DNA of 64,000 nucleotides, taken from Chitinophagales bacterium. GTDB taxonomy: Bacteria; Bacteroidota; Bacteroidia; Chitinophagales; BACL12. The stretch lies in assembly GCA_044227505.1 (NCBI GenBank), contig JBGAWP010000004.1, positions 17,122 through 81,121 of the forward strand. The letters run 5' to 3'. A program made the translations under genes and the position numbers. The first letter of the stretch is position 1; each line of letters opens with the position of its first letter. This document shows positions 1 to 64,000 of the stretch, in pieces. The notes beneath the pieces are model-generated. The model was given only the letters and a program-made list of their open reading frames with translations. It had not been told where the DNA came from and did not search any database.

Positions 1-2082
1 ACCGGTCCCGGTGGTGGTGGTTCCGGTGGAGTAATTAAACATAGCGGCGCAACAATTTGGCCGGGTGTAAGTACTGATCTTACTGGTGGTATTTTTGGTA
101 CAATCACAACAATTGGAAGCCCATGTCTCGGTGAAAATAATGGAGCAACTACTGGTGGAACTGGTGTAATTATTTCATCACTACAATATGCGGAAAGTAC
201 TACACCTCATTTAACTGAATTTGCAAATGCAGGTGCTGATATCAATATTTGTTCAGGAAATTCTGTGGAATTAAATGCGAGTGGTGGAGTTACATATTCC
301 TGGTTCCCCGCAACATATTTAGATGATCCATTTATTTCCAATCCAACTTGTACTCCGCTTGCGAATATTAATTATATATTGACAGTAACAAATGCAAATG
401 GATGTATAGATATCGATACTTTGCATGTGGAAGTTTTTCCTGCAGTAATTGCAAATGCAGGTGACGATATAAATGTTTGCGCAGGTGCATCCGCAACTTT
501 AAATGCAACAGGTGGAATTATTTATAATTGGAGCCCCGCATTATTTTTAGATAATGCGTTTATTGCGAATCCCGAATGCACTCCATTATTTCCGATAACT
601 TATACGGTAACTGTTACAGATGCAAACGGATGTTTTGCATCGGATGAAATTTCTGTTGGAATTATTCCTTCCGATTTTTTAACGGTGAGTGATGATATAG
701 ATATTTGTTCAGGAGGAACAGTTGAACTTTTTGCAAGCGGAGGAACAACTTATAATTGGAGTCCTGCAACTTATCTCGATGATGCAACTTCTGCTACTCC
801 GATTTGCAATCCTTTGGGTGATATTACTTATACTGTTACATCTGTTAATGATGAAGGTTGTACTGATATAGATTATGTAACAATAACTACAACAGCTGTT
901 GATTTTTTAGTTTTAAGTGATGATGTTTCTATTTGTTCGGGAGAAAGTGCAACACTTAATGCAAGTGGAGGAACAAGTTATGTTTGGAGTCCTGCAACGT
1001 ATTTGGATGATGCATTTTCTGCAAATCCAATCTGCACTGCGTTAACAGATATTAGTTATACTGTTACTTCAATAAATGCTGATGGCTGTTCTGATGAAGA
1101 TATAATTAATGTAGTTGTTGCTGTGGGTGATTTTGCAATTGCAAGTCCCGAAACAACAATTTGTATCGGAACATCCATTGATCTTTTTGCAAGTGGTGGA
1201 ACATCTTATTCCTGGAGTCCGGTTTTGTATTTAGATGATGCAACATCATCAACTCCAACTTGCACGCCGTTGAGTGATATTACTTATTATGTTAGCGTAA
1301 CAAATATTTCGGGATGTGTGGATGTTGATACTGTAAATGTATTTACTTATCCGGCAATGATAGTAACAGCGGGACCTGATACAACGGTTTGTTATGGCGG
1401 ACAAATTAAATTGCATGTAACTGAAGGGGAATCTTATTTATGGACGCCACCAACGTATTTAGATTTTGCAACGATCCTTGCTCCTACAAGCAATCCTGCA
1501 GAAAGTATAAATTATATTGTTTATGTAACAGATATTAATGGTTGTGTGGGATCTGATACCGTTACCATTATTGTAAACGATCCGCCCACAATAACTGCAA
1601 GTGATGATATTACAATTTGCAGAGGAGATACTGTTACTATTTCCGCAAGTGGAGGACTCACGTATAATTGGGTGCCGGAACCGCTGGTGGCATGCGGAAC
1701 CTGCGAAAGTATAGATGTTTCTCCAACGGAAACAACAACTTATATAGTTCAGGGAATTGACGCGAACGGATGTGCATCAACCGATGAGGTTACCGTAATT
1801 GTTGATATTTGCAATGCCATTGAAAATACTTTAGCACAACAAATAAATATTTATCCCAATCCTGCAAATACATTTATTATAATTGAATTACCCGAGCAAT
1901 TAATTAATGCGGATATTATTTTATATAATATTTTGGGAGAAATTATACCTTTTGAAATGGAAAGAAATAATTCGGGATCAATAAATATCAATTTAAATTA
2001 TTTGGAATCTCAACAGTTGATTTTGCATATTATTTCGGAGAAAGGGGATTTTGTAAAACAGGTTGTGGTGATTAATGATTAA
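1..2082 (+). CDS. T9SS-secreted tandem-repeat surface protein, partial (5' end lies outside the window)
   Basis: Frame 1 is open from nt 1, with no stop before the listed GTG at 265. About eight tandem ~75-aa modules follow the pattern C.G....L.ASGG..Y.WSPA.YLDD......P.C.PL.DI.Y.VT..N..GC.D.D...V. The C-terminus (INIYPNPANTFIIIEL...) looks like a type-A T9SS sorting domain. Confidence 0.8.
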   Translation, partial: TGPGGGGSGGVIKHSGATIWPGVSTDLTGGIFGTITTIGSPCLGENNGATTGGTGVIISSLQYAESTTPHLTEFANAGADINICSGNSVELNASGGVTYSWFPATYLDDPFISNPTCTPLANINYILTVTNANGCIDIDTLHVEVFPAVIANAGDDINVCAGASATLNATGGIIYNWSPALFLDNAFIANPECTPLFPITYTVTVTDANGCFASDEISVGIIPSDFLTVSDDIDICSGGTVELFASGGTTYNWSPATYLDDATSATPICNPLGDITYTVTSVNDEGCTDIDYVTITTTAVDFLVLSDDVSICSGESATLNASGGTSYVWSPATYLDDAFSANPICTALTDISYTVTSINADGCSDEDIINVVVAVGDFAIASPETTICIGTSIDLFASGGTSYSWSPVLYLDDATSSTPTCTPLSDITYYVSVTNISGCVDVDTVNVFTYPAMIVTAGPDTTVCYGGQIKLHVTEGESYLWTPPTYLDFATILAPTSNPAESINYIVYVTDINGCVGSDTVTIIVNDPPTITASDDITICRGDTVTISASGGLTYNWVPEPLVACGTCESIDVSPTETTTYIVQGIDANGCASTDEVTVIVDICNAIENTLAQQINIYPNPANTFIIIELPEQLINADIILYNILGEIIPFEMERNNSGSININLNYLESQQLILHIISEKGDFVKQVVVIND

Positions 2083-2205
2083 GAGAAATATTATTTTTTA
2101 TCAATAATTAAATTATTTATTTCAATATAACTAGTAAAGTTGTTTTTCTTTTGAATTTTATTTTAATTCAATACTTAGTTTTAAGTTTCTATTAAATTTT
2201 ATTAT

Positions 2206-4596
2206 GTGAAACACTTTTTGTGTCCTTTTTTACTGATAGCAATTCTCTTAGAGACAATTAATTCATATTGCCAGGTTCCTGAAATTCAATGGGATAAGAA
2301 TTTCGGTGGATCAAATTATGATGATGCTATTGGCTCATTAATTTCACCCAATAACTTATTAGTAATCGGCGCAATAAGCTCATCAAATGATTTTGATGTC
2401 TCAGATAATAATGGTGTTGGAGATTATTGGATATTCGAAGTAGATTCCAATGGTATTATAAAATGGGAATCAAGTTTTGGAGGATCTGAATACGAAACTC
2501 TTAATAGCATTGAGCTGACAGCAGATAGCGGCTATATTTTATGCGGAAGAAGCTATTCAGAGGATGGTGATATTACATTAAATCATGGTAATGCGGATAT
2601 ATGGGTTGTAAAAATAGATTCTATTGGAGCGCTACAGTGGCAAAAAACCTATGGTGGTGCAGAGTATGATGATGGAGGATCAGTAAAGCAAACGAATGAT
2701 GGTGGTTATATCATTACTGGGGCAACAAAATCAAATGACGGGGATGTCACATATAATCATGGTAATATTGATGCTTGGGTGATAAAAATAAGCAGTGTTG
2801 GTGAAATTGAATGGCAAAAGACGTATGGGGGCTCTTTAGACGATAGAGCAAGGTCTGTAGAGTTGACAGATGACGGAAAATATATTGTTGGGGGATATTC
2901 GGAATCTGATGATTTTGATGTTGCAGAAAATAAGGGTGATCAGGATTATTGGATGTTTAAAATTGACGCAACTGGAGTATTGATTTGGGAAAATACCTTT
3001 GGAGGTTCAGATTCAGATTATGGTTGGTCTGTTATTAACGATTTAAATAATGGTTATATATTATCTGGTTATACATGTTCCTCTAATTTAGATATAACAG
3101 ATTTTAAGGGAGGATATTCTGATTTTTGGGTAGTAAAAACAGATGATACCGGAAATCTACAATGGCAAAAAACATATGGTGGAAGCGAAACTGATCAGAC
3201 ATCCTTTATCAATATATTAAAAGACTCTACTTATATTGTTGGAGGGATTTCAAATTCAGATGACGGGGATGTCGCTTTTCATTATGGCTCAAGTTATAGT
3301 GATTTATGGGTAGTAAACATTGATACGTTAGGCAATATTAATTGGTCATTAGTTTTTGGGGGAACCGGCAGTGATGCAGTTTCAGCAGTTTGTCAACTAA
3401 ACAATGAAGAAATTTATTTAGTTGGTGGGACAAATTCTACTGATGGTGATATAACCTCAACAATTGGCGATGGCGATGTTTGGTTGGTTAAATTAGGTTA
3501 TTGCAACCAACTATTTTTCTCCGATACCGACGGCGATGGCTACGGCGATTTATTAAATGATTCTCTTGCCTGTAATTTACCTATAGGATATGTTACAGAC
3601 AGCACAGATTGCGATGATACAAATAATTTGATTTATCCAACTGCAGAAGATATTTGTAATGCAGTTGATGATAATTGCAATGGTTTAATGGATGAAGATG
3701 CATTATTTTTTACCTGGTATTTTGATTTTGATGGGGATAATTTTGGAGATATAACAATTGATTCTGTTTCTTGTTTTGATTTAACGGGATATGTATTGGA
3801 TAATTCGGATTGTAATGATGCTGATGCAGGAATTAATCCTGATGCAGCGGAAATATGCAACGAACTTGATGATAATTGCAATATTGAAATTGATGAAGGT
3901 TTAACAGTAAACATATTTTATTTGGATGCCGATGGTGATACTTTTGGTGATCCAATAATATTTATATATTCCTGTTTGGATATTATTACAGGATATGTTT
4001 TTGATTCTACTGATTGTGATGATGCAAATAATTTAATTTATCCCGGTGCAACGGAAATTTGTAATTATCTGGATGACGATTGCGATGGTTTTATTGATGA
4101 TAATTTATTATACAACTGGTTATACGCCGATGCAGACGGAGATAATTATGGAAATCCACTTGTGGATACACTCACATGTTTAAGCATTCCCGGATACATT
4201 CCCGATTCCAGCGATTGTGATGATACCGATCCAAATATTTATCCCGGCGCGGAAGAATTATTAAATGGTGTGGATGATGATTGTAACCAATTGATTGATG
4301 AAGGTTTGGCTTTGGAAAATATGGAAATTAATACTTTCAACATTTATCCAAATCCGGCAAAGGATATTTTATTTGTAGAATATAGTTATCAGGGTGAGGT
4401 GGAGTTGCAATTAATTAATATTACGGGGCAGATAATTTATTCTTCGTCTACGGCCCATCCACAGAGTTCCTTCGGTAACTCTGTGGGGACACACTCAACC
4501 TTGAAAGTTGATATAGCCAATTATGCGAGTGGTATTTATTTGGTGAAATTAATTTTGGAAACTGGGTATGTTGTTAAGGAGTTTATAAAAGAATGA
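2206..4596 (+). CDS. Secreted repeat protein with propeller-like W.K.(Y/F)GGS repeats, MopE-like putative metal-binding motif repeats and a T9SS C-terminal domain
   Basis: GTG start followed by a signal peptide. About seven ~60-aa repeats (WQKTYGGS..D...S......GGYI..G.S.S.DGDV..NHG..D.WVVK). About seven copies of DCDD....IYPGA.E.CN..DDDC......DE. The C-terminus is FNIYPNPAKDILFVE...ASGIYLVKL. Confidence 0.8.
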   Translation: MKHFLCPFLLIAILLETINSYCQVPEIQWDKNFGGSNYDDAIGSLISPNNLLVIGAISSSNDFDVSDNNGVGDYWIFEVDSNGIIKWESSFGGSEYETLNSIELTADSGYILCGRSYSEDGDITLNHGNADIWVVKIDSIGALQWQKTYGGAEYDDGGSVKQTNDGGYIITGATKSNDGDVTYNHGNIDAWVIKISSVGEIEWQKTYGGSLDDRARSVELTDDGKYIVGGYSESDDFDVAENKGDQDYWMFKIDATGVLIWENTFGGSDSDYGWSVINDLNNGYILSGYTCSSNLDITDFKGGYSDFWVVKTDDTGNLQWQKTYGGSETDQTSFINILKDSTYIVGGISNSDDGDVAFHYGSSYSDLWVVNIDTLGNINWSLVFGGTGSDAVSAVCQLNNEEIYLVGGTNSTDGDITSTIGDGDVWLVKLGYCNQLFFSDTDGDGYGDLLNDSLACNLPIGYVTDSTDCDDTNNLIYPTAEDICNAVDDNCNGLMDEDALFFTWYFDFDGDNFGDITIDSVSCFDLTGYVLDNSDCNDADAGINPDAAEICNELDDNCNIEIDEGLTVNIFYLDADGDTFGDPIIFIYSCLDIITGYVFDSTDCDDANNLIYPGATEICNYLDDDCDGFIDDNLLYNWLYADADGDNYGNPLVDTLTCLSIPGYIPDSSDCDDTDPNIYPGAEELLNGVDDDCNQLIDEGLALENMEINTFNIYPNPAKDILFVEYSYQGEVELQLINITGQIIYSSSTAHPQSSFGNSVGTHSTLKVDIANYASGIYLVKLILETGYVVKEFIKE
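4459..4486 (+). repeat. 28-nt perfect hairpin element (CCACAGAGTT-CCTTCGGT-AACTCTGTGG) inserted in frame inside the T9SS C-terminal domain
   Basis: 10-bp stem and 8-nt loop read directly from the sequence. The 22-nt core CAGAGTTCCTTCGGTAACTCTG is the exact reverse complement of 4659..4680. Confidence 0.85.
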
Positions 4597-4654
4597 ATGA
4601 ATGCCCTCGACCTACCAGGTTTGATAAACAGATATTTTTGCCTGTAGAAATTCA

Positions 4655-4682
4655 CCTCAGAGTTACCGAAGGAACTCTGAGG
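4655..4682 (-). repeat. Second, inverted copy of the 28-nt hairpin element (CCTCAGAGTT-ACCGAAGG-AACTCTGAGG)
   Basis: The core CAGAGTTACCGAAGGAACTCTG is the exact reverse complement of 4462..4483. It lies 59 nt after the stop codon of the 2206..4596 gene. Confidence 0.85.
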
Positions 4683-4717
4683 AAGGGTAGACTAATTCTA
4701 TACAACTAAGAAGGTGC

Positions 4718-4749
4718 AAAAAAAAAGCCGGCAATTAGCCGACTTTTTT
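4718..4749. terminator. Bidirectional intrinsic terminator between convergent genes
   Basis: AAAAAAAAAGCCGGC-AATTA-GCCGACTTTTTT. A GC stem with one mismatch is extended by the A-run/T-run. It sits between the 3' ends of 2206..4596 (+) and mltD (-). Confidence 0.55.
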
Positions 4750-4766
4750 AATATCATTAATGATTA

Positions 4767-6389
4767 TTAATTACTTACTAATTTTATTTTAGTACCCGTT
4801 TTGAGAGTCTCATTATCCGACAACCCATTTAACTCACGAATTTTTTCAACACTGTTGGTTGGATATTTTTGGGCTATTCCCCATAAAGTATCTCCCGGTT
4901 TAACGGTGTAATATATTACTTCGTTGCTCACTTTCTTTTCCGCAGGTGCTGAACTTATGAGTTGAATATTGGTGAGTTTTTGTTTTTCAGATAAGGTCAT
5001 TTTATTTATCTGCGCATATTGATCTTCGTGTGCTGCGCTTACTTGTAATTTTAATTTTTGTCCTGAAACAATTTTGGTGGAAGATAAATTATTCCACTTT
5101 TTAATTTCAGGAACTGTGCAATCGAACCAATCGGAAATATAACCGAGATTGTCGCCTTTTTTAACTGTGTAATTAACCGTTACAATATCATCAGGATTTG
5201 TATTTTCTTTTGTTGCACTTGCAGTTGTATTTGTTTCCGTTGTTTTTGCAGCAGTGATTGTTGTTTTATTTTTTGATGCATTTACAGCTTCCACATTTTT
5301 AGCAAGTGTTTCTGATTTTGCCACTTCTTTTTTCTCTAATGATGCATATAAAGAATCTTTATTTGCATAGAACATTGCCACCGATTTCATTGGCAAACGC
5401 AATGGATAAGGAACAGGTGCTCCCGGAATTGTTTTAGTTTTTAATGCGGGATTATTTAATGCAATTTCATCCGCAGTTAATCCCACATAAGCAGCCATTT
5501 GATCTATGGTCATTTTATGGGTGATCATTATAGTATCAGCCAAATTATAATCATATCCAAAAGCTACGGGACGAATATTGTGTTCTTTGTGATATTCAAA
5601 AACATAAGTTGCAGCAATGAAAGCCGGAACGTATCCGCGAGTTTCTTTTGGTAAATAGGTCTCAATATCCCAAAATGTTTTGTCACCACCACCTGCTTTG
5701 CGTAATGCTTTATTCACATTTCCGGGTCCGCAGTTATAGGCAGCAATTGCCAAAAACCAATCGTTATAAATATCATGTAATTGTTTGAGGTATTTAACGG
5801 CTGCAATGGTCGCCAATTGCGGATCGCGGCGCTCATCAACATAAGTATCAATTTGCAAGCCCATCAATTTTCCGGTGCCATACATAAACTGCCATAAACC
5901 CGTTGCTCCTGCCTTGGAAACAGCGTGCGTATTCAATGCCGATTCAATTATAGCAAGATATTTAAGTTCGATGGGCATATTATTTCTGTCGAGTTCGGCT
6001 TCAAACATCGGGAAGTAGGTCTGGCTCAATCCCAACATATTGGAAACCTGTCCGCGGCGGCGCATACAATACAGATCCAGAAAACCCTGAACCGATTTAT
6101 TATACGTATAAGGAATGGAGGAATTGATCTTAGAAATGCGTTCTGCATATACTTCCGGAGTAAATCTCGGGGTATCGGTAGCTGCATATCCTAAAAGATC
6201 GTAATCTTTTTCGTTGAACTTCCACGCCGGATTGGTGGAATAAAAACTTTCAAACATCGAATCTATAGCATTGACACTCTCACTGGTGGAGTTCAACGTC
6301 AATTGATCGTTGGAAGAAGAATTAGAGACTTGTGCTTTCGCTACCCCTGCAAGCAAAAGGCATAATACGGTAATTCTGATGTAATGCAT
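4767..6389 (-). CDS. mltD: Membrane-bound lytic murein transglycosylase (SLT domain) with C-terminal LysM repeats
   Basis: Signal peptide. SLT catalytic region (AIIESALNTHAVSKAGATGLWQFMYGTG). Two LysM-like segments (YTVKKGDNLGYIS..., YTVKPGDTLWGIAQKY...). Confidence 0.85.
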   Translation of the reverse strand: MHYIRITVLCLLLAGVAKAQVSNSSSNDQLTLNSTSESVNAIDSMFESFYSTNPAWKFNEKDYDLLGYAATDTPRFTPEVYAERISKINSSIPYTYNKSVQGFLDLYCMRRRGQVSNMLGLSQTYFPMFEAELDRNNMPIELKYLAIIESALNTHAVSKAGATGLWQFMYGTGKLMGLQIDTYVDERRDPQLATIAAVKYLKQLHDIYNDWFLAIAAYNCGPGNVNKALRKAGGGDKTFWDIETYLPKETRGYVPAFIAATYVFEYHKEHNIRPVAFGYDYNLADTIMITHKMTIDQMAAYVGLTADEIALNNPALKTKTIPGAPVPYPLRLPMKSVAMFYANKDSLYASLEKKEVAKSETLAKNVEAVNASKNKTTITAAKTTETNTTASATKENTNPDDIVTVNYTVKKGDNLGYISDWFDCTVPEIKKWNNLSSTKIVSGQKLKLQVSAAHEDQYAQINKMTLSEKQKLTNIQLISSAPAEKKVSNEVIYYTVKPGDTLWGIAQKYPTNSVEKIRELNGLSDNETLKTGTKIKLVSN

Positions 6390-6456
6390 AGTTAATTCCC
6401 TGTAAATTTTAGTTAGGCTGTTACTAAAGGCTATAAAACTATAAAATTAAAGAAAT

Positions 6457-6474
6457 ATTGTGCTCCCACACAAT
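6457..6474 (-). terminator. Possible terminator hairpin after gatA
   Basis: ATTGTG-CTCCCA-CACAAT hairpin. On the minus strand it is followed by a T-rich run (ATTTCTTTAATTTTAT). The stem is weak. Confidence 0.3.
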
Positions 6475-6498
6475 AAAAACCTTATCAACACCCAAATT

Positions 6499-7941
6499 TT
6501 AATAATTTTTAAGAATGTGTGATGTCACAGACATGAGGATGTCTTCTCTAAAGTAATTTGCCATAAGTTGTGCACCAAATGGCATGCCGTTGCTATGTCT
6601 AAATAAAGGGACGGTGATGGCGGGGAGGCCTGTGATATTTGCCTGAACGGTGAAAATATCCGCTAAATACATCTCGATCGGGTCGGTTGTTTTTTCCCCG
6701 AGTTTGAAAGCGGTGGTGGGTGTTGTTGGTAAAAGTATGAGGTCGTATTCGGATAAGGTCTTAACTGTGTCGTCACGAATTATCCTTCTTACCTTCTGTG
6801 CTTTCGTATAGTAGGCATCATAATAACCCGAACTGAGCACAAAAGTTCCAAGCATGATGCGGCGCTGCACCTCTTTTCCAAATCCTGTTGACCTCGATTT
6901 TTTGATAACTGCCTCCATATCACCTGCTTGCATGTCACGAAAGCCGTAATGTATGCCGGAAAAACGACTTAAATTAGAACTGGCCTCAGCGGTGGTCAGT
7001 ACGTAATAGGTCGGAACTAAGTAATCGAGTGACTTGAGGTCTTGTGGCTCAACTGTATGCCCTTCTGCGCGAAGTTGTTCTATCAGTTTATACAAAGCTG
7101 AAGAGATCTCAGGGTCAATTTTGGGATTATCGAGCGTTTGCGGGTAGTAAGCAATTTTAAGTTTTGTCACAGCGGTATCTGCGCTGTAATGCTGCGGTTT
7201 GTGGGTGGATGAGGTGCTGTCGTGGGCATCAAATCCTGCCATTACCTCCATCATCAATTGCATATCCTCTACGTTATTTGTAATAGGGCCGATCTGATCA
7301 AAGGAAGAAGCAAAAGCTACCAATCCGTAACGGGATAATCGTCCGTAAGTAGGTTTTAAACCGATAGTTCCGCAAAAAGCTGCGGGTTGACGGATAGAAC
7401 CGCCGGTTTCAGAACCCAGACTCGCCATACAAAGGCCGGCTTGCACTGCAACGGCCGAACCGCCGCTACTTCCCCCCGAAACCCTGGTATTGTCCATGTC
7501 GTTCAACACTGGTCCGAAAGCGGAATTCTCATTGCTGGAACCCATGGCAAATTCGTCGCAATTGCAACGACCGATAATAATTGCATCTTCTTTTAAAAGG
7601 CGCTCTATTACCGTTGCATTATATAATGATTCAAAATCGTCGAGTATTTTGGAGGATGCCGTGAGTTTTTTGCCTTTAATTGCAATAACATCCTTCACAC
7701 CTATCACCATCCCGAATAGTTTACCAAGTGGTTTTTGGGAGATGATCCGTGAATCTATTTCATCTGCATTTTGCAATGCATCGTGTTCAAATAATTCTAA
7801 AAATGCGTTGAGGTGTTTTTTTTCGCGGTTTACCTGTAAATAATGCTCCACAACTTGTCTGAGAGTAAACTTACCCGCACACAAATCAGCCTGAACATTC
7901 CTTAAACCGGATTGTAATAAAGGACCTAAATCTAAACTCAT
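6499..7941 (-). CDS. gatA: Glutamyl/aspartyl-tRNA amidotransferase subunit A
   Basis: Amidase signature GGSSGGSAVAV plus ...GSETGGSIRQPA. Length of 480 aa is typical of GatA. Confidence 0.92.
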   Translation of the reverse strand: MSLDLGPLLQSGLRNVQADLCAGKFTLRQVVEHYLQVNREKKHLNAFLELFEHDALQNADEIDSRIISQKPLGKLFGMVIGVKDVIAIKGKKLTASSKILDDFESLYNATVIERLLKEDAIIIGRCNCDEFAMGSSNENSAFGPVLNDMDNTRVSGGSSGGSAVAVQAGLCMASLGSETGGSIRQPAAFCGTIGLKPTYGRLSRYGLVAFASSFDQIGPITNNVEDMQLMMEVMAGFDAHDSTSSTHKPQHYSADTAVTKLKIAYYPQTLDNPKIDPEISSALYKLIEQLRAEGHTVEPQDLKSLDYLVPTYYVLTTAEASSNLSRFSGIHYGFRDMQAGDMEAVIKKSRSTGFGKEVQRRIMLGTFVLSSGYYDAYYTKAQKVRRIIRDDTVKTLSEYDLILLPTTPTTAFKLGEKTTDPIEMYLADIFTVQANITGLPAITVPLFRHSNGMPFGAQLMANYFREDILMSVTSHILKNY

Positions 7942-7959
7942 GGAAGGTGGGGAGATAAA

Positions 7960-8172
7960 TTATTTATCTTCAGTCTTCTTAGGTTCGTCATTAACGCCTT
8001 CGCGTATTTCGCGGCTAACGTTGTTTTTAGCATCGTTAAATTCGCGAATCCCTTTACCGATACCACGCATCAGTTCCGGAATTTTCTTTCCGCCAAAAAG
8101 TAGTAAAATAGCTAAAACGATTATTATCCATTCCATTCCGCTAGGCATTGCAAGTAATAACACAGTATTCAT
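7960..8172 (-). CDS. tatA: Twin-arginine translocase subunit TatA/E
   Basis: 70 aa with one transmembrane helix followed by the [20 protein letters not shown] motif. Confidence 0.85.
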
Positions 8173-8197
8173 TTCTTGAACAATTTGATTATTATAA

Positions 8198-8205
8198 CAA
8201 AGGTA
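8198..8205 (-). promoter_or_regulatory. Candidate Bacteroidota -7 promoter box (TACCTTTG, matching TAnnTTTG) upstream of tatA
   Basis: The minus strand reads TACCTTTG 26-33 nt upstream of the tatA ATG. A second match (TAAATTTG) lies at 8237..8244. No clear -33 TTG was seen. Confidence 0.3.
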
Positions 8206-8241
8206 GCTGTTTTTTATAAGTGAAAACCACCTTTCTCAAAT

Positions 8242-9579
8242 TTATTTGCTGATCCACAGGGCAGGATCCAGAATTACCGTGTTTTTCCAGATCTCCAGAT
8301 GCACTTCTGTTTTTCCTTCCTCGGGATCTTCCCAGGCTGTACCTATCTTTTGTTTGGTTGTGATCTTATCGCCGGCTTTTACTGAAACTTCAGCAATATT
8401 GGTATAAACGGAGTAATATTCCCCATGTTTTATGATCACCCCTTTCTGAAATGCCGGGTTGAAAATGATATTCACCACCTCACCGTCAAACACAGCTCTA
8501 ACAGCAGATCCTTCTGCCGTGGCAATATCAATTCCATTATTTTCTATGATCACATCCTTTAAAACCGGATGAGCGTGTTTTCCAAATCGCTCAGTGATAG
8601 TTCCTCGTTCGACGGGCCAGGGTAATTTGCCTTTATTTCCTTCAAAATTTTTGGAAATTAATTGCATTTCGGGTGTGAGTCCGAGATTAACTGTTTTTGC
8701 TTCGGTGGTTGTTTTTTTCTCAGTGACCGGAGTTGTTGTTTTTGTTTCCGGACTGGTGCTTTTGGTTTCTTTCTCTTTTAATTTTGCCGCTGCCAGTGCC
8801 GCAGCCTCCGCCTTTTCTTTTTCTTTTCTGATCTCCTCCGCAATTACTGCCTGAATTTTTTTATTGAGATCGGTGGCATCCTTTTTCTTTTTATCAATTT
8901 GTTTTTTTAGGTCCTTTTCTTTGGAAAGTAAGGTTTTTACCGTTTTATCTTTTGATGCTTTTTCTTCATCCAGTTTCTTTTTTTGTTGTTCTTCTTTTGT
9001 AAGCAAAACTACTTTCTCTTCTTTATCTTCCTCAATTGCATTTCTTTTATTTTTCAGTGTTTCACTAATTTCTTCGATAGCAGTTATCTGTTCTTTCCGG
9101 AAACTGTGAAAGGAGCGTATATATTGCATTCGCTGAAATGCATCGTTTATGCTTTTTGCGGAAAAAATAAAATGCAGGGGTTTAAAATTTTCATCATTTA
9201 AATACGTGTAATAAACCATTTGGGCGTATTGTTTTTTCAATTCGTCCATATCGTTTTCCATTGCATTTATGGCGGTATTCGTTTCCGTAAGTTGTTTGTT
9301 TACACCGGAAACCTGTTGCGCAATATTGCTGATCACTTCCTCCCGCATATCAATTTTTCTGTTCAGTAATTTTAATTCGTCGAGCGAGTTTTCCTTTTTT
9401 TTCTTGGTAGTGGATAAAAGATCTTCAGCATCTTTTATTTCATCCTGCAATTTATCGTATTTACTCTGCAATGTTTTTTTATCGCCGGTTTGGGCGGAAA
9501 CATCTGCATTGAAAATAAATAATAGAATTAAAAGACTTAGAATTGGATTAATCAATCCGCTCGTACTTCGGATTAACAT
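8242..9579 (-). CDS. M23 family peptidoglycan metalloendopeptidase / EnvC-like murein hydrolase activator (coiled coil plus M23 domain)
   Basis: Long K/E-rich coiled-coil region. C-terminal M23 region (GIDIATAEGSAVRAVFDGEV...HLEIW). I placed the start at the internal Met (MLIRSTSGLINPILSLLILLF..AQ signal peptide) rather than at 9645. Confidence 0.85.
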   Translation of the reverse strand: MLIRSTSGLINPILSLLILLFIFNADVSAQTGDKKTLQSKYDKLQDEIKDAEDLLSTTKKKKENSLDELKLLNRKIDMREEVISNIAQQVSGVNKQLTETNTAINAMENDMDELKKQYAQMVYYTYLNDENFKPLHFIFSAKSINDAFQRMQYIRSFHSFRKEQITAIEEISETLKNKRNAIEEDKEEKVVLLTKEEQQKKKLDEEKASKDKTVKTLLSKEKDLKKQIDKKKKDATDLNKKIQAVIAEEIRKEKEKAEAAALAAAKLKEKETKSTSPETKTTTPVTEKKTTTEAKTVNLGLTPEMQLISKNFEGNKGKLPWPVERGTITERFGKHAHPVLKDVIIENNGIDIATAEGSAVRAVFDGEVVNIIFNPAFQKGVIIKHGEYYSVYTNIAEVSVKAGDKITTKQKIGTAWEDPEEGKTEVHLEIWKNTVILDPALWISK

Positions 9580-10300
9580 TGAATGTAAAATCAAATGGCT
9601 GATCGAAGGCGATCTTTGAGAATGCGATATTGGCTGTAAAGTCATCTGTGGCGTCTATTAAAATGGTACGTAAGAACGCAAATTGTCTTCCCTCTATTTT
9701 ATCGAACTCATTATAAGTTAGAGTAAGCGTTCTTTTGTTCATTAAATCTTCGATAAACATACGCAGTATATCCACGTCGGGACTAAGCCAAATTGTGTTT
9801 TTATAAACATCCCTTTGCGCAAAGAGTACATATTTGTCGTCACTTATTCCCTGTGTGAGTGTTGTATTGTTATAAAACACAGGATTTCCGCAAATCAGGT
9901 TTTCCAGATCAGAAAAAGTGATGGGAAGAGAAAAATTAGTTTCAATAAAAGAAAAACTTCTTGGGATGTATTGTTGATTTAACCGGTCGAGAATTTTTAT
10001 CGAATCTGGTGTGATCATCACCCTGGCGCCTTCAATTCCTAAAACCCGGAGAGAGATACCGATAACGGAATCTTTTAATATATCGATCTGTGCATTTACA
10101 CTCTGACTGATATTTGGACCTGTGATATCAATATTCGCTTTACCTGAAAAAGTTTTATAGATAATGGTCTTGTCTAAAACTTTGGTATTTAATTCTTCCG
10201 TTGTAGTTTCCTTTATTTTATTGCCGAATATATTTTTAGTGGTCTCACAAGAGAAGAGGGTAAAGGTCGCTAAAATGAAAAGGGAAATAAATTTATTCAT
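9548..10300 (-). CDS. Lipoprotein, DUF4292-like (LolB-like fold family, judged from synteny)
   Basis: Lipobox (TLFSC). It sits between a TPR gene and an M23 gene, an arrangement I recall as conserved in Bacteroidota. The family assignment is from memory, not from a search. Confidence 0.6.
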   Translation of the reverse strand: MNKFISLFILATFTLFSCETTKNIFGNKIKETTTEELNTKVLDKTIIYKTFSGKANIDITGPNISQSVNAQIDILKDSVIGISLRVLGIEGARVMITPDSIKILDRLNQQYIPRSFSFIETNFSLPITFSDLENLICGNPVFYNNTTLTQGISDDKYVLFAQRDVYKNTIWLSPDVDILRMFIEDLMNKRTLTLTYNEFDKIEGRQFAFLRTILIDATDDFTANIAFSKIAFDQPFDFTFNVNPKYERID

Positions 10301-12077
10301 ATAAGGTTTTATCGCTGATCTTTTTATCGATAAGATCGGTTGTCTCGCCGGCGGCTTTTGCCTTTATCCAATATTCCACTGCCTTTTCTTTATCGCCGAG
10401 TTGATATAATATATCCCCATAGTGTTCTAAAACTGTACCACTTTCTTTACCGCCATGTGCAAGTGCTTTTTCCATCCACAATTTCGCATCCTTATATTTC
10501 TTTTGTTTATACAATATCCATGCATAGGTATCTTCCAAGGAAGCATTGTCGGGAATTAATTTTATGGAAGCAGCTGACATTTCAGCCGCACGTTCTAAAT
10601 TTTCGTTGCGCACCGATAAAAAATAAGCATAATTATTCAGCGTAAATGGATTATCGGGATTCAACTGCAAACTATTTTCAAATGCCTTGTCCGATTCCAC
10701 ATAGTTTTTTACATCATTATAAGCATTTCCAAGTTCCGTAAAAATATCAGCTCTTAATTGTGTATTGGAAACGGTAAGAGGCAAACCTCTTTTTAAAGTC
10801 TTGATGGCAGCTTCTGCATCGTTTAAATTATTGAGTGCAACTCCATTAAAATAATAACCAAGGGGTTGATTGGGATATAATTCAATTGCTGAAGTGGTCA
10901 CATATTTTAAAGAGTCAAATTCTCTCAGGTCAGAATAAATGTAAAACATTTTGATCCACACATCATAAATATCGCTTCGTATTTTCAGCGACTTATTATA
11001 TGCAGCAGCAGCATCCCGTAAACTTCCCGAATAAAATAAAAAATCTCCCCGCATGGCAAAAGATTTTGCATCTTCCGGATGCGCTTCCACTAATAATTTG
11101 GTCCAGGTTAGAACAGTATCTTTTAATTTAAAATTGGGTTTGTCGAGTGAATCAACGAATAAAACGAGATAAAATATTTTTGTGTCAATATTTCCAAGTC
11201 CATTTGCAAATGCCTTGTGCATGGTGGTAAAATAGGCATTTTCGTCACCCGCTTTTTTTTGAAAACTCGCTTTGCGGAATTGCAGATCAACATTATTACT
11301 ATCGGTGAGCAACAATTTATCAAAGGTTTGCTGAGCCAGTTCCGGTTGACCTGCGCGTTCGTAATATTCACTTAAGTAGCGGAGATAGCCGGTATTATAG
11401 GGATCTAATTCAATGAGTTTAAGCAATGCATCGATCGCTTTTTCCGGTTGATCGTTCATTGCATACAAACGCTGTAATTCAAACAGAACAGATTCATTTT
11501 CCCCCTCTAAAACCACCAATCTTTGCATGGTTTTTATTGCATCGTCTTTTTTTCCGGCCTTTTCATAACTATATGCCAAACGATAATAAACCTCTTCACT
11601 AAATGCCTGATCCTTCAGAATATTTTCATACACTTCTGCTGCTTTATCAAAAGAGGAGCCATAGGATAAAATATCAGCATATAGGAGTTGATAATAAATA
11701 TTTTTTGGCTCCAATTCCACTGCTTTTCTGATATATTCCTGTGCATCTCCCAACTGACCATATTTAAAATAAATGGTACTCAATTGAAACATACTGGCAG
11801 TGTTATTGGCATCCACTTTTAATATGTCGCCAAATGCATTTACTGCTTTTTCAATATCATCTAAAGCAAGGTATTTACAACCATCAATATATAATCGTTC
11901 GATCTCTGCAGAATCAATTTTTCCTTCGCTTTTTCCGGATATCGCTTTTTGTGTTTGTGATCCTTTAACAGGAGCAGTATTTCCTGTTTGCGTATTTTTA
12001 GTTGAACTACATGCGGATATGGCAAGTAAAAAAACTATAGAAAATAAATGGGAATATTGTTTAATTGTTTTTATCAT
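10293..12077 (-). CDS. Tetratricopeptide-repeat lipoprotein
   Basis: Lipobox (AISAC). Many 34-aa TPR-like units with A..Y....L..DP.N patterns. Confidence 0.85.
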   Translation of the reverse strand: MIKTIKQYSHLFSIVFLLAISACSSTKNTQTGNTAPVKGSQTQKAISGKSEGKIDSAEIERLYIDGCKYLALDDIEKAVNAFGDILKVDANNTASMFQLSTIYFKYGQLGDAQEYIRKAVELEPKNIYYQLLYADILSYGSSFDKAAEVYENILKDQAFSEEVYYRLAYSYEKAGKKDDAIKTMQRLVVLEGENESVLFELQRLYAMNDQPEKAIDALLKLIELDPYNTGYLRYLSEYYERAGQPELAQQTFDKLLLTDSNNVDLQFRKASFQKKAGDENAYFTTMHKAFANGLGNIDTKIFYLVLFVDSLDKPNFKLKDTVLTWTKLLVEAHPEDAKSFAMRGDFLFYSGSLRDAAAAYNKSLKIRSDIYDVWIKMFYIYSDLREFDSLKYVTTSAIELYPNQPLGYYFNGVALNNLNDAEAAIKTLKRGLPLTVSNTQLRADIFTELGNAYNDVKNYVESDKAFENSLQLNPDNPFTLNNYAYFLSVRNENLERAAEMSAASIKLIPDNASLEDTYAWILYKQKKYKDAKLWMEKALAHGGKESGTVLEHYGDILYQLGDKEKAVEYWIKAKAAGETTDLIDKKISDKTLYE

Positions 12078-13078
12078 GCCTGAGTACTGTAATCTCCTAA
12101 ACTCAGATCCTCTGCCTTGCCTTCAACGGATGCAAAACTGCCGATCATAGAATCAGAGATATTTTTTTCTGCAATAGTAACGGAATTTTGGATGATTGAA
12201 TTCCGTATTAACGAATTTTTAACTGTTGAGTTCTTTCCAATGGATACATGTGGACCCACCACAGAATTTTCAATAACGACATTTTCACCAATATAACATG
12301 GAGAAATAATAACGGAATTGATCGTCTTCACCGAATCTGCAACAAGTTTTTCACTGTCTTTTTTTAATTCGAGAATACGTTGATTGGTATAAACGGTAGC
12401 ATCTTTATTTCCGCAATCCAGCCATTCATCCACTTTTCCCGGACTAAACCGATATCCTTTCTGTTTCATGCTCTCCAATGCGTTCGTCAATTGATATTCT
12501 CCTTTTTCCTTAATGTTATTGTCTATCAAATGCTGCATTTCCTTACGCAACAGATCTCCATCCTTCATATAATAAACACCGATGATGGCCAGATCCGAAA
12601 CAAAATGATCAGGTTTTTCAACAAAATTGGTGATGAATCCTTCGTTATTGAGTTCAATTACTCCGAAATTTTTCCAATTATCCACCTTATTTACCCAAAT
12701 AATTCCGTCGTTATTGGTATCTATCTTGATATTGGTTTTGAATAACGTATCTGCAAAGGCAATTATGATATGTCCGCTTATTGTATCGCCGGCACATAAA
12801 ATAGCGTGGGCGGTTCCAAGAGGTTCATCCTGATAACAGATCTTGCCTTTGGCTCCGAGTTCCTCGGCAATTTTAACCAGGCCATCCTCTACTTCTTTTC
12901 CAAAACGACCAACAATAAAGGCTATCTCTTCAATTTTTTCATCGGTAGTTTGCGCAATATCCTCTACTAGTCGCTGTACAATTGCTTTTCCTGCTACAGG
13001 TATCAATGGTTTTGGCACCGTGAGGGTATGTGGTCTCATTCTTTTGCCCATTCCCGCCATTGGAATAATAATATTCAT
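12074..13078 (-). CDS. Sugar-phosphate nucleotidyltransferase with C-terminal left-handed beta-helix repeats
   Basis: N-terminal IIPMAGMGKRMRPHTLTVPKPLIPVAGK motif. C-terminal hexapeptide-like I/V-G-x repeats. Confidence 0.8.
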   Translation of the reverse strand: MNIIIPMAGMGKRMRPHTLTVPKPLIPVAGKAIVQRLVEDIAQTTDEKIEEIAFIVGRFGKEVEDGLVKIAEELGAKGKICYQDEPLGTAHAILCAGDTISGHIIIAFADTLFKTNIKIDTNNDGIIWVNKVDNWKNFGVIELNNEGFITNFVEKPDHFVSDLAIIGVYYMKDGDLLRKEMQHLIDNNIKEKGEYQLTNALESMKQKGYRFSPGKVDEWLDCGNKDATVYTNQRILELKKDSEKLVADSVKTINSVIISPCYIGENVVIENSVVGPHVSIGKNSTVKNSLIRNSIIQNSVTIAEKNISDSMIGSFASVEGKAEDLSLGDYSTQA

Positions 13079-13146
13079 ATTTATCTATTGATTAGGGCTG
13101 CAAAGATAAACTATCAACCGATAGAGGAAAGCATAGAAATCTTATT

Positions 13147-13581
13147 TCAGATGCCGGTATGTCCAAATCCGCCCGCATCGCGGTCTGTGGACGAAAGTTC
13201 CGAGGCATTTTCCCATTGAACCACCTCGTGTTTGGTGATTACCATTTGTGCGATCTTATCGCCGGGATTGATGTAAAAAGGTTGTTTTGAGAGGTTTATC
13301 ATAATTACCTTGATCTCTCCCCGATAATCGGCATCTATTGTACCCGGAGAATTTAGCAATGTTATACCTGAATTTATGGCCAGTCCACTTCGAGGACGTA
13401 TCTGAGCCTCATACCCAATTGGCAACTCGATGAATATTCCGGTAGGCACCAGGCATCTGTCGAGCGGGAGGATCTCCATTTTTTCGGTGATGTCGGCTCT
13501 CAGATCCATTCCGGCAGCATGTAAAGTTGCATATGCAGGATTTGCATTTTGCGACTTATTTATAATTCGAATATTTAACAT
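13147..13581 (-). CDS. dut: dUTP diphosphatase
   Basis: 144 aa with motifs [15 protein letters not shown] and [11 protein letters not shown]. Confidence 0.92.
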
Positions 13582-13590
13582 GGTTTAAAT

Positions 13591-15075
13591 TTAATTGGGT
13601 TTTGATCTTACTAATTTACTGATATCGAGCCACCAGGAAAAAATAAAAAACAGGGCTAAAAGAATTACCCTGGTCACCACACAAAGAATATAATTTTCCA
13701 GAGTATTATAAATTCCTAATCCGGCAAGACATAAAAGGATAGAAACGAATAAATAAGCAATTATTTTTCGAAGATTATACGGAACATGATAATGTTTTTG
13801 TCCGATAATTAAACTCATTACCACCATACTGAAATAACAGGATAGGGTTGTCCATGCTGCTCCCGTATATCCCAAAACAGGAATGAGAATAAAATTTAAC
13901 CCGATGGTAATAACTGCTCCAACAAGCGGTATTAATGTTGCGAACACGGTTTTATCGGTAAGTTTATACCAAACACTTTGGTTGTAATAAATTCCCAGAA
14001 ATAAATTTGCCAATAATAAAATAGGTACGATGTGCAATCCTTCATGGTATTCTTCCCCGATAATGATCTTAAAGATATCTGGAAACATTCCCACACCTAA
14101 AAAAATAATGCAGCAAGCGATCACAAAATATTTCATCACATTGGCATAGGTGATCGGCGCATTCTTTTCCAGCGATTGTTTAAAAAAGAAGGGTTCTGCA
14201 CCCATGCGAAATCCTTGTACAGCAAGGGTCATGAAGATGGATATCTTATAAACGGCGCTATAGATACCCACTTGTTTCATATTGTCGGTCAAAGTGCCGG
14301 AACCCCAATATTTTATGAGTACTCTGTCGAGTGTTTCGTTGATCATTCCGGCTAATCCCAGAATAATTAATGGAGCGCCATATCGCATCATTTTTTTCCA
14401 AATATCGAGATCGAATTTAATATGGAAAAGTTCAGGAATAAATAACGAAAAGGTAACAGCACTTGCGATCAAATTCGCAATAAAAACATATAAAATTCCA
14501 TATTCAGGTTGGTAGGTATAACCGAGGCCGGAAAACATGGTAAAATCATTTTTAAGTGCCGGCCATAAGAAAAATAAATTCAATAAAATATTTACAAGGA
14601 TGTTGATGAATTTAAAAGTAAAATATTTCCATGGTCTGTTTTCGAGACGCAATTTTGCGAAGGGAATATTGGTAAGTGTATCAAAACCGATTATAAGTGC
14701 AAAAAAGATAATATAATTATTTCTACCGGCATAATTTAATGCAGTGGCAATATCGCCTGCGGAAATTAGTAGGATTCCTACCATTAAAATTGTGGTGAAA
14801 ATCAGCGAAAGTTGTGCAGAGCCAAATATTTTATTTTTATCGAGCGCATTTGTGTTATTGGAAGCATATCTGAAAAAAGCTGTCTCCAGGCCGAACATGG
14901 CTATCACATTAATAAAAGTAACATAGGCGTACATTTCCGAAATAATTCCATAATCTGCCTGATCAGTAAAAACTCTGGTATGCAGCGGGGCAAGCAGATA
15001 GTTGAGCATGCGCACCAAAATGGTGGTAAAACCATAAATTGCGGTTTGAGTGGCAAGCTGTCGAAGCGGGCGCAT
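13591..15075 (-). CDS. Polysaccharide / lipid-linked oligosaccharide flippase (MOP superfamily, Wzx/MurJ-like)
   Basis: About 12-14 predicted transmembrane helices. The N-terminal LATQTAIYGFTTILVRMLNYLL is typical of the family. Met-13 of the listed ORF was chosen as the start; the alternative start is 15111. Confidence 0.8.
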   Translation of the reverse strand: MRPLRQLATQTAIYGFTTILVRMLNYLLAPLHTRVFTDQADYGIISEMYAYVTFINVIAMFGLETAFFRYASNNTNALDKNKIFGSAQLSLIFTTILMVGILLISAGDIATALNYAGRNNYIIFFALIIGFDTLTNIPFAKLRLENRPWKYFTFKFINILVNILLNLFFLWPALKNDFTMFSGLGYTYQPEYGILYVFIANLIASAVTFSLFIPELFHIKFDLDIWKKMMRYGAPLIILGLAGMINETLDRVLIKYWGSGTLTDNMKQVGIYSAVYKISIFMTLAVQGFRMGAEPFFFKQSLEKNAPITYANVMKYFVIACCIIFLGVGMFPDIFKIIIGEEYHEGLHIVPILLLANLFLGIYYNQSVWYKLTDKTVFATLIPLVGAVITIGLNFILIPVLGYTGAAWTTLSCYFSMVVMSLIIGQKHYHVPYNLRKIIAYLFVSILLCLAGLGIYNTLENYILCVVTRVILLALFFIFSWWLDISKLVRSKPN

Positions 15076-15129
15076 GGTGTAAAGATAAGGTTTGCGCAAT
15101 TTTATTTTCACTGATGCTATTTTTTACCT

Positions 15130-16179
15130 TTGAACTCTAAACGATTTGATTTGCGGTATTTATTGCCTGTTATTATATTATTCCTCTCTTGTAAAAAAGA
15201 AAAAATTACTGTGGTTCCCGCATTTTATTTCTGGCAAAGCGGATTTGATCTGAACGAACAGGAAAAGGAAACGCTGGAAGTGCTCGGAGTGAAAAAATTG
15301 TATATTAAATTTTTTGATGTGGGTTGGGATGATGCTTCAGAGCAACCTGTTCCACTCGCCACTATTTCATTTGAAGATAAGATACCGGAGGCCACAGAAA
15401 TTATTCCCGTTGTTTTTATCACCAATGAAACTTTTGAAAAATTAGGTGTGGAAAATGATACCGCGGTAAAACTTCTGGCCTTTAAGATCGCAAGAAAAAT
15501 TGAATACCTGGTCGAAACGAATGATCTATCCGCGCCAAAAGAAATTCAATTGGATTGTGATTGGAATATATCTACAAGGCATTCTTACTTTTTATTGATA
15601 GAGGCGCTAAAAAATTTTCCCGGATTTAAAGAAATGAAATGGAGTGCAACGATCAGACTGCATCAAATTAAATATTTTGATAAAACCGGAGTTCCTCCTG
15701 TTGACAGAGGTGCACTTATGTTTTATAACATGGGTGATATTGAAGATGTAGGCGCGAAAAATTCTATTTTTGAGGAAATTATCGCACAGCAATACATAGA
15801 GGATATCAATAATTACCCTTTACCACTTGATGTTGCCATTGCATGTTTTAGTTGGGGATTATTGTTTGATGATAATAAATTACTCAAAATATTTTATCCA
15901 TTATATGCGGAAGATATGGCTGATTCATTGTTTATACACACAGATGGAAATAATTATATCGCAAAAAAGAATTTTTATTTCGAAGGTCAGTTCATAGTGG
16001 AAGGAAATACAGTTAAACTGGAAACGCAAACGCCGGAAAACAGTTTAACTGCAGCGCAACTTTTAAAAGAACATTTGAAAAGTGCCGACAGAACTGTAAT
16101 TTTATATCATCTGGATTCCAATATTATAAACCACTACACAAATGAAAACTTCGAAGCTATTTATTCTACTTTTAAGTAG
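15130..16179 (+). CDS. Hypothetical lipoprotein (no family recognised)
   Basis: TTG start, signal peptide and lipobox (ILFLSC). The ORF is long and uninterrupted with coding-like composition. Confidence 0.5.
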   Translation: MNSKRFDLRYLLPVIILFLSCKKEKITVVPAFYFWQSGFDLNEQEKETLEVLGVKKLYIKFFDVGWDDASEQPVPLATISFEDKIPEATEIIPVVFITNETFEKLGVENDTAVKLLAFKIARKIEYLVETNDLSAPKEIQLDCDWNISTRHSYFLLIEALKNFPGFKEMKWSATIRLHQIKYFDKTGVPPVDRGALMFYNMGDIEDVGAKNSIFEEIIAQQYIEDINNYPLPLDVAIACFSWGLLFDDNKLLKIFYPLYAEDMADSLFIHTDGNNYIAKKNFYFEGQFIVEGNTVKLETQTPENSLTAAQLLKEHLKSADRTVILYHLDSNIINHYTNENFEAIYSTFK

Positions 16180-18448
16180 CCTTTTTACCATACTTCCCAT
16201 TAAGATCGCTAATTCCTGTGCCTGGGGTTACGATGAGGACGAATCTATTTTATTGCCTTTCCGACAGGAATTGATCAATTTTCCGGAGTTATATCCATTT
16301 CTTTTTTCCTATCATTATTGGAAGGGTGGCCAAACGGATTGGAGTGAGAAAGGGGAACCTCTTGATGCCAATCTTTTTGAAAGTAAAGGAGCGAATGTGC
16401 TTGACTGGGTAGAATATTTTAAAAATGAAATTTCCTCGGCAGATATAGAGGATGTTGTTTATAATGCAAGTGTATATGATTTCAAGGCTTTTGAAAATTA
16501 TTTGAAGGGAAAAGAAACCTTAGCTGCCAGATGGAATAATAATGGTTTGATAAATTATTGGAAAAATAATTATCCGTCAAAGTCATTTGATTATCTGGTT
16601 TTTGCAAAAGAAGCAGAGCCTTATGTTTCTGAATTGGATTGGTGGAGTGAAGAAATTCGTGACGTGGAACCACTTAAGGAAATTGCCGGCAATGCAGAAA
16701 AATTAGCGAAATCATCGAAGGAGCCTTTTATAAAATTGAGGTATACTTACCAGGCAATGCGGGCGGCCCACTACAGTGCAAACTATGAAAAATGTTTAGC
16801 ACTGTATGATCAATTTATTGGTGATTCAAAAAAAGATCAATCTGTCATCTATTACTGGTGTCTTTCGTTAAGGGCAGGTGCATATTGGCGACTAAATAAA
16901 TTTGCAGAAGCGAGTTATTATAATTCCATTGTATTTGATAAATGTTTGAGCAGAAGATTATACAGCGAACGCGATTTTTGGATTGATAATGAAACAACCT
17001 GGCAGAAATGTCTGGCCATGTGCAAAAATGATCATGAAAGGAATATTTTATGGTTATTAACGGGCATCAATCAAAATAATTCTGCTGTTCCGGCACTGCA
17101 GGAAATGTTGAAATTGGATCCGGGTTCTAAGGAAATCGAAATTTTGTTAGCACGGGAAGTGGAAAAAATACAAAGAAATTATATGCCGGCGCGTTGGAGT
17201 GCTGATTTTGATAATGAAATAAATGCATTTTCTCCCGAATCGAATGATATTGATGCGGTGCTCGAAGTTATACAGCAGGCAATTACGTTAAACAAAATGA
17301 AGACTCCTGCATTTTGGAATAATGCAGCTGCATTTTTATTATATCTGAAAAAAGATTTTGTGAATTGTGAAATTTTTTGCAAAATGGCAAAGAAAAATGC
17401 TAATGATAATTCACTTATGTGGTCACAGGCAAATATTATAAGTATATTAAATAAAGTGGAGGCCCTTGAAAAAATCTCAAAAGAAAATGAAATGATAATT
17501 CAAACTGATCTGGAGTGGTTATCGAATGCTGAAGGAGCATTTTATGATAATAAACTGGATGCAAGAAGATTAGTGATGTATCGTTTAATGAAATATTATC
17601 TCGCCGCCGACAAACCGGTACAGGCAGAAATGTGCAGAGCAAATGCTGTGGAATATTACGATATTTATGAGCAGCCGGAGAAAGCACCGGTTGCAGAATT
17701 GTATAATTATTTCACAAATAAAAACAATTCCGAATTTGATAAATTTCTTGCCGCACAATATCCCTATGATGCTGATGATATGTTGGAAATTAAAGGCACC
17801 TTATTAATGCGTGAGGGGCGATTTAAAGAATCAATAGGTATTTTTTCAGGCATGAAAGATCAGCTGCATCCTAATATGATATTGCCTGCCGATCCGTTTG
17901 TGATACATATTAATGATTGCCACGATTGTGATTATGTGGAATATCCGGGAGACTATACTAAGTTGACACTTTGTCAAAAAATTGTGGAGCTGGAAGGAAA
18001 ATTAAAAAAGGATCCTGAAAATAAAACAGAAATTCAGCATTTATTGGGAAATGCCTACTACAATATGTCGTATTGGGGAAATGCATGGATGGCACTGGAT
18101 TATTATCGCTGTCATGGTTGTGAATTGAGTAAGGTTGATCCAACCGATTCCTATTCCTGGTATTATAACGATATTTATAATATTGACAAGGCGAAATATT
18201 ATTATAAACTTGCTGCTGAAGGTTCAAGAGGGAAAGAGTTTGCCGCGCTTAATTATTTTATGCTTGCAAAATGCGAACAAAACGATTATTACCGCAGCGA
18301 TGATTTTGATTACGAGAATGCTAATGGACTGAAGGAAAATTACAGAACTAATTTTGCAACGATTTTAAATAAATATTCGGAAACTGAATTTTATCAAAAA
18401 GCAATTGGGGAATGTAAATATTTTGACTATTATGTGAACCGACATTAG
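16142..18448 (+). CDS. Hypothetical large lipoprotein, largely alpha-helical/TPR-like (no family recognised)
   Basis: Signal peptide and lipobox (IANSC). 768-aa ORF that overlaps the upstream gene by 38 nt. Confidence 0.55.
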   Translation: MKTSKLFILLLSSLFTILPIKIANSCAWGYDEDESILLPFRQELINFPELYPFLFSYHYWKGGQTDWSEKGEPLDANLFESKGANVLDWVEYFKNEISSADIEDVVYNASVYDFKAFENYLKGKETLAARWNNNGLINYWKNNYPSKSFDYLVFAKEAEPYVSELDWWSEEIRDVEPLKEIAGNAEKLAKSSKEPFIKLRYTYQAMRAAHYSANYEKCLALYDQFIGDSKKDQSVIYYWCLSLRAGAYWRLNKFAEASYYNSIVFDKCLSRRLYSERDFWIDNETTWQKCLAMCKNDHERNILWLLTGINQNNSAVPALQEMLKLDPGSKEIEILLAREVEKIQRNYMPARWSADFDNEINAFSPESNDIDAVLEVIQQAITLNKMKTPAFWNNAAAFLLYLKKDFVNCEIFCKMAKKNANDNSLMWSQANIISILNKVEALEKISKENEMIIQTDLEWLSNAEGAFYDNKLDARRLVMYRLMKYYLAADKPVQAEMCRANAVEYYDIYEQPEKAPVAELYNYFTNKNNSEFDKFLAAQYPYDADDMLEIKGTLLMREGRFKESIGIFSGMKDQLHPNMILPADPFVIHINDCHDCDYVEYPGDYTKLTLCQKIVELEGKLKKDPENKTEIQHLLGNAYYNMSYWGNAWMALDYYRCHGCELSKVDPTDSYSWYYNDIYNIDKAKYYYKLAAEGSRGKEFAALNYFMLAKCEQNDYYRSDDFDYENANGLKENYRTNFATILNKYSETEFYQKAIGECKYFDYYVNRH

Positions 18449-18453
18449 ACCAT

Positions 18454-19053
18454 ATGCGCAAATCCATACACGAAATTCCACCTTATAAACAAAAATTCTG
18501 GACCATCCCGAATGTGCTTTCTTTATATAGACTGCTAATGTTTCCGGTCATCTTATATTTTCTTTTGAAAGAGGAACAAAAAATATTTGTCACTTTACTT
18601 ATAATTAACTTGGTCACTGATATTTTGGATGGATTTATTGCAAGAAATTTTAATCAGCGCACTTTAATTGGTGCAAAATTAGATTCCTGGGCTGATTTTG
18701 GCAGTTATGTATTGGCATTTGGTGGAGTATTCGTGTTTGAATGGAGTTTTGTAGTGGACCATAAGATCGGATTGGGAATATTTTTAATTTTATATATCAT
18801 AAGTGTATCTCTCGCCTTTATTCGATTTGGAAATCTCGTGGGGTTACATTTATTCTCCTCTAAAATAACGGGATATTTACAGGGAATATTTTTAGTTGTA
18901 TTGCTTTCCTCCGTGTATTTGGATTGGTTGTATTATGTAATGATATTTTCCGGTTGTTTTGCTAAAATAGAAGAGATCATTATTTTGTTAAGATTGAAAG
19001 AAAAACGTTCTGATGTTAAAGGTTTATATTGGGTAATAAAAAATAAATGGTGA
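18454..19053 (+). CDS. CDP-alcohol phosphatidyltransferase family protein
   Basis: Family motif D(x2)DG(x2)AR(x8)G(x3)D(x3)D is present as DILDGFIARNFNQRTLIGAKLDSWAD. Polytopic membrane protein. Confidence 0.8.
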   Translation: MRKSIHEIPPYKQKFWTIPNVLSLYRLLMFPVILYFLLKEEQKIFVTLLIINLVTDILDGFIARNFNQRTLIGAKLDSWADFGSYVLAFGGVFVFEWSFVVDHKIGLGIFLILYIISVSLAFIRFGNLVGLHLFSSKITGYLQGIFLVVLLSSVYLDWLYYVMIFSGCFAKIEEIIILLRLKEKRSDVKGLYWVIKNKW

Positions 19054-19784
19054 TACATCCTGTATTTTTTTGGATAGAGGCATTTTTTCTGCTTGGTGCG
19101 GTAGGAACAGTTTTGGCAAACCGTAAATCGACATCCTCAGCAATTAAAGAGAGATGGTTGAAATTAATTATTCATTTTATAATTGTAAATTTATTGCTGT
19201 TACTGATCATTTATTTAAATGAGTTTACAGTGCCGGTAATGCTGTTAATACTTCTAATAGGTTTATTTGAATTGGGAAAATATATAAATAACAAAAAGTT
19301 GCTCTTTTATGCTGTAGCTGTTTTAGTTTATGTAGTTTTTAGTGTTGGATTTCTTCTGATGATAAAAACATTTCCAATTAATGCATTAATTTTTGTTTTT
19401 CTGATCGTTTTTGTTTTTGATGGATTTTCGCAGATAAGCGGTCAACTTTTAGGAAAACATAAATTATTTCCGGATACAAGCCCGGGCAAAACATGGGAAG
19501 GATTTGCAGGAGGTGCACTTTTTGGATTGATAACTGGAATTATGACAAGAAATTGGCTAAATATTGGTATTTCAGAAGCTATATATAGTGTATTTATTTT
19601 GATTCTCGCTGCAACAATGGGTGATTGGCTTGCATCCTTTTACAAAAGAAGGAATTCCATTAAAGATTTCAGTAAATTAATACCGGGTCATGGTGGAGTT
19701 TTAGATAGATTTGATAGTTGGATCACAGCAGGTGGGGTTATTTATATGCTTCATTTACTAAATTTATTTTCTTTTATAAATTAG
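19047..19784 (+). CDS. cdsA: Phosphatidate cytidylyltransferase (CDP-diglyceride synthase) family protein
   Basis: C-terminal CdsA signature SFYKRRNSIKDFSKLIPGHGGVLDRFDS. Polytopic. Overlaps the upstream gene by 7 nt. Confidence 0.78.
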   Translation: MVIHPVFFWIEAFFLLGAVGTVLANRKSTSSAIKERWLKLIIHFIIVNLLLLLIIYLNEFTVPVMLLILLIGLFELGKYINNKKLLFYAVAVLVYVVFSVGFLLMIKTFPINALIFVFLIVFVFDGFSQISGQLLGKHKLFPDTSPGKTWEGFAGGALFGLITGIMTRNWLNIGISEAIYSVFILILAATMGDWLASFYKRRNSIKDFSKLIPGHGGVLDRFDSWITAGGVIYMLHLLNLFSFIN

Positions 19785-19897
19785 AAAATTGTCCATCGAA
19801 ATATCCTCTAAAATTTTGTATTGTTTCGAATAATACTTTAACATTGTATTCTCTTCCATTTCGGCATACACACATTTTAACCTTAAAACTGGCTCTT

Positions 19898-22654
19898 ATG
19901 TGTAAAAATCTTCTTTTCCTGATCATCATTTCCGTATGCGCGCAATTTTCAACCGCCTTATTTGCCCAGGATGTTTTATGGGAAAGCCGCGGAATTGGCG
20001 GTGGAGGTGCTTTATTTACACCCTCTATTAATCCCTTGAATGCAAACGAGATGTACATCACCTGCGACATGACAGGAATGTTTCACACAACAAATTCCGG
20101 AGTAAATTGGGAAACACTTCCTTTTGGAAAATTAACCTCAGTTACCTCTGCTAAAGTTGCCTATACATCCGATAATTTGATAAGGTATGCCGTTGACAAC
20201 GATTTTTTTACGGAAAGTAATTATCCGGTTAAATCCACAGATGGTGGGGTTAACTGGACTCCGATTTCAGACCCTACTTCCGGTGATTGTTATTCCATTT
20301 TTGCAGATGATAATTCCACGCAACGAGTGGTAATTTCTTCTTATAACCGAATATATTTTTCTTCCAATGGCGGAACCAGTTTCACGAATATTTATACTAA
20401 TATGGGAAGTGGAGCCGCACATGTTGGAGGTGTTTTTTTTGATGGTACCAATATTTATATCGGTGCAGCAAAAAACTTAATTGTCTCTACTGATAATGGG
20501 GCAACATTTACATCATACGCTCTTACCGGATTACCGGCAGGTCGCGGAATTATTTCATTTTGCGGAGCTAAAGTTGGGGCAACAACACGATTATTTATAA
20601 CAGGTTTTGATCTGGTGGATATTTATCCCGGAATTACCGGAGCCGATTTTTCCTATTATAAATCAATTTATAAAATGGATTATACCGTTGGAGGAAGTTG
20701 GGTAACCTCTGCAACAGGAATTTCAGGAAGCAATAAACCATTTTTTATTGATATGGCAGAAAATGATATAAATATTGCTTATTGTGCAGGAGGAAATACA
20801 TCAACAGGATATCCTATTGTATATAAAACAATAAATGGCGGCACAAGTTGGAGTGCAGTTTTATTAACGAATAACAATGAAAATATTTATACGGGATATC
20901 AGGGTGATAATGGTGATGAAGGTTGGTACTATGATGAATTTGCCGAAGGTTTTGATGTTTCTTCCACAAATGCAAATGTTGCAGTTATAACGGGACTGGG
21001 ATTTCCACATTTTACCAATGATGGTGGTGCAATTTGGAAACAACAATATGTTAATCCCGCAGATCAGAATCCAATAAATCTTGATATTGTTAAAGGAAAA
21101 AATTACGCCGGTGTGGGAATTGAAAATACAAGTTGCTGGACCTTGTGTTGGAGCGATGTCAATAAAGTATTTGCCGGATTTTCTGATATAACAGCAATTA
21201 AATCCATTGACGGAGGAATAAAATGGAATAAGGATTATACAACTCTTACAGAAAATTCTGTGTATAAAGTAATAAAAGAAAGTGCAACAGGAAAAATTTA
21301 TGCGGCAACATCGAGTGCGCACGATATGTATCAAAGCACCTATCTTATGGATGCGAATATTGATGGTGCAACAGGTAGGATATTATATTCTACGGATAAT
21401 GGAACTGCATGGAGTGTATTACACGATTTTGTTGATCCTGTAATTTGGATCACGCTGGATCCCAATGTTGCTAATAAAATGTATGCATGTGTAATTAATT
21501 CAGGTGTGGGAGGAATTTATGTTTCGAGTAATATTAATCTCGGTGCGGCATCAACATGGGTTAAGCTGACAAATCCTCCACGCACAGAAGGACATCCTTA
21601 TAATATTCATGTATTAAATGATGGAACACTCATAGCGGTATATTCGGGAAGAAGAACTGCGGCGGGTGTTTTTACTGCGAGCAGTGGTGTTTTTAAATCA
21701 ACAAATGGCGGAAGTACCTGGACAGATATTTCTGATCCCGGAATGTTTTATTGGACGAAAGACCTGATAATTGACGAAAATGATGTTTCACAAAATACTT
21801 TTTATTGCGCAGTATTTTCCGGTTGGGGAGGAGCACCAAATGGTTTGGGCGGAATTTATAAAACGACAAATCGCGGTACATCCTGGACAAAAATAAATTC
21901 ATTGGATAGAGTGGAATCGGTAACAATAAATCCAAATGATGCAACACAAATGTATGCAACAACAGAATCTGATGGTTTGTGGATCACAAATGATCTAAAT
22001 GTTGCTTCTCCAACATTTACTCCCGTAACTAATTATCCGTTTCAACATCCTGTAAGAGTAATCTTTAATCCGTTCAATGAAAATGAAATTTGGATAACAA
22101 GTTTTGGAAATGGATTATATAGTGGATTAATTGATAATTGCAGCGCACCTGTAAATCTCGTCGTAAGTGGAGTTACTGCAACAGGAGCAACATTAAGTTG
22201 GGATGTAGTTCCTTCGGCTGATTCATATCGTGTAACACAAAAAGTGGTTGGTGGTTCTACCTTTAATTATAATACTTTATCCAACAGTTATGTATTTACA
22301 TCTCTAACACCCGGAACATCAAATAAAATAACGGTCAAAGCAAAATGTGATGGAGTTTTTTCTGATAAATCGGTGAAGGTTACAATAAATACGCCATTAA
22401 AATATGGAACAATGGAAACTCCAATTAGCATTTATCCAAATCCTGCTTCAGAAAATATTTATGTGGAAGGATGTGGAGATTTTAAATTAATGGAATTATT
22501 TACCTTGGAAGGAAAACTAGTAGATCATTCCGTAATTATATCTCCAAAAAGTAAAATGGAATTTAACGTGGAAGGACTTGCAAATGGAATTTATCTGATC
22601 AAATTATCAGGGACATCCGATGTTTATACGCAAAAGGTTATTATTTCAAAATAA
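19898..22654 (+). CDS. BNR/Asp-box repeat (sortilin/GH74-like beta-propeller) protein with an FN3-like domain and a T9SS C-terminal domain
   Basis: The internal ATG gives the signal peptide MCKNLLFLIIISVCAQFSTALFAQ. At least nine S.DGG..W Asp-box motifs. An FN3-like segment (APVNLVVSGVTATGATLSW). The C-terminus is ISIYPNPASENIYVE. Confidence 0.8.
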   Translation: MCKNLLFLIIISVCAQFSTALFAQDVLWESRGIGGGGALFTPSINPLNANEMYITCDMTGMFHTTNSGVNWETLPFGKLTSVTSAKVAYTSDNLIRYAVDNDFFTESNYPVKSTDGGVNWTPISDPTSGDCYSIFADDNSTQRVVISSYNRIYFSSNGGTSFTNIYTNMGSGAAHVGGVFFDGTNIYIGAAKNLIVSTDNGATFTSYALTGLPAGRGIISFCGAKVGATTRLFITGFDLVDIYPGITGADFSYYKSIYKMDYTVGGSWVTSATGISGSNKPFFIDMAENDINIAYCAGGNTSTGYPIVYKTINGGTSWSAVLLTNNNENIYTGYQGDNGDEGWYYDEFAEGFDVSSTNANVAVITGLGFPHFTNDGGAIWKQQYVNPADQNPINLDIVKGKNYAGVGIENTSCWTLCWSDVNKVFAGFSDITAIKSIDGGIKWNKDYTTLTENSVYKVIKESATGKIYAATSSAHDMYQSTYLMDANIDGATGRILYSTDNGTAWSVLHDFVDPVIWITLDPNVANKMYACVINSGVGGIYVSSNINLGAASTWVKLTNPPRTEGHPYNIHVLNDGTLIAVYSGRRTAAGVFTASSGVFKSTNGGSTWTDISDPGMFYWTKDLIIDENDVSQNTFYCAVFSGWGGAPNGLGGIYKTTNRGTSWTKINSLDRVESVTINPNDATQMYATTESDGLWITNDLNVASPTFTPVTNYPFQHPVRVIFNPFNENEIWITSFGNGLYSGLIDNCSAPVNLVVSGVTATGATLSWDVVPSADSYRVTQKVVGGSTFNYNTLSNSYVFTSLTPGTSNKITVKAKCDGVFSDKSVKVTINTPLKYGTMETPISIYPNPASENIYVEGCGDFKLMELFTLEGKLVDHSVIISPKSKMEFNVEGLANGIYLIKLSGTSDVYTQKVIISK

Positions 22655-22663
22655 TATAAAAAT

Positions 22664-22694
22664 AATTGCCCTGGTAATAATTACTACGGCAATT
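22664..22694. terminator. Possible bidirectional terminator hairpin between convergent genes
   Basis: AATTGCC-(17 nt)-GGCAATT with A/T-rich flanks. The loop is large, so support is weak. Confidence 0.3.
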
Positions 22695-24357
22695 ATTTTA
22701 TAACTATCTTTTCATTAAATCTACCAATGCCATTTTCTTTACCCTGCAAAATATACATGCCGGGGGGAAGACCGGAAACATCCAGAGATAAATAATTACT
22801 TAAAGAATTTGACAAATTATACTGATCTTCTATAATTACTTTTCCTGTAATATCTGAAATGGAAATTAATATATTATTTAATGTTTCATTTGCGTGAATA
22901 AATATTATATTATCTGCAGGATTAGGGAAAACAGAAAAAGTGGAAGGTAAAATATTTTGTAGTATAGTTTCTTCTTCCGATAAATTTAATCCAGTAGTAT
23001 CATCCACATAAAAATACATGAACACAGCCATTTCATCTTCTGCCGTCATTCCAAAATGTACTGGAACCGGACCTGTATTAATAAAGGTAGCTTCATAAAT
23101 AAAACCATCCATCCACCTTACAGGTATCATCACCGGCCATTTTCTTGTTGGTGGATGATGATAATCGTAAATTTCATCAAGACATCCGGGAGCTCCATTT
23201 GTAGCACCACAGGAGGCATCAAATATTTGTTCCCCTTTTTATCCTGTTTCCGTTCTTTTAAAAATATCGAAATCAGCTCCGTATTTATGTGTATGCGATG
23301 TCATTGCCCAAACGAACATTTCATCTTCACCATGACCAAAACCGAATGATGTATCGATAAAAGTATGCGGTAAACTATCATTGGGAATATCGAGCTCAGA
23401 ATTTGATTTTCGAATGGTATACATGATCTGTTCTGCTGTACCTTTTTCCTGAGTATGAACATTTATATACACCTCGCAAGCAAGAGATTTTTCGCTGCTG
23501 TAATTGATATAATGTGTATTTAAATTTAAAATGGTATTATTTGCCCAGCTAAATGCGGTCTTATTCGGGAGCATTAAACTGTCTGAAAATTGATGACCAT
23601 ATACTAATTCCACCCCATTAAAATCCGGACCATCATGCATTCCATATTCTACTGATCCGGCCACGGCAAGATTATAATACTTATACATAATAAAATGGTG
23701 CGAATAATCACCCATAAAAGTATCCAATCTATTTACTTCTATGGTATCCGTTTCGTAGGTATCTAATTTATACCAATATTCATGTTCTTCTTCCGGCCAT
23801 AAAAAGAAAGGACCATAATGAATTTGATATCCCTCGCCAATAGGAGGAGCTGCCGGGGGTGATGGAACAGATTGAATTCCGTCGTTATCATAAAAATCGG
23901 CGATCAAAGTTTCATCCACCAATGTACCGGTATCAAAAGCGCCATATAATATCCATTGCCTTATAAGTTCAATTTCCTTTTCATCGAGCGGGGAGACGCC
24001 TTGAGGACAAGCTTCACCTTCCCCGGCAGCAAGGGTAACATCCAACGCCAAACCATTATTGATCTTATTGAAAATAAAACTTTTATAAGGATTGCCGGGC
24101 GTTACTCTTTTATAATTTTTACTGGCAGAAACCAGGTTGGTTGGTGTGATATCGTAAAGTGCATCGTAGGCTTCGGTTATAGTACCACTGAGATCTAAAC
24201 CGCTTTCATGCCCGGCAATGTGGCATCCTGAACAATTTGTCTGAACAATTGCGAATACACTTTCCCATGTTGAAGTTTGATTAAATCCAATTGTACAGAT
24301 AAAAATTCCGACAAATAGTGTAAAATGATTTTTCATAAAAGGGGGAATAAAAACCAA
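22693..24357 (-). pseudogene. PHM/DBH-like copper type II monooxygenase with an N-terminal CxxCH motif and a T9SS C-terminal domain, interrupted by a single in-frame TAA (23239..23241)
   Basis: ORFs 23239..24357 and 22693..23133 are in the same frame (108 nt apart), and the 35 intervening codons are open. The upstream part carries CSGCH, HH and HTH motifs. The downstream part carries FGMTAEDEM and FSVFPNPADNIIFIH (T9SS CTD). Confidence 0.7.
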
Positions 24358-24443
24358 ATATACTAAAATCCCAATAAGTGGAAACCTTCAGTGAAAAAGC
24401 GGGGCATCACTTTTTTGTCTTGAGTGATCTCGTCATTTTCCAC

Positions 24444-25328
24444 CTAATTCCTTTGATCCACACCCAAACCCAGTTTATTTCTTAGGGTATCCAAAAAATT
24501 CTGTTCGTTTGGGCGGATGAGAATTACAGTGAAATTTTCTTTGCGCACTGCGAGTTGAACGGTTGCGTCTACTGTCTCGAAACGGGAGTCGAGGGTCACT
24601 AAAAAATGTTCACTGCGTCCTTCTATTTCGAAGCTGATAACGGAGGCATCGGAAACAATAATGGGACGAATATTTAAATTATGCGGAGCAACCGGAGTAA
24701 TTACAAAATTTTCGGAAGATGGAAATATAATTGGACCGCCACAACTCAAAGAATAACCTGTGGAGCCTGTGGGTGTAGAAATAATTAATCCATCGGCCCA
24801 ATAACTCATTAAAAATTCACCATTGATATAAGTATGAATGGTGATCATGGCAGAACTATCTTTTTTATGGATGGTAAATTCGTTGAGTGCAAAATTATTT
24901 CCTTTAAATAATCCCGGAATATTGGAATCGAGGTGAATTAATGTGCGTTCGTCGCGCGAAATTGTTCCGTTTTCAAGTGCATCGATACAGGATGCAATTT
25001 CATCTTTACCGATGCTTGCTAAAAATCCTAATCTTCCGATATTAATTCCAACAATGGGTATATGTGTATCTCTTACAATTGTAATGGTATCCAATAAAGT
25101 ACCATCACCACCAACAGAAAAAATATAATCAATGATCTTAATAATATCATGATCTGCCTCTGTAAAAAATTCAGGTGGTTTTTTGAAGTTGATATTATTG
25201 ATGAGATGCGGAAAATAATCTTTATGAATAAAATACCTGATATTGCGATCGGATAACAGATCGAATAATTGTTGCACGTAAGGAAGTGCCTCTTTTTTAA
25301 TTAATCGTCCGTAAATGGCAATGGTCAT
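24444..25328 (-). CDS. nadK: NAD+ kinase
   Basis: GGDGTLL motif and a typical length of 294 aa. Confidence 0.9.
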   Translation of the reverse strand: MTIAIYGRLIKKEALPYVQQLFDLLSDRNIRYFIHKDYFPHLINNINFKKPPEFFTEADHDIIKIIDYIFSVGGDGTLLDTITIVRDTHIPIVGINIGRLGFLASIGKDEIASCIDALENGTISRDERTLIHLDSNIPGLFKGNNFALNEFTIHKKDSSAMITIHTYINGEFLMSYWADGLIISTPTGSTGYSLSCGGPIIFPSSENFVITPVAPHNLNIRPIIVSDASVISFEIEGRSEHFLVTLDSRFETVDATVQLAVRKENFTVILIRPNEQNFLDTLRNKLGLGVDQRN

Positions 25329-25336
25329 GGTAAATA

Positions 25337-26002
25337 TTAAATATTGAGATAATTCATCAGCGAATCGTAACGGTCCTTAATAATTTCTCCCATATCAGAT
25401 TCCTGAAAATATGCCTTCACTGCATATTCATAACGTTCAAAAGTTGCCACGATATGTTTTATTTCGGTACTGTCAACCTTCAATGTTACCGCGTGTTTCC
25501 CGGAATCAGAATCCACATTAAAATATAAACTTAAAATATGTGCACCGTTGCTTTCCACAATTCTTGCAATATCACTCAACACATAATCTGTTTTGTTATT
25601 TAATTCCAAAATAATAACACCGCCGGGTTCGCTGATTGCGGTCATTTTCGCAAAGTTGAATAATAAACTCTGTAGCGTAATTAACCCCAGATAATTTTGT
25701 TTGCTGTCAACAACCGGAATTATGGTGGATTTTAATCCTGCTGCAACACGCAATACTTCGTAAATATGTTCTGTATCTTTTACGAAGGGCTTGTATAAAT
25801 TTTTTAGAAATTTTCCGAGTTGTTCGTGGGTATTATTAAAATCGAGAATATCATCCTCACTCACAAGGCCCATATATTTTTTATTCTCAACAAGGGGAAG
25901 GTGTGTGAGTTTAAATTCATACATCCATTCAATCGCCTTATCTCCTGTATCCTTTATTTTAAGAGGAGGAACATTTTCGGATATGATATCTTTTGCAAGC
26001 AC
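25337..26002 (-). CDS. CBS domain-containing protein
   Basis: Tandem CBS-like segments. The position between nadK and an alpha/beta hydrolase is one I recall from Bacteroidota synteny. Confidence 0.75.
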   Translation of the reverse strand: MLAKDIISENVPPLKIKDTGDKAIEWMYEFKLTHLPLVENKKYMGLVSEDDILDFNNTHEQLGKFLKNLYKPFVKDTEHIYEVLRVAAGLKSTIIPVVDSKQNYLGLITLQSLLFNFAKMTAISEPGGVIILELNNKTDYVLSDIARIVESNGAHILSLYFNVDSDSGKHAVTLKVDSTEIKHIVATFERYEYAVKAYFQESDMGEIIKDRYDSLMNYLNI

Positions 26003-26003
26003 T

Positions 26004-26768
26004 TTATTTTATTTCTTGAAGGAATTCGCTTAAATAACGATTAAATTCCTCCGGTTGTTCCATCATGGGTGCATGTCCGCATTCATCAATGAATAATAAT
26101 TTTGAATTTGGTATCAGCTTGTGAAATTCTTCTCCAACAAATGGAGGAGTGATGGTATCGTTATTACCCCATATCAGCAATGTTGGTGCCGTAATTTTGG
26201 AAACTTCCTCTGCTAAATTCTGACGGATAGCACTTTTTGCCGTTGTAAGCACTCTTAATACCTTATTTCTGTCGTTTACAATATCAAATAACTCATCCAC
26301 CAGCTCTTTGGTTGCAAAAGCAGGGTTGTGGAAGGTAAGTTCAGCCTTTTTCTTAATGTATTCGTAATCACCGCGTTTAGGATAGCTGTCGCCCATGGCA
26401 CTTTCAAACAACCCGGAACTTCCTGTAAGCACTACACCTTTAATTTTTTCAGGATTCCGCAATGCGTAGATGAGTGCAATGTGTCCGCCGAGTGAATTAC
26501 CCATTACGATAACCTTGTCGTATTTTTTCCAGGCTACAAAACGTTCCACATAATCAACAAAACCAACAACAGTGGACTCTTCAAGTGGCAGATCATATAA
26601 GGGAAGTATCGGGATCACCACTTTGTGCGTGGCTTTAAAATGTTCAATTATATCGAAAAAATTACTAAGCGCTCCGAATAAACCATGTAAAAGCAACAGC
26701 ACATCGCCTTCGCCCTCTTCAACATATTTAAATCCGTTTTCTTCTGTTATCGTGTGGTCCATACCCAT
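26004..26768 (-). CDS. Alpha/beta-fold hydrolase
   Basis: HG oxyanion motif (LLLHGLFG). Nucleophile elbow GNSLGG. C-terminal DECGHAP histidine. Confidence 0.85.
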   Translation of the reverse strand: MGMDHTITEENGFKYVEEGEGDVLLLLHGLFGALSNFFDIIEHFKATHKVVIPILPLYDLPLEESTVVGFVDYVERFVAWKKYDKVIVMGNSLGGHIALIYALRNPEKIKGVVLTGSSGLFESAMGDSYPKRGDYEYIKKKAELTFHNPAFATKELVDELFDIVNDRNKVLRVLTTAKSAIRQNLAEEVSKITAPTLLIWGNNDTITPPFVGEEFHKLIPNSKLLFIDECGHAPMMEQPEEFNRYLSEFLQEIK

Positions 26769-26824
26769 CAGTGAATCACAAAAATATGAATTTTGGATTG
26801 TTTAATACGTTTTGATTTGTGAAA

Positions 26825-27394
26825 TCAGGAATTCAGGGTGGAGAACCAGTTGCGAAGCATGGTAAATCCTGCTGTTGTGAGGATGGATTCGGGGTGGAAT
26901 TGAAGCCCGTATAAGGGCAATTCAAGGTGTTTCAGAGCCATTGGCTCATTGCCGATAACAGTGGAAGCGATAATTTTTAGCGACGAAGGAATATTTTCAA
27001 TATTGAGAGAATGATAGCGCATTACCTCTGTTTCGGGGGCAATATTTACGAAGATGGGGTCGTTTTCCAAATAAATTTTAGAGGTTTTACCGTGAAATGG
27101 CAGTGTTGAGTGTATCAGTTTGGCTCCAAAATATTGCCCTAAGGCCTGATAACCGAGGCAAATTCCGAGTATTGGGTGTGATTTATGGAAGTAATTAATG
27201 GTTTCCAGCGTAATTCCGGCATCCTCCGGTGTTTTGGGTCCCGGAGAAATTACAATGGCCTGGGGGGATAATAATTTAATTTCCTCAACAGAAATTTCAT
27301 CATTTCTTTTTACCATCACCTCAGCACCGAGTTGCGATAAATAATCGTAGAGATTATAAGTGAATGAATCGTAATTGTCGAGGAGAATTATCAT
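26825..27394 (-). CDS. Anthranilate/aminodeoxychorismate synthase component II (class I glutamine amidotransferase)
   Basis: MIILLDNYDSFTYNL start, GICLGYQALG nucleophile motif and FHPES. Confidence 0.88.
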   Translation of the reverse strand: MIILLDNYDSFTYNLYDYLSQLGAEVMVKRNDEISVEEIKLLSPQAIVISPGPKTPEDAGITLETINYFHKSHPILGICLGYQALGQYFGAKLIHSTLPFHGKTSKIYLENDPIFVNIAPETEVMRYHSLNIENIPSSLKIIASTVIGNEPMALKHLELPLYGLQFHPESILTTAGFTMLRNWFSTLNS

Positions 27395-27942
27395 TCCACA
27401 TTTTCTTTTGCCTCTGAAATTTCCAGATCTTCAAACCACTGTTGTAGCGAATTAAAAATATTTTTTACAGGAGGGATTACTTTTCCGATCGTTTCAATTG
27501 TTTTTGGCGCAAAGGGTTCCGCTTTTTCGTATACAACTGATTCTGTTTTTAATTCCTGTGATAATAATCCTGCGTTATTGCTATAAAATAAAATAGTAGA
27601 AAATAACATTACCCAAATTGTACTCCAAATTATTGCTCCTGCAAGCTGATTGATAAAATTTAATTTCAGCAATTTGAAAAATCCCTCCAACATATTTTCC
27701 AGTAATCGAAACAATAAATAAATTCCAATAAAAACCACCATAAAAGAAATGAGCGGAAGATATTTAGAGGAAACATTAAACCATTTATCGATATAAATTG
27801 CTGTTAATTCACTTAGATACACTGCAGCCATAATACCGATCACAATAGCAAGCAGGGAAACGATGGAGTGAATTAGTCCCTTCCTGTATCCGTGAATAAA
27901 GGCGAGCAATAAAAGAATGGCAAATACAATATCTAATATCAC
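27391..27942 (-). CDS. CvpA family membrane protein
   Basis: Four transmembrane helices. The N-terminus (MILDIVFAILLLLAFIHGYRKGLI) is typical of CvpA. Confidence 0.7.
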   Translation of the reverse strand: MILDIVFAILLLLAFIHGYRKGLIHSIVSLLAIVIGIMAAVYLSELTAIYIDKWFNVSSKYLPLISFMVVFIGIYLLFRLLENMLEGFFKLLKLNFINQLAGAIIWSTIWVMLFSTILFYSNNAGLLSQELKTESVVYEKAEPFAPKTIETIGKVIPPVKNIFNSLQQWFEDLEISEAKENVE

Positions 27943-27992
27943 GTAGAATAAATAAACTGTTTGTGCTGAAAAATTATTTTGCGAACGAAATA

Positions 27993-28448
27993 TTAATCTC
28001 CGCTTAACATGGCTTTCACCATTGCGGAAACTGCTTTTCCATCCGCTTTTCCTGCAAGTTGTTTTGTTGCGGCGCCCATTACTTTTCCCATATCCTGAGG
28101 ACCTGTTGCACCCATTGTTGCAATTATGGTGTTCAGTATTGCGCGCAATTCATCTTCACTCATTTGTGCAGGCAGGAATTTTTCTATCACAGCAATTTCT
28201 TCTGCTTCTACTTCCGCAAGTTCAGGTCTGTTTTGTTGGGTATAAATTTCAAAACTTTCTTTGCGTTGTTTCAATAATTTTTGCAAAACCTGCAATTCTT
28301 TTTCGTTACTTAAAGTATCATCGGCACCTTTTTCGGTTTTCGCTAATAAAAGAGCAGATTTAACTCCCCTCAATGCACGCAATCTGCCTTCCTCGCGGTT
28401 TTTCATGGCAGTTTTAATATCTTCATTTACCTGATCGAATATTGTCAT
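27993..28448 (-). CDS. GatB/YqeY domain-containing protein
   Basis: 151 aa, with ..AMK....RL..LR.....L.. and C-terminal DMGKVMG...K...GKADGK motifs. Confidence 0.85.
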   Translation of the reverse strand: MTIFDQVNEDIKTAMKNREEGRLRALRGVKSALLLAKTEKGADDTLSNEKELQVLQKLLKQRKESFEIYTQQNRPELAEVEAEEIAVIEKFLPAQMSEDELRAILNTIIATMGATGPQDMGKVMGAATKQLAGKADGKAVSAMVKAMLSGD

Positions 28449-28503
28449 ATTGTTTGTTTTAGAAGTGCAAATTTCGGAAATTTTGGGAAACTTGTCGTGA
28501 ATC

Positions 28504-28543
28504 AGGAAAAAGGAGAGAGGAAAAAGGAGAGAGGAGAAAGGAG
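28504..28543 (+). repeat. Purine heptamer tract (AGGAAAA AGGAGAG AGGAAAA AGGAGAG AGGAGAA AGGAG)
   Basis: The 7-nt period is read directly from the sequence. Confidence 0.9.
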
Positions 28544-28647
28544 TTTAAATTTCTTGCGAAATTTTTGTTGAAGTCCGTTAGTGAGATCCTCGCAAAGAGC
28601 GAGAGCGTCACTATCTCCTATGAGAAAATCTTTTCAAATCGTTTGTT

Positions 28648-28757
28648 TTCCTATGTCCCATTTCCCATGTCCTATGTCTGTCCTATGTCCTATGTCTTGT
28701 GTCCTATTTCCTATGTCTTATGTCCTATTTCCTATGTCTTATTTCCTATTTCCTCTC
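28648..28757 (+). repeat. Pyrimidine heptamer tract, about 15 units of (T/G)TCCTAT / GTCTTAT
   Basis: TTCCTATGTCCCATTTCCCATGTCCTATGTC...TTCCTATTTCCTCTC. The 7-nt period is read directly. It overlaps the last four codons and the stop of bshA. Confidence 0.9.
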
Positions 28758-29879
28758 TTGGGCAAGCACTTTTTTATAATACGCCTCATACTGCGGAAGT
28801 ATATTTTCCAGTGAAAACTTATTCGCCTGCATTATTGCATTTTTTTTGAATTGTTTTAAAGTTTCTTCATCCTTTAAAATGAGCATTGCATTTTTTGCCA
28901 TGTCTTCCACATCACCAACATTACTTAAATATCCAGTTACACCTTGAATATTTATTTCGGGGATTCCGCCGGTATTTGTAGAAATAACCGGTACTTCACA
29001 TGCCATTGCTTCTAATGCTGCAAGTCCGAAACTTTCTGTTTCTGAAGGGAGAATAAAGAGATCTGCAATTGCGAGTAATTCTTCAACGGCTTCTTGTTTT
29101 CCAAGAAAATAAACATCATCCTCCATACAAACCTGACGCGTTAGTTTTTCTACGTTTTGCCGTTCAGGACCGTCACCTATTAATAATAATTTTGCAGGAA
29201 TTTGTTCTTTAATTCTGCAAAAAACCTGTACAACATCTTCCACTCTTTTTACTTTTCTGAAATTGGAAGTGTGTACAATTATTTTCTCTCCGTTTTTTGC
29301 AATTACCTGTCGGAAATGTTCTTTGTCTAGTTTTTTAAATCTGCTGAAATCTATAAAATTTGGAATTACTTCAATATCTTTTACTATATCAAAATTTGTA
29401 TAAGTATCATCTTTCAAACTTTGAGATACTGAGGTAATGCCGTCGCTTTGATTAATGGAAAATGTAACAACCGGAATAAAGGTCTCATCCTTGCCCACCA
29501 AAGTAATATCGGTTCCGTGTAAAGTTGTGATGAACGGAAGATGATAATTTTTTTCTTTCAGAATTTGTTTTGCGATATATGCAGCACTTGCGTGCGGAAT
29601 GGCATAATGCACGTGAAGCAGATCGAGTTTCTCAAAAAGTGCAACATCCACTATTTTACTGGCAAGTGCAGTTTCATAGGGCGGATATTCAAAAAGGGGA
29701 TAATTGCTGAAGTTCACTTCATGAAAAAAGATGTTCTCGTGGAAAGAATCCAGGCGAAATGGTTGTTTATAGGTGATAAAATGCACTTTGTAGCCCTTAT
29801 CAGCTAAGGCTTTCCCGAGTTCCGTGGCTACAACCCCGCTTCCTCCGTAGGTTGGGTAACAAACAATTCCGATTTTCAT
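28746..29879 (-). CDS. bshA: N-acetyl-alpha-D-glucosaminyl L-malate synthase (bacillithiol biosynthesis glycosyltransferase)
   Basis: N-terminal MKIGIVCYPTYGGSGVVATELGKALA..GH.VH and a GT4 E-x7-E region (ESFGLAALEAMA). 377 aa. Confidence 0.82.
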   Translation of the reverse strand: MKIGIVCYPTYGGSGVVATELGKALADKGYKVHFITYKQPFRLDSFHENIFFHEVNFSNYPLFEYPPYETALASKIVDVALFEKLDLLHVHYAIPHASAAYIAKQILKEKNYHLPFITTLHGTDITLVGKDETFIPVVTFSINQSDGITSVSQSLKDDTYTNFDIVKDIEVIPNFIDFSRFKKLDKEHFRQVIAKNGEKIIVHTSNFRKVKRVEDVVQVFCRIKEQIPAKLLLIGDGPERQNVEKLTRQVCMEDDVYFLGKQEAVEELLAIADLFILPSETESFGLAALEAMACEVPVISTNTGGIPEINIQGVTGYLSNVGDVEDMAKNAMLILKDEETLKQFKKNAIMQANKFSLENILPQYEAYYKKVLAQERK

Positions 29880-29973
29880 AGTGTGAAGGTAATGGGTTTA
29901 ATAATGGTGTGGAACTGATTTTTGTTCCATAAAACGCGGATTTTTGAAATTAACAATTTATGCAGGCGATTGT

Positions 29974-30021
29974 CACAAAGAAAAACTTAGTGACTGCTTA
30001 GTGTCTTTGTGTCTTCGTGGC
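29974..30021 (+). repeat. Short octamer-word tract with an inverted repeat (CACAAAGA ... CTTAGTGA CTG CTTAGTGT CTTTGTGT CTTCGTGG)
   Basis: CACAAAGA (29974-81) is complementary to TCTTTGTG (30004-11). The CTTAGTG word is duplicated directly. Confidence 0.6.
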
Positions 30022-30045
30022 AAAAATACATTTTTGATAGAGCCA

Positions 30046-30297
30046 CTAATCAATTCCAGTTTTAAGTTTAAATCCATCTCGAATTAATTCATAACCAAAT
30101 GTAATAACCAGAAATTGGATAAAACAATTAATAACAAATAAAATGATAGTAAACACTAAATGTATATTAGCTGGATCTATAAATATAAATATTGGAAATC
30201 CGATCGTATATCTGGCAAATTGAAAAATGTAACATACAAAGGCAAGGAAAAAAACATAACTCCAAAATAATATTGTGCGATTTATTTTCATTTTCAA
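30046..30297 (-). CDS. Small hypothetical membrane protein
   Basis: 83 aa with two or three hydrophobic helices. It overlaps the stop of the upstream GH3 gene by 4 nt (coupled). Confidence 0.35.
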   Translation of the reverse strand: MKMKINRTILFWSYVFFLAFVCYIFQFARYTIGFPIFIFIDPANIHLVFTIILFVINCFIQFLVITFGYELIRDGFKLKTGID

Positions 30298-33254
30298 TCA
30301 CTTGCAGCACCACCAACAACACCCTGACTCAAAAAACTTTCGTAGATCACATCCATGATCTTATTTCTTATTCCTTCTGAACTCAATTTATTGGGATCAG
30401 CAGTTGGTTGAACGCGGTTTGAAAGAAAAATATATAAGAGGTCATATTTAGGATCGGCCCAAACACAAATTCCTGTGAAGCCTTGATGACCGAAAGTTTC
30501 GGCAGAAGCGTACTGACTGCATGGAGAAGTATTGATCAAATCCGGTTTATCAAAACCCATTCCACGGCGTGAAATACTGCTTTGTTTTTTTGTCCAGGCG
30601 TTAATGGTTTGTTCGGGTAAATATTGTTGTCCTCCGTAATTTCCGCCGTTCAGCAACATTTGATATAAAATAGCAAGGTCCTCAGCATTGGAAAATAATC
30701 CGGCATGGCCTTCCACGCCACCCATCATTGCAGCGCCCATGTCGTGTACATATCCCTGAACAGTTTGATAACGGAAATAATTATCATTTTCTGTTGGAAC
30801 AATGCGCGACTTATCAAAATTATTTAATGGATTAAAACATGTTGTCTGCATTCCAAGCGGAGCATAAAACATGGAATTCACAAATTTATCTAAAGGTACT
30901 CCGGCAATTTTTTCTGCTATTCTTTTTGAGATATATAATCCGAGGTCACTATATACATAATTATTTTTTTCCTTGAGCGGTTTATTTTGAATTAAACTCC
31001 AGATAGTATCCTTATAATCGTCGCGCATATACAATCCATCTGCAACCAAAGTTGTAAATCCTTTTATCGGGGACTGGTTATAATATGCAGGATCAATAGT
31101 TCCATCTTCCTTTAATGTTTTTTTATAAAAAGGGATCCAGGCAACCAATCCGGATTGATGTGTGAGTATATCACTCAATTTTAAATTAGCAATTTCAGTT
31201 CCTTTGGTTTCCGGTAAATAATCAACTACGGTTTTTGAAAGATCGAGTAAACTATCGCTGTATAATTTCATCAACATGGATACTGTTGCAGTAGTTTTTG
31301 TTACGGAAGCAAGATCATAAATACTGCTGAGTTCCACCGGCGTTTTTTTGTCGTATTTATAATAGCCGTATGCTTTATCCCAAATTACTTTTCCGTTTTT
31401 TGCAACCAATACCTGACAGCCCGGAGCAGCCTGAACAGCAATACATGCTTTTGCTATGGAATCAATTTTATTTAAATAACGAATATCCATTCCTACCTCT
31501 TGCGGAATTGTATATTTTAATCTGTTTAGTGAACCTGTTTGAACACCATCGTTCGCTAAAAAAATTCCTGAACCAACAGGTAATTTCCCATCAAAAGGAA
31601 TTGCCCCAAACATAGCCATAGCAGTAGCTTGTTGTGTGTAGGCATCATCGTCGTAGGCAACAATATGATATTGAGCTGTCTCAAATTTTTCGAGTGAATA
31701 AGGTGTGCCGAAAACCACTACTGCAGTTTTGGTTGCCAAAGAAAGTTTCCAGATCAGATTTTCCGTATTTGCAGTAACGCCATATTCACTTGTTCGTGCG
31801 CGTTTCATATCATGAACCCCAACTACAACCACTTCATATTTTTTCAGTTTTTCATACATCTGAATAAAAGTGGCGGGATCGGCGTCCTTACTGATCTGAT
31901 AATTATCTATTTTAATATATTTTCCTAAATATTCCTGAAAGGTTGATTTTTTTCCGTTGCCAACACTTAATGATGCAATAAAAACGGTATCAATTTTTTT
32001 AAAAGGAATAAGACTATCGATACCGTTTGCAAGTGTTATACTATTTTCTGTAATTTTTCTTTTTATTAAAGTTGCTTTATCGGAATTAAGATCGAAAGTT
32101 ACATTTTGTAATTTAACCGGTTTGTATTTATTCAGTCCGACGAATGCTTTTGCCTTTAAAATTCTGCGCACACTTTCATCGAGTCTTTCCTCTGTAATAG
32201 TACCAATTTCTATTGCTTTTTTTATGGATTCGTAAGCAAGTGCAACATTTTCGCTGAACAATAAAAAATCGTTTCCTGCTAAAAATGCTTTTACTTCCAA
32301 TTCTCCTGTTTCATAATAAGCACTAACTCCTTTCATATTTAATGCATCGCTGAAAACCAATCCGCGGAAACCAAGTGTATCGCGTAAAAGATCTGTCCCT
32401 ATTTTTTTTGAAATGGAAGATGCATGATTATTTACACTATCCAGAGAAGGAATATATAAATGCGCCAACATGATGGAACCTAATCCTTCATTCATCAAAA
32501 TTTTAAATGGAAATAATTCCAGGGTATCGAGATGCGTATAAGAATGATTAATGATCGGCAATGTAACATGACTGTCTGTAGATACATCTCCGTGACCCGG
32601 AAAATGTTTTCCGCAGGCAAGAATATTATTATCCTGCAGTGCATTCATGTACATCAAACCCTTTAAAGCAACATTATATTTATTCTCCCCAAAAGACCTG
32701 TCGCCAATAACCGGGTTTTGAGGGTTATTATTTACATCGATAACCGGAGCAAAATTGCAGTGTACTCCTAACCTTTTAAGTTGTTGGGCAATTGCGGTTC
32801 CAACCTCATAAACAGTGGAATCGTTGCTCATGGCACCCCAGGTGAGCTGACGTTGGAAAGAGATCACAGAATCCAGTCGCATAGCAGGTCCCCATTCGGC
32901 ATCCATAGCGATCATTAAGGGGATTTGGGACATGCTTTGATAGTTATTGGTCAGTTTCACCTGCCGCATGGGCCCTCCCTGCATAAAAATGAGTCCGCCT
33001 AACTGATATTTTTTGATGAGTGTCTCAATTTCTTTCACATGGGCAGCATCCTTATTGGAATATGCCGCAACCATAAAAAGCTGCCCTATTTTTTGATCAA
33101 GGGTCATTACCTGCATGAGGGAATCCACCCAAGGGTAATTCTGATCGTAGTAAGCTAGTTTCTTATCTGTATCAATTTCAGGCGGTTGTACACGGAAAGA
33201 TGCCGATGCAAAACCGAAGGTAAATATTAATATGAAAAAAAATCTTGAATACAA
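30294..33254 (-). CDS. Glycoside hydrolase family 3 (NagZ-like beta-N-acetylhexosaminidase) fused to a serine beta-lactamase/PBP-like hydrolase
   Basis: GH3 motifs (KHFPGHGD, GLVFSDAL) in the N-terminal half. S-x-x-K motif (ASVTK) and class C beta-lactamase-like features in the C-terminal half. Signal peptide. Confidence 0.88.
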   Translation of the reverse strand: MYSRFFFILIFTFGFASASFRVQPPEIDTDKKLAYYDQNYPWVDSLMQVMTLDQKIGQLFMVAAYSNKDAAHVKEIETLIKKYQLGGLIFMQGGPMRQVKLTNNYQSMSQIPLMIAMDAEWGPAMRLDSVISFQRQLTWGAMSNDSTVYEVGTAIAQQLKRLGVHCNFAPVIDVNNNPQNPVIGDRSFGENKYNVALKGLMYMNALQDNNILACGKHFPGHGDVSTDSHVTLPIINHSYTHLDTLELFPFKILMNEGLGSIMLAHLYIPSLDSVNNHASSISKKIGTDLLRDTLGFRGLVFSDALNMKGVSAYYETGELEVKAFLAGNDFLLFSENVALAYESIKKAIEIGTITEERLDESVRRILKAKAFVGLNKYKPVKLQNVTFDLNSDKATLIKRKITENSITLANGIDSLIPFKKIDTVFIASLSVGNGKKSTFQEYLGKYIKIDNYQISKDADPATFIQMYEKLKKYEVVVVGVHDMKRARTSEYGVTANTENLIWKLSLATKTAVVVFGTPYSLEKFETAQYHIVAYDDDAYTQQATAMAMFGAIPFDGKLPVGSGIFLANDGVQTGSLNRLKYTIPQEVGMDIRYLNKIDSIAKACIAVQAAPGCQVLVAKNGKVIWDKAYGYYKYDKKTPVELSSIYDLASVTKTTATVSMLMKLYSDSLLDLSKTVVDYLPETKGTEIANLKLSDILTHQSGLVAWIPFYKKTLKEDGTIDPAYYNQSPIKGFTTLVADGLYMRDDYKDTIWSLIQNKPLKEKNNYVYSDLGLYISKRIAEKIAGVPLDKFVNSMFYAPLGMQTTCFNPLNNFDKSRIVPTENDNYFRYQTVQGYVHDMGAAMMGGVEGHAGLFSNAEDLAILYQMLLNGGNYGGQQYLPEQTINAWTKKQSSISRRGMGFDKPDLINTSPCSQYASAETFGHQGFTGICVWADPKYDLLYIFLSNRVQPTADPNKLSSEGIRNKIMDVIYESFLSQGVVGGAASD

Positions 33255-33467
33255 TCGTGTCGTTTTTAACTATGACTTTAAACTATTTTGCAAAAGTAAT
33301 TCGAACTTTATGCCAACAGTATCTATTTACACATAAACTGTTGTTATCATCACTAAATTTAAGACAATAGTTCAAAGGAATTATCTTTATTTGCAAAGAA
33401 ACGTTGAACTTGTTTTTTTTGATACAACTTTGCAGAAATAATTTAGTTCAGAGAGGCTGAGGCATAC

Positions 33468-35291
33468 ATGGCAGACATTATTCATTTATTACCGGATTCG
33501 ATAGCAAATCAAATAGCCGCGGGGGAAGTTATTCAGCGACCTGCCTCGGCAGTAAAAGAATTGCTGGAAAACGCCGTGGATGCAGGTGCTACGGAGATCA
33601 AGCTGATGGTGAAAGATGCAGGAAAAACACTTATTCAGGTGATTGATAACGGCTGCGGAATGAGTGTAACGGATGCCAGAATGTGTTTTGAACGCCACGC
33701 AACATCTAAGATCAGAACCGCTGAAGACATTTTTAAGATCAAAACAAAGGGTTTTAGAGGGGAAGCGATGGCAAGTATTGCCGCAATTGCCCAGGTAGAG
33801 CTCAAAACCAGACTTCAAGAGGAGGAGATTGGAACCCGAATAGTGATAGAAGGGTCTGATATTGTTAGTCAGGAACAGGTGCAATGTGCAGGCGGAAGTA
33901 ATATTTCAGTGAAAAACCTGTTTTACAATGTTCCGGCCAGGAGAAATTTTTTAAAATCAAATACGGTTGAATTAAAACATATTATTGACGAATTTGAACG
34001 TGTGGTTTTAGCGCATCCCGGTATTTTTTTCAGTTTGCAGAATAACGGGATAGAATTATTTCATTTGAAACCGGGAAACTATCGCCAACGCGTAATTCAT
34101 TTATTCGGCAGTAATTACAATGAAAAATTGGTACCGATAGAAGAAAATACTTCGGTTGCAAATATTCGCGGATTTATCGGGAAACCCGATTCTGCAAAAA
34201 AAACCAAAGGGGAGCAATTCTTTTTTGTAAATAATCGCTTTATCAGAAGTCCTTATTTACACCACGCGGTTATGAGTGTATATAATGATCTTATTGCAGA
34301 AGGAAATTATCCTTTATATACAATTTATATCGATATTGATCCGTCTCGTATTGACGTGAATGTGCATCCCACAAAACAAGAAATAAAATTTGAGGACGAA
34401 CGGATAATTTACACCTTTATTCAAGCCGGTGTGCGCCACGCATTAGCGCAATACAGCGTTACACCAACACTGGATTTTACTTTAGATCCCACCTTTGCCA
34501 ATCTCCCGAGTTTTTATAAAAAACAACCGCAGGATACCGTTTCTAAAAATCTTTCTTTTAAGACCTACGAAAGCAGGATGAATGAAAATCCTACTTTTGA
34601 GAAAACGAATTTCCCTGATTTTCAACCGAAAGATTTTGATCGGGAATTAACAGCTGTTGAAAATAAGGATATAGAAAATTCCGGTGGGAATGAAGAAAGA
34701 ATATTCGGATATAATGCAGAAACAACTCCTTCCTTTCAGATTCACAATCAATATATCGTAGCTCAAATAAAATCTGGGTTTATTGTTATTGATCAGCAGG
34801 CTGCGCATGAAAGGATCTTATATGAAAAATATCTTGCGCAATTGCACAATAAAAAACACCATACGCAACAACAATTATTTCCACAGAGTTTAACTTTATC
34901 GGGAGCAGATGCGGCAATATTACTTGCGTTGTTGCAGGATATAAATAATCTTGGATTTGATATTCAACCATTTGGCAAAGAAACTTTCGTAATACACGGA
35001 GTTCCGGTGGAATTTGAAAATGGCAATGAACAAAAAGTAATTGAGGATCTTATTGAACAATTCAAAGAGGATAAGGCCGCATTAAAATTGCACAAACACG
35101 AAGTGATAGCAAAATCGCTTGCAAGGTCAAATTCCATCAAACGCGGGCAAAAATTGGATGAGCGCGGAATGCGCCATTTGACCGATCAGTTGTTTGCGTG
35201 TGCAACACCATTTGTTTCTCCATTCGGAACATTAACCTTTACAACATTTTCGCTCGACGAATTAGCAAAACAATTTCAGAAAAACAATTAA
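33468..35291 (+). CDS. mutL: DNA mismatch repair endonuclease MutL
   Basis: N-terminal GHKL ATPase motifs (IAAGEVIQRPASAVKELLENAVDAGA, DNGCGM) and a C-terminal dimerisation domain. Confidence 0.93.
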   Translation: MADIIHLLPDSIANQIAAGEVIQRPASAVKELLENAVDAGATEIKLMVKDAGKTLIQVIDNGCGMSVTDARMCFERHATSKIRTAEDIFKIKTKGFRGEAMASIAAIAQVELKTRLQEEEIGTRIVIEGSDIVSQEQVQCAGGSNISVKNLFYNVPARRNFLKSNTVELKHIIDEFERVVLAHPGIFFSLQNNGIELFHLKPGNYRQRVIHLFGSNYNEKLVPIEENTSVANIRGFIGKPDSAKKTKGEQFFFVNNRFIRSPYLHHAVMSVYNDLIAEGNYPLYTIYIDIDPSRIDVNVHPTKQEIKFEDERIIYTFIQAGVRHALAQYSVTPTLDFTLDPTFANLPSFYKKQPQDTVSKNLSFKTYESRMNENPTFEKTNFPDFQPKDFDRELTAVENKDIENSGGNEERIFGYNAETTPSFQIHNQYIVAQIKSGFIVIDQQAAHERILYEKYLAQLHNKKHHTQQQLFPQSLTLSGADAAILLALLQDINNLGFDIQPFGKETFVIHGVPVEFENGNEQKVIEDLIEQFKEDKAALKLHKHEVIAKSLARSNSIKRGQKLDERGMRHLTDQLFACATPFVSPFGTLTFTTFSLDELAKQFQKNN

Positions 35292-35298
35292 AATATAG

Positions 35299-35982
35299 AT
35301 GTCGAATTTTCAATTTACGAGATTTAATTATTTACCACCTGCAATAAAAAATTTATTGATCCTGAATGGATTGGTATTTTTAGCAACCGTTGCCTTTCCG
35401 GACCTTATTTATAAGTTGGGTTTATATTATCCGGCATCTCCCAATTTTCAACCCTATCAGATCGTAACACATTTATTTACGCATGGAGATTTTGGACATG
35501 TTTTTTTTAATATGTTTGCCTTATGGATGTTCGGTTCAGTGTTAGAAAATGTTTGGGGTCCGAAAAGATTTCTGATCTTTTATTTTGTAACGGGTCTTGG
35601 TGCCGCAGCATTGCACATGGGCGTAAATGCATATCAAATTTATGAGATAGCGGGTACGGTAAATCCCATGAGTATGAGTTTTACGGAATATGAAGCAAAT
35701 AAGATATTTAGTTTTATGGGCCCTACAGTTGGTGCATCAGGTTCGGTTTATGGAATTTTGATCGCATTTGGCATGCTGTTTCCCAATACATTATTATATA
35801 TCTATTTTCTTCTTCCCGTAAAAGCAAAATATGTAGTAATAATATTAATCGCCATTGAACTCTATCTTGGGTTTATAAATAGCCCAACAGATAATGTGGC
35901 CCACTTTGCACATCTTGGCGGTGCTTTATTTGGATTTTTATTAATTAAATATTGGGGGAAAAATAAACGACGTTTTTATTAA
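35299..35982 (+). CDS. Rhomboid family intramembrane serine protease
   Basis: HLFTHGDFGHVFFNM, GASGSVYG (catalytic Ser) and AHLGG (catalytic His). Confidence 0.85.
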   Translation: MSNFQFTRFNYLPPAIKNLLILNGLVFLATVAFPDLIYKLGLYYPASPNFQPYQIVTHLFTHGDFGHVFFNMFALWMFGSVLENVWGPKRFLIFYFVTGLGAAALHMGVNAYQIYEIAGTVNPMSMSFTEYEANKIFSFMGPTVGASGSVYGILIAFGMLFPNTLLYIYFLLPVKAKYVVIILIAIELYLGFINSPTDNVAHFAHLGGALFGFLLIKYWGKNKRRFY

Positions 35983-36887
35983 TGAATATCAGAGACGACA
36001 TTAAACATCAATTCATGCATGGCAACGCAATAATGAAAATATTGCTGGTGAATGTTTTGATATTTGCCGTTCAATCCATTATTTTTTTAATAGCGTATTT
36101 TAGCGGATTTAAGGAAGAGTATGTATTATTTTTAAGTAAATGGTTTTGGGTGAGTACGGATCTCAATGTATTAATAACAAGACCCTGGACATTATTCACC
36201 TCGATACTCATGCATGATCCTGAGGATATTTTTCATATTCTGAGTAACATGTTATATCTTTTCTTTTTTGGAAGAATATTTATTGATTTTATCCCGCAGA
36301 AAAATTCCTGGCCTTTGTTCCTTACAGGAGGACTTGTGGGAGCTTTCGTTGCGATCGCAACTTATAATTTGGCGCCATCTGTAAAAGATTTTGTGGGAAT
36401 TCCGATGGTTGGCGCTTCAGCAGGCGTTATGGCAATTGTACTTGCTGCAGCAACTCTGGCACCGAATTATAGCGTGGGTCTTATTTTAATAGGACCGGTA
36501 AAATTAAAATATATTGCATTAGTGGTTGTGGTAATTGATCTATTAAGCATTCCTTCAGAATATAATTTGGGCGGACATGTGGCGCATCTCGGTGGTGCAC
36601 TTACCGGTTATTTATTTATCAAGTCTTACCAGAGTGGCCGCCCTTGGTTCGACTGGTGGCCGAAATTTGAAAATTTTATTTTTAGAATATTTGAAAAAAA
36701 GAAACCTAGGGTTGCATATGTAAATCAACATCCAACTCCTAAAAAAACAGCAATGGGAAGAGATGAAAAAGACATTGATGATCAGGTTAAAACAGATGCC
36801 ATTCTAGATAAAATAAAGGCAGGTGGATACGACAGTTTAAGCAAAGCAGAAAAAGATTTTTTATTTAAAGTCAGCAATAAGAAATGA
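35982..36887 (+). CDS. Rhomboid family intramembrane serine protease (second, tandem paralogue)
   Basis: GASAGVMA and AHLGGALTG motifs. The start overlaps the upstream stop (ATGA-type junction). Confidence 0.8.
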   Translation: MNIRDDIKHQFMHGNAIMKILLVNVLIFAVQSIIFLIAYFSGFKEEYVLFLSKWFWVSTDLNVLITRPWTLFTSILMHDPEDIFHILSNMLYLFFFGRIFIDFIPQKNSWPLFLTGGLVGAFVAIATYNLAPSVKDFVGIPMVGASAGVMAIVLAAATLAPNYSVGLILIGPVKLKYIALVVVVIDLLSIPSEYNLGGHVAHLGGALTGYLFIKSYQSGRPWFDWWPKFENFIFRIFEKKKPRVAYVNQHPTPKKTAMGRDEKDIDDQVKTDAILDKIKAGGYDSLSKAEKDFLFKVSNKK

Positions 36888-37984
36888 AGTGGTGGCATAA
36901 AATAATTTTGTTTTTTACAATTCTCAATTTGATCTTCCTGTTGGGAGCTTATATGGCAATGTATGTAAGCCCGGAAAGTTTTTGGCCTGTTGCATTTATC
37001 GGATTGGGTTATATTCCCGTTTTGGTGGTTTATCTGTTTTTTATGCTCCTCTGGTTTTTTATGCACAGAAAGGTATTTTATGTTTTGCTCGTATTTTTAA
37101 TTTTAGGTTTTAATGCGCACAGAAGTTATTTTGCGATCGGGTCGCTAAAAAAGACAAATACAGAAGGAAAAAAAACATATAGTATTTTACAATATAATGT
37201 TCAGGGATTTGATGCTTATAATAAAGATGGTAAATACCTCAACAGAGAAGAAATAATTTCCAATATTGCAGAAGCAAAAGCGGATATAATATGTCTGGAA
37301 GAATTTAATACCTACCATGATCATCCGACTGAAAAGAGCAATTTAGATATGGTTATTGCCGCAACAGGATTAAACCATAAGTATTATTATAAGGCATATG
37401 AAAATTCGAAATCGACCAGAAGTTTCGGATTGATAATACTTTCTCGTTTTCCTGTTATTAGTTCCGGTCATCTGGAGTATTTATCACTCAGCAGATTAAA
37501 TTCCACGATATATGCTGACCTGCTGATAGAAAATGATACCATAAGAGTATTTTGCTCGCATTTACAGTCTACTCAATTAAGTCATTACGATCTCGAATTT
37601 ATTGAAGCGAGCAATGAAGCGCAAACTGATTTTGATGCTGATAGAATAACGAACAAATTAAAAATGAGTTACGCTTTGAGGGCGCAGGAGGCAGATACAG
37701 TTTCCACTTACTTAAAAAAATCGCCTCATCCTATTATTTCCTGTGGTGATTTTAATGATACACCTGTTTCTTATACCTATCGCAAAATGAGTGAGGATCT
37801 TCAGGATGCCTTTTTGCAAAAAGGATTTGGCATTGGAGCTACCTATGCACCATTTCCATTTATAAGAATAGATTATCAGTTATTTGATGAGGATAAATTT
37901 GATATTGTTGATTTTAAAAGGATCAAAGAGAGATCAAGCGATCATTATCCTTGTGTTACTACGTTTGTGATGAATGAGAAATGA
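36884..37984 (+). CDS. Endonuclease/exonuclease/phosphatase (EEP) family membrane-anchored protein
   Basis: N-terminal transmembrane helices. EEP motifs (ICLEEF, ..GDFND.., SDHYP). Confidence 0.8.
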   Translation: MKWWHKIILFFTILNLIFLLGAYMAMYVSPESFWPVAFIGLGYIPVLVVYLFFMLLWFFMHRKVFYVLLVFLILGFNAHRSYFAIGSLKKTNTEGKKTYSILQYNVQGFDAYNKDGKYLNREEIISNIAEAKADIICLEEFNTYHDHPTEKSNLDMVIAATGLNHKYYYKAYENSKSTRSFGLIILSRFPVISSGHLEYLSLSRLNSTIYADLLIENDTIRVFCSHLQSTQLSHYDLEFIEASNEAQTDFDADRITNKLKMSYALRAQEADTVSTYLKKSPHPIISCGDFNDTPVSYTYRKMSEDLQDAFLQKGFGIGATYAPFPFIRIDYQLFDEDKFDIVDFKRIKERSSDHYPCVTTFVMNEK

Positions 37985-38396
37985 GTTATGAATAATGAGA
38001 TTGATCCTCGATAGCCGGATGTATTTACTCCTGCCCAATGAATATTGACTCCTGACAAACCTCCACGGACACACGATTCACGAATAAATGAGTTATGAGT
38101 GATGAGTGTGATTCTTTATGGCCGGAATGACTCACTCCTGACTAATGACTATTGAAATTGGGTGAGTAGTGAGTGCTGAGTGGTGAGATTGATCCTCGAT
38201 AGCCGGATGTTTTTACTCCTGACTATTGACTATTGACGGAAAGAGGTGAGATTGATCCTCAATAGCCGGATGTATTTACTCCTGACTAATAACTATTGAA
38301 GGAAAGTGGTGAGATTTATCCTTGAAAGCCGGATGTTTTTACTCCTGATTAATGACAATTGACTCCTGACAACCCTCCACGCCTCACGATTTCCTA
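37966..38396 (+). repeat. Array of five composite heptamer-tract elements: (A/G)TGAG(T)-tract, core ATTGATCCTCGATAGCCGGATGTATTTACTCCTGAC, then TAATGAC/TATTGAC-tract
   Basis: The core occurs at about 38000, 38111 (diverged), 38188, 38251 and 38313. The array starts within the last codons of the EEP gene and ends 14 nt before the cysS ATG. Confidence 0.9.
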
Positions 38397-38397
38397 T

Positions 38398-38405
38398 TAA
38401 CTTTG
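38398..38405 (+). promoter_or_regulatory. Candidate -7 promoter box TAACTTTG (TAnnTTTG) immediately upstream of cysS
   Basis: Exact match to the Bacteroidota consensus. It ends only 4 nt before the ATG, which would imply a leaderless or near-leaderless mRNA, so this is doubtful. Confidence 0.2.
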
Positions 38406-38409
38406 CAAC

Positions 38410-39912
38410 ATGGAAAAGGTGTTATACCATCAGAATACTTTATTGGTTTACAATACATTATCGAGGCAAAAAGAGACTTTTGAACCACTGCATCCCCCTT
38501 TTGTAGGCATGTATGCCTGCGGCCCTACCGTTTATAGTGAACCACACCTTGGCAATTGCAGAAGTTTTGTTTCTTACGATCTGATGTTCCGCTATTTGTT
38601 GCATTTAGGATATAAGGTGCGTTATCTGAGAAATATCACCGATGCAGGGCATGTGGAAAGCACCAGCGGAGAAACTGGTGACAGAATAGGAAAACAAGCC
38701 AAACTGGAACAAATTGAACCAATGGAAATTGTACAGAAATATTCTGTAAAATTCCATCAGATCATGGAAACTTTAAATTGTTTGCCACCAAGTATAGAAC
38801 CAACTGCAACCGGGCATATTATTGAGCAGATAGAAATGACAAAAAAAATAATGGAGAAGGGATATGCATATGAAACTGCAGATGCCATTTATTTTGATGT
38901 AGATAAATATGCTGCCACGCACAATTATACAATTTTAAGCGGTAGAAATTTAGATGACCAATTAGAGAATACAAGAGAACTTGACGGACAACAATCGAAA
39001 AAAGGGCGATTGGATTTTGCGTTGATGATTAAAGCAAAACCGGAGCACATTATGCGTTGGCCTTCACCTTGGGGAGATGTATATCCGGGTTGGCATATTG
39101 AGTGTTCAGCAATGAGCGAAAAATATTTAGGGAAACAATTTGATATTCACTGCGGTGGAATGGATCTCATTCCCACGCATCACACAAACGAGATCGCACA
39201 ATGTGTTGCATGTAACGATACTGATCCGGTAAAATATTGGCTGCACCCAAATATGCTTACCGTTAACGGACAAAAAATGAGTAAGAGTTTGGGGAATGCA
39301 TTTTTGCCTATAGAATTATTTGAGGGAACACATCCTTTATTAGATCAGGGTTACAGCCCTATGACAGTGCGTTATTCTATGCTACAAGCGCATTACAGAA
39401 GCACACTGGATTTTAGTAATGATGCATTAAAGGCAGCTGAAAAAGGACTAAAAAGAATGATGAATGCAGTGCATTTATTAAATGGCATCAGTGTGTCAAA
39501 CGAAATAAATAATAATGAAGAAGCGAATGTAAATAAAATATTATTCGGAACCTATGCTGCAATGAATAATGATTTTAATTCGCCACAGGCAATTGCCGAA
39601 TTAAATGAAGCTGCAACATTAATTAATACCTGGAATGATCTGCAGAATAAAACCGCAAACATAAAAGCTGACACTTTACAACGATTAAAAGATCTGTTAC
39701 ATCATTTTCTTTTTGATATTTTCGGATTACAGGAAGAAAAGGAAAATAACAACGAAGCATTGAATGGTGTTATGGAGCTTGTAATTGATATCCGAAAAGA
39801 TGCGCGCGGAAAAAAAGATTTCGCTACTTCCGATAAGATACGCGACGGGTTAAAGTCGGCGGGGATTCAATTAAAAGATGGTAAAGAAGGCACTTCCTGG
39901 GATATGGAATAA
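38410..39912 (+). CDS. cysS: Cysteine--tRNA ligase
   Basis: HLGN (HIGH-class) motif, KMSKS motif and a length of 500 aa. Confidence 0.93.
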   Translation: MEKVLYHQNTLLVYNTLSRQKETFEPLHPPFVGMYACGPTVYSEPHLGNCRSFVSYDLMFRYLLHLGYKVRYLRNITDAGHVESTSGETGDRIGKQAKLEQIEPMEIVQKYSVKFHQIMETLNCLPPSIEPTATGHIIEQIEMTKKIMEKGYAYETADAIYFDVDKYAATHNYTILSGRNLDDQLENTRELDGQQSKKGRLDFALMIKAKPEHIMRWPSPWGDVYPGWHIECSAMSEKYLGKQFDIHCGGMDLIPTHHTNEIAQCVACNDTDPVKYWLHPNMLTVNGQKMSKSLGNAFLPIELFEGTHPLLDQGYSPMTVRYSMLQAHYRSTLDFSNDALKAAEKGLKRMMNAVHLLNGISVSNEINNNEEANVNKILFGTYAAMNNDFNSPQAIAELNEAATLINTWNDLQNKTANIKADTLQRLKDLLHHFLFDIFGLQEEKENNNEALNGVMELVIDIRKDARGKKDFATSDKIRDGLKSAGIQLKDGKEGTSWDME

Positions 39913-40722
39913 ATGAACTCAAATCTTTTTATGGCCAATTCATTTGATCCGGTTGCGGATATTTATGATGATACTTTTTCGAAAACTCAAATTGGAAAGG
40001 CGCAAAGAGATATTGTGTGGAAATACCTGGACAAAAAAAAGTTCGTAAATAAAAATATTTTAGAGATCAACTGCGGCACCGGAGAGGATGCGATTTTTTT
40101 GTCGAAGAACAATAACCTTACGGCAACGGATGCATCGGAAGAAATGTTGAAAATTACCAATGAAAAGATCAAGTTAAATGAAATTGGAACAAGGTGTAAA
40201 ACATTGCTGTGGGATTTGAATGATCCCTTCCCAGGTGATCGCGATGAAAAATACGATCTTATTTTTTCTAATTTCGGGGGGCTGAACTGTTTATCATCAG
40301 AAACATTAAAAAAATTATCCGCAGAATTATTTACTCTTTTACGATCAGGTGGAAAATTGATATTTGTTGTAATGGGGAGAAAATGTTTATGGGAGTCTTT
40401 TTATTTTTTATATAAAGGAAAATTTAAATCTGTTTTTCGCAGAAGAAAATCCGGTGTTGTAAAAGCTCCATTAAATGATAAAATATTTGTGGACACCTAT
40501 TATCACTCCCCGCGAGAATTCATGCGGTTTTTTGATGAAAATTTTAAGTTAAATAAAACTTCGCCTGTTGGTTTTTTCATTCCGCCATCTTATCTTGATC
40601 CCTTTTTTACAAATAAAAAAAGGATGCTGAATTTATTTACTCGTCTCGACCAAATGGTATTCAAGGTCGGAATTTTGTCAAACTATGCCGATCACTATCT
40701 TATTGAATTGGAGATGAATTAA
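39913..40722 (+). CDS. Class I SAM-dependent methyltransferase
   Basis: Motif I ILEINCGTGEDA. Acidic residue at the end of beta-2 (TATDAS). The ATG directly abuts the cysS TAA. Confidence 0.8.
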   Translation: MNSNLFMANSFDPVADIYDDTFSKTQIGKAQRDIVWKYLDKKKFVNKNILEINCGTGEDAIFLSKNNNLTATDASEEMLKITNEKIKLNEIGTRCKTLLWDLNDPFPGDRDEKYDLIFSNFGGLNCLSSETLKKLSAELFTLLRSGGKLIFVVMGRKCLWESFYFLYKGKFKSVFRRRKSGVVKAPLNDKIFVDTYYHSPREFMRFFDENFKLNKTSPVGFFIPPSYLDPFFTNKKRMLNLFTRLDQMVFKVGILSNYADHYLIELEMN

Positions 40723-40753
40723 CAAGGTGTTAAATTTGCCTTAATTCATAAGA

Positions 40754-42130
40754 GTGAAAGTTCTACTAACCCACGGTTATTTTCTTAGTGAAGATCTGAA
40801 AGAACAACAGATCATGAAGCCTTATGTGCCATTGGGGATCTTATACATTTCCGGATATCTTGAAAAACATAATATAAATCACGAAGTTTTTGATTCTACC
40901 TTTTATAAACCGGAGGACCTCCAAGCCTATATCATCGAGTACAAACCACAATATATTGGTATTTATGTAAATCTGATGACCAAATTGCAGGTGTTAAAAA
41001 TTATTGCATTTATTAAGGCATCACCAGAATTAAAAGATATAAAAATTATTTTAGGTGGCCCGGAAGTTCGCAACCACGCCGATAAATTTTTAAACAATGG
41101 TGCCGACTTTTTAGTATTAGGTGAAGGAGAAGAAACCTTTTTGGAATTAATACAAACTCTGGATGCCGGCGATAAGAAAAAAATACAGGAAATAAACGGG
41201 ATTTGTTATTTGAATGAAAAAGGAAGCCTCGTTAAAAATAACGAAAGGAATAAAATAAAAGATATTGATGCTCTGCCTTTCCCAAACAGAAAAAAAGTTG
41301 ATTTGTTTAAATATCTGCATGTGTGGAAACAATATCACGGAAAAAATGCAATATCCATTTCCACCATGCGCGGTTGTCCTTATACTTGTAAATGGTGTAG
41401 TCGAGCAGTTTATGGTTTAAGTTACAGAAGGCGCAGCGCAGAAATTGTAGTTGCAGAAATTATAACCATACAAAAAGAATATTCGCCGGATACTTTGTGG
41501 TTTGTAGATGATGTATTTACGGTAAGCCATAAATGGATGCAGGAATTTGCAGCTGAAATTAAAAAACAAAATGTTTCAATGCAATACGAATGTATTACAC
41601 GTGCCGACAGATTAAATGAAGATGTTTTTCAATTATTAAAAGACAGCGGTTGTTTTCGTGTATGGATAGGCGCGGAAAGCGGGTCGCAAAATATAATTGA
41701 TGCAATGGACAGAAGGGTGGATGTAAATCAGGTTCGCGCGATGATACAATTGGCAAAAAAATATCAGATCGAGGCAGGTACTTTTATCATGTTGGGTTAT
41801 CCAGGAGAAACGGAAAGCGATATCATGGAAACCATTCATCATTTAAAAACTTCCGATCCCGATCATTTTACGATAACTGTTGCTTATCCAATTAAAGGCA
41901 CTGAATTATATCAGGAAGTAGAATCCGACTTTATAGACCAGATGCCTTGGGAAACATCAACCGACAGGGATATTGTTTTCAAAAGAACCTATAACGAAAA
42001 GTATTACGCCTATGCTGTACGCCATGTTGTAAATGAAGTTAATTATTTTAAGAAGCAAGCTCCGATGTTTAAATTAAAATCCATGGCGGCAAAAGCGGGT
42101 ATGTGGTATTACAGAACAATGAAGTCATGA
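40754..42130 (+). CDS. B12-binding domain-containing radical SAM protein (paralogue 1)
   Basis: GTG start. The N-terminal Rossmann-like cobalamin-binding region is typical of class B radical SAM enzymes. CxxxCxxC cluster motif present as CPYTCKWC. Confidence 0.85.
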   Translation: MKVLLTHGYFLSEDLKEQQIMKPYVPLGILYISGYLEKHNINHEVFDSTFYKPEDLQAYIIEYKPQYIGIYVNLMTKLQVLKIIAFIKASPELKDIKIILGGPEVRNHADKFLNNGADFLVLGEGEETFLELIQTLDAGDKKKIQEINGICYLNEKGSLVKNNERNKIKDIDALPFPNRKKVDLFKYLHVWKQYHGKNAISISTMRGCPYTCKWCSRAVYGLSYRRRSAEIVVAEIITIQKEYSPDTLWFVDDVFTVSHKWMQEFAAEIKKQNVSMQYECITRADRLNEDVFQLLKDSGCFRVWIGAESGSQNIIDAMDRRVDVNQVRAMIQLAKKYQIEAGTFIMLGYPGETESDIMETIHHLKTSDPDHFTITVAYPIKGTELYQEVESDFIDQMPWETSTDRDIVFKRTYNEKYYAYAVRHVVNEVNYFKKQAPMFKLKSMAAKAGMWYYRTMKS

Positions 42131-43176
42131 ATAAAAAAGTTCTGATCATAACCCCGGGTTTCCCAAAGGATGAACATGACAGCACCTGTGTACCTTATTT
42201 GCAGGATTATTTAATGGCATTGAGTAAAAGGATCGGAGTGGAAAATATTAAAGTAATAGCCACACAATATCCCTTTAAAAAAAATAATTATTTATGGAAT
42301 GGAATTGAAGTGATTCCGTCGGGTGGAGAGAATAAAAAATCGTTTCATTATTATTTTACACTGAAACGCACCATGAAAAATATTTCGCGTTTATTTAAAA
42401 AAGACAGTTATGTTGTGCATGCGTTTTGGTTGGGTGAAGCGGCATTTATCGGTAACCGCACGGTAAAAAAGTTTTTTACCCATATGATCGTCACCTTAAT
42501 GGGTCAAGATGTAAAACCCGGCAATCGTGTAATGCAGTACCTTCAGCGCAACACCACCTGGTTTGTTGCACTTAGTAAAAATCAGGCAATTACATTTAAT
42601 AAAAATTATAAAATAGAGGCTGATGATATTATTCCTTTTCCAGTTCCCGCGGTAGATGGGGCGACATTAAATAATGATCGCGAAATTGATCTGTTATTTG
42701 CAGGCTCATTAATTGATGTTAAACAACCATTTCAGTTTATTGCTATTGTTCAAAAATTAAAAAAGGACTTCCCGGAAATTAAGGCAGTAATGGCAGGTGG
42801 CGGAAATTTGTCGGAGAGAATAAGAAGGCAGATAGAAACAGAAAACCTCCAAACAAACATAAAAATTACCGGTGCTGTGGAACGGCCAAAGATGTTTGAA
42901 TTGATGTCGCGTTCTAAAATACTTGTACATACATCTTCCTTCGAGGGGCAATGCCTTGTATATGCTGAAGCTTTGGCACATGGCATGTATGTTTTAAGTT
43001 ATGATATCGGAAGAATCGAAACCACTGAAAAACATCAGGTATGTAGCTCAGAACAAGAGTTTTATGACAAAATTTATAAATTATTGACATCTGAACTTAA
43101 TTTTACCCCTCAGGTGTTTATAAACCCGGAAGAAACAGTAGATTCCTATTTGAAATTATACTATCCGAAAAAATAA
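42127..43176 (+). CDS. Glycosyltransferase family 4 (GT-B fold)
   Basis: The internal ATG overlaps the upstream TGA (ATGA). E-x7-E motif (EGQCLVYAEA) near the C-terminus. Confidence 0.78.
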   Translation: MNKKVLIITPGFPKDEHDSTCVPYLQDYLMALSKRIGVENIKVIATQYPFKKNNYLWNGIEVIPSGGENKKSFHYYFTLKRTMKNISRLFKKDSYVVHAFWLGEAAFIGNRTVKKFFTHMIVTLMGQDVKPGNRVMQYLQRNTTWFVALSKNQAITFNKNYKIEADDIIPFPVPAVDGATLNNDREIDLLFAGSLIDVKQPFQFIAIVQKLKKDFPEIKAVMAGGGNLSERIRRQIETENLQTNIKITGAVERPKMFELMSRSKILVHTSSFEGQCLVYAEALAHGMYVLSYDIGRIETTEKHQVCSSEQEFYDKIYKLLTSELNFTPQVFINPEETVDSYLKLYYPKK

Positions 43177-43177
43177 A

Positions 43178-44692
43178 GTGCAAAAAATAAAAGGCATCAT
43201 ATTATTTAATCCAAGAGCTACGAATCACAAAGCGAGAATTCCGAATTCGGTGTTATCGGTTGCCGCTTCTATTGAAGGTAAATATAATTATGTGATCGTG
43301 GATGGAAATTTAGAATCAGATCCTCTGCGGAAAATAGAAAATTATTTGAGCAGCGGAAATTATAATGTATTCGCAAGTTCTGTTATGCCGGGTCCGCAAT
43401 TAAAGCAGGCAATTCCTTTTTCTAAATTGATCCGCCATAAATATCCTGAGACCATAATTATCTGGGGTGGATATTTTGCAAGCAATCAATCGGGTGTAGT
43501 GATGGAATCCGGATTTGTTGATCATATTATTTATGGTCCCGGCGACCGTGCATTTCTAAATTTGTTGAATGCATTAAACATGGAATTGCCATTGGAGTTA
43601 ATTCCGAATCTCATTCATAAAAATGATCAAGGCAAAATAATTAAGAATCACAAAGATGAACTATATGAGCAGGATGAATTAGCTGCTTTGCCTTATGAAA
43701 AATTAAATTCATTTTATCCTATCCAAAGGTATTTGGGAAAAACCTGTTTAGGAGCAAAAACTATTGCATACCACAGCAGTATCGGTTGCCCTTTTAGTTG
43801 TGCTTTTTGTGGAATAGTTCCCATTTTTAATGCGAGATGGAAGGGCAAATCAGCGCAATTAATTTATAATGATATTAAATATCTGAAAGATAATTTTGGT
43901 GGAAATGCCATTGAGTTTCACGACAACAATTTTTTTGTCTCTGAAAAACGGACAGCAGAATTTTGTGAGCTCATTAAAAAGGAGAACATGGTATGGTGGG
44001 GAGAGGGAAGAATTGATACAGTGGATAAATACAGTGATGCCACCTTATCAGCAATGCGTGAAGCAGGATGTAAGATGATATTTTTTGGTGCTGAAACCGG
44101 CAATGATAAAATATTAAAAATGATGGACAAAGGCGGCACGCAAACAGGGGAACAAATTAAAAAATTCGCCGCCCGCATGAAAAAATTTGATATTATTCCG
44201 GAATATTCCTTTGTGCTTGGAACACCTGGGGCATCCGAAGAGGAAGTGAATGCACAAATAGATGAGGATATCCGTTTCATCAGAACAATAAAAGAAATAA
44301 ATCCTGATACAGAGATCATTATTTATGTGTATAGTCCGGTGCCAACGGAAGGCAGCGAATTATATGAAGCTGTTAAAATGAACGGATTTCATTTCCCCGA
44401 AAAATTGGAAGATTGGGTATTACCCGCTTGGGAAAATTTTGATCTGCGTAAAAATCCGCTTACTCCATGGCTCAAACCATACATGATCGATAAAATTAAA
44501 AATTTCGAAACCGTATTGAATGGATACTATCCTACAGTTAGTGATATCAAACTAAATTCTACAAAAAGAAATATTATTTCGCTTGTATCTGCGCTGCGTT
44601 ATAAAATGCGATTTTATCATTTTCCTTATGAAATAAAAGCACTGCAAAAATTTTGGTTGAAATACCGTCAACCCGAAACGGAAGGATTCTGA
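43178..44692 (+). CDS. B12-binding domain-containing radical SAM protein (paralogue 2)
   Basis: GTG start 1 nt after the upstream stop. CPFSCAFC cluster motif and an N-terminal B12-binding-like domain. Confidence 0.85.
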   Translation: MQKIKGIILFNPRATNHKARIPNSVLSVAASIEGKYNYVIVDGNLESDPLRKIENYLSSGNYNVFASSVMPGPQLKQAIPFSKLIRHKYPETIIIWGGYFASNQSGVVMESGFVDHIIYGPGDRAFLNLLNALNMELPLELIPNLIHKNDQGKIIKNHKDELYEQDELAALPYEKLNSFYPIQRYLGKTCLGAKTIAYHSSIGCPFSCAFCGIVPIFNARWKGKSAQLIYNDIKYLKDNFGGNAIEFHDNNFFVSEKRTAEFCELIKKENMVWWGEGRIDTVDKYSDATLSAMREAGCKMIFFGAETGNDKILKMMDKGGTQTGEQIKKFAARMKKFDIIPEYSFVLGTPGASEEEVNAQIDEDIRFIRTIKEINPDTEIIIYVYSPVPTEGSELYEAVKMNGFHFPEKLEDWVLPAWENFDLRKNPLTPWLKPYMIDKIKNFETVLNGYYPTVSDIKLNSTKRNIISLVSALRYKMRFYHFPYEIKALQKFWLKYRQPETEGF

Positions 44693-44693
44693 A

Positions 44694-45353
44694 ATGCGCA
44701 TCATAAAAAAAATCGCACAATTATTTATTCAACCGGTGATAAGAAAAAGAATTCACCGCACCTCTATTTATAATTGGAAGGATATTACTTTACATCTTCC
44801 ACCGGGCATTTTTCATCCTGCCTATTTTTTCAGTACAAAATTTTTACTGCAGTATTTGTTAAAAATTGAAGTTACCGGAAAAACTTTTTTGGAACTCGGA
44901 GCCGGAAACGGGTTGATAAGTATGGCTATTGCAAAACGTGGCGCGTTGGTCACTTCAACTGATATAAGCACTAAGGTGATCGAACATCTTAAAGAAAATT
45001 CACGAGCGAATAATGTTGATCTTACAATAATTCAAAGTGATCTTTTTGATCAGGTGCCAGAGCAACTGTTCTCCATCATTGCAATTAATCCTCCATACTA
45101 TCCTAAAACACCGAGAAACGAATTTGAGCAAGCCTGGTATTGCGGTGAAAATTTCGAATACTTTGAGAAACTATTTCGTGAGCTCCCCAATTACCATGGC
45201 GACAAATCGCAGGTGTTAATGGTCTTATCAGAAGAATGCGATTTGAAACATATCAGGTCCATTGCCGCAAAAAATGGTTATGACTTAAATCTGAGAGAAA
45301 AAAAGCGCATATATTGGGAAATGAATTATATTTTTGAGATCAGAAGGGCATGA
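44694..45353 (+). CDS. NPPY-motif (HemK/PrmC/RsmC-like, amino-group directed) SAM-dependent methyltransferase
   Basis: Motif I LELGAGNGLIS and motif IV IAINPPYYP. Confidence 0.72.
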   Translation: MRIIKKIAQLFIQPVIRKRIHRTSIYNWKDITLHLPPGIFHPAYFFSTKFLLQYLLKIEVTGKTFLELGAGNGLISMAIAKRGALVTSTDISTKVIEHLKENSRANNVDLTIIQSDLFDQVPEQLFSIIAINPPYYPKTPRNEFEQAWYCGENFEYFEKLFRELPNYHGDKSQVLMVLSEECDLKHIRSIAAKNGYDLNLREKKRIYWEMNYIFEIRRA

Positions 45354-46306
45354 ATAACAATTTATACATAGAACACAGTAATATTCCATCGCAGGAGACC
45401 GTAAAAAATAGTGTTTTGCGCTCACTCATTTATTTTGATATTTTTAATTATCCACTTACAGCAAATGAGTTAGTTCAGTTTAGTTCTGTTAAATTGCATG
45501 ATATACAGAGTATTACTCAGGCATTGGATGATCTCACACAACATCTCCTCATTTTTAAATTTGGAGATTATTACTCCCTTAAAAACGACCCTTCACAAAT
45601 TGAACGCAGAAAGAACGGCAATAATACTGCGGCAGAAATTTTACCAAAAGCACTGAAGCGTTCTAAATTTATTTATAAATTTCCCTTTGTAAGAAGCGTG
45701 AATATTTCGGGATCCTTGTCTAAAAATTATTTTGACGAAAGCACCGATTTCGATTTTTTCATTATAGCAGAAGCAAATCGTATTTGGTTGTGTAGATTGT
45801 TGTTGACCTTTTACAAAAAAATATTCCTGTTCAACTCCCGCAAATATTTCTGCATCAATTATTATATCGACACCACCGATCTGCTGATACCGGATAAGAA
45901 TTTATTTTCAGCGACCGAGATCATCACATTAAAAAATCAGACTGGAGAAGCTGTGTATAAAGATTTTATGGAAACCAATACCTGGGTGCAGGAATATTTT
46001 CCAAATTATTTTCCTGACTATTTATTTATGGAGGAAAAGAAAATGCCTGGGCTGAAGAAATTTTTAGAAAGTTTATTTTCTGGCAAGATTGGCAATTATT
46101 TTGATGACCTTTCATTTAAAATTACTACCGGATTTTTGAAAAGGAAGTACAGACATTTAAAAAAGGAAGAATTCAATGTGAATTTGCGCACGAAAAAAAA
46201 TGCATCCAAACATCATCCTCAGGGATTTCAGTTTAAGGTTTTGAATGCTTTTGAAGAGAAATGCCGAGATTTTGACGGAAAACATCATGTTGGAATAGGG
46301 ACTTAG
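45350..46306 (+). CDS. Hypothetical protein with a minimal Pol-beta-type nucleotidyltransferase motif
   Basis: The segment ISGSLSKNYFDESTDFDFFII fits hG[GS]-x(9-13)-DhDh. ATGA overlap with the upstream gene. The stop codon is provided by the TAGGAAR heptamer tract. Confidence 0.5.
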   Translation: MNNNLYIEHSNIPSQETVKNSVLRSLIYFDIFNYPLTANELVQFSSVKLHDIQSITQALDDLTQHLLIFKFGDYYSLKNDPSQIERRKNGNNTAAEILPKALKRSKFIYKFPFVRSVNISGSLSKNYFDESTDFDFFIIAEANRIWLCRLLLTFYKKIFLFNSRKYFCINYYIDTTDLLIPDKNLFSATEIITLKNQTGEAVYKDFMETNTWVQEYFPNYFPDYLFMEEKKMPGLKKFLESLFSGKIGNYFDDLSFKITTGFLKRKYRHLKKEEFNVNLRTKKNASKHHPQGFQFKVLNAFEEKCRDFDGKHHVGIGT

Positions 46307-46338
46307 GAAATAGGAAGTAGGAAATAGGAAGTAGGAAT
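46292..46338 (+). repeat. Heptamer tract (GGAATAG GGACTTAG GAAATAG GAAGTAG GAAATAG GAAGTAG GAATAC)
   Basis: The 7-nt period is read directly. Its words (ATAGGAA) are the reverse complement of the TTCCTAT words in the 28648..28757 tract. Confidence 0.9.
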
Positions 46339-46364
46339 ACAAATTGTGGATTAAAAAAAGGGAA

Positions 46365-46386
46365 CCTGCCTGACGCGGTCAGCAGG
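46365..46386 (+). other. GC-rich hairpin (CCTGc-CTGAC-GCG-GTCAG-CAGG) in the spacer between the operon and the third radical SAM gene
   Basis: 9 bp with one bulge and no following T-run. It lies within an unusually GC-rich ~60-nt patch (GACGCGGAT GACGCTGAT words). Confidence 0.5.
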
Positions 46387-46526
46387 CAGACGCGGATGAC
46401 GCTGATTGGGCGGAAAAAAAAGGATAAAAATGATGCGGGAATCGGGACACTGGATACATAACTTAGGACATAAGATCTATGGCTTAGAAAAGATTGAGGA
46501 TATAAATTTTCGTAGAAAATTTATCA

Positions 46527-46569
46527 CTCACGATTCACGCCTCACGATTCACGAATGACGATTGACGAC
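46527..46569 (+). repeat. Heptamer tract (TCACGAT TCACGCC TCACGAT TCACGAA TGACGAT TGACGAC) abutting the start codon of radical SAM paralogue 3
   Basis: The 7-nt period is read directly. It ends 1 nt before the ATG at 46571. Confidence 0.9.
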
Positions 46570-46570
46570 A

Positions 46571-48025
46571 ATGGCAGATATATTATTAACGAATACTTAT
46601 TTCATGCGGTTTGATCCGAAGAGGTTCAAGCAGATGCAACCGTATCCGCCGTTGGCTACCTTGTATGCCGCTTCCGTTATACGTAAAAATGGATATAATG
46701 TTTCATTTTTTGATACAGTTTTTGCAAGATCAGCTTCGGATATTTTTCCTTTAATTGAAGAACACGCATCCAAACCTTTTATTATTTATGATGATGGATT
46801 TAATTACCTCACCAAAATGTGTCTGGTAAATATGCGTGATGCTTGTTTTGAAATGATAAAACAGGCTAAAAAAAATAATTGCACCGTTATCATTTCCAGT
46901 TCAGATGCAACTGATCATTGGAAACAATATTTAGATATAGGAGCGGATTATATTTTAATTGGCGAGGCAGAACAAACACTTATTGAGTTATTAAAATCCC
47001 TGGAAAATAATACAGATAAGAATTCCATAAACGGATTAGCATTTATTCAAAACGGGGATTACATCAAAACAAATAAAAGAGAAGTGATGCATGATCTTGA
47101 TGCGTTAGCTTTTCCGGCTTGGGATCTTGTTGATATGGATCTTTACAAAAAGAACTGGATCAATAAGAATGGGTATTTTTCATTAAATCTCACCACTACC
47201 CGCGGATGTCCCTTTAAGTGTAACTGGTGCGCAAAACCTATTTACGGCAACAGATATAATTCGCGTTCTCCGGAAAATGTTGTCGAGGAAATTAAATTAT
47301 TGGTATCGAAATATCAATCCACACACTTCTGGTTTTGTGATGATATTTTCGGTTTAAAACCGGGTTGGATAAAAACATTTTCAGAATTAATTCAGAAAGA
47401 AAAACTTACAATAAAATTTAAGATACAATGTCGTGCAGATCTTTTGTTGGATGAAAATAATATCGAACATCTTGCAAAAGCCGGTTGTGATGAAATTTGG
47501 GTGGGTGCTGAAAGTGGTTCTCAAAAAATATTGGATGCAATGGATAAGGGAACTACCATAGAACAAATTCACACTGCAACACGATTAATGAAAAAACATA
47601 AAATCAAACCTTGTTTCTTTTTGCAATTCGGATATTTGGGTGAGACGAAAGAGGATATTAATGCAACACTAAACATGTTATTCGAATTAATGCCTTACGA
47701 TATCGGCATCTCTGTTTCCTATCCCTTGCCCGGAACAAAATTTTTCGATATCGTGCAACACGACCTTAAAGAAAAACAAAACTGGAACGACAGCGATGAA
47801 CTTGCATTGATGTTTACTTCTACTTATTCCGGAAAATATTATAAGCAGTTACATCGCTATGTTCATAAACGATTCAGAAAGGTGCAAGGATTTGAGGGAA
47901 TTAAAAAAGTATTTACGCATCCAACACAAGTTTCATCTTCAGAATTAAAAAGCATCATTGCGTTGCCTTATTTTATTCCGATGAGTTATTGGAATAAATT
48001 TAAATTGCGTTTTTCAGAAAATTGA
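46571..48025 (+). CDS. B12-binding domain-containing radical SAM protein (paralogue 3)
   Basis: CPFKCNWC cluster motif. Same architecture and visible similarity to 40754..42130 (for example PYPPLATLY vs PYVPLGILY, and WVGAESGSQKILDAMDKG vs WIGAESGSQNIIDAMDRR). Confidence 0.85.
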   Translation: MADILLTNTYFMRFDPKRFKQMQPYPPLATLYAASVIRKNGYNVSFFDTVFARSASDIFPLIEEHASKPFIIYDDGFNYLTKMCLVNMRDACFEMIKQAKKNNCTVIISSSDATDHWKQYLDIGADYILIGEAEQTLIELLKSLENNTDKNSINGLAFIQNGDYIKTNKREVMHDLDALAFPAWDLVDMDLYKKNWINKNGYFSLNLTTTRGCPFKCNWCAKPIYGNRYNSRSPENVVEEIKLLVSKYQSTHFWFCDDIFGLKPGWIKTFSELIQKEKLTIKFKIQCRADLLLDENNIEHLAKAGCDEIWVGAESGSQKILDAMDKGTTIEQIHTATRLMKKHKIKPCFFLQFGYLGETKEDINATLNMLFELMPYDIGISVSYPLPGTKFFDIVQHDLKEKQNWNDSDELALMFTSTYSGKYYKQLHRYVHKRFRKVQGFEGIKKVFTHPTQVSSSELKSIIALPYFIPMSYWNKFKLRFSEN

Positions 48026-48037
48026 ATTGGAAAGTGG

Positions 48038-50884
48038 TTAACGAATCAAAGTTACATTCCCCATCTGCGACTGTTTTTGTCCGGTCTCAAATTGTACTTC
48101 AACTACGTAAGCATATACTCCGTTATTAAGTGATTTGCCATTAATAGTTCCATCCCAGCCATTGCTCAGATCGTAAGGGGAAACATTTTCCCTGATAAAA
48201 ACAACTTCACCCCAACGATCGAAAACAGAAATTTTTGTTACCAACGTTAAGTTATATCCGAACACAAAAAACACATCATTATTTCCATCACTATTTGGAG
48301 TGAATGTATTTGGAATATACAAAATATTTCCCGGATCTGGTAACACTGTTACAAATGCATTATCCGTTGCAATACATCCGTTCTCGTCAACAGAGGTCAT
48401 AATGTAATCAGTGGTATACGGTGGAAGAATTGTTGTGATAGGACAAGTGATACAATCTACTCCATCAGAAGGGCTCCATGTATAATCTCCACCGGCATCG
48501 CTGAATAAAATAATATCTTCGCCATAATAAACAGTGGTATCTCCCCATGCAGTTGCATAATTATCGTCGACAGAAGTTTCTACACTAATAGTATTAAAAC
48601 ATCCATTCACATCGGTATAATCGTAGGTTAAAGTATATGGTCCGCCCACACCTGCAAGAGATGTTACAAATTGATCTCCTGCTGTTCCTGTGCCGCTGTA
48701 AATACCTCCGGCAGGATCAGCGGTGAGTGTAATAAATCCTTCTTCCATACAGAAAATATCATCAATTACCCAGGTTAAAACAGGAAGCGGGTGAACTGTA
48801 AGATTTACTGTTACAAATGAATCGCAACCGAATACGCTGCTGTAAGAATAATTAAATGTTCCACTTGTTGAAGCAATTGCACCATCAGGTAAAGTATATG
48901 TTTCACCGATACATATTTCAGGATTTAATATCGTATTAAATGTAGGATGAACCGTAAGATTTGTAGTAATTATGGAATCACAATCTTTTGTTGTCAACAA
49001 ATTAGAAATATAAATTCCACTCGTATTTACAACTAAACCATCGGGTAAAGTATAATTTGCATCATCACAGATTTCTGCTGTAACAGAAATATCAAAAACA
49101 GGATGCACTAAAACAGTAGTGCTGATTGTGGAATCGCAGCCCGCTCCTGTAATTAAGGTAACATCGTAAATACCTGAAGTTCCAACTGCAACACCATCCG
49201 GCAAAATATAAGTTTCACCATCGCATAAATGAATGGTAGTTGTAATTATTGGAGTTGGGTTTACAGATAAATTAATTGTGTAATTAGAATCGCAACCTGC
49301 TGTGGTTACAAATGCATTAAAATAGGTACCCGCAGCACTTACAACAGTTCCATCAGGTAAAATATAGGAAGATCCTGTACAAATAGATGGATCAAGTGTA
49401 AAATCATAAATAGGATCAAGGGTTAAAATGGTGGTAATGGTAGAATCGCAACCATGCACGGAAGTGAGAATATTAGTGTAAGCTCCTGCTGCATACACAG
49501 CTGTTCCCGTTGGTAAAATATATGCATCACCATCACAAACAGATGCATTTACAATGGATGTATAGGTTGGATAAATATTGATCACATAGGTTGATGAAGC
49601 ATCGGGACAGGCGGTACCGCTAATTACAAAATTCGTTATCGTATAGGTTCCCGGAGTTGATGCACTTAGATCAATTGTTCCGGTTGTAGCATCAATCACT
49701 ATTCCTGCAGGTGAAGCCGAAAATGTTCCAAACGTTGCTCCTGCTGCTGCAATCGGGGATGGGTCACTATCGTTTATACAATAAGAAGTTGACGCATAAC
49801 TAAAATTTGGAACGGGTGGATCAGAAATATTAACGGTAATTGTATAGATAGCAGTGTCACCGTAACAAATACCGGTTAAAAGCGTATTTGTAAATTCATA
49901 GGTTCCGGGAACAGATGCATCAAGGTCTATAACTCCTGTAAAAGCATCAAATACCAATCCTGCAGGTGTGGCGGTAAATACACCGGGATCTGCGCCGGGA
50001 GCATAAATAGGAACCGGGTCAGGATCAGTTGAACAAAAATCAGCATATAAACCGAGTGGGAAACCCGGAAAAGTAAAATCTGCTATATAATTGGTGATAA
50101 GACTTTTTGCTTTGATAAAAACACCCGAATCCCAAACAAAATCTGACTCATCGCCTATTGACAATTTCAGGTGGTACCATTCGCATGGGGTCACTACCGC
50201 TTGTGCCGATAAAACGGTTGTAAATCCGTCGTACTCAATATAATACGGATCGGTTCCCCATACACCAACTCCCCCTGTGCCGTTCGGAACATAATACATT
50301 GGGTAACTTCCGGCATTTACGTTGTCGATCGTAACCGGTAGTGTTGTTCCGGGTATCAATGCAATATTTGTTGCAACAGGATATCCGGGTCCACTTATCC
50401 AAAAAACGAAAGCATCATTGATGGAACCAACATATTCGGGATATTCATCTGATCCAAAAACATAATCAAAACCTAAACTATCACCGGGAGAATACACGTC
50501 AAATTCTAGAATACATGCATCATGGGTTGTTCCAACTCCTGGGTAAGCATCCAGATCCGGATCTCCGGGCCAACCATTATTTGTTCCGGTACTTCCGCTG
50601 TTATTTGGGCCTGTGATATTCGTTACGCGGCCGGTGGTAAGAATAATTCCACTATCAATTCCAACGTTACAATCCACACATTCAAATTTTCCAAAAGCGA
50701 GGTTATAACAGTTAACAACAGCGTTGTCAATAATAACGCCATCCCCGGCCAAATATGTAGCTATTTCGTCAGCAGTATAACCTGTTGAGGAAGTAATTTG
50801 ACCGAATACATTTGCCGTGGACAAGGAGACCACCAACAAAAGAGTTAATATGTGTTGTATTAATGGACGAAAACTGACCTGCAT
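48038..50884 (-). CDS. Choice-of-anchor-L-like N-terminal domain protein with ~70-aa Cys-repeat modules and a T9SS type-B (gliding motility-associated) C-terminal domain
   Basis: Signal peptide. N-terminal FDYVFGSDEYPEYVGS.NDAF.FWISG. At least six repeats of C.G..Y.LPDG......G.Y.......GCDS..T..L.V.P. The C-terminus is FTPNSDGNNDVFFV...VFDRWGEVVF. Confidence 0.85.
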   Translation of the reverse strand: MQVSFRPLIQHILTLLLVVSLSTANVFGQITSSTGYTADEIATYLAGDGVIIDNAVVNCYNLAFGKFECVDCNVGIDSGIILTTGRVTNITGPNNSGSTGTNNGWPGDPDLDAYPGVGTTHDACILEFDVYSPGDSLGFDYVFGSDEYPEYVGSINDAFVFWISGPGYPVATNIALIPGTTLPVTIDNVNAGSYPMYYVPNGTGGVGVWGTDPYYIEYDGFTTVLSAQAVVTPCEWYHLKLSIGDESDFVWDSGVFIKAKSLITNYIADFTFPGFPLGLYADFCSTDPDPVPIYAPGADPGVFTATPAGLVFDAFTGVIDLDASVPGTYEFTNTLLTGICYGDTAIYTITVNISDPPVPNFSYASTSYCINDSDPSPIAAAGATFGTFSASPAGIVIDATTGTIDLSASTPGTYTITNFVISGTACPDASSTYVINIYPTYTSIVNASVCDGDAYILPTGTAVYAAGAYTNILTSVHGCDSTITTILTLDPIYDFTLDPSICTGSSYILPDGTVVSAAGTYFNAFVTTAGCDSNYTINLSVNPTPIITTTIHLCDGETYILPDGVAVGTSGIYDVTLITGAGCDSTISTTVLVHPVFDISVTAEICDDANYTLPDGLVVNTSGIYISNLLTTKDCDSIITTNLTVHPTFNTILNPEICIGETYTLPDGAIASTSGTFNYSYSSVFGCDSFVTVNLTVHPLPVLTWVIDDIFCMEEGFITLTADPAGGIYSGTGTAGDQFVTSLAGVGGPYTLTYDYTDVNGCFNTISVETSVDDNYATAWGDTTVYYGEDIILFSDAGGDYTWSPSDGVDCITCPITTILPPYTTDYIMTSVDENGCIATDNAFVTVLPDPGNILYIPNTFTPNSDGNNDVFFVFGYNLTLVTKISVFDRWGEVVFIRENVSPYDLSNGWDGTINGKSLNNGVYAYVVEVQFETGQKQSQMGNVTLIR

Positions 50885-51052
50885 TTCGATTGTGTTGATC
50901 GGTTACAGGGCTAAACAAGGGTATAAATTTACGATAACTTTACACAAATTTCCAAAAAGATGTATTTGAGACCACATAAATTTATCCACCGGACAGCTAT
51001 TGCATTTTATATAGTTACTACATTTACAGCTTGTTCAACTACAAATAATGTT

Positions 51053-51436
51053 ATGAAAAAAGTGATTTACACTCCAAACGCACCTGCCCCGATAGGTCCA
51101 TATTCTCAGGCTATTGAAGCAAACGGTTTTGTTTATGTTTCAGGACAAATTGCCATAGATCCAACTACAAATGAACTTTACACCGGCGCGGATATAAAAG
51201 TGGAAACAACCCAGGTGATGGAAAATTTGAAAGCAATAATTACGGCTGCAGATTGTGAAATGAAAGATGTTGTGAAGTGCACCATTTTTTTGAGAGATAT
51301 GGCTGATTTTGCTGAGGTAAATTCCGTTTATGCCGAATATTTTCCGGAATATGCACCGGCGCGTGAAACGGTTGCTGTTGTGGGGCTGCCTAAAAATGCG
51401 AGGGTGGAGATCAGTGCTGTGGTGGGGAAGAGGTGA
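51053..51436 (+). CDS. ridA: RidA family (YjgF/UK114) reactive-intermediate deaminase
   Basis: MKKVIYTPNAPAPIGPYSQAI.ANGFVYVSGQ start and a C-terminal PARETVAV..LPKNARVEI. I chose the internal ATG. The stop TGA is the first word of the GGTGAGT tract. Confidence 0.88.
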   Translation: MKKVIYTPNAPAPIGPYSQAIEANGFVYVSGQIAIDPTTNELYTGADIKVETTQVMENLKAIITAADCEMKDVVKCTIFLRDMADFAEVNSVYAEYFPEYAPARETVAVVGLPKNARVEISAVVGKR

Positions 51437-51896
51437 GTGGTGAAGGGTGAGTGGTGAGAATGCTTCTCGTAAGCCGAATATTTTTACACCTGACTAATGA
51501 CTCTTGACGGTGAATGGTGAGTAGTGAGTGGTGAGTGTGATCCCGATAGCCGGAAGCATTTATACCTGACCAATGACTCTTGACAAATGAGTAATGAGTT
51601 ATGAGTAATGAGTTTGAATCTGGTAAGCCGAATGGTTTTACTCCTGACGGTGAATGGTGAGTAGTGAATGGTGAGTGTGATCCCGATAGCCGAATGGTTT
51701 TACTCCTGACTAATGACTCTTGACTAATGAATAATGAGTTATGAGTAATGAGTTTGAACCTGGTAAGCCGAATGGTTTTACACCTGACTAATGACTCTTG
51801 ATGGTGAATGGTGAGTAGTGAGTGGTGAGAATGCTTCTCGTAAGCTGAATATTTTTACACCTGACTAATGACTCTTGACCAATGACTAATAACTCC
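51431..51896 (+). repeat. Array of six tandem composite heptamer-tract units (64-95 nt each) in the order A-B-C-B'-C'-A'
   Basis: Units are at 51431-51507, 51508-51583, 51584-51647, 51648-51723, 51724-51800 and 51801-51895. Each has a GGTGAGT or AATGAGT tract, then a core ending ..(T)AAGCCGAAT..TTTTAC(A/T)CCTGAC, then a TAATGAC TCTTGAC tract. Confidence 0.92.
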
Positions 51897-51965
51897 CGTC
51901 ATGCTAATGATAAATGCCGGTAAACAAGTTCACCGGCATTGTACATATAAACATAATCACAACAG

Positions 51966-52529
51966 TTATTTTGCATCTTTTGCCATTTCCTGGCAATGTT
52001 CTGCATGTGTCAGATGTTCGCGTAATTTTGGTAAGGTATTGTTTGCTAAAGTTTTAACCTCGGCATTTTCACAATCTTCCGCTGCTTTTTCAAAACTGTC
52101 AATGGCATCTTTATGATACTTTACCATTACGTCAGAATATTCCTTATCAAAGTCAGCGCCTTCTTTTTTGGAAAGATTTTCATACTTTCTTTGTGCTTCG
52201 TTTTCGGCATAGGTTGGAATGGATATACCCAATTTAGTAGCCAATGCAATTACTTCGGCATGCAGTTTTTTATGATCGTTAATAAACATGGTAGCCATGT
52301 CTTTTGTTTCCTGCATTGTTGCAGATGTTGCAGCCAGCTCAGACAAGTAAATGCCATCGAGATTCGTTTCAGCTGCAGCTCTTAAAAATTCTGCATCGGG
52401 ACCTTTATCATCTCGTTTTTCTTCTTTTGTTAAACCGTCGTCATTCATGTCGGACGTTTTTGAATTGTTACAAGAAATAATTACCAGTGCAAACACAGGT
52501 AACGCAAGAATTAAATTTTTCAATTTCAT
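51966..52529 (-). CDS. DUF4142-like (ferritin-like four-helix) lipoprotein
   Basis: Lipobox (VIISC). Two repeats of a ...A....A...(F)..DH.K....L motif. The family assignment is from memory. Confidence 0.7.
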   Translation of the reverse strand: MKLKNLILALPVFALVIISCNNSKTSDMNDDGLTKEEKRDDKGPDAEFLRAAAETNLDGIYLSELAATSATMQETKDMATMFINDHKKLHAEVIALATKLGISIPTYAENEAQRKYENLSKKEGADFDKEYSDVMVKYHKDAIDSFEKAAEDCENAEVKTLANNTLPKLREHLTHAEHCQEMAKDAK

Positions 52530-52559
52530 AACAGTAGTTTTTGTTTTTTTTTAAATAAA

Positions 52560-52775
52560 TTATAAATAGGATGATGGTATTAGTTTTTTGTATTCATCTA
52601 TTTGTAAAACAGAATCCTTATCTTTTTCATTTTCCAAACATTCTTGAAAATCATTATAGGAATACCATATTTCCCTGTTATAAAAAGAGAGAAAATGATG
52701 AGTTTCTGTGTTATAAAAAGCAAATGCTCGTTTATCTTCCATTAATTTATCTGATAAATCAATAAATTTTATCAT
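52560..52775 (-). CDS. Small hypothetical protein
   Basis: 71-aa ORF with no recognisable motif. Composition is plausible but support is weak. Confidence 0.3.
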   Translation of the reverse strand: MIKFIDLSDKLMEDKRAFAFYNTETHHFLSFYNREIWYSYNDFQECLENEKDKDSVLQIDEYKKLIPSSYL

Positions 52776-53154
52776 CCTGAACAGTTTTTATGTTCAGATA
52801 TTGCATTTATTATTCCAACTCATTGGAAAGCCAATAAACCACCAATAATATCGAAAAATGGGTTATTTTGCAGGATAATGCAATCTACAACTGTGGAAAA
52901 AAATACACAAATGAAATAGTATAAATCAAGAAATTTGTAATTATAAAGTGTATTTTATAAAATTTTATATTCGAGCTATGAGTTCAGGAATTAAGGATCA
53001 AAATCAATTGAATAAATTAAAAAAAAGTTTCGTTTGTAAAATTAAATTTCATAATTAGGAGATAATTAAGCATAAATGCCATGTCCTTAATTGCAATATG
53101 AAATAGAAAATATCTCATATAGGCTTTTAATGAATTAATTAAAAACATATTATT

Positions 53155-54078
53155 TCAATTAGTCATTGAAATTTTTGTATTTTCTTCCTTTCCAATTTTG
53201 GTCTTTTTCCCCGGATAATTCAACACATATATCCCCAATAAAATAAACAACATCCCGATCAAGTGATGGAAAAATAATTGTTCCCCATCTAAAAATCCTA
53301 TTATGATAGCCACAACAGGAATGAGATAGGTAACTAATGAGCCGAAAATGGCATCTGTGCGCTGCACTAATGCATAATATCCTATGGATGCTACCACAGT
53401 GCCGAAAAAGGAAAGTGCAATTATGCTGGATAAACTGATTCGAAAGAATTCATCGTTTGCATGCGACATAAAACCAGTGCTGAATAAATAAATAATTGCG
53501 GGAATACCGATAAAAGAAAATCCAACGGCTCCTAAAACCAGTGGATGTGCGGTTTGCAAATATCTTTTTACAAGATTTGCACTAGTTGCATAACTAATGG
53601 TAGCAACAAAAATGGGCAATGCAAATAATAAATTACTTTGGCCGCTTGCAGAATGATCAAATACTACCAAAACCACTGCACCCGCTAAAGCTATTATCAA
53701 TCCAAGTAATTTATTTTTTTCGAATTTCATTCCGAAAAGCAATACGCCAAGCACGAATGTAAATACCGGTGTTAGAGAATTTAATACACCGGTAATGCCG
53801 CTTTCAATATGCGTTTGTGAAAAAGTAAAACAAAAGGCAGGTAATCCGCTTCCGAAAAATCCAACCATGCAATAATATTTTATTTCACTTCTTTTTATTT
53901 TTTTGTAGTGAATGAAAATAAATGGAAGGGTTGCAATAAAAGAAAAAGAAATACGAATTGCAGCAACCTGATCCCAGCTAAAGGTTTTTAATCCATATTT
54001 CATAAAAATGAACGAAAATCCCCAAATCATGCTGAGAACGATGAGGAGGAGCCAGTTTTGGGTGGAATATTTTTGCAT
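53155..54078 (-). CDS. EamA/DMT-superfamily transporter
   Basis: Ten predicted transmembrane helices in two EamA-like halves. 307 aa. Confidence 0.85.
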   Translation of the reverse strand: MQKYSTQNWLLLIVLSMIWGFSFIFMKYGLKTFSWDQVAAIRISFSFIATLPFIFIHYKKIKRSEIKYYCMVGFFGSGLPAFCFTFSQTHIESGITGVLNSLTPVFTFVLGVLLFGMKFEKNKLLGLIIALAGAVVLVVFDHSASGQSNLLFALPIFVATISYATSANLVKRYLQTAHPLVLGAVGFSFIGIPAIIYLFSTGFMSHANDEFFRISLSSIIALSFFGTVVASIGYYALVQRTDAIFGSLVTYLIPVVAIIIGFLDGEQLFFHHLIGMLFILLGIYVLNYPGKKTKIGKEENTKISMTN

Positions 54079-54092
54079 TGGTGATTTTCTTC

Positions 54093-54640
54093 GATGAGTA
54101 ATGAGTTATGAGTAATGAGTTTAGCCCTGCACGGATCATACTCTTATTTCTACATGTTACATTTTTCTTTCCTGTACGACTAAAAATTTCAATCCAACGA
54201 TGGTCCCACTCATTACTCATTTAGTGAATGGTGAGTAGTGAGTGGTGAGCTTATTCCTGCATACATCAAACAATATTTACTGATTTTTACATTTTACTTT
54301 CCTGAATGAGTAATGAGTTATGAGTTATGAGTTTTAGCCCTGCTCGCATTATACTTTTATTTCTTCACATTATATTTTACTTTCCTGAAGGACTGAAATT
54401 ATCAATCCATCGTTTGACCCACTCATAACTCATTATTCATAACTCTTTGAATGAGTAATGAGTTTTAGCCCTGCTCGCATTATACTCTTATTTCTTCACA
54501 TTACATTTTCCTCTCCTGAAGGAATAAAATTACCAATCCTTCGAATAACCCTCTTCATTTTCCTTACATCACCTTCCTTCCTTTTTTCCCTTAGACCCTT
54601 CCCTTCGATTCTTCGAATCTTCTCCCTTCGATTCTTTGAT
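54093..54640 (+). repeat. Array of four elements, including ~130-140-nt MITE-like units whose terminal inverted repeats are ATGAGTAATGAG heptamer tracts
   Basis: Unit 54093-54220 runs GATGAGTAATGAGTTATGAGTAATGAG ... CACTCATTACTCAT. Unit 54305-54447 runs AATGAGTAATGAGTTATGAGTTATGAG ... CACTCATAACTCATTATTCATAACTC. The shared core TTTAGCCCTGC.CG.AT.ATACT.TTATTTCT.CACAT...ATTTT.CTTTCCTG occurs three times. Confidence 0.9.
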
Positions 54641-54644
54641 TGCC

Positions 54645-55637
54645 TCACCCATTCAATTCTTGCCAAATAACATCCTTCAATTTATCCAAATTCTTTCCTG
54701 TATGTGAGGAAATAAAGATCGGATCTAATTTTTTGGGTAATTCTTTTTTAAGCATTTTTTCCAATTCTGCATCTATAAGATCGCATTTTGTAATAGCGAG
54801 AATTATTTTTTTGGATAATAATTCTTTATTGTATTTTTTTAATTCGCTGAGCAGAATTTTATAGGTTGTTTTGATATCCTTATCCTCACAACTGATTAAA
54901 AATAACAAAGCGGAATTGCGTTCAATATGTTTTAAAAACCGAATTCCCAATCCTTTGCCTTCGCTAGCACCTTCAATTATTCCCGGAATATCCGCCATAA
55001 TAAATGATTTATGATCGCGGTAGGAAACAATACCCAAATTCGGCACCAGGGTGGTGAATGCGTAATCGGCAATTTCTGGTTTTGCAGCGGATAATACGGA
55101 TAATAAGGTAGATTTTCCGGCATTCGGGAAACCTACAAGTCCAACATCGGCTAAAACCTTTAATTCCAAAATTTTCCAGGCTTCAATTCCGGGTTCACCG
55201 GGTTGAGCATATTGAGGGGTTTGTTTTGTAGGGGATTTGAAATTATTATTTCCCAATCCGCCTCTGCCACCCGGAATCCAGATTATTTCCTGACCATCGT
55301 CTACAATTTCTGCCTCGATAGCACCGGTTTCAAAATCTTTGGCAACGGTTCCGAGTGGAACTTCCAATATAATATCCTCTCCTTCCTTTCCGGTTCTTAG
55401 TTGTCCAACCCCATAATCCCCTGATCTTGCAATTACGTGTTTGCGATATTTTAGATGTAAAAGCGTCCATAGTTGGGCATTACCCCTTAATATAATATGT
55501 CCTCCTCTACCCCCGTCACCGCCATCAGGCCCACCTTTCATGGTGTTTTTATCGCGGTGAAAGTGCACGCTTCCGGCGCCACCGTTACCGCTTTTGCAAT
55601 GTATTTTTACGTAATCAACAAAGTTTTGTTTTTCCAT
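54645..55637 (-). CDS. obgE: GTPase ObgE/CgtA
   Basis: N-terminal Obg fold with Gly-rich segments ([24 protein letters not shown]). G1 motif [10 protein letters not shown]3 motif DIPG. Confidence 0.93.
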
Positions 55638-55671
55638 TTTTGAGCAGGTTTTCCTGCTGTTTCCCTCTTAT

Positions 55672-56271
55672 TTAGCTATCTGAATGTTTTGACGCCACAG
55701 TATTTACCGCAGCTTTCAAAGCGTTAAAAATTGTATCAATACTACCAACTCCCTCAATCTCCATCAAAAGATCCTGATCTTTATAATATTCCGCCACAGG
55801 TTCGGTTTTGAGACGATATTCCTGAACACGTTTGCGTATGGTATCCACGTCCATATCATCTGTTCTTCCACTGGTCAATCCTCTGTTAAGTATGCGTTGC
55901 GTAAGTTCTTCCTCTTCCACAACAAGACTTAAAACACAACTTACACTCGTTCCTTTATCGAGCAACATGCTATCCAACGCTACTGCCTGCGCTTTAGTTC
56001 TGGGAAAACCATCGAAGATAATTCCGTGTTTTTGTTTGTTTCTGGCTTCTTCCACTGCTCCTCCCAACATTCCGATAACCACTTCATCAGGAACAAGTTT
56101 GCCTTCATCCATGAACTTTTTTGCTTCCATTCCCAGGCTGGTTCCCTCACTGATCTGATTGCGCAACAGGTCGCCGGTAGAGATATGCAACAAATTAAAA
56201 TGTTCCTTCAACTTCTCTGCCTGTGTGCCTTTCCCGCTTCCCGGAGGGCCAAATAGTATAATGTTTGTCAT
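55672..56271 (-). CDS. adk: Adenylate kinase
   Basis: P-loop GPPGSGKGTQ, then LHISTGDLLR and GFPRT. Confidence 0.93.
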   Translation of the reverse strand: MTNIILFGPPGSGKGTQAEKLKEHFNLLHISTGDLLRNQISEGTSLGMEAKKFMDEGKLVPDEVVIGMLGGAVEEARNKQKHGIIFDGFPRTKAQAVALDSMLLDKGTSVSCVLSLVVEEEELTQRILNRGLTSGRTDDMDVDTIRKRVQEYRLKTEPVAEYYKDQDLLMEIEGVGSIDTIFNALKAAVNTVASKHSDS

Positions 56272-56409
56272 TGAATAGTTTATTAAAAAGTATGCAAAGA
56301 TAACAGGCTTAGGCGGATTTGCCTTGATCTGACCCCCATATTTACACGTATATACATTGAACCTTTATGGTGTTAAAATGATTATTATTATTAAACTTAC
56401 CTTTGGGAT

Positions 56410-56706
56410 ATGACTTTATTGGAAAAGATTATGGAAACATTGCTGAAAAATAAACAATATCTCGCTTCTAAATATGGAGTAAGTAGTATCGGTTTATTCG
56501 GGGAATCGGTTACAGAAGATTTCCATTCAGGCAGTGAAATTGATATCATTGTAGACTTCAAAAAACCAATCGGTCTTGAAATAGTAGACCTCGGCGACGA
56601 ACTCGAAAAACTTCTAGGTCACAAAGTGGACCTTGTTTCAAAAAACGGTTTGGAAAAAGATTATTACAAAGTGTTTAGAAAGGAAATTTTGTATGTTGGA
56701 AAATGA
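56410..56706 (+). CDS. Minimal nucleotidyltransferase (MNT-type, antitoxin-like) domain protein
   Basis: 98 aa with GLFGESV...SGSEIDIIVDF (G-S ... D-x-D). Confidence 0.72.
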   Translation: MTLLEKIMETLLKNKQYLASKYGVSSIGLFGESVTEDFHSGSEIDIIVDFKKPIGLEIVDLGDELEKLLGHKVDLVSKNGLEKDYYKVFRKEILYVGK

Positions 56707-56712
56707 TGGCCA

Positions 56713-56877
56713 TTTGTTAATTTGGTAATCTGGTAATTTGTTAATTTGTTAATCCGTTAAGGCCGGCTGTTCCATTATCAATTATCAATTGTCAATTGTC
56801 AATTTTTCCCGGCTGTTCATCGGTACATTGGTACATCTTTTTTCATCGGTACATTATCATTATCCTATCATCATTCC
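56713..56877 (+). repeat. Composite tract region with different words: (TTTGTTAA/TCTGGTAA) x6, (ATTATCA/ATTGTCA) x4, (ATCGGTAC/ATTGGTAC), (ATTATC/ATCATC). Tracts are joined by the connectors GGCCGGCTGTTCC and TCCCGGCTGTTC.
   Basis: Periods of 7-8 nt are read directly. The right end encodes the last ~9 residues and the stop of the minus-strand gene 56843..57964. Confidence 0.88.
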
Positions 56878-57964
56878 TCTCCGGATTTCCTCTCCCGTCT
56901 TCATTGCTTGTGCTAAAAACAATACTACCATCTGGTGCATTAATAATATTTCTCAAGCGACCATAAATTTGTGGGAATAATTGTTTTTCATTTTTATTAA
57001 TGAGTACATGATTTTTGTCGACATCAAATTGTACCAATCTTTCTCCTCTTAAACAGGCAAATATTATACTGCCAACTTCCGTGTTCTGTTCATTAAAATC
57101 ATCCACATAAATAATTCCACCGGGCGCCCAGGTATCTTCGCCGCTGTGTGCAAATGGGAGAATTGTTCCGCTTGAGGTATTACCTCCAATTACTTTTGGC
57201 CAGCCGTAATTTTTTCCCTTTTCAATAATATTTACTTCATCGTGACAACACCATCCATTCAATTCACCGCTTGGTCCGTGTTCAGTTGCAAACATGGTTC
57301 CATCAGGAGTCCAGCATAATCCCTGCACATTGCGATGACCATAACTCCAGATATAATTTTTAAATGGATTATCTGCAGGAATATTTCCCTCTCTGTCCAT
57401 TCGCAATATTTTTCCCGCATTACTTGTAAGATCTTGTGCGGAATTAGGATCGCGTGCGTCACCGGTTCCAACGTATAAATATCCATCAGGCCCAAAACGC
57501 AATATTCCCCCATCGTGAAAAAACTTTTTTGGAATAGAATCCAACAGGATTTTATTTTCTGTTAAAATTTCATTTTCAAATTTCAACTGTACTACCCGGT
57601 TTCCTGAAGGCATTGTTTCATAAATAAAAATATAGTGATTTTTTTCAAAATCGGGATCCACAACCAAACCCAATAAACCACCTTCGGCTTTTGCACTAAT
57701 GTCGCGGGTCATCAACAATTTAACTTCCTTGGTTTTAAGATCTACCACTGAGATACGACCCGGACGTTCATTAAATACCAACCTGCCATCGGGTAGAAAG
57801 TCCATTCCCCAGGGCACCTCCAAATCCTGCGCCAACACCTCTGGATCCTTTGGCAACAGCACCTTCTGAGCATTAGGATTGGGTTTATTTTGCGAACTGC
57901 AATTAAACAGCAGCGTTACAGAGATACAAAGCAGGTAAACACTTAAATTTTTCATCATCATCAA
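56843..57964 (-). CDS. PQQ-dependent sugar dehydrogenase (soluble glucose/sorbosone dehydrogenase family) lipoprotein
   Basis: Lipobox (LFNCS). Motifs GLLGLVVDPDF and YGHRNVQGL.W.PDG.....EHGP. Six-bladed propeller length (373 aa). Confidence 0.86.
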   Translation of the reverse strand: MMMMKNLSVYLLCISVTLLFNCSSQNKPNPNAQKVLLPKDPEVLAQDLEVPWGMDFLPDGRLVFNERPGRISVVDLKTKEVKLLMTRDISAKAEGGLLGLVVDPDFEKNHYIFIYETMPSGNRVVQLKFENEILTENKILLDSIPKKFFHDGGILRFGPDGYLYVGTGDARDPNSAQDLTSNAGKILRMDREGNIPADNPFKNYIWSYGHRNVQGLCWTPDGTMFATEHGPSGELNGWCCHDEVNIIEKGKNYGWPKVIGGNTSSGTILPFAHSGEDTWAPGGIIYVDDFNEQNTEVGSIIFACLRGERLVQFDVDKNHVLINKNEKQLFPQIYGRLRNIINAPDGSIVFSTSNEDGRGNPERNDDRIMIMYR

Positions 57965-58024
57965 AATTAAAAATAGAAAACGGTTTGTTAAATTACATAC
58001 ATTTTATAACTTTATAGAATAATT

Positions 58025-58444
58025 ATGAAATTATTCAACATCATATTGGGATCAGTTATAGTATTTTTTATTGTAATGTTTCTGCGTTGCGAAAAGGTTA
58101 CAGAAATTACTGAACTTACGAAAAATACTGAAAGTTTACAAATTGTATTTTACAACGATTCCGTTCCAAATAAAATAGTAGAGATCACCGATAAAAATGA
58201 AATAAAAAAATTCGGGAAATTTATTTCCGACAAAGACACACCATTATACAAATGCAGTTATGATGGACAGATCATTTTTGTATTAAATAATGATGTTGCA
58301 ATTGGCAAAAAAAATACCATCACCATGGAATTTAATCTGCAGCCTGATTGCACACATGTTGCTTATATGTATGCGGAAGGATTGCGGACAAAAGAATTGA
58401 GTGAGGAGGGGGTGGAGTATTTGAAAAATGTGAATGGTGAGTAG
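58025..58444 (+). CDS. Hypothetical membrane-anchored/secreted protein
   Basis: N-terminal hydrophobic helix. 139 aa with no recognisable family. The stop TAG lies in a GGTGAGTAGTCAGTAG tract. Confidence 0.4.
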   Translation: MKLFNIILGSVIVFFIVMFLRCEKVTEITELTKNTESLQIVFYNDSVPNKIVEITDKNEIKKFGKFISDKDTPLYKCSYDGQIIFVLNNDVAIGKKNTITMEFNLQPDCTHVAYMYAEGLRTKELSEEGVEYLKNVNGE

Positions 58445-58711
58445 TCAGTAGTAAGGAAGCTCCGATTGGAACTTTAATCGCGATTCAACAAATGAGTAAT
58501 GAATAGATTCTCGTTAACCTGATAATTATACTCCTCCTTAATGATTCCTGACAGTAAGGTGAGTGGTGAATGGTTAGTGGTGAGTAAATCCTCGACGACC
58601 TGATTATACTACTCCTGACTAATGACTTCTGACAATTTACAAATGATAATTCACAATTTAAAAGTTTGTTACCGCTAAGCCGGATTCACGTCTCACGATT
58701 CACGACCCTCC
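58429..58711 (+). repeat. Composite heptamer-tract region with three units and a terminal TCACGTC TCACGAT TCACGAC tract
   Basis: Runs GTGAATGGTGAGTAGTCAGTAGTAAG..., then AAATGAGTAATGAATAG...TACTCCTCCTTAATGATTCCTGAC, then GGTGAGTGGTGAATGGTTAGTGGTGAG...CTACTCCTGACTAATGACTTCTGAC. It overlaps both flanking CDS ends. Confidence 0.88.
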
Positions 58712-59219
58712 ATATCCCATCCAAATTCCTCCCCTTTTCCTCATAATCCAAACCATATCCCACAACAAATACATCGGGAATTTCGAAGCCGATGAGGTCT
58801 GCATTAAAAGAATTTAGTCGTGGGATATTTTTTTGTAATAAGGCAATTGTAGTGATTGTTGCCGGTTCTAATTTTTCAATTTCCTGATGCAGATAAAAGA
58901 TGGTTTTTCCTGTGTCGATTATATCTTCAATTATTACAATATGCCTGTTTTTTAAATTGCTGTTTATACCACTAAAGGCATGAATTTTTCCTGAGGATGT
59001 ACCTGTATAGGATTTTATTCTGGTAAATATTGTTTCACAGTTGCTATTAAATTGGCGAATAAGATCGGCGGCAAAAATAAATGCACCATTTAATACAATA
59101 ATAAAAACGGGATCCTTTCCGACGAATTTTTTATTGAGTTCAATTCCTAATTCGCGAATTCGTACCTGTATTTTTTCAGGAGAAATATAGGGCTCAAACT
59201 CGAGATCATGTATTTGCAA
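58686..59219 (-). CDS. hpt: Hypoxanthine phosphoribosyltransferase
   Basis: PRPP-binding motif VIIEDIIDTGKT. 177 aa. Confidence 0.9.
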   Translation of the reverse strand: MQIHDLEFEPYISPEKIQVRIRELGIELNKKFVGKDPVFIIVLNGAFIFAADLIRQFNSNCETIFTRIKSYTGTSSGKIHAFSGINSNLKNRHIVIIEDIIDTGKTIFYLHQEIEKLEPATITTIALLQKNIPRLNSFNADLIGFEIPDVFVVGYGLDYEEKGRNLDGIWRVVNRET

Positions 59220-59225
59220 GTTATG

Positions 59226-60629
59226 TTATTTATATCCAACAATCAATTGCTGTCCTATGCTGATGGTATTGTCTTTTAGAGCATTCCATTCCTGAATTTG
59301 TGTTACCGTGACTCCATACATTTTTGATAATCCGTAAAGTGTTTCTTTTGCCGAAACAGTATGGGTTATAGCTATCTTTTCTTGTGCAGCCTGAGGTGTA
59401 ATAATTTCTTCCCTTTTAATTTCTTGTTCTCCCTGCGCACCTGGTGGATTGTTGTTTTTTTCCGGTACAACTATCTCCTCATCAAAATCCAGAAATTCAT
59501 CATTATTATCATCTATAAACTCTTTTTCAACGGGCACATTCTCCTTGTCCTCCGTAGCTTTAGCGGAGGAGGACTTCTCCTCTCTCCTCACTCCTTTCTC
59601 CTCCTTTCCCTTCTCCTCACTCCTTTCTCCTTTCTCCTCCTTTAACTTAACCGGATCCTTCCTTTTATCTCTTAAATTAATTTGTTCGCCCACCGCAGGT
59701 TCTTCACCTGGTTGCATTTTGTTGTATTTATATAATTGTTCCATTCGCACTCCTTCATCTCTTGAAATGGTCCACATGGTTTCGCCTTCTTTAACGGTAT
59801 GAAATTTAGTATCGCCCTTTTTGCGTTTTGGCTGCAAATAAAATTTAGTGCCGGGTGTTAAAGTGCCTCCATTTTCAATATCATTATAATCCTTTAAAAG
59901 AGATAATTTTTTATGGTGTTTTTCCGCGAGTTTTTCAGGTGAATCTCCGGCTTGAATTGTTACGGCAGGAATGCGATTGAAATAATAAACATCTTCATTG
60001 TATCCTCCCCAGGTAAAATTTTTCTCTTTTTTATTTTCATCCTTTTTTTCAACCGGGTCTTTTTTTACTATCGGATCCTCTTTTTCTATTTTTTTATTGT
60101 GTTTTTTAGCCTCTGCGAGCGACATTTTATCTAATGCATGCAGATCATATTCTTCAATAAGATTTATTAAAAGATCGGCATACTTCGGATTTGTTGCATA
60201 ACCGGCAGCTTTTAATCCTTTTGCCCATCCTTTATAATCATCGGCATCTAATTTAAATAATTCGGCATATCGTGTTTTGGAAGATAAAAATTCGGAGTGA
60301 TCGCGATACGAATCTTCCACATGATCGTATTTTCTGAAACATTCATCCTTTGCATCATCGTCATAATATACTTTTTCTCCCTTCCAATCGGTGTGACATT
60401 TTATGCCGAAATGATTATTTGATTTTTTTGCGAGTTCACTTTGTCCCGCACCACTTTCTAAAATTCCCTGCGCCATAGTGATACTCGCCGGAATTTTATA
60501 TTCCACCATTTCTGCTACAGCAATTGCCTTGTATTGGTCAATATAATCCAACACCGCCTGACTTGGTTGTCCTGCAGAAAGTGCAATGTAAGTAAGCAGA
60601 ATAAAAAACGTTGTGCAGACCTTTTTCAT
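59226..60629 (-). CDS. Peptidoglycan N-acetylglucosaminidase (FlgJ/mannosyl-glycoprotein endo-beta-N-acetylglucosaminidase domain) with three LysM domains
   Basis: The internal Met gives the signal peptide MKKVCTTFFILL... Glucosaminidase region (ITMAQGILESGAGQSELAKKSNNHFGIKC). LysM-like segments occur near TIQAGDSPEKLA, HTVKEGETMWTIS and HTVSAKETLYGLS. Confidence 0.85.
   Translation of the reverse strand: MKKVCTTFFILLTYIALSAGQPSQAVLDYIDQYKAIAVAEMVEYKIPASITMAQGILESGAGQSELAKKSNNHFGIKCHTDWKGEKVYYDDDAKDECFRKYDHVEDSYRDHSEFLSSKTRYAELFKLDADDYKGWAKGLKAAGYATNPKYADLLINLIEEYDLHALDKMSLAEAKKHNKKIEKEDPIVKKDPVEKKDENKKEKNFTWGGYNEDVYYFNRIPAVTIQAGDSPEKLAEKHHKKLSLLKDYNDIENGGTLTPGTKFYLQPKRKKGDTKFHTVKEGETMWTISRDEGVRMEQLYKYNKMQPGEEPAVGEQINLRDKRKDPVKLKEEKGERSEEKGKEEKGVRREEKSSSAKATEDKENVPVEKEFIDDNNDEFLDFDEEIVVPEKNNNPPGAQGEQEIKREEIITPQAAQEKIAITHTVSAKETLYGLSKMYGVTVTQIQEWNALKDNTISIGQQLIVGYK
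59574..59643 (-). repeat. Heptamer tract (plus-strand words nnnCTCC; gene-sense GGAGnnn) embedded in frame in the CDS, encoding a K/E/G-rich linker (KEEKGERSEEKGKEEKGVRREEKS)
   Basis: Plus strand reads CTTCTCC TCTCTCC TCACTCC TTTCTCC TCCTTTCCC TTCTCC TCACTCC TTTCTCC TTTCTCC. This is the same word family as the intergenic tract 28504..28543. Confidence 0.85.
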
Positions 60630-60718
60630 ACCGTATTTTGAATTGCGGATTATCACAATCAAAATTACCTCTCTAAACGGTTGAGGCTCAACTTATATTA
60701 TCCGCAATAATATGTTAT

Positions 60719-61360
60719 TTATCCAATTTTTCGGGCAATATTGATACCATCGCGGATGGAAATGATCACATTTTCTACCCTTTGGTCTTTGTGAATTTTC
60801 TTATTGTAGGCGTCGATTGCAGTAGTGTCTTTGTCCATATTTTGTGCAATTACTTTACCGCTCCACAAAACATTATCAGCCAGGATCCAGCCTCCCGGGC
60901 GCACTTTATCAATTACAAGGTCAAAATAGTTGCTGTAATTATGTTTATCCGCATCAATAAAAACAAGATCGAATTGTTGTGTTAAGGTGGGGATAATTTG
61001 CATTGCATTGCCCGTTAAAACCTCCATTTGATCTTCCAATTTCTCTAAAGAAATATATTTTTTAACCATCGGGGTAAGCTCTTCATTGATATCGATCGTA
61101 ACCAGTTTGCCTCCCGGCTTTAATCCCTTTGCAAGGCAAATAGCACTGTATCCCGTATAAGTGCCGATCTCTAAAATGTTTTCAGGATTTATCATACAGG
61201 AAATAAATTCGAGAAATTTTCCCTGAACCTGTCCGCTCAACATTTGAGGCATCAAAACCTTTACATAAGTTTCTCTGTTCAGTTCGGAAAGATTATTTGA
61301 TTCAGGCGACGAATTTTCGGTGATATATTTCTCAATTGCTTCAGGTACAATATTTTCCAT
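60719..61360 (-). CDS. Class I SAM-dependent O-methyltransferase (caffeoyl-CoA O-methyltransferase-like family 3)
   Basis: 213 aa with ILEIGTYTGYSAI, FIDADK and ADNVLW motifs. Confidence 0.85.
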   Translation of the reverse strand: MENIVPEAIEKYITENSSPESNNLSELNRETYVKVLMPQMLSGQVQGKFLEFISCMINPENILEIGTYTGYSAICLAKGLKPGGKLVTIDINEELTPMVKKYISLEKLEDQMEVLTGNAMQIIPTLTQQFDLVFIDADKHNYSNYFDLVIDKVRPGGWILADNVLWSGKVIAQNMDKDTTAIDAYNKKIHKDQRVENVIISIRDGINIARKIG

Positions 61361-61429
61361 TTTGGCGTTTTTACATTAATATTACAAGAATCACAAAATT
61401 GTAAAATATTTTTACATAAATTGGCGAAT

Positions 61430-63031
61430 ATGAGAATTACAATTTTACGAATTTTTACTTTTTCATTGCTCTTAATTGTATTTACGAGCAGAATGAATGC
61501 CCAATACAATTTATCAGTTGCTTCAGAAATTGTGTATCCCGCTGGATTTGAAATGAGTGGATGTTGGGGATATACTGATGATGCCGGAAATGAATATGCA
61601 ATTATTGGCACCAGCATGGGAACTTCCATTGTAAATATTACAACGCCGGAAGCTCCTGTGGAATTGTTTTTTATTCCCGGAGTGGAAAGTATTTGGAGAG
61701 AGGCAAAAGTTTGGAACCAACATGCTTATATTTCTACGGAAGGCGCCGATGAAGGAATGTTGATAATAGATCTTAGTGAACTGCCTTTATCCATTGATAC
61801 TTTTTATTTTAAGGGCACTGACGCACATCCGTTTACCACAGCACATACATTATTTATTGATGAAAACGGGTTTTGTTATTTATTTGGATTTTCTGTCGCT
61901 TTGTTTGTAACAGGCGGTGCCTATATTGTTGATCTGAATCCTGATCCGGAAAATCCTGTTTATGTTGGTGAATATACAAATGCTTATATACACGATGGAT
62001 TCGTTCGCAATGATACATTATGGGCTGCTGAAATTTATGATGGAAGATTTGAAGTGCTTGATGTAAGTGATAAATCGGATATCGTTTTGTTGGGGACACA
62101 AAATACCGGCGCTTCTGCTGCGCATAACTGTTGGTTAAGTGATGACGGAAAATATTTATTTACAACCGATGAAATTACGTATGGATTTATAGAAAGTTAT
62201 GCTGTGGAAGATGTTACAGATATCGTAAAATTGGATGCTGTTAAACATGGAGATCCGGACTCAACTGTTGCGCATAATGTGTATTATTTAAATGGATATC
62301 TTGTTTCAGCCCATTACACGGAAGGGGTAACAATTCACGATGCACATAAACCGGATAATTTAATAGAAGTAGCGCATTTCGACACCACCCCATTTGGCCC
62401 AAACTCTGGATACAGCGGTGTTTGGGGAGTATACCCCTATTTTGAATCGGGGAATATTGTTGCCACTGACCGTATAGGAACTACTTTTATTTTACAACCG
62501 AGTTACGAACGCGCCTGTTATTTGGAAGGTAATATTAAAGACATCACCACAGAATTAAATATTTATAATGCTCAGGTGACCATATTAGGTACAACAGCAT
62601 TTGATAATACAAATGTATCGGGCGATTTTCGAACAGGTTATTACGCAAGTGGTATTTATGATATTGAAATAAGTAGTGCAGGATGCGATTCAAAAATTAT
62701 TAATTCGGTTGAATTGATACATGGAGCCGTAACGGAATTAAATGAAACTCTGGAATGTGGAAATATTGCTGTTCCGGAATTTAATTCCGAAGTATCGCTG
62801 AATATTTTTTATGATGTTACTTCAAAAAATATTGTAATAAAATATGAAATGAACGATGTTGGCGATGCGCAAATAATGGTCTCCAATATCGCGGGACAAA
62901 TAATTACCTCTTTTTCAATTTTCGGCTCGGGTGAACAAAATATCGATGGAAATTCTCTTGCTCCGGGATGTTATATCGTTCAATATCGTGATGGCACTTT
63001 TATTCAGAACAAAAAAATAATGGTTTATTGA
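61430..63031 (+). CDS. LVIVD-repeat / choice-of-anchor-B-like beta-propeller protein with a T9SS-type C-terminal domain
   Basis: The ATG at 61430 gives the signal peptide MRITILRIFTFSLLLIVFTSRMNAQ. Motifs WGYTD..GNEYAIIG....TSIVNIT.P, ..W.....H..Y.... and EGV.I.D. C-terminal beta-sandwich tail (APGCYIVQYRDG...KKIMVY). Confidence 0.72.
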   Translation: MRITILRIFTFSLLLIVFTSRMNAQYNLSVASEIVYPAGFEMSGCWGYTDDAGNEYAIIGTSMGTSIVNITTPEAPVELFFIPGVESIWREAKVWNQHAYISTEGADEGMLIIDLSELPLSIDTFYFKGTDAHPFTTAHTLFIDENGFCYLFGFSVALFVTGGAYIVDLNPDPENPVYVGEYTNAYIHDGFVRNDTLWAAEIYDGRFEVLDVSDKSDIVLLGTQNTGASAAHNCWLSDDGKYLFTTDEITYGFIESYAVEDVTDIVKLDAVKHGDPDSTVAHNVYYLNGYLVSAHYTEGVTIHDAHKPDNLIEVAHFDTTPFGPNSGYSGVWGVYPYFESGNIVATDRIGTTFILQPSYERACYLEGNIKDITTELNIYNAQVTILGTTAFDNTNVSGDFRTGYYASGIYDIEISSAGCDSKIINSVELIHGAVTELNETLECGNIAVPEFNSEVSLNIFYDVTSKNIVIKYEMNDVGDAQIMVSNIAGQIITSFSIFGSGEQNIDGNSLAPGCYIVQYRDGTFIQNKKIMVY

Positions 63032-63079
63032 TCTGCGACAACTGGGTATCTGCTCATTTTTGATTTTCTTTGCGTTATT

Positions 63080-64000
63080 ATGCGCCTCCTGCTAATTGTT
63101 TGTGTACTATGTGGCCCTTTATTAACCAAGGGACAGATATTACCTGCCTATGGGGATAGCAGGACTGCAACTACCGGATGGCAATTTTTGAAAATAGGTC
63201 CGGATGCCCGTTCTGCGGGACTAAGCGAGAGTTTTATAACAATTGTGGATGATGTTTCTTCCCTTTATTGGAACCCTGCAGGTATTACCCGCCTGGATAC
63301 CAATAAATTGCATTTTGCAATTGCCTATACCGATTATGCGGCAAATACCAGTATGAATTTTGGCGGAATTACTTACAGATTGGGTGACAATACACTTATT
63401 GGTGTAAGCCTTCAATATTTTGATGCCGGTGAAATGGAAGTAACTACCGAATTTTTGCCCTTTGGCAACGGACAAACTTTTCGTGCTACAGATCTGGGGA
63501 TTGGAATTAGTCTTGCAAGAGAGCTGACCGAACAATTCAGTTTCGGAATTACGACAAAATATATTCGTGAAGACCTGGCATCGGTGCACAATCAAAATCT
63601 TGTTTTTGATTTTGGATTTCAGTACGATGTTGGCATTGCAAATACCCGTTTTGCAGTTGCTATTTCTAATTTCGGATTTAATTCGGAACCCGGAGGTGAA
63701 ATTCCGGTATTAAATTTAAATGATTCCATAACTGCAGATGCATTCACGGAAATTTCGGTTCCTACTGTTTTTCGATTGGGATTTGCCTGGGATGCAATTA
63801 AAAATGAAACGCATATGCTTACCACGGCATTACAATTAAATCATCCAACAGATAATAATGAAACATATAGTCTTGGTTTAGAATATTGCTGGAAACAATT
63901 ATTATACGCCAGAAGCGGATATACTTTTGCCTTGGATGACAGAACTTACCCGGCATTCGGGTTCGGGTTGTATCTGAAAAGAAAGTACGGAATAATTAAC
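63080..64000 (+). CDS. PorV/PorQ-family outer-membrane beta-barrel (T9SS-associated), partial (3' end outside the window)
   Basis: This gene is not in the supplied ORF track because no stop is reached. My hand translation is open from the ATG at 63080 to the window end: MRLLLIVCVLCGPLL...TGWQFLKIGPDARSAGLSESFITIVDDVSSLYWNPAGI... This resembles the PorV N-terminal signature, with alternating beta-strand patterns after it. Confidence 0.6.
   Translation, partial: MRLLLIVCVLCGPLLTKGQILPAYGDSRTATTGWQFLKIGPDARSAGLSESFITIVDDVSSLYWNPAGITRLDTNKLHFAIAYTDYAANTSMNFGGITYRLGDNTLIGVSLQYFDAGEMEVTTEFLPFGNGQTFRATDLGIGISLARELTEQFSFGITTKYIREDLASVHNQNLVFDFGFQYDVGIANTRFAVAISNFGFNSEPGGEIPVLNLNDSITADAFTEISVPTVFRLGFAWDAIKNETHMLTTALQLNHPTDNNETYSLGLEYCWKQLLYARSGYTFALDDRTYPAFGFGLYLKRKYGIIN

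Follow-up and report, generated by a model that had tools for sequence, protein, structure and literature searches.

The stop-bearing tracts that adjoin gene ends in this Chitinophagales genome are heptanucleotide tandem-repeat arrays, a population of about 950 genome-wide that belongs with the STRRs and long simple sequence repeats (SSRs), and they often combine with conserved cores into composite spacer modules. Roughly 7% of the genes in the genome have their 3′ end in or directly beside stop-carrying 7-base tandem repeats. Taking a fixed purine-outward polarity as given, we think that the arrays probably fill dispensable intergenic DNA, that their stop codons are a by-product, and that array turnover rewrites short C-terminal tails. 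The stops would then be a side effect of purine-rich make-up and fixed direction; a purpose-built translation barrier is not supported as their cause.

Counts of tandem repeats derive from TRF run on the whole 4.2-Mb genome, where period 7 is over-represented (1261 rows, versus 210 for period 6 and 389 for period 8). Merging of these 1261 rows yields 957 period-7 tracts, with 741 in intergenic DNA, 159 in partial overlap with a gene, and 57 within ORFs. Most members of this last group are pyrimidine-sense arrays 5′ of the true start, which were counted as ORF-internal because the longest-ORF rule swallowed the sequence upstream. Gene ends are defined throughout by a proxy set of 3272 ORFs made for this analysis rather than by curated annotation. 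By this proxy, the stop codon lies within a tract for 102 genes, a tract begins no more than 5 nt past the stop for 138 further genes, and only five tracts genome-wide are read through. The 5′ edges of tracts cluster sharply between −6 and +8 nt around the stop codon, and only 30 tracts lie within 5 nt of a 5′ end, versus 238 within 5 nt of a 3′ end. Gene stops are often in phase with the repeat unit; TGAcaattgacaatt and TGAatcgtgaatcg are examples. Unit types number more than 100, with period as their sole common feature. Individual unit families are present at tens to more than 100 loci, and several share an adjoining core (AGGAGAG arrays, for instance, precede TTTAAATTTCTTGCGAAATTTT).

One might suppose that each 3′-end array was seeded locally, by repeated 7-nt duplication across the gene's own stop, such that every unit inherited that stop. 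Consistent with this, the stop codon frequently forms the first three bases of a unit or is in phase with it, the many unit types have nothing but period in common, and two congeners can carry different unit families at the same gene end. However, unit families and cores are shared across loci, and therefore the arrays are dispersed rather than local products. Arrays beside 5′ ends and stop-free arrays would also be left unaccounted for. We consider local seeding very unlikely.

The window, which is the entire 64,000-nt stretch of DNA that was analyzed, had initially been annotated with seven genes ending in such tracts. This holds for six of the seven, which end in heptamer tracts; the seventh, a PQQ dehydrogenase (GSDH) gene, ends in 8-nt words. 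Pfam supports the gene names, and every matched domain stops short of the tract-encoded tail. The features at these gene ends, with the basis for each assignment in parentheses, are as follows.

28649 to 28754, minus strand (purine-rich on minus): CATAGGA/GGAAATA array (TRF period 7, 15.6 copies; sequence; translation)
28746 to 28748, minus strand: bshA stop TAG within this array; tail ..AQERK-TAG, of which ..ERK* is array-encoded
37966 to 37999, plus strand: (A/G)TGAGnn array overlapping the EEP stop (sequence)
37982 to 37984, plus strand: EEP stop TGA, ..VMNEK-TGA, inside the ATGAGnn array (translation)
46291 to 46337, plus strand: GGAATAG/TAGGAAA array (TRF; sequence)
46304 to 46306, plus strand: stop TAG of the NTase-like gene, ..GIGT-TAG, in the first TAGGAAA unit
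51422 to 51458, plus strand: GGTGAGT/GGTGAAG array, with composite units then continuing to about 51896 (TRF; sequence)
51434 to 51436, plus strand: ridA stop TGA, ..VVGKR-TGA, in the first GGTGAGT unit (translation)
56818 to 56854, minus strand: ATGTACC(G/A) octamer words at the GSDH gene end (TRF period 8; sequence)
58430 to 58458, plus strand: degenerate GTGAATG/GTGAGTA/GTCAGTA array, unscored by TRF (sequence)
58442 to 58444, plus strand: stop TAG of gene 58025-58444, ..NGE-TAG, inside the degenerate GTGAGTA array
58683 to 58705, minus strand: CGTGAAT/CGTGAGA array (TRF; sequence; translation)
58686 to 58688, minus strand: hpt stop TGA, encoded together with the last six residues (VVNRET) by the CGTGAAT/CGTGAGA array

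The tail of the GSDH gene, ..IMIMYR-TGA (ATG TAC CGA TGA), lies in one copy of the repeated word ATGTACCGATGA, a member of the 8-nt family, and GATAATGATAATG at the same gene end has a period of 6. With word periods of 8 (by TRF) and 6, this gene was rejected as a heptamer example. A second species of the genus (G002) retains both this tail and the words downstream of it; several other gene ends differ there. The spacer between EEP and cysS, which is filled to 38396 by several composite units beginning with the array at 37966 to 37999, is preceded in G002 by an EEP that ends one residue earlier, at a TAA within the same array. After the NTase-like gene, G002 conserves the spacer core but has a different purine-rich tract in the corresponding position. 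In that species ridA ends in GGGCAGT units instead, with a tail that is one residue shorter, and a clean GGTGAGT array occupies the matching position at the orthologue of gene 58025-58444.

That tracts overwrite and re-terminate gene ends, one of two interpretations first offered for them, is supported on a small scale of 1–7 residues by the tails of bshA and hpt and by orthologue-pair lengths. Orthologues of bshA that are at least 97% identical have four different tails (AQERK, AQGGNRK, AQGGEIGYRK, and ERG), all terminated in tracts, and hpt is 2–3 residues longer than its relatives' hpt. The C-terminal length comparison proposed at the outset, carried out on orthologue pairs between two congeners, revealed differences in 13 of 45 tract-abutted pairs (29%) versus 39 of 337 others (12%; odds ratio 3.1, p = 0.004), and these differences amount to 1–5 residues. 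In a comparison of G000 with G002, orthologous gene ends share a unit family but differ in its copy number by whole units. Congeners can also have one unit family in place of another at a given gene end, as at ridA (GGTGAGT versus GGGCAGT).

The other interpretation was that the tracts act as all-frame translational insulators. Closure of all three frames by three copies of a 7-mer that contains a stop follows from simple arithmetic, and the anticipated excess of sense-strand stops at 3′ ends is present genome-wide: 158 of the 238 tracts within 5 nt of a 3′ end carry all-frame sense stops, versus 11 with all-frame antisense stops. Where a native stop precedes the tract, a subset that removes the bias introduced by ORF definition, the corresponding counts are 78 versus 6. 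Stop triplets at both +7 and +14 from the stop codon, counted without any tract calling, occur in 69 genes, versus 6–33 for spacings of 5, 6, 8, and 9. All of these observations, together with the near lack of arrays that are read through, would be expected if 3′-end arrays had been kept by selection because stops in every frame end read-through or frameshifted ribosomes before they reach downstream sequence. We nonetheless regard such selection as highly improbable, since stop-free tracts are oriented alike, stop content equals the expectation from composition, and the same polarity is found at 5′ ends.

The purine-rich strand of the arrays reads outward from the nearest gene, whichever gene end adjoins. 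Abutting tracts are 68% purine on the sense strand (A 37, G 32.5, T 21, and C 9.6%); 222 tracts have more than 50% purine and 17 have less. Tracts that are free of stops on both strands keep the purine-outward orientation, at 21:0 when abutting and 35:3 on a wider set that takes in the 6–30 nt and read-through classes. Whichever of the four gene configurations is considered, purine tracts lie at the left of the spacer and pyrimidine tracts at the right; for divergent spacers, the left end has a purine:pyrimidine ratio of 11:1 and the right end one of 0:10. With this polarity, stops that lie beside 5′ ends or in divergent spacers are antisense. The second species repeats the pattern (34:1), and no purine polarity was found in spacer DNA outside tandem repeats.

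Stop-carrying unit types make up 65% of the total, versus 61 ± 3.4% after permutation of the letters within each unit. By tract count, stop-bearing units reach 67.5% versus 57% expected, in counts that are non-independent and dominated by a few unit families. Among purine-outward tracts, all-frame stops are found in about 60% at 5′ ends and, at 3′ ends, in 62% at 0–5 nt and about 53% at 6–100 nt; thus, there is no excess of stops beside 3′ ends over 5′ ends in this group. Against an insulating role there is also the setting of the 239 affected genes, 113 of which face a convergent neighbor rather than having a co-directional gene downstream, and only three of which are in tight operon junctions.

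Further arrays in the window show how orientation relates to the adjoining genes.

28504 to 28543, plus strand: AGGAGAA/AGGAGAG array, stop-free on both strands (TRF; sequence)
46526 to 46569, plus strand: ACTCACG/ATTCACG array, open on the sense strand (TRF; sequence)
54094 to 54333, plus strand (purine-rich on plus): three (A/G)TGAGT arrays (TRF; sequence)
54603 to 54641, minus strand (purine-rich on minus): AATCGAAG octamer array (TRF period 8; sequence)

The AGGAGAA/AGGAGAG array points away from the 5′ end of a yqeY-like gene (27993-28448, minus) and represents the stop-free, purine-outward class. The ACTCACG/ATTCACG array, located just 5′ of and across the next gene's ORF start (46562), is an inward-facing counterpart of the stop-side arrays. 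The three (A/G)TGAGT arrays point outward from the 5′ end of gene 53155-54078 (minus), to which their stops are antisense, and illustrate that polarity is independent of gene-end type. The octamer array starts 3 nt past the stop (54645-54647) of gene 54645-55637; it is also present in G002, where the stop is TAA rather than TGA and the C terminus is unchanged.

Several known repeat systems resemble these arrays. The STRR heptamers of cyanobacteria and the long simple sequence repeats of prokaryotes, which were reportedly described by Mazel and colleagues in 1990 and by Mrazek and colleagues in 2007, are likewise over-represented intergenic 7-nt tandem repeats, present in many copies per genome and varying in copy number, but their descriptions, as far as we checked, do not deal with stop content or C-terminal rewriting. 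E. coli REP elements, said to have been placed within 15 nt of stop codons by Liang, Rudd, and Deutscher in 2015, are also dispersed intergenic repeats found directly after stop codons. REPs are imperfectly palindromic and work as hairpins, whereas the stop-abutting arrays described here show no specific hairpin partner.

A close match is provided by the G-rich heptameric SSRs GGGAATC of Xanthomonas and GGGGA(C/T)T of Nostoc PCC 7120 (Rehm et al. 2015, PMC4692102). Their G-rich strand is the coding strand where the stop codon lies 0–50 bp away, overlaps included, and the non-coding strand upstream of genes. They share with the present arrays a period of 7, a mostly intergenic and genome-dispersed location, occurrence as convergent pairs, and the same purine-outward polarity. 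The period-7 excess, intergenic bias, polarity, and whole-unit copy-number change between relatives seen here all place our arrays among heptameric SSRs and STRRs. In contrast to the single unit type of those SSRs, more than 100 occur here, in an uncultured Chitinophagales genus; most have G-runs too short for quadruplexes, and stop triplets are present in the majority, owing to an AT-rich genome and to units in which T is followed by purines. The Xanthomonas unit GGGAATC, when its triplets are read as in this analysis, contains no stop despite the shared geometry, which is a further argument against insulation.

TAACTGA direct repeats, known from Beggiatoaceae, some cyanobacteria, and five Bacteroidetes (MacGregor 2015, PMC4679880), are also heptamers whose forward copies have stops in all three frames and overlap ORF ends, there by up to 18 nt, with 13–14 sets overlapping the stop of the upstream ORF. 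These repeats mostly point to a nearby downstream start codon and were discussed as 5′ regulatory elements, whereas the arrays reported here associate with 3′ ends and follow an orientation rule that is independent of gene-end type. Membership in the TAACTGA family was rejected, as a whole-genome count yielded 594 single copies and no tandem doublets. Thus, both the geometry and the all-frame-stop point have been published before (Rehm et al. 2015; MacGregor 2015).

If stops are not the purpose of the arrays, their position could still reflect a function in RNA. Terminator-like hairpins follow 29% of tract-abutted genes versus 33% of others, at a median distance of 84 versus 30 nt, which puts the arrays between the stop codon and the terminator. 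Either by themselves or together with partner arms and cores, arrays might act on the transcript directly past the stop, with the stops incidental. Possible roles include RNase III-type stem processing, mRNA 3′-end protection, pausing, and direction-dependent Rho loading, in which the C-rich inward strand could be the loading site and the C-poor outward strand resistant. The sharp crowding of tract starts at the stop codon, the polarity set relative to gene borders in all configurations, the low C and high G content of the outward strand (9.6% and 32.5%), and the presence of a Rho gene are all compatible with such roles. So is the setting of nine PF05635 genes (23S rRNA intervening-sequence protein), most of which have arrays on either side from some of the same or from similar unit families, purine-rich at left and pyrimidine-rich at right irrespective of gene strand. 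A complementary partner arm is found nearby for most of these nine genes and in some composite units, some of which fold better on the sense strand through G·U pairs (one unit at −22.8 kcal/mol, z = −2.4).

Most composite units, however, fold no better than shuffled sequences (z −0.3 to −1.4), and complementarity between stop-abutting arrays and the 350 nt downstream of them is no greater than with the corresponding 350 nt at other loci (p = 0.44). Within a spacer, the outermost purine array and the outermost pyrimidine array show only a weak match, downstream terminator-like hairpins remain at about the normal rate, and no Rfam family matches at gathering score anywhere in the 64-kb window. 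Turnover is high, to the extent that congeners swap unit families at the same gene end. For Rho in particular, cyanobacteria have been reported with the same geometry and, to our knowledge, lack this factor. We therefore judge a functional 3′-end RNA element to be unlikely.

We favor the passive reading, in which arrays would occupy dispensable DNA between genes and present a purine-rich, G-rich, and C-poor strand outward from the nearest gene at either end. A purine-rich 7-mer with one or two T residues would have about a 60% chance of containing TAA, TAG, or TGA. Because 7 is coprime to 3 and stop-containing purine-rich 7-mers are common, most arrays would be closed in all frames outward and open inward. 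Such an array could sit flush with the stop codon, provide the stop, or enter the gene by a few codons, and would change the protein by only 1–7 residues. Gain or loss of units, or replacement of one unit family by another, would then rewrite short C-terminal tails. Stops thus appear to be permissive rather than selected, and we infer that arrays abut gene ends so closely because no constrained sequence separates the stop codon from the terminator. The sharp pile-up from −6 to +8 nt, along with the frequent phasing of gene stops with the unit, argues against this passive model, for which a broader spread is expected unless deletion bias removes all other 3′ DNA. The excess of stop-bearing units by tract count, in its non-independent sample, also speaks against it.

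A more active origin is conceivable, if quite improbable. The purine-outward arrays might form the ends of spacer cassettes, a family spread across phyla that has the same arms as those around PF05635 genes, inserts or acts at stop codons, and influences the transcript in a direction-dependent manner. Transcription leaving a gene would be allowed, and RNA entering a gene would be acted upon. If such cassettes exist, variation in C-terminal tails would have a general source in their routine capture of stop codons.

Short arrays with a 7-nt period are numerous between 28.5 and 58.7 kb of the window, as called by TRF, and seven genes had been named in the initial annotation as ending within them. 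When the sequence around each named gene end was inspected and the genes were translated, six of the seven examples proved correct. The PQQ dehydrogenase was not borne out as a heptamer case, because its end is a repeated word of an 8-nt family; it is a repeat-terminated gene of another kind. The names RidA, phosphoribosyltransferase, GT4, EEP and GSDH are backed by Pfam matches, and the matched domains of the named genes all stop short of the tract-encoded tails.

Ends of the seven named genes
EEP: VMNEK-TGA, within an (A/G)TGAGnn array
ridA: VVGKR-TGA, in the first GGTGAGT unit
NTase-like gene: GIGT-TAG, in the first TAGGAAA unit
58025 gene: NGE-TAG, in a degenerate GTGAGTA array
hpt, minus strand: VVNRET-TGA, all six residues from CGTGAAT-type units
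bshA, minus strand: AQERK-TAG, in a GGAAATA/CATAGGA array
PQQ-type glucose/sorbosone dehydrogenase (GSDH): repeated word ATGTACCGATGA of an 8-nt family; GATAATGATAATG has period 6

Families with an 8-nt period, ATTTGTTA, ATGTACCG and AATCGAAG (window 56712-56753, 56818-56837 and 54603-54641), behave like heptamers at gene ends, and therefore the period is not strictly 7. Period 8 is the third commonest TRF period in the genome, behind 7 and 9.

The window covers C88:17122-81121 of a 4.2-Mb assembly in 143 contigs with 36% GC. Across the whole assembly, period 7 is over-represented relative to its neighbors, with 1261 TRF rows; period 6 has 210 and period 8 has 389. These rows comprise more than 100 period-7 unit types, the most frequent being GGTGAGT, AATGAGT, ACATAGG, AATTGAC, AAAGGAG and AATCGTG. 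Genes were represented by a proxy set of 3272 ORFs, chosen by codon log-odds with greedy removal of overlaps and covering 86% of the genome; which start is chosen has no effect on the stop positions. After merging, 741 of 957 tracts are intergenic. A tract contains the stop codon of 102 genes and begins no more than 5 nt past the stop of 138 more, and only five tracts are read through near a C-terminus. Only 30 tracts lie within 5 nt of a 5′ end.

The excess of stop-bearing tracts oriented with the sense strand at 3′ ends, which the initial annotation had put forward, is real. Among the 238 tracts within 5 nt of a 3′ end, all three sense frames are closed in 158 and all three antisense frames in 11. 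The ratio is 78 to 6 when only tracts preceded by a native stop are counted, a subset that removes the bias arising when an open tract merely lengthens an ORF. Independently of tract calling, 69 genes carry stop triplets at both +7 and +14 of their own stop, versus 6-33 genes for other spacings.

The 240 abutting tracts are also purine-rich on the sense strand (68%; A 37, G 32.5, T 21 and C 9.6%), which exceeds 50% purine in 222 tracts and falls below it in 17. Four controls were used to separate "purine-rich" from "stop-bearing." Tracts free of stop triplets on both strands (AGGAGAG, GGACACG, GGGCAGT and similar units) keep the same orientation, by 21:0 when abutting and by 35:3 when those 6-30 nt away and the read-through cases are included. 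On the plus strand, purine tracts occupy the left part of a spacer and pyrimidine tracts the right part in all four gene configurations, and the rule is therefore that the purine-rich strand reads away from the nearest gene. In divergent spacers, for example, the ratio of purine to pyrimidine tracts is 11:1 at the spacer's left end and 0:10 at its right end. Up to 100 nt from a 5′ end, purine-outward tracts number 104 and pyrimidine-outward tracts 32, and the tract stops beside a 5′ end lie on the antisense strand, where they are unable to end translation of that gene.

Stop content itself is close to what composition provides. The purine strand bears a stop in 65% of 106 unit types, compared with 61 ± 3.4% when letters are permuted within units; by tract count the values are 67.5% and an expected 57%, although tracts of one family are not independent. 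Of the purine-outward tracts, 62% of those 0-5 nt from 3′ ends have stops in all frames, as do about 53% of those 6-100 nt from 3′ ends and about 60% of those 6-100 nt from 5′ ends. Of 239 affected genes, 113 face a convergent gene and 104 have a co-directional neighbor at least 20 nt away, and only three lie in tight operon junctions. The orientation recurs in a second species of the genus (G002), by 34:1 at 3′ ends.

These orientation controls, together with base composition, indicate that the stops are a compositional by-product of a polar class of repeats. The initial annotation had suggested that the tracts may act as insulators that block translation in every frame. This reading is not supported, given the 21:0 orientation of stop-free tracts, the same polarity at 5′ ends and a stop content near that of permuted units. 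All-frame stops at gene ends here result from base composition and the 7-nt period, and their placement can be explained without an insulator function.

Several alternative explanations of the tracts were considered. A general purine skew of spacer DNA was rejected because no purine polarity exists outside the tandem repeats. Phase-variable coding tracts were likewise rejected, since the majority of "coding" tracts arise as artefacts when ORFs are extended too far at the 5′ end. Hairpin arms also fail to account for the tracts in general: when the outermost purine and pyrimidine arrays within a spacer are compared, their complementarity exceeds that of random pairs only slightly, arrays abutting stops are no more complementary to the sequence downstream of them than to the corresponding sequence at other loci, and single composite units, with one exception, fold about as well as shuffled versions, the sense strand folding better through G·U pairs. 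No Rfam family was matched in the 64-kb window. Direction-dependent loading of Rho could in principle set the polarity, as the outward strand is C-poor, the inward strand is C-rich and Rho is present in this genome. However, cyanobacteria are not known to have Rho, and the same geometry is reported in them. Rho loading was therefore not adopted as the explanation.

Genes for a 23S rRNA intervening-sequence protein (PF05635) are also found with such arrays. Nine score above the cut-off in this genome, including those at contig positions C7:3372-3683, C101:8909-9214, C101:11570-11878 and C89:8559-8819 and five more. Most are bracketed by 7-8-nt arrays, which belong to some of the unit families found at gene ends or to similar ones. 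On the plus strand the left-hand array is purine-rich and the right-hand array pyrimidine-rich regardless of gene strand, and some flank pairs have complementary arms (GAGGAGTG / TCCACTCC).

The 5′ edges of arrays are concentrated from -6 to +8 nt relative to the first base of the stop codon, and the stop codon often opens a unit (for example TGAcaattgacaatt, TAGgaaatagg or TGAatcgtgaatcg). A terminator-like hairpin with a T-run follows 29% of tract-abutted and 33% of tract-free genes, at a median distance from the stop of 84 nt versus 30 nt. Arrays therefore sit between the stop codon and the terminator, and because such hairpins occur at a similar rate, only further out, arrays were rejected as terminator replacements. 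Where an array abuts the stop, the spacer is roughly double the length of others (median 280 versus 132 nt). One hairpin, AATGCCGGTGAAC..GTTTACCGGCATT at window 51905-51965, immediately follows the convergent gene 51966-52529 and sits at the distal end of a 466-nt array block downstream of ridA. A related hairpin is present there in G002, and the element is probably a shared terminator.

The cycling of stops through all frames by a 7-nt period is already in print. Forward TAACTGA repeats yield stops in all three frames and overlap ORF ends by up to 18 nt in 13-14 cases (MacGregor 2015; PMC4679880). Membership in the TAACTGA family was rejected because this genome holds no tandem copies. The polarity that Rehm et al. 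report holds regardless of ORF orientation and is the same as that of the arrays described here. By our own reading, their unit GGGAATC contains no stop triplets. What the arrays add to a known class of repeats is a new lineage and a wider variety of unit families.

The second reading in the initial annotation, that tracts overwrite and re-terminate gene ends, fared better, on the small scale of a few residues. G002 is syntenic with window 24.4-63 kb, and window genes without tracts have identical C-terminal lengths in the two species.

C-terminal tails in this genome and in G002
bshA: AQERK*; G002 AQGGNRK*
EEP: VMNEK*; G002 VVNE*
NTase-like gene: GIGT*; G002 RIR*
ridA: VVGKR*; G002 VVGR*
hpt: IWRVVNRET*; G002 IWKVRA*

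Two further bshA orthologues, at 97% identity, end in AQGGEIGYRK* and ERG*, both in tracts, and more distant orthologues without tracts have ordinary short tails. Past the conserved W/Y, Hpt has seven residues here versus 3-5 in 20 relatives. The comparison was widened to an entire 768-kb contig of G002 (382 orthologue pairs, median identity 92%). Where either genome has a tract at the stop, 13 of 45 pairs differ in C-terminal length, compared with 39 of the 337 remaining pairs (odds ratio 3.1, p=0.004); the differences amount to 1-5 residues.

Tracts turn over fast between the two species: those passing the TRF threshold are present in both at 19 gene ends, in G002 only at 17 and in this genome only at 9. 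The unit family at one gene end can change (GGTGAGT versus GGGCAGT after ridA; TAGGACA versus TTCTGGG), and orthologous ends with one unit family can differ by whole-unit copy number. In about two thirds of gains or losses protein length is unchanged. In one case, a block of about 350 nt found only in G002 starts at the stop codon (TAG there, TGA here) and leaves the protein unaltered.

Some arrays appear within larger units. AGGAGAG-type arrays are regularly followed by a core, TTTAAATTTCTTGCGAAATTTT, at window 28530-28560 and at several gene ends of both species, and array and core therefore act as one dispersed module. A spacer core of about 165 nt at window 46366-46530, containing ..ACGCGGATGACGCTGATTGGGCGGAAAAAAAAGG.., is near-identical in G002, where the stop-side array differs; in G002 it also occurs downstream of the gene orthologous to 56410-56706. 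A similar motif, GATGACGCGGATTGGGCGGA, recurs in another G002 spacer, and the core thus looks like a separate dispersed module. Arrays and composite modules probably break assembly; genes with a contig end downstream have an abutting array in 19 of 127 cases (15%), versus 7-12% elsewhere.

Pyrimidine-sense arrays upstream of genes, such as C22:62398-62424, C66:79132-79158 and C113:13084-13131, are open in all frames, and under a longest-ORF rule they become part of over-extended N-termini; of the 57 "coding" tracts, 31 fall in the first 10% of the ORF. Such arrays are a likely source of over-long N-termini in the automatic annotation of genomes of this type. One of the few truly coding arrays seems to be GAGGAGA/AAGGAGA at window 59576-59639, 71% along a 478-aa minus-strand ORF (59226-60662), where it is translated as a low-complexity stretch rich in E, K, G and R. 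A change of one 7-nt unit there would shift the frame.

The all-frame stops at these gene ends seem designed, a tempting misreading that these results clear up. Their lasting value lies in showing cleanly that tracts keep their orientation whether or not they bear stops, and in the purine-outward rule itself. Over 100 unit families, stop-bearing and stop-free alike, obey that rule here, which makes this genome well suited to testing why the purine-rich strand reads outward. About 3% of proteins in such genomes (102 genes) have repeat-encoded C-terminal residues, 1-7 in number, that vary between close relatives.

Follow-up and report, generated by a model that had tools for sequence, protein, structure and literature searches.

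Organization of the ridA–DUF4142 intergenic region

The window analyzed here, a 64,000-nucleotide stretch of a Chitinophagales genome, contains a RidA-family gene that converges on a gene for a DUF4142 protein; an array of composite tandem repeats is placed between the ridA stop codon and a strong hairpin (Table 1). Both neighbours were confirmed as first named (Ribonuc_L-PSP/RidA and DUF4142), and the proposed Bacteroidota host was borne out by a neighbouring CHU_C domain, by the nearest named RidA homologues, which come from Chitinophagales, and by the presence of repeat copies in Chitinophagaceae MAGs. The ORF call for ridA begins at 50960; translation probably starts from the ATG at 51053. 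The gene ends in a TGA (51434–51436) situated inside the first GGTGAGT heptamer of the array, and the encoded C-terminus reads ...AVVGKR*, as compared to ...AVVVKR* in a relative without the repeats. From its predicted fold, the hairpin is likely a terminator for the DUF4142 gene and possibly a bidirectional one; a simple terminator scan missed it because its T tail is weak.

Table 1 Features of the ridA locus and of the other repeat loci in the window
Feature	Position	Strand	Evidence and remarks
Second array, 5–6 units, partly 63-nt period	37969–38370	+	Between Exo_endo_phos gene and cysS, both +; TRF, nhmmer
RidA-family gene (Ribonuc_L-PSP, PF01042)	51053–51436	+	Homologues named RidA or 2-iminobutanoate deaminase
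Unit 1, type A	51432–51508	+	GGTGAGT-type heptamers x4, core AATGCTTCTCGTAAGCCGAATATT, TTTACACCTGAC, TAATGAC, TCTTGAC; nhmmer E 2e-23
Unit 2, type B	51509–51585	+	Core TGTGATCCCGATAGCCGGAAGCAT, block TTTATACCTGAC; nhmmer
Unit 3, type C, 63 nt	51586–51648	+	AATGAGT-type heptamers x4, core TTTGAATCTGGTAAGCCGAATGG; nhmmer
Unit 4, type B	51649–51725	+	nhmmer, allele comparison
Unit 5, type C, full length	51726–51802	+	nhmmer, allele comparison
Unit 6, type A	51803–51879	+	94% identity to unit 1
Degenerate TGAC-type heptamer tail (CAATGAC TAATAAC TCC)	51880–51896	+	Read from sequence
Strong hairpin (AATGCCGGT...ACCGGCATT) between array and DUF4142 stop	51913–51940	.	MFE folds, both strands
DUF4142 gene (PF13628), convergent with ridA	51966–52529	-	Pfam
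Third locus, two units	58476–58640	+	3′ of + strand gene 58025–58444, convergent with phosphoribosyltransferase gene

A preliminary description of this DNA had proposed six units in the order A-B-C-B-C-A, and the sequence indeed parses exactly into six head-to-tail units of 77, 77, 63, 77, 77 and 77 nt (51432–51879). TRF (period 140 with 2.1 copies, 91%, score 487; period 77 with 3.1 copies; period-7 tracts) and a repeat search, which recovered a 140-nt pair without gaps at 91% identity, agree with this parsing. Each unit comprises three to four NNTGAGT heptamers, a ~22-nt core followed by TTTTACWCCTGAC, and NNNTGAC heptamers. The units are polar; written as a scheme, (NNTGAGT)3–4 leads to a ~22-nt core of few subtypes, then to TTTTACTCCTGAC and (NNNTGAC)1–3, with a unit length of 63–77 nt. 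The 3′ tract TAATGAC TCTTGAC, first described for every unit, does not extend to unit 3: of the three TGAC heptamers found in full units it retains just the leading one, and it is 14 nt shorter.

Pairwise identity is 94% for A1/A6, 88% for B2/B4 and 78% overall for C3/C5, the 24-nt cores of the latter pair being 96% identical; as a correction to the preliminary description, the unit 2 block reads TTTATACCTGAC. In the window, the block TTTACWCCTGAC (at most one mismatch) occurs 12 times against 0.35 expected, and all 12 occurrences fall within arrays. The make-up of the array is mosaic: the A core is nearer to a core from another species (0.83) than to the B and C cores of its own array (≤0.71), and the B cores are as similar to the array at 38 kb as they are to each other.

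Length alleles and orthologous sites

Five alleles were compared from strains ~98–99% identical, and their copy number is 1, 4 or 6 in short-read assemblies (k=141), where repeats can be joined wrongly. Six units are present in the window and in L062, the latter with SNPs of its own; the alleles of L002 (A1-B4-C5-A6) and L064 (A1-B2′-C(3/5 hybrid)-A6) each hold four, and that of L001 holds one. The C unit of L064 has three TGAC heptamers versus one in C3 of the window. Length changes on two scales, by whole heptamers (14 nt) and by whole units (140 nt, 371 nt), and each allele breakpoint falls either within a heptamer tract or within a segment that is identical between units. Because an independent assembly yields an equal six-unit array with private SNPs, the array is genuine and not an assembly artefact. 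Contigs often end at the array (L003, L063).

The suggestion that a B-C pair had been duplicated within the array is too simple, the B-C copies being 9% apart versus ~1–2% between strains. Since the two four-unit alleles match different parts of the six-unit allele, recombination among alleles and units fits as well as in-place duplication.

RidA orthologues at 80–82% identity are followed by spacers of only 12–33 nt with zero lag-7 tract bases, so the array was acquired recently and in this lineage alone; at 91% RidA identity, a different heptamer-flanked element occupies the equivalent stop codon.

Dispersed copies and their placement at gene 3′ ends

An nhmmer search of the window detected 13 units, each in + orientation, at three loci. 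In the 38-kb array, the TGA stop of the upstream gene (37982–37984) lies inside an AATGAGT heptamer. The 19-mer block has intergenic matches in ~8 Chitinophagales/Chitinophagaceae/Bacteroidota MAGs, whereas its matches in other phyla are all within ORFs, as chance would give. Further family copies came from metagenome contigs, and full units of like architecture were recovered from MAG and metagenome loci; the copies expected beyond the ridA locus are therefore present. In the window, lag-7 tracts are concentrated in intergenic DNA, covering 450 of 6,267 intergenic bases versus 63 of 57,733 coding bases; other lags cover 0–55 intergenic bases, and the tract count is 8 at lag 7 versus 0–1 at other lags. 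By lag-7 tract density, the repeats occur in the lineage of the window, in GFS_13507 and in SRP128246_co1_457, and GCA_038223395.1 lacks them. Rfam gave no match in the window at gathering thresholds, and a permissive scan returned only archaeal C/D-box snoRNA models (E 0.1–0.4, far below threshold and chance-level), which arise because of UGAUGA-like and CUGA words; neither Rfam nor the literature searched yielded a catalogued family. The array members are a dispersed, lineage-specific repeat family of uncultured Chitinophagales.

Searches of phage and plasmid collections gave no matches to the family, and a phage, plasmid or viral origin was dropped. Against the explanation favoured below, the loci revealed neither a target-site duplication nor a transposase, and no close relative provided a precise empty site; a Pfam scan of 14 of the ~50 window ORFs revealed no transposase.

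Units mostly lie directly 3′ of the stop codon of a co-oriented gene, and the stop is often within the first heptamer, as it is for four genes of the window (stops at 51436, 37984, 46306 and 28746). Of 16 non-redundant loci mapped relative to gene ends, 13 follow a gene of like orientation (binomial p ~0.01), and the stop codon is overlapped at 6 of 13 sense-side loci versus 0 of 10 antisense (hypergeometric p ~0.017; Mann-Whitney p 0.038); the small number of loci (16) and the crude ORF calling limit these statistics. Nine of ~15 loci are between convergent genes. Stop codons are themselves distributed asymmetrically: the + strand of the ridA array contains 63, with every frame closed within ≤63 nt, and the - strand contains 13, with a 426-nt open stretch.

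The TTTTACTCCTGAC-TAATGAC block is far more conserved between species than the core. It also stands alone at conserved thyA-folA and other gene junctions, where, in several species, it precedes the start of folA, and that of one other gene, by 10–25 nt; at these junctions, the folA ATG sits inside a heptamer. At thyA-folA junctions the stand-alone 19-mer is perfectly conserved, but this was discounted as evidence for function, the loci having been retrieved by exact 19-mer match. Within a set biased by that retrieval, the conservation of the block hints at a recognition site or function, not at neutrality.

One reading of these observations is that the repeats are a functional 3′-UTR or single-strand element, in which NNUGAGU, NNNUGAC and the UUUUACUCCUGAC block would be putative sites for an sRNA or for a single-stranded nucleic acid-binding protein of the cold-shock/S1/OB-fold or RRM type with a 7-nt register. 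The array would then be a multi-site platform that stabilises the upstream mRNA, sequesters a factor, or sets translation termination/re-initiation at gene junctions. The sense orientation of copies behind genes is consistent with this reading, as is the block, the best-conserved part between species and found alone before the folA start; similar proposals have been published for TAACTGA (PMC4679880) and for Nostoc heptamers (bioRxiv 10.1101/2022.06.06.494920), and Xanthomonas heptamer tracts are mostly transcribed (PMC4692102). We nevertheless consider it unlikely, given an array that is absent at 80–82% RidA identity and has another element in its place at 91%, a copy number that ranges from 1 to 6 among near-identical strains, a stand-alone block set that is biased by exact-match retrieval, and a partner protein or sRNA that was not identified.

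Coding potential, RNA structure and sequence signals

In agreement with the reported absence of ORF-like signal, no ORF of at least 30 aa exists in 51444–51898 on either strand. Coding was rejected in that the 426-nt stop-free stretch of the - strand has no start codon and the 77-nt and 140-nt allele indels, neither length being a multiple of 3, shift the frame. No inverted repeats were detected in 51400–51930. RNAalifold returned no pairs over 17 units (three window loci and nine loci of other MAGs), and a candidate 4-bp stem in the core (ATCC/GGAT) was 66% paired versus 64% in shuffles, with no covariation beyond shuffles; with no conserved pairs, no Rfam family and a stem no better than shuffles, a structured RNA was rejected. 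The + strand has a fold z-score of -2.8, to which long-range G-U pairs and the hairpin beside the array contribute most. With G-quadruplex energies included, ViennaRNA predicts no quadruplex for the GGUGAGU tracts (control GGGAAUC x4, -8.4 kcal/mol), and the AATGAGT tracts have no GG runs.

It is hardly tenable, then, that the locus represents an assembly artefact, a CRISPR-like array, a structured ncRNA or a G-quadruplex repeat. Contigs do often break at the array, and its G-rich four-heptamer tracts resemble the G4 repeats of Xanthomonas (PMC4692102); against this stand the independently assembled six-unit array with private SNPs, the lack of unique spacers and the negative pairing, Rfam and G4 results above. 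A CRISPR array was rejected on its own account, as everything is repeat and the cores recur (A1=A6, B2~B4, C3~C5) and are common to other loci. A MITE was likewise rejected: there are no inverted repeats, and the unit ends are different direct heptamer words.

Strand composition bears on a further alternative, a strand-specific insulator in which a C-rich, G-poor and unstructured antisense transcript would resemble a Rho loading (rut) site and stop convergent read-through; the sense transcript, rich in G and U, would not recruit Rho. The - strand has a C/G ratio of 1.9, 74 YC dimers versus 31 on the + strand, and a fold z-score of -1.0, no better than shuffles, and the loci between convergent genes are placed as this alternative would have them. 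We find it very unlikely nonetheless: composition is its sole basis, the 58-kb copy has a C/G ratio of 1.0, the 38-kb array (C/G 1.36) lies between co-directional genes, and for DUF4142 a strong hairpin already precedes the array.

Sigma-70 promoter and intrinsic terminator scans of both arrays showed no excess. The GC-skew profile tracks gene orientation, and replication direction was not readable from it. Tandem, regularly spaced and conserved motifs could in principle form a protein-binding array on double-stranded DNA, be it nucleoid-associated, partition-like or of regulatory iterons, and heptamer tracts affect promoter use in Nostoc (bioRxiv 10.1101/2022.06.06.494920). A 7-bp spacing, however, would set successive sites on different faces of B-DNA, and copies situated chiefly at gene 3′ ends and not at promoters, their highly variable number and the lack of a sigma-70-type promoter excess render this reading extremely improbable.

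Relationship to known bacterial repeats

Tandem heptamers were first noted decades ago in cyanobacteria and later in Xanthomonas, Nostoc and Beggiatoaceae. In 2008, Elhai and co-workers reportedly described STRR, the heptamer tracts of cyanobacteria, in which small dispersed repeats (SDR) are nested. CCCCAGT (STRR1), TTGGTCA (STRR2) and CAACAGT (STRR3) serve as the consensus words. The analogy with Nostocales drawn in the preliminary description is reasonable at the level of architecture: as in STRR, tandem intergenic heptamers are present (TRF period-7, lag-7 tracts), and a short, conserved non-coding core sits inside heptamer tracts, with many dispersed intergenic copies, a mosaic or nested make-up and a lineage-restricted distribution. 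It does not hold for the words themselves, as CCCCAGT and TTGGTCA are not present as tracts above chance (CCCCAGT x2, no matches; TTGGTCA x2, one 1-mismatch match at 51876–51889, chance level). The host, a member of Chitinophagales, belongs to another phylum, and the units lack hairpin potential, SDR having been compared by description. STRR/SDR repeats are mentioned in PMC5861425 and PMC3116915.

Rehm et al. (2015) described heptamers by stop codons, GGGAATC in Xanthomonas and GGGGA(C/T)T in Nostoc, as sense-strand tracts of ~4 heptamers adjoining the stop, those of Xanthomonas being mostly transcribed (PMC4692102). As in these SSRs, the tracts described here are intergenic, prefer ~4 heptamers, have the G-rich strand as the coding strand, overlap the stop or lie 0–50 bp from it (farther off on the other strand), and show lineage-specific over-representation. 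Unlike them, the array tracts are not predicted to form G4 and have no G3+ runs, comprise two word classes (NNTGAGT and NNNTGAC), and are the ends of a 63–77 nt unit with core and block that is both tandem and dispersed. For prokaryotes at large, PMC4679880 cites Mrazek et al. (2007) on a general excess of long heptanucleotide SSRs.

MacGregor (2015) reported TAACTGA direct repeats in Beggiatoaceae, Cyanobacteria and five Bacteroidetes species, and the Bacteroidetes intergenic regions with TAACTGA also hold other heptamer repeats (PMC4679880). Those repeats resemble ours in being intergenic and oriented, in supplying forward-strand stop codons, and in a patchy distribution with close relatives that lack them at equivalent loci. 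They differ in the word, in their location mainly just 5′ of start codons, and in that no composite unit of core and block was described; tandem TAACTGA gave one 2-mismatch match (TAACTCA x2), at chance level. The preliminary description, which was not aware of an equivalent family described in Bacteroidota, needs qualification here: intergenic heptamers have been described (PMC4679880), while the composite unit was not found in the literature searched.

The enterobacterial REP/BIME elements and Pseudomonas REPINs are also small extragenic repeats that form mosaic tandem arrays of alternating subtypes, are enriched at gene 3′ ends and between convergent genes, and vary in copy number between strains (PMC3116915). 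REPs form stem-loops from imperfect palindromes and owe their mobility to RAYT transposases (PMC3116915), which are IS200/IS605-like Y1 enzymes; the array units, by contrast, have neither an inverted repeat nor a supported stem. Because intergenic and stop-adjacent heptamer repeats had already been described (PMC4679880, PMC4692102), only the composite unit is new, and the repeats are a new sequence family within a broadly known kind of "junk-like" bacterial intergenic repeat.

A model for array origin and maintenance

The explanation that we favour, with a probability of roughly 60%, is that the units form a non-coding, non-palindromic interspersed family, a BIME-like or STRR/SDR-like mosaic that changes length by slippage and unequal recombination. 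Heptamer tracts would arise and vary through replication slippage and would offer microhomology at which unequal recombination, template switching or gene conversion could take place; these processes would duplicate or delete units and move cores between loci. Different subtypes are found placed side by side, giving mosaic arrays. Selection would restrict the elements to the sense orientation just 3′ of stop codons. As the sense strand offers TGA/TAA in three frames within ≤63 nt, a tract creeping over a gene end alters no more than a few terminal codons; on the opposite strand, stops are almost absent. The array would have no ridA-specific function in this interspersed-family model and would probably be transcribed passively as a putative ridA 3′ UTR, 5′ of the hairpin. 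If the repeats are merely slippage-driven passengers, they constitute a tidy but ordinary new repeat family.

A more ambitious conception, which we judge quite improbable, casts the units as cis-elements of a so far undescribed protein-mediated system that would recognise single-stranded nucleic acid with a register of 7 nt and label gene 3′ ends in some Chitinophagales; by analogy, the units might then be the Bacteroidota counterpart of REP/BIME. If true, the system might serve mRNA 3′-end protection, translation termination/re-initiation, or strand-specific insulation of convergent genes, and the heptamer grammar common to Nostocales, Xanthomonas and Beggiatoaceae would reflect a dedicated shared mechanism for making or using these tracts and not passive slippage.

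Irrespective of mechanism, the ridA locus presents a like positional grammar in a distant phylum (~4 sense-strand heptamers placed on the stop codon), and here the tracts belong to a polar unit of greater length that includes a conserved 19-nt block. Natural alleles of one, four and six units in co-occurring strains, together with close lineages with and without the repeats, offer a contrast that can be used to seek the responsible factor and to gauge the effect of copy number on the neighbouring gene. In Chitinophagales MAGs, the arrays interrupt short-read assembly and can lead to distorted gene ends.

Anatomy of the ridA array

The 529-nt spacer between the convergent ridA and DUF4142 genes, read directly, contains the ridA array, which can be divided completely into six units, arranged head to tail and 77, 77, 63, 77, 77 and 77 nt long. 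Their A-B-C-B-C-A order of core subtypes, proposed in the preliminary description, was confirmed by direct parsing, by TRF (140-nt period, 91%, score 487), and by a repeat search of the array, in which a gap-free 140-nt pair emerged at 91% identity. Units open with three or four NNTGAGT heptamers (A- and B-type units using GGTGAGT or GGTGAAT, C-type units AATGAGT or TATGAGT), proceed through a core of ~22 nt to TTTTAC(A/T)CCTGAC, and end in TAATGAC TCTTGAC; the three words CCTGAC, TAATGAC and TCTTGAC line up as a second heptamer tract, of NNNTGAC form. This anatomy agrees with that first described, save that TAATGAC TCTTGAC does not occur in every unit: unit 3 is 14 nt shorter because it retains the first NNNTGAC heptamer alone. 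Identity is 94% between A1 and A6 (units 1 and 6), 88% between B2 and B4, and 96% between the cores of C3 and C5, and the window contains 12 copies of TTTACWCCTGAC with at most one mismatch, where 0.35 would be expected.

The array carries no coding or structural signal. A search of the region recovered no ORF of at least 30 aa on either strand, as the first reading had held; no inverted repeats and no Rfam match were found in the array, no consensus RNA structure across 17 diverse units, and no covariation in the sole candidate stem. A coding array was rejected, as the lengths of units and indels are not divisible by three; minus-strand coding was rejected as well, the long open stretch there lacking a start codon. 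An array with unique spacers was also discarded, none being present, as were G-quadruplexes, of which none is predicted, in contrast to a Xanthomonas control.

Features of the window discussed in the text
Feature	Coordinates	Strand	Remarks
RidA-family gene	50960-51436	+	ORF; Pfam PF01042
ridA array	51432-51879		Six units
Strong hairpin	51913-51940		Between array and DUF4142 stop
DUF4142 gene	51966-52529	minus	PF13628
Second array	37969-38370	+	5-6 units; Exo_endo_phos gene and cysS flank; profile search
Third locus	58476-58640	+	2 units; profile search
Second composite family	54079-54644		Fills 566-nt EamA-Obg spacer; ~3.5 copies
Period-8 tract	54603-54641		CTTCGATT; EamA-Obg spacer
AGGAGAA x5-6, TCCTATG x15	28504-28543, 28649-28754		Between YqeY and glycosyltransferase genes
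TAGGAAA/TAGGAAG x5	46303-46338		Begins on TAG stop of gene 45350-46306
ACTCACG/ATTCACG x6	46526-46569		Inverted CGTGAGT-type; directly 5' of radical-SAM gene at 46562
ATTCACG TCTCACG ATTCACG	58683-58705		Inverted; over stop of minus-strand phosphoribosyltransferase gene
TCTCCTC x9	59574-59643		Within ORF 59226-60662
MNT-like nucleotidyltransferase ORF	56410-56706		98 aa; PF01909; unlisted; no HEPN partner
ATTTGTTA x5	56712-56753		8-mer, directly 3' of MNT-like ORF (region 56410-56842)
ATT(A/G)TCA x4	56774-56804		Follows the 8-mer tract
TatA/E-family ORF	7960-8172	minus	70 aa; PF02416; in 300-nt gap of 110-aa ORF list

A dispersed and mosaic family

The units are modular, dispersed over loci and species, and combined into mosaic arrays. 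A profile built from the six ridA-array units and run on the window detected two more loci, all further units lying on the + strand. Wider scans used the 19-mer TTTACWCCTGACYAATGAC against one genome per GTDB species, a set from which the source genome is absent, and returned 24 stretches: 15 fall in Chitinophagaceae, Chitinophagales or Bacteroidota MAGs (~8 MAGs), all 15 intergenic, and the nine in other phyla lie within ORFs, as for chance matches. The preliminary description had made its case depend on such further copies. JGI/ENA metagenome contigs supplied extra copies, several sharing the same microbial-mat samples, and none was found in the viral contigs, phage genomes and plasmids scanned. 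Loci matched by the 19-mer possess complete units of the same polar architecture, and often several arrays within 8 kb. The nearest named RidA homologues of the source are 'Chitinophagales bacterium'.

Core subtypes are common to different loci and species. The A core scores 0.83 against a core in MAG GFS_13507 and at most 0.71 against the adjoining B or C, which makes the array a mosaic, composed of subfamily members; a single diverged founder for the whole array was rejected on this ground. Separately, ~38 GATGAGT/AATGAGT heptamers (~270 nt) precede a family core in metagenome locus L028 (Ga0163148_10005405, ~11360-11640), and a heptamer motif of CGTGAGT type in inverted orientation, CCTCCACG...CTCACGATT(C/T), terminates the arrays at 38 kb.

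Recent gain and rapid turnover

The ridA array is a recent, lineage-specific gain. In two relatives with RidA orthologues of 80-82% identity, L066 (GCA_038223395.1) and L068, the spacer to the next convergent gene is 33 and 12 nt, respectively, and holds no repeat; the EamA-Obg spacer measures 15 nt in L068 versus 566 nt in the window, where a second heptamer-flanked repeat fills it. Locus L065 (91% RidA orthologue) bears another element at the same stop, with AATGAGT x3, a different core and six inverted ACTCACC heptamers. Most full-unit loci have a lag-7 tract density of 3-36 bases/kb, against zero in L066-L069 and in 7/7 other-phylum loci; of the window's bases, 450 of 6,267 intergenic and 63 of 57,733 coding ones lie in lag-7 tracts, and 0-55 intergenic bases are counted at other lags.

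Heptamers and whole units are rapidly gained and lost, and are absent from more distant relatives. Five further occurrences of the locus turned up when public assemblies were searched for the flanking proteins, and the allele-bearing strains are ~98-99% identical in the flanks. L062 (ERZ27258492) has the six units of the window with private SNPs; this state was thus assembled independently, which removes the preliminary description's concern about an assembly artefact. L002 (ERZ27258512) has four units, A1-B4-C5-A6, and exactly 140 nt less; L064 (ERZ27258514) has a different four, A1, a B2-type, a hybrid C and A6, the hybrid resembling C3 in its 5' part and C5 in its 3' part and carrying the full set of three TGAC heptamers; in L001 (ERZ27258513), one A1-type unit is fused to the A6 flank. 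A caveat is that these alleles come from short-read k=141 assemblies, in which other contigs (L003, L063) stop inside the array. Length therefore varies by heptamers (14 nt) and by units (140 and 371 nt), and junctions fall within heptamer tracts or segments identical between units, as expected from slippage and unequal recombination.

This turnover at orthologous sites speaks against a gene-specific role and bears on the main alternative, which we consider unlikely: that heptamers and conserved block bind a single-strand-binding protein or sRNA, the arrays working in 3' UTRs. In favor of it, the 19-nt block is better conserved, and in several species it stands alone shortly before folA and one other gene; this support is weak, the set having been retrieved by exact match. 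At these gene junctions, in several Chitinophagaceae species, TATC-TTTACTCCTGAC-TAATGAC occurs without 5' heptamers or core (L005, L018, L022, L049 and L050 at thyA-folA, with the folA ATG inside a following heptamer; also L011, L019, L034, L044 and L057). In this exact-match-biased set, the block may represent either what is left of a unit or a motif with a function.

Placement and polarity

Thirteen of 16 non-redundant loci lie downstream of a co-oriented gene versus 50% expected (p ~0.01), and ~9 of 15 between convergent genes. The repeat overlaps the stop codon at 6/13 loci on the sense side and 0/10 on the antisense side (p ~0.017; Mann-Whitney 0.038). For four genes of the window, whose stops are at 51436, 37984, 46306 and 28746, the stop codon falls in the leading heptamer of a tract in sense orientation, the words being TAGGAAA at 46306 and ATAGGAC, minus strand, at 28746. 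The first GGTGAGT of the array includes the ridA stop TGA, and the RidA C-terminus is normal (...AVVGKR* vs ...AVVVKR* in a repeat-free relative). Array stop codons number 63 on the sense strand, closing every frame within 63 nt, and 13 on the other. The composition of the ridA array, whose antisense RNA is C-rich (C/G 1.9), would allow for a strand-specific Rho-loading insulator, but the 58-kb copy does not fit.

Taken together, we favor, with a probability of roughly 0.6, an intergenic family of mosaic, non-palindromic repeats, specific to this lineage, that is built by slippage and recombination and placed by selection. Replication slippage would generate the heptamer tracts; these would offer microhomology at which unequal recombination or template switching could build, shrink and exchange units; and selection would retain elements at the least harmful sites, just behind stop codons in the orientation that ends any frame at once.

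Relation to known repeats

Nostocales SDRs are reported to be short conserved elements set in heptamer tracts (Elhai 2008), an arrangement that the present family parallels. The likeness to cyanobacterial STRR words suggested earlier was not borne out, the classical words scanned for (CCCCAGT and TTGGTCA) not being present as tracts. Nor does TAACTGA form tracts. Xanthomonas and Nostoc heptameric SSRs share the positional grammar of the family: ~4 units, the G-rich strand being the coding strand, at or over the stop codon and farther off when reversed (PMC4692102). Replication slippage is the explanation that Mrazek et al. (2007; cited in PMC4679880) offered for the general excess of heptanucleotide SSRs. 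The family resembles BIMEs in its mosaic arrays, alternating subtypes and location at gene 3' ends, but has no defining palindrome. The initial remark that no described equivalent was known from Bacteroidota holds for the composite family, which was not found in the literature searched; it fails for oriented intergenic heptamer repeats, already reported in five Bacteroidetes, missing from close relatives and accompanied by 'other heptamer direct repeats' (PMC4679880). With a natural series of alleles, and close relatives with and without the repeats, the old question of heptamer-tract role becomes more tractable.

Other tracts in the window

EamA-Obg copies comprise an AATGAGT or GGTGAGT tract and a core TTTAGCCCTGC(A/T)CG...TTTTACTTTCCTG (~55-110 nt), two additionally ending in inverted ACTCAT(T/A) heptamers. 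The TCCTATG tract reads ATAGGAC/ATAGGAA on the minus strand, with the glycosyltransferase TAG stop (28746-28748) in its first heptamer. Near 58683-58705, each gene of a convergent pair has its own sense-oriented, TGA-containing tract. The TCTCCTC tract (coding strand GAGGAGA, Shine-Dalgarno-like) sits in the Glucosaminidase-LysM linker, at ~residues 340-363 of a 478-aa protein, and coding sequence is therefore not strictly free of such tracts.
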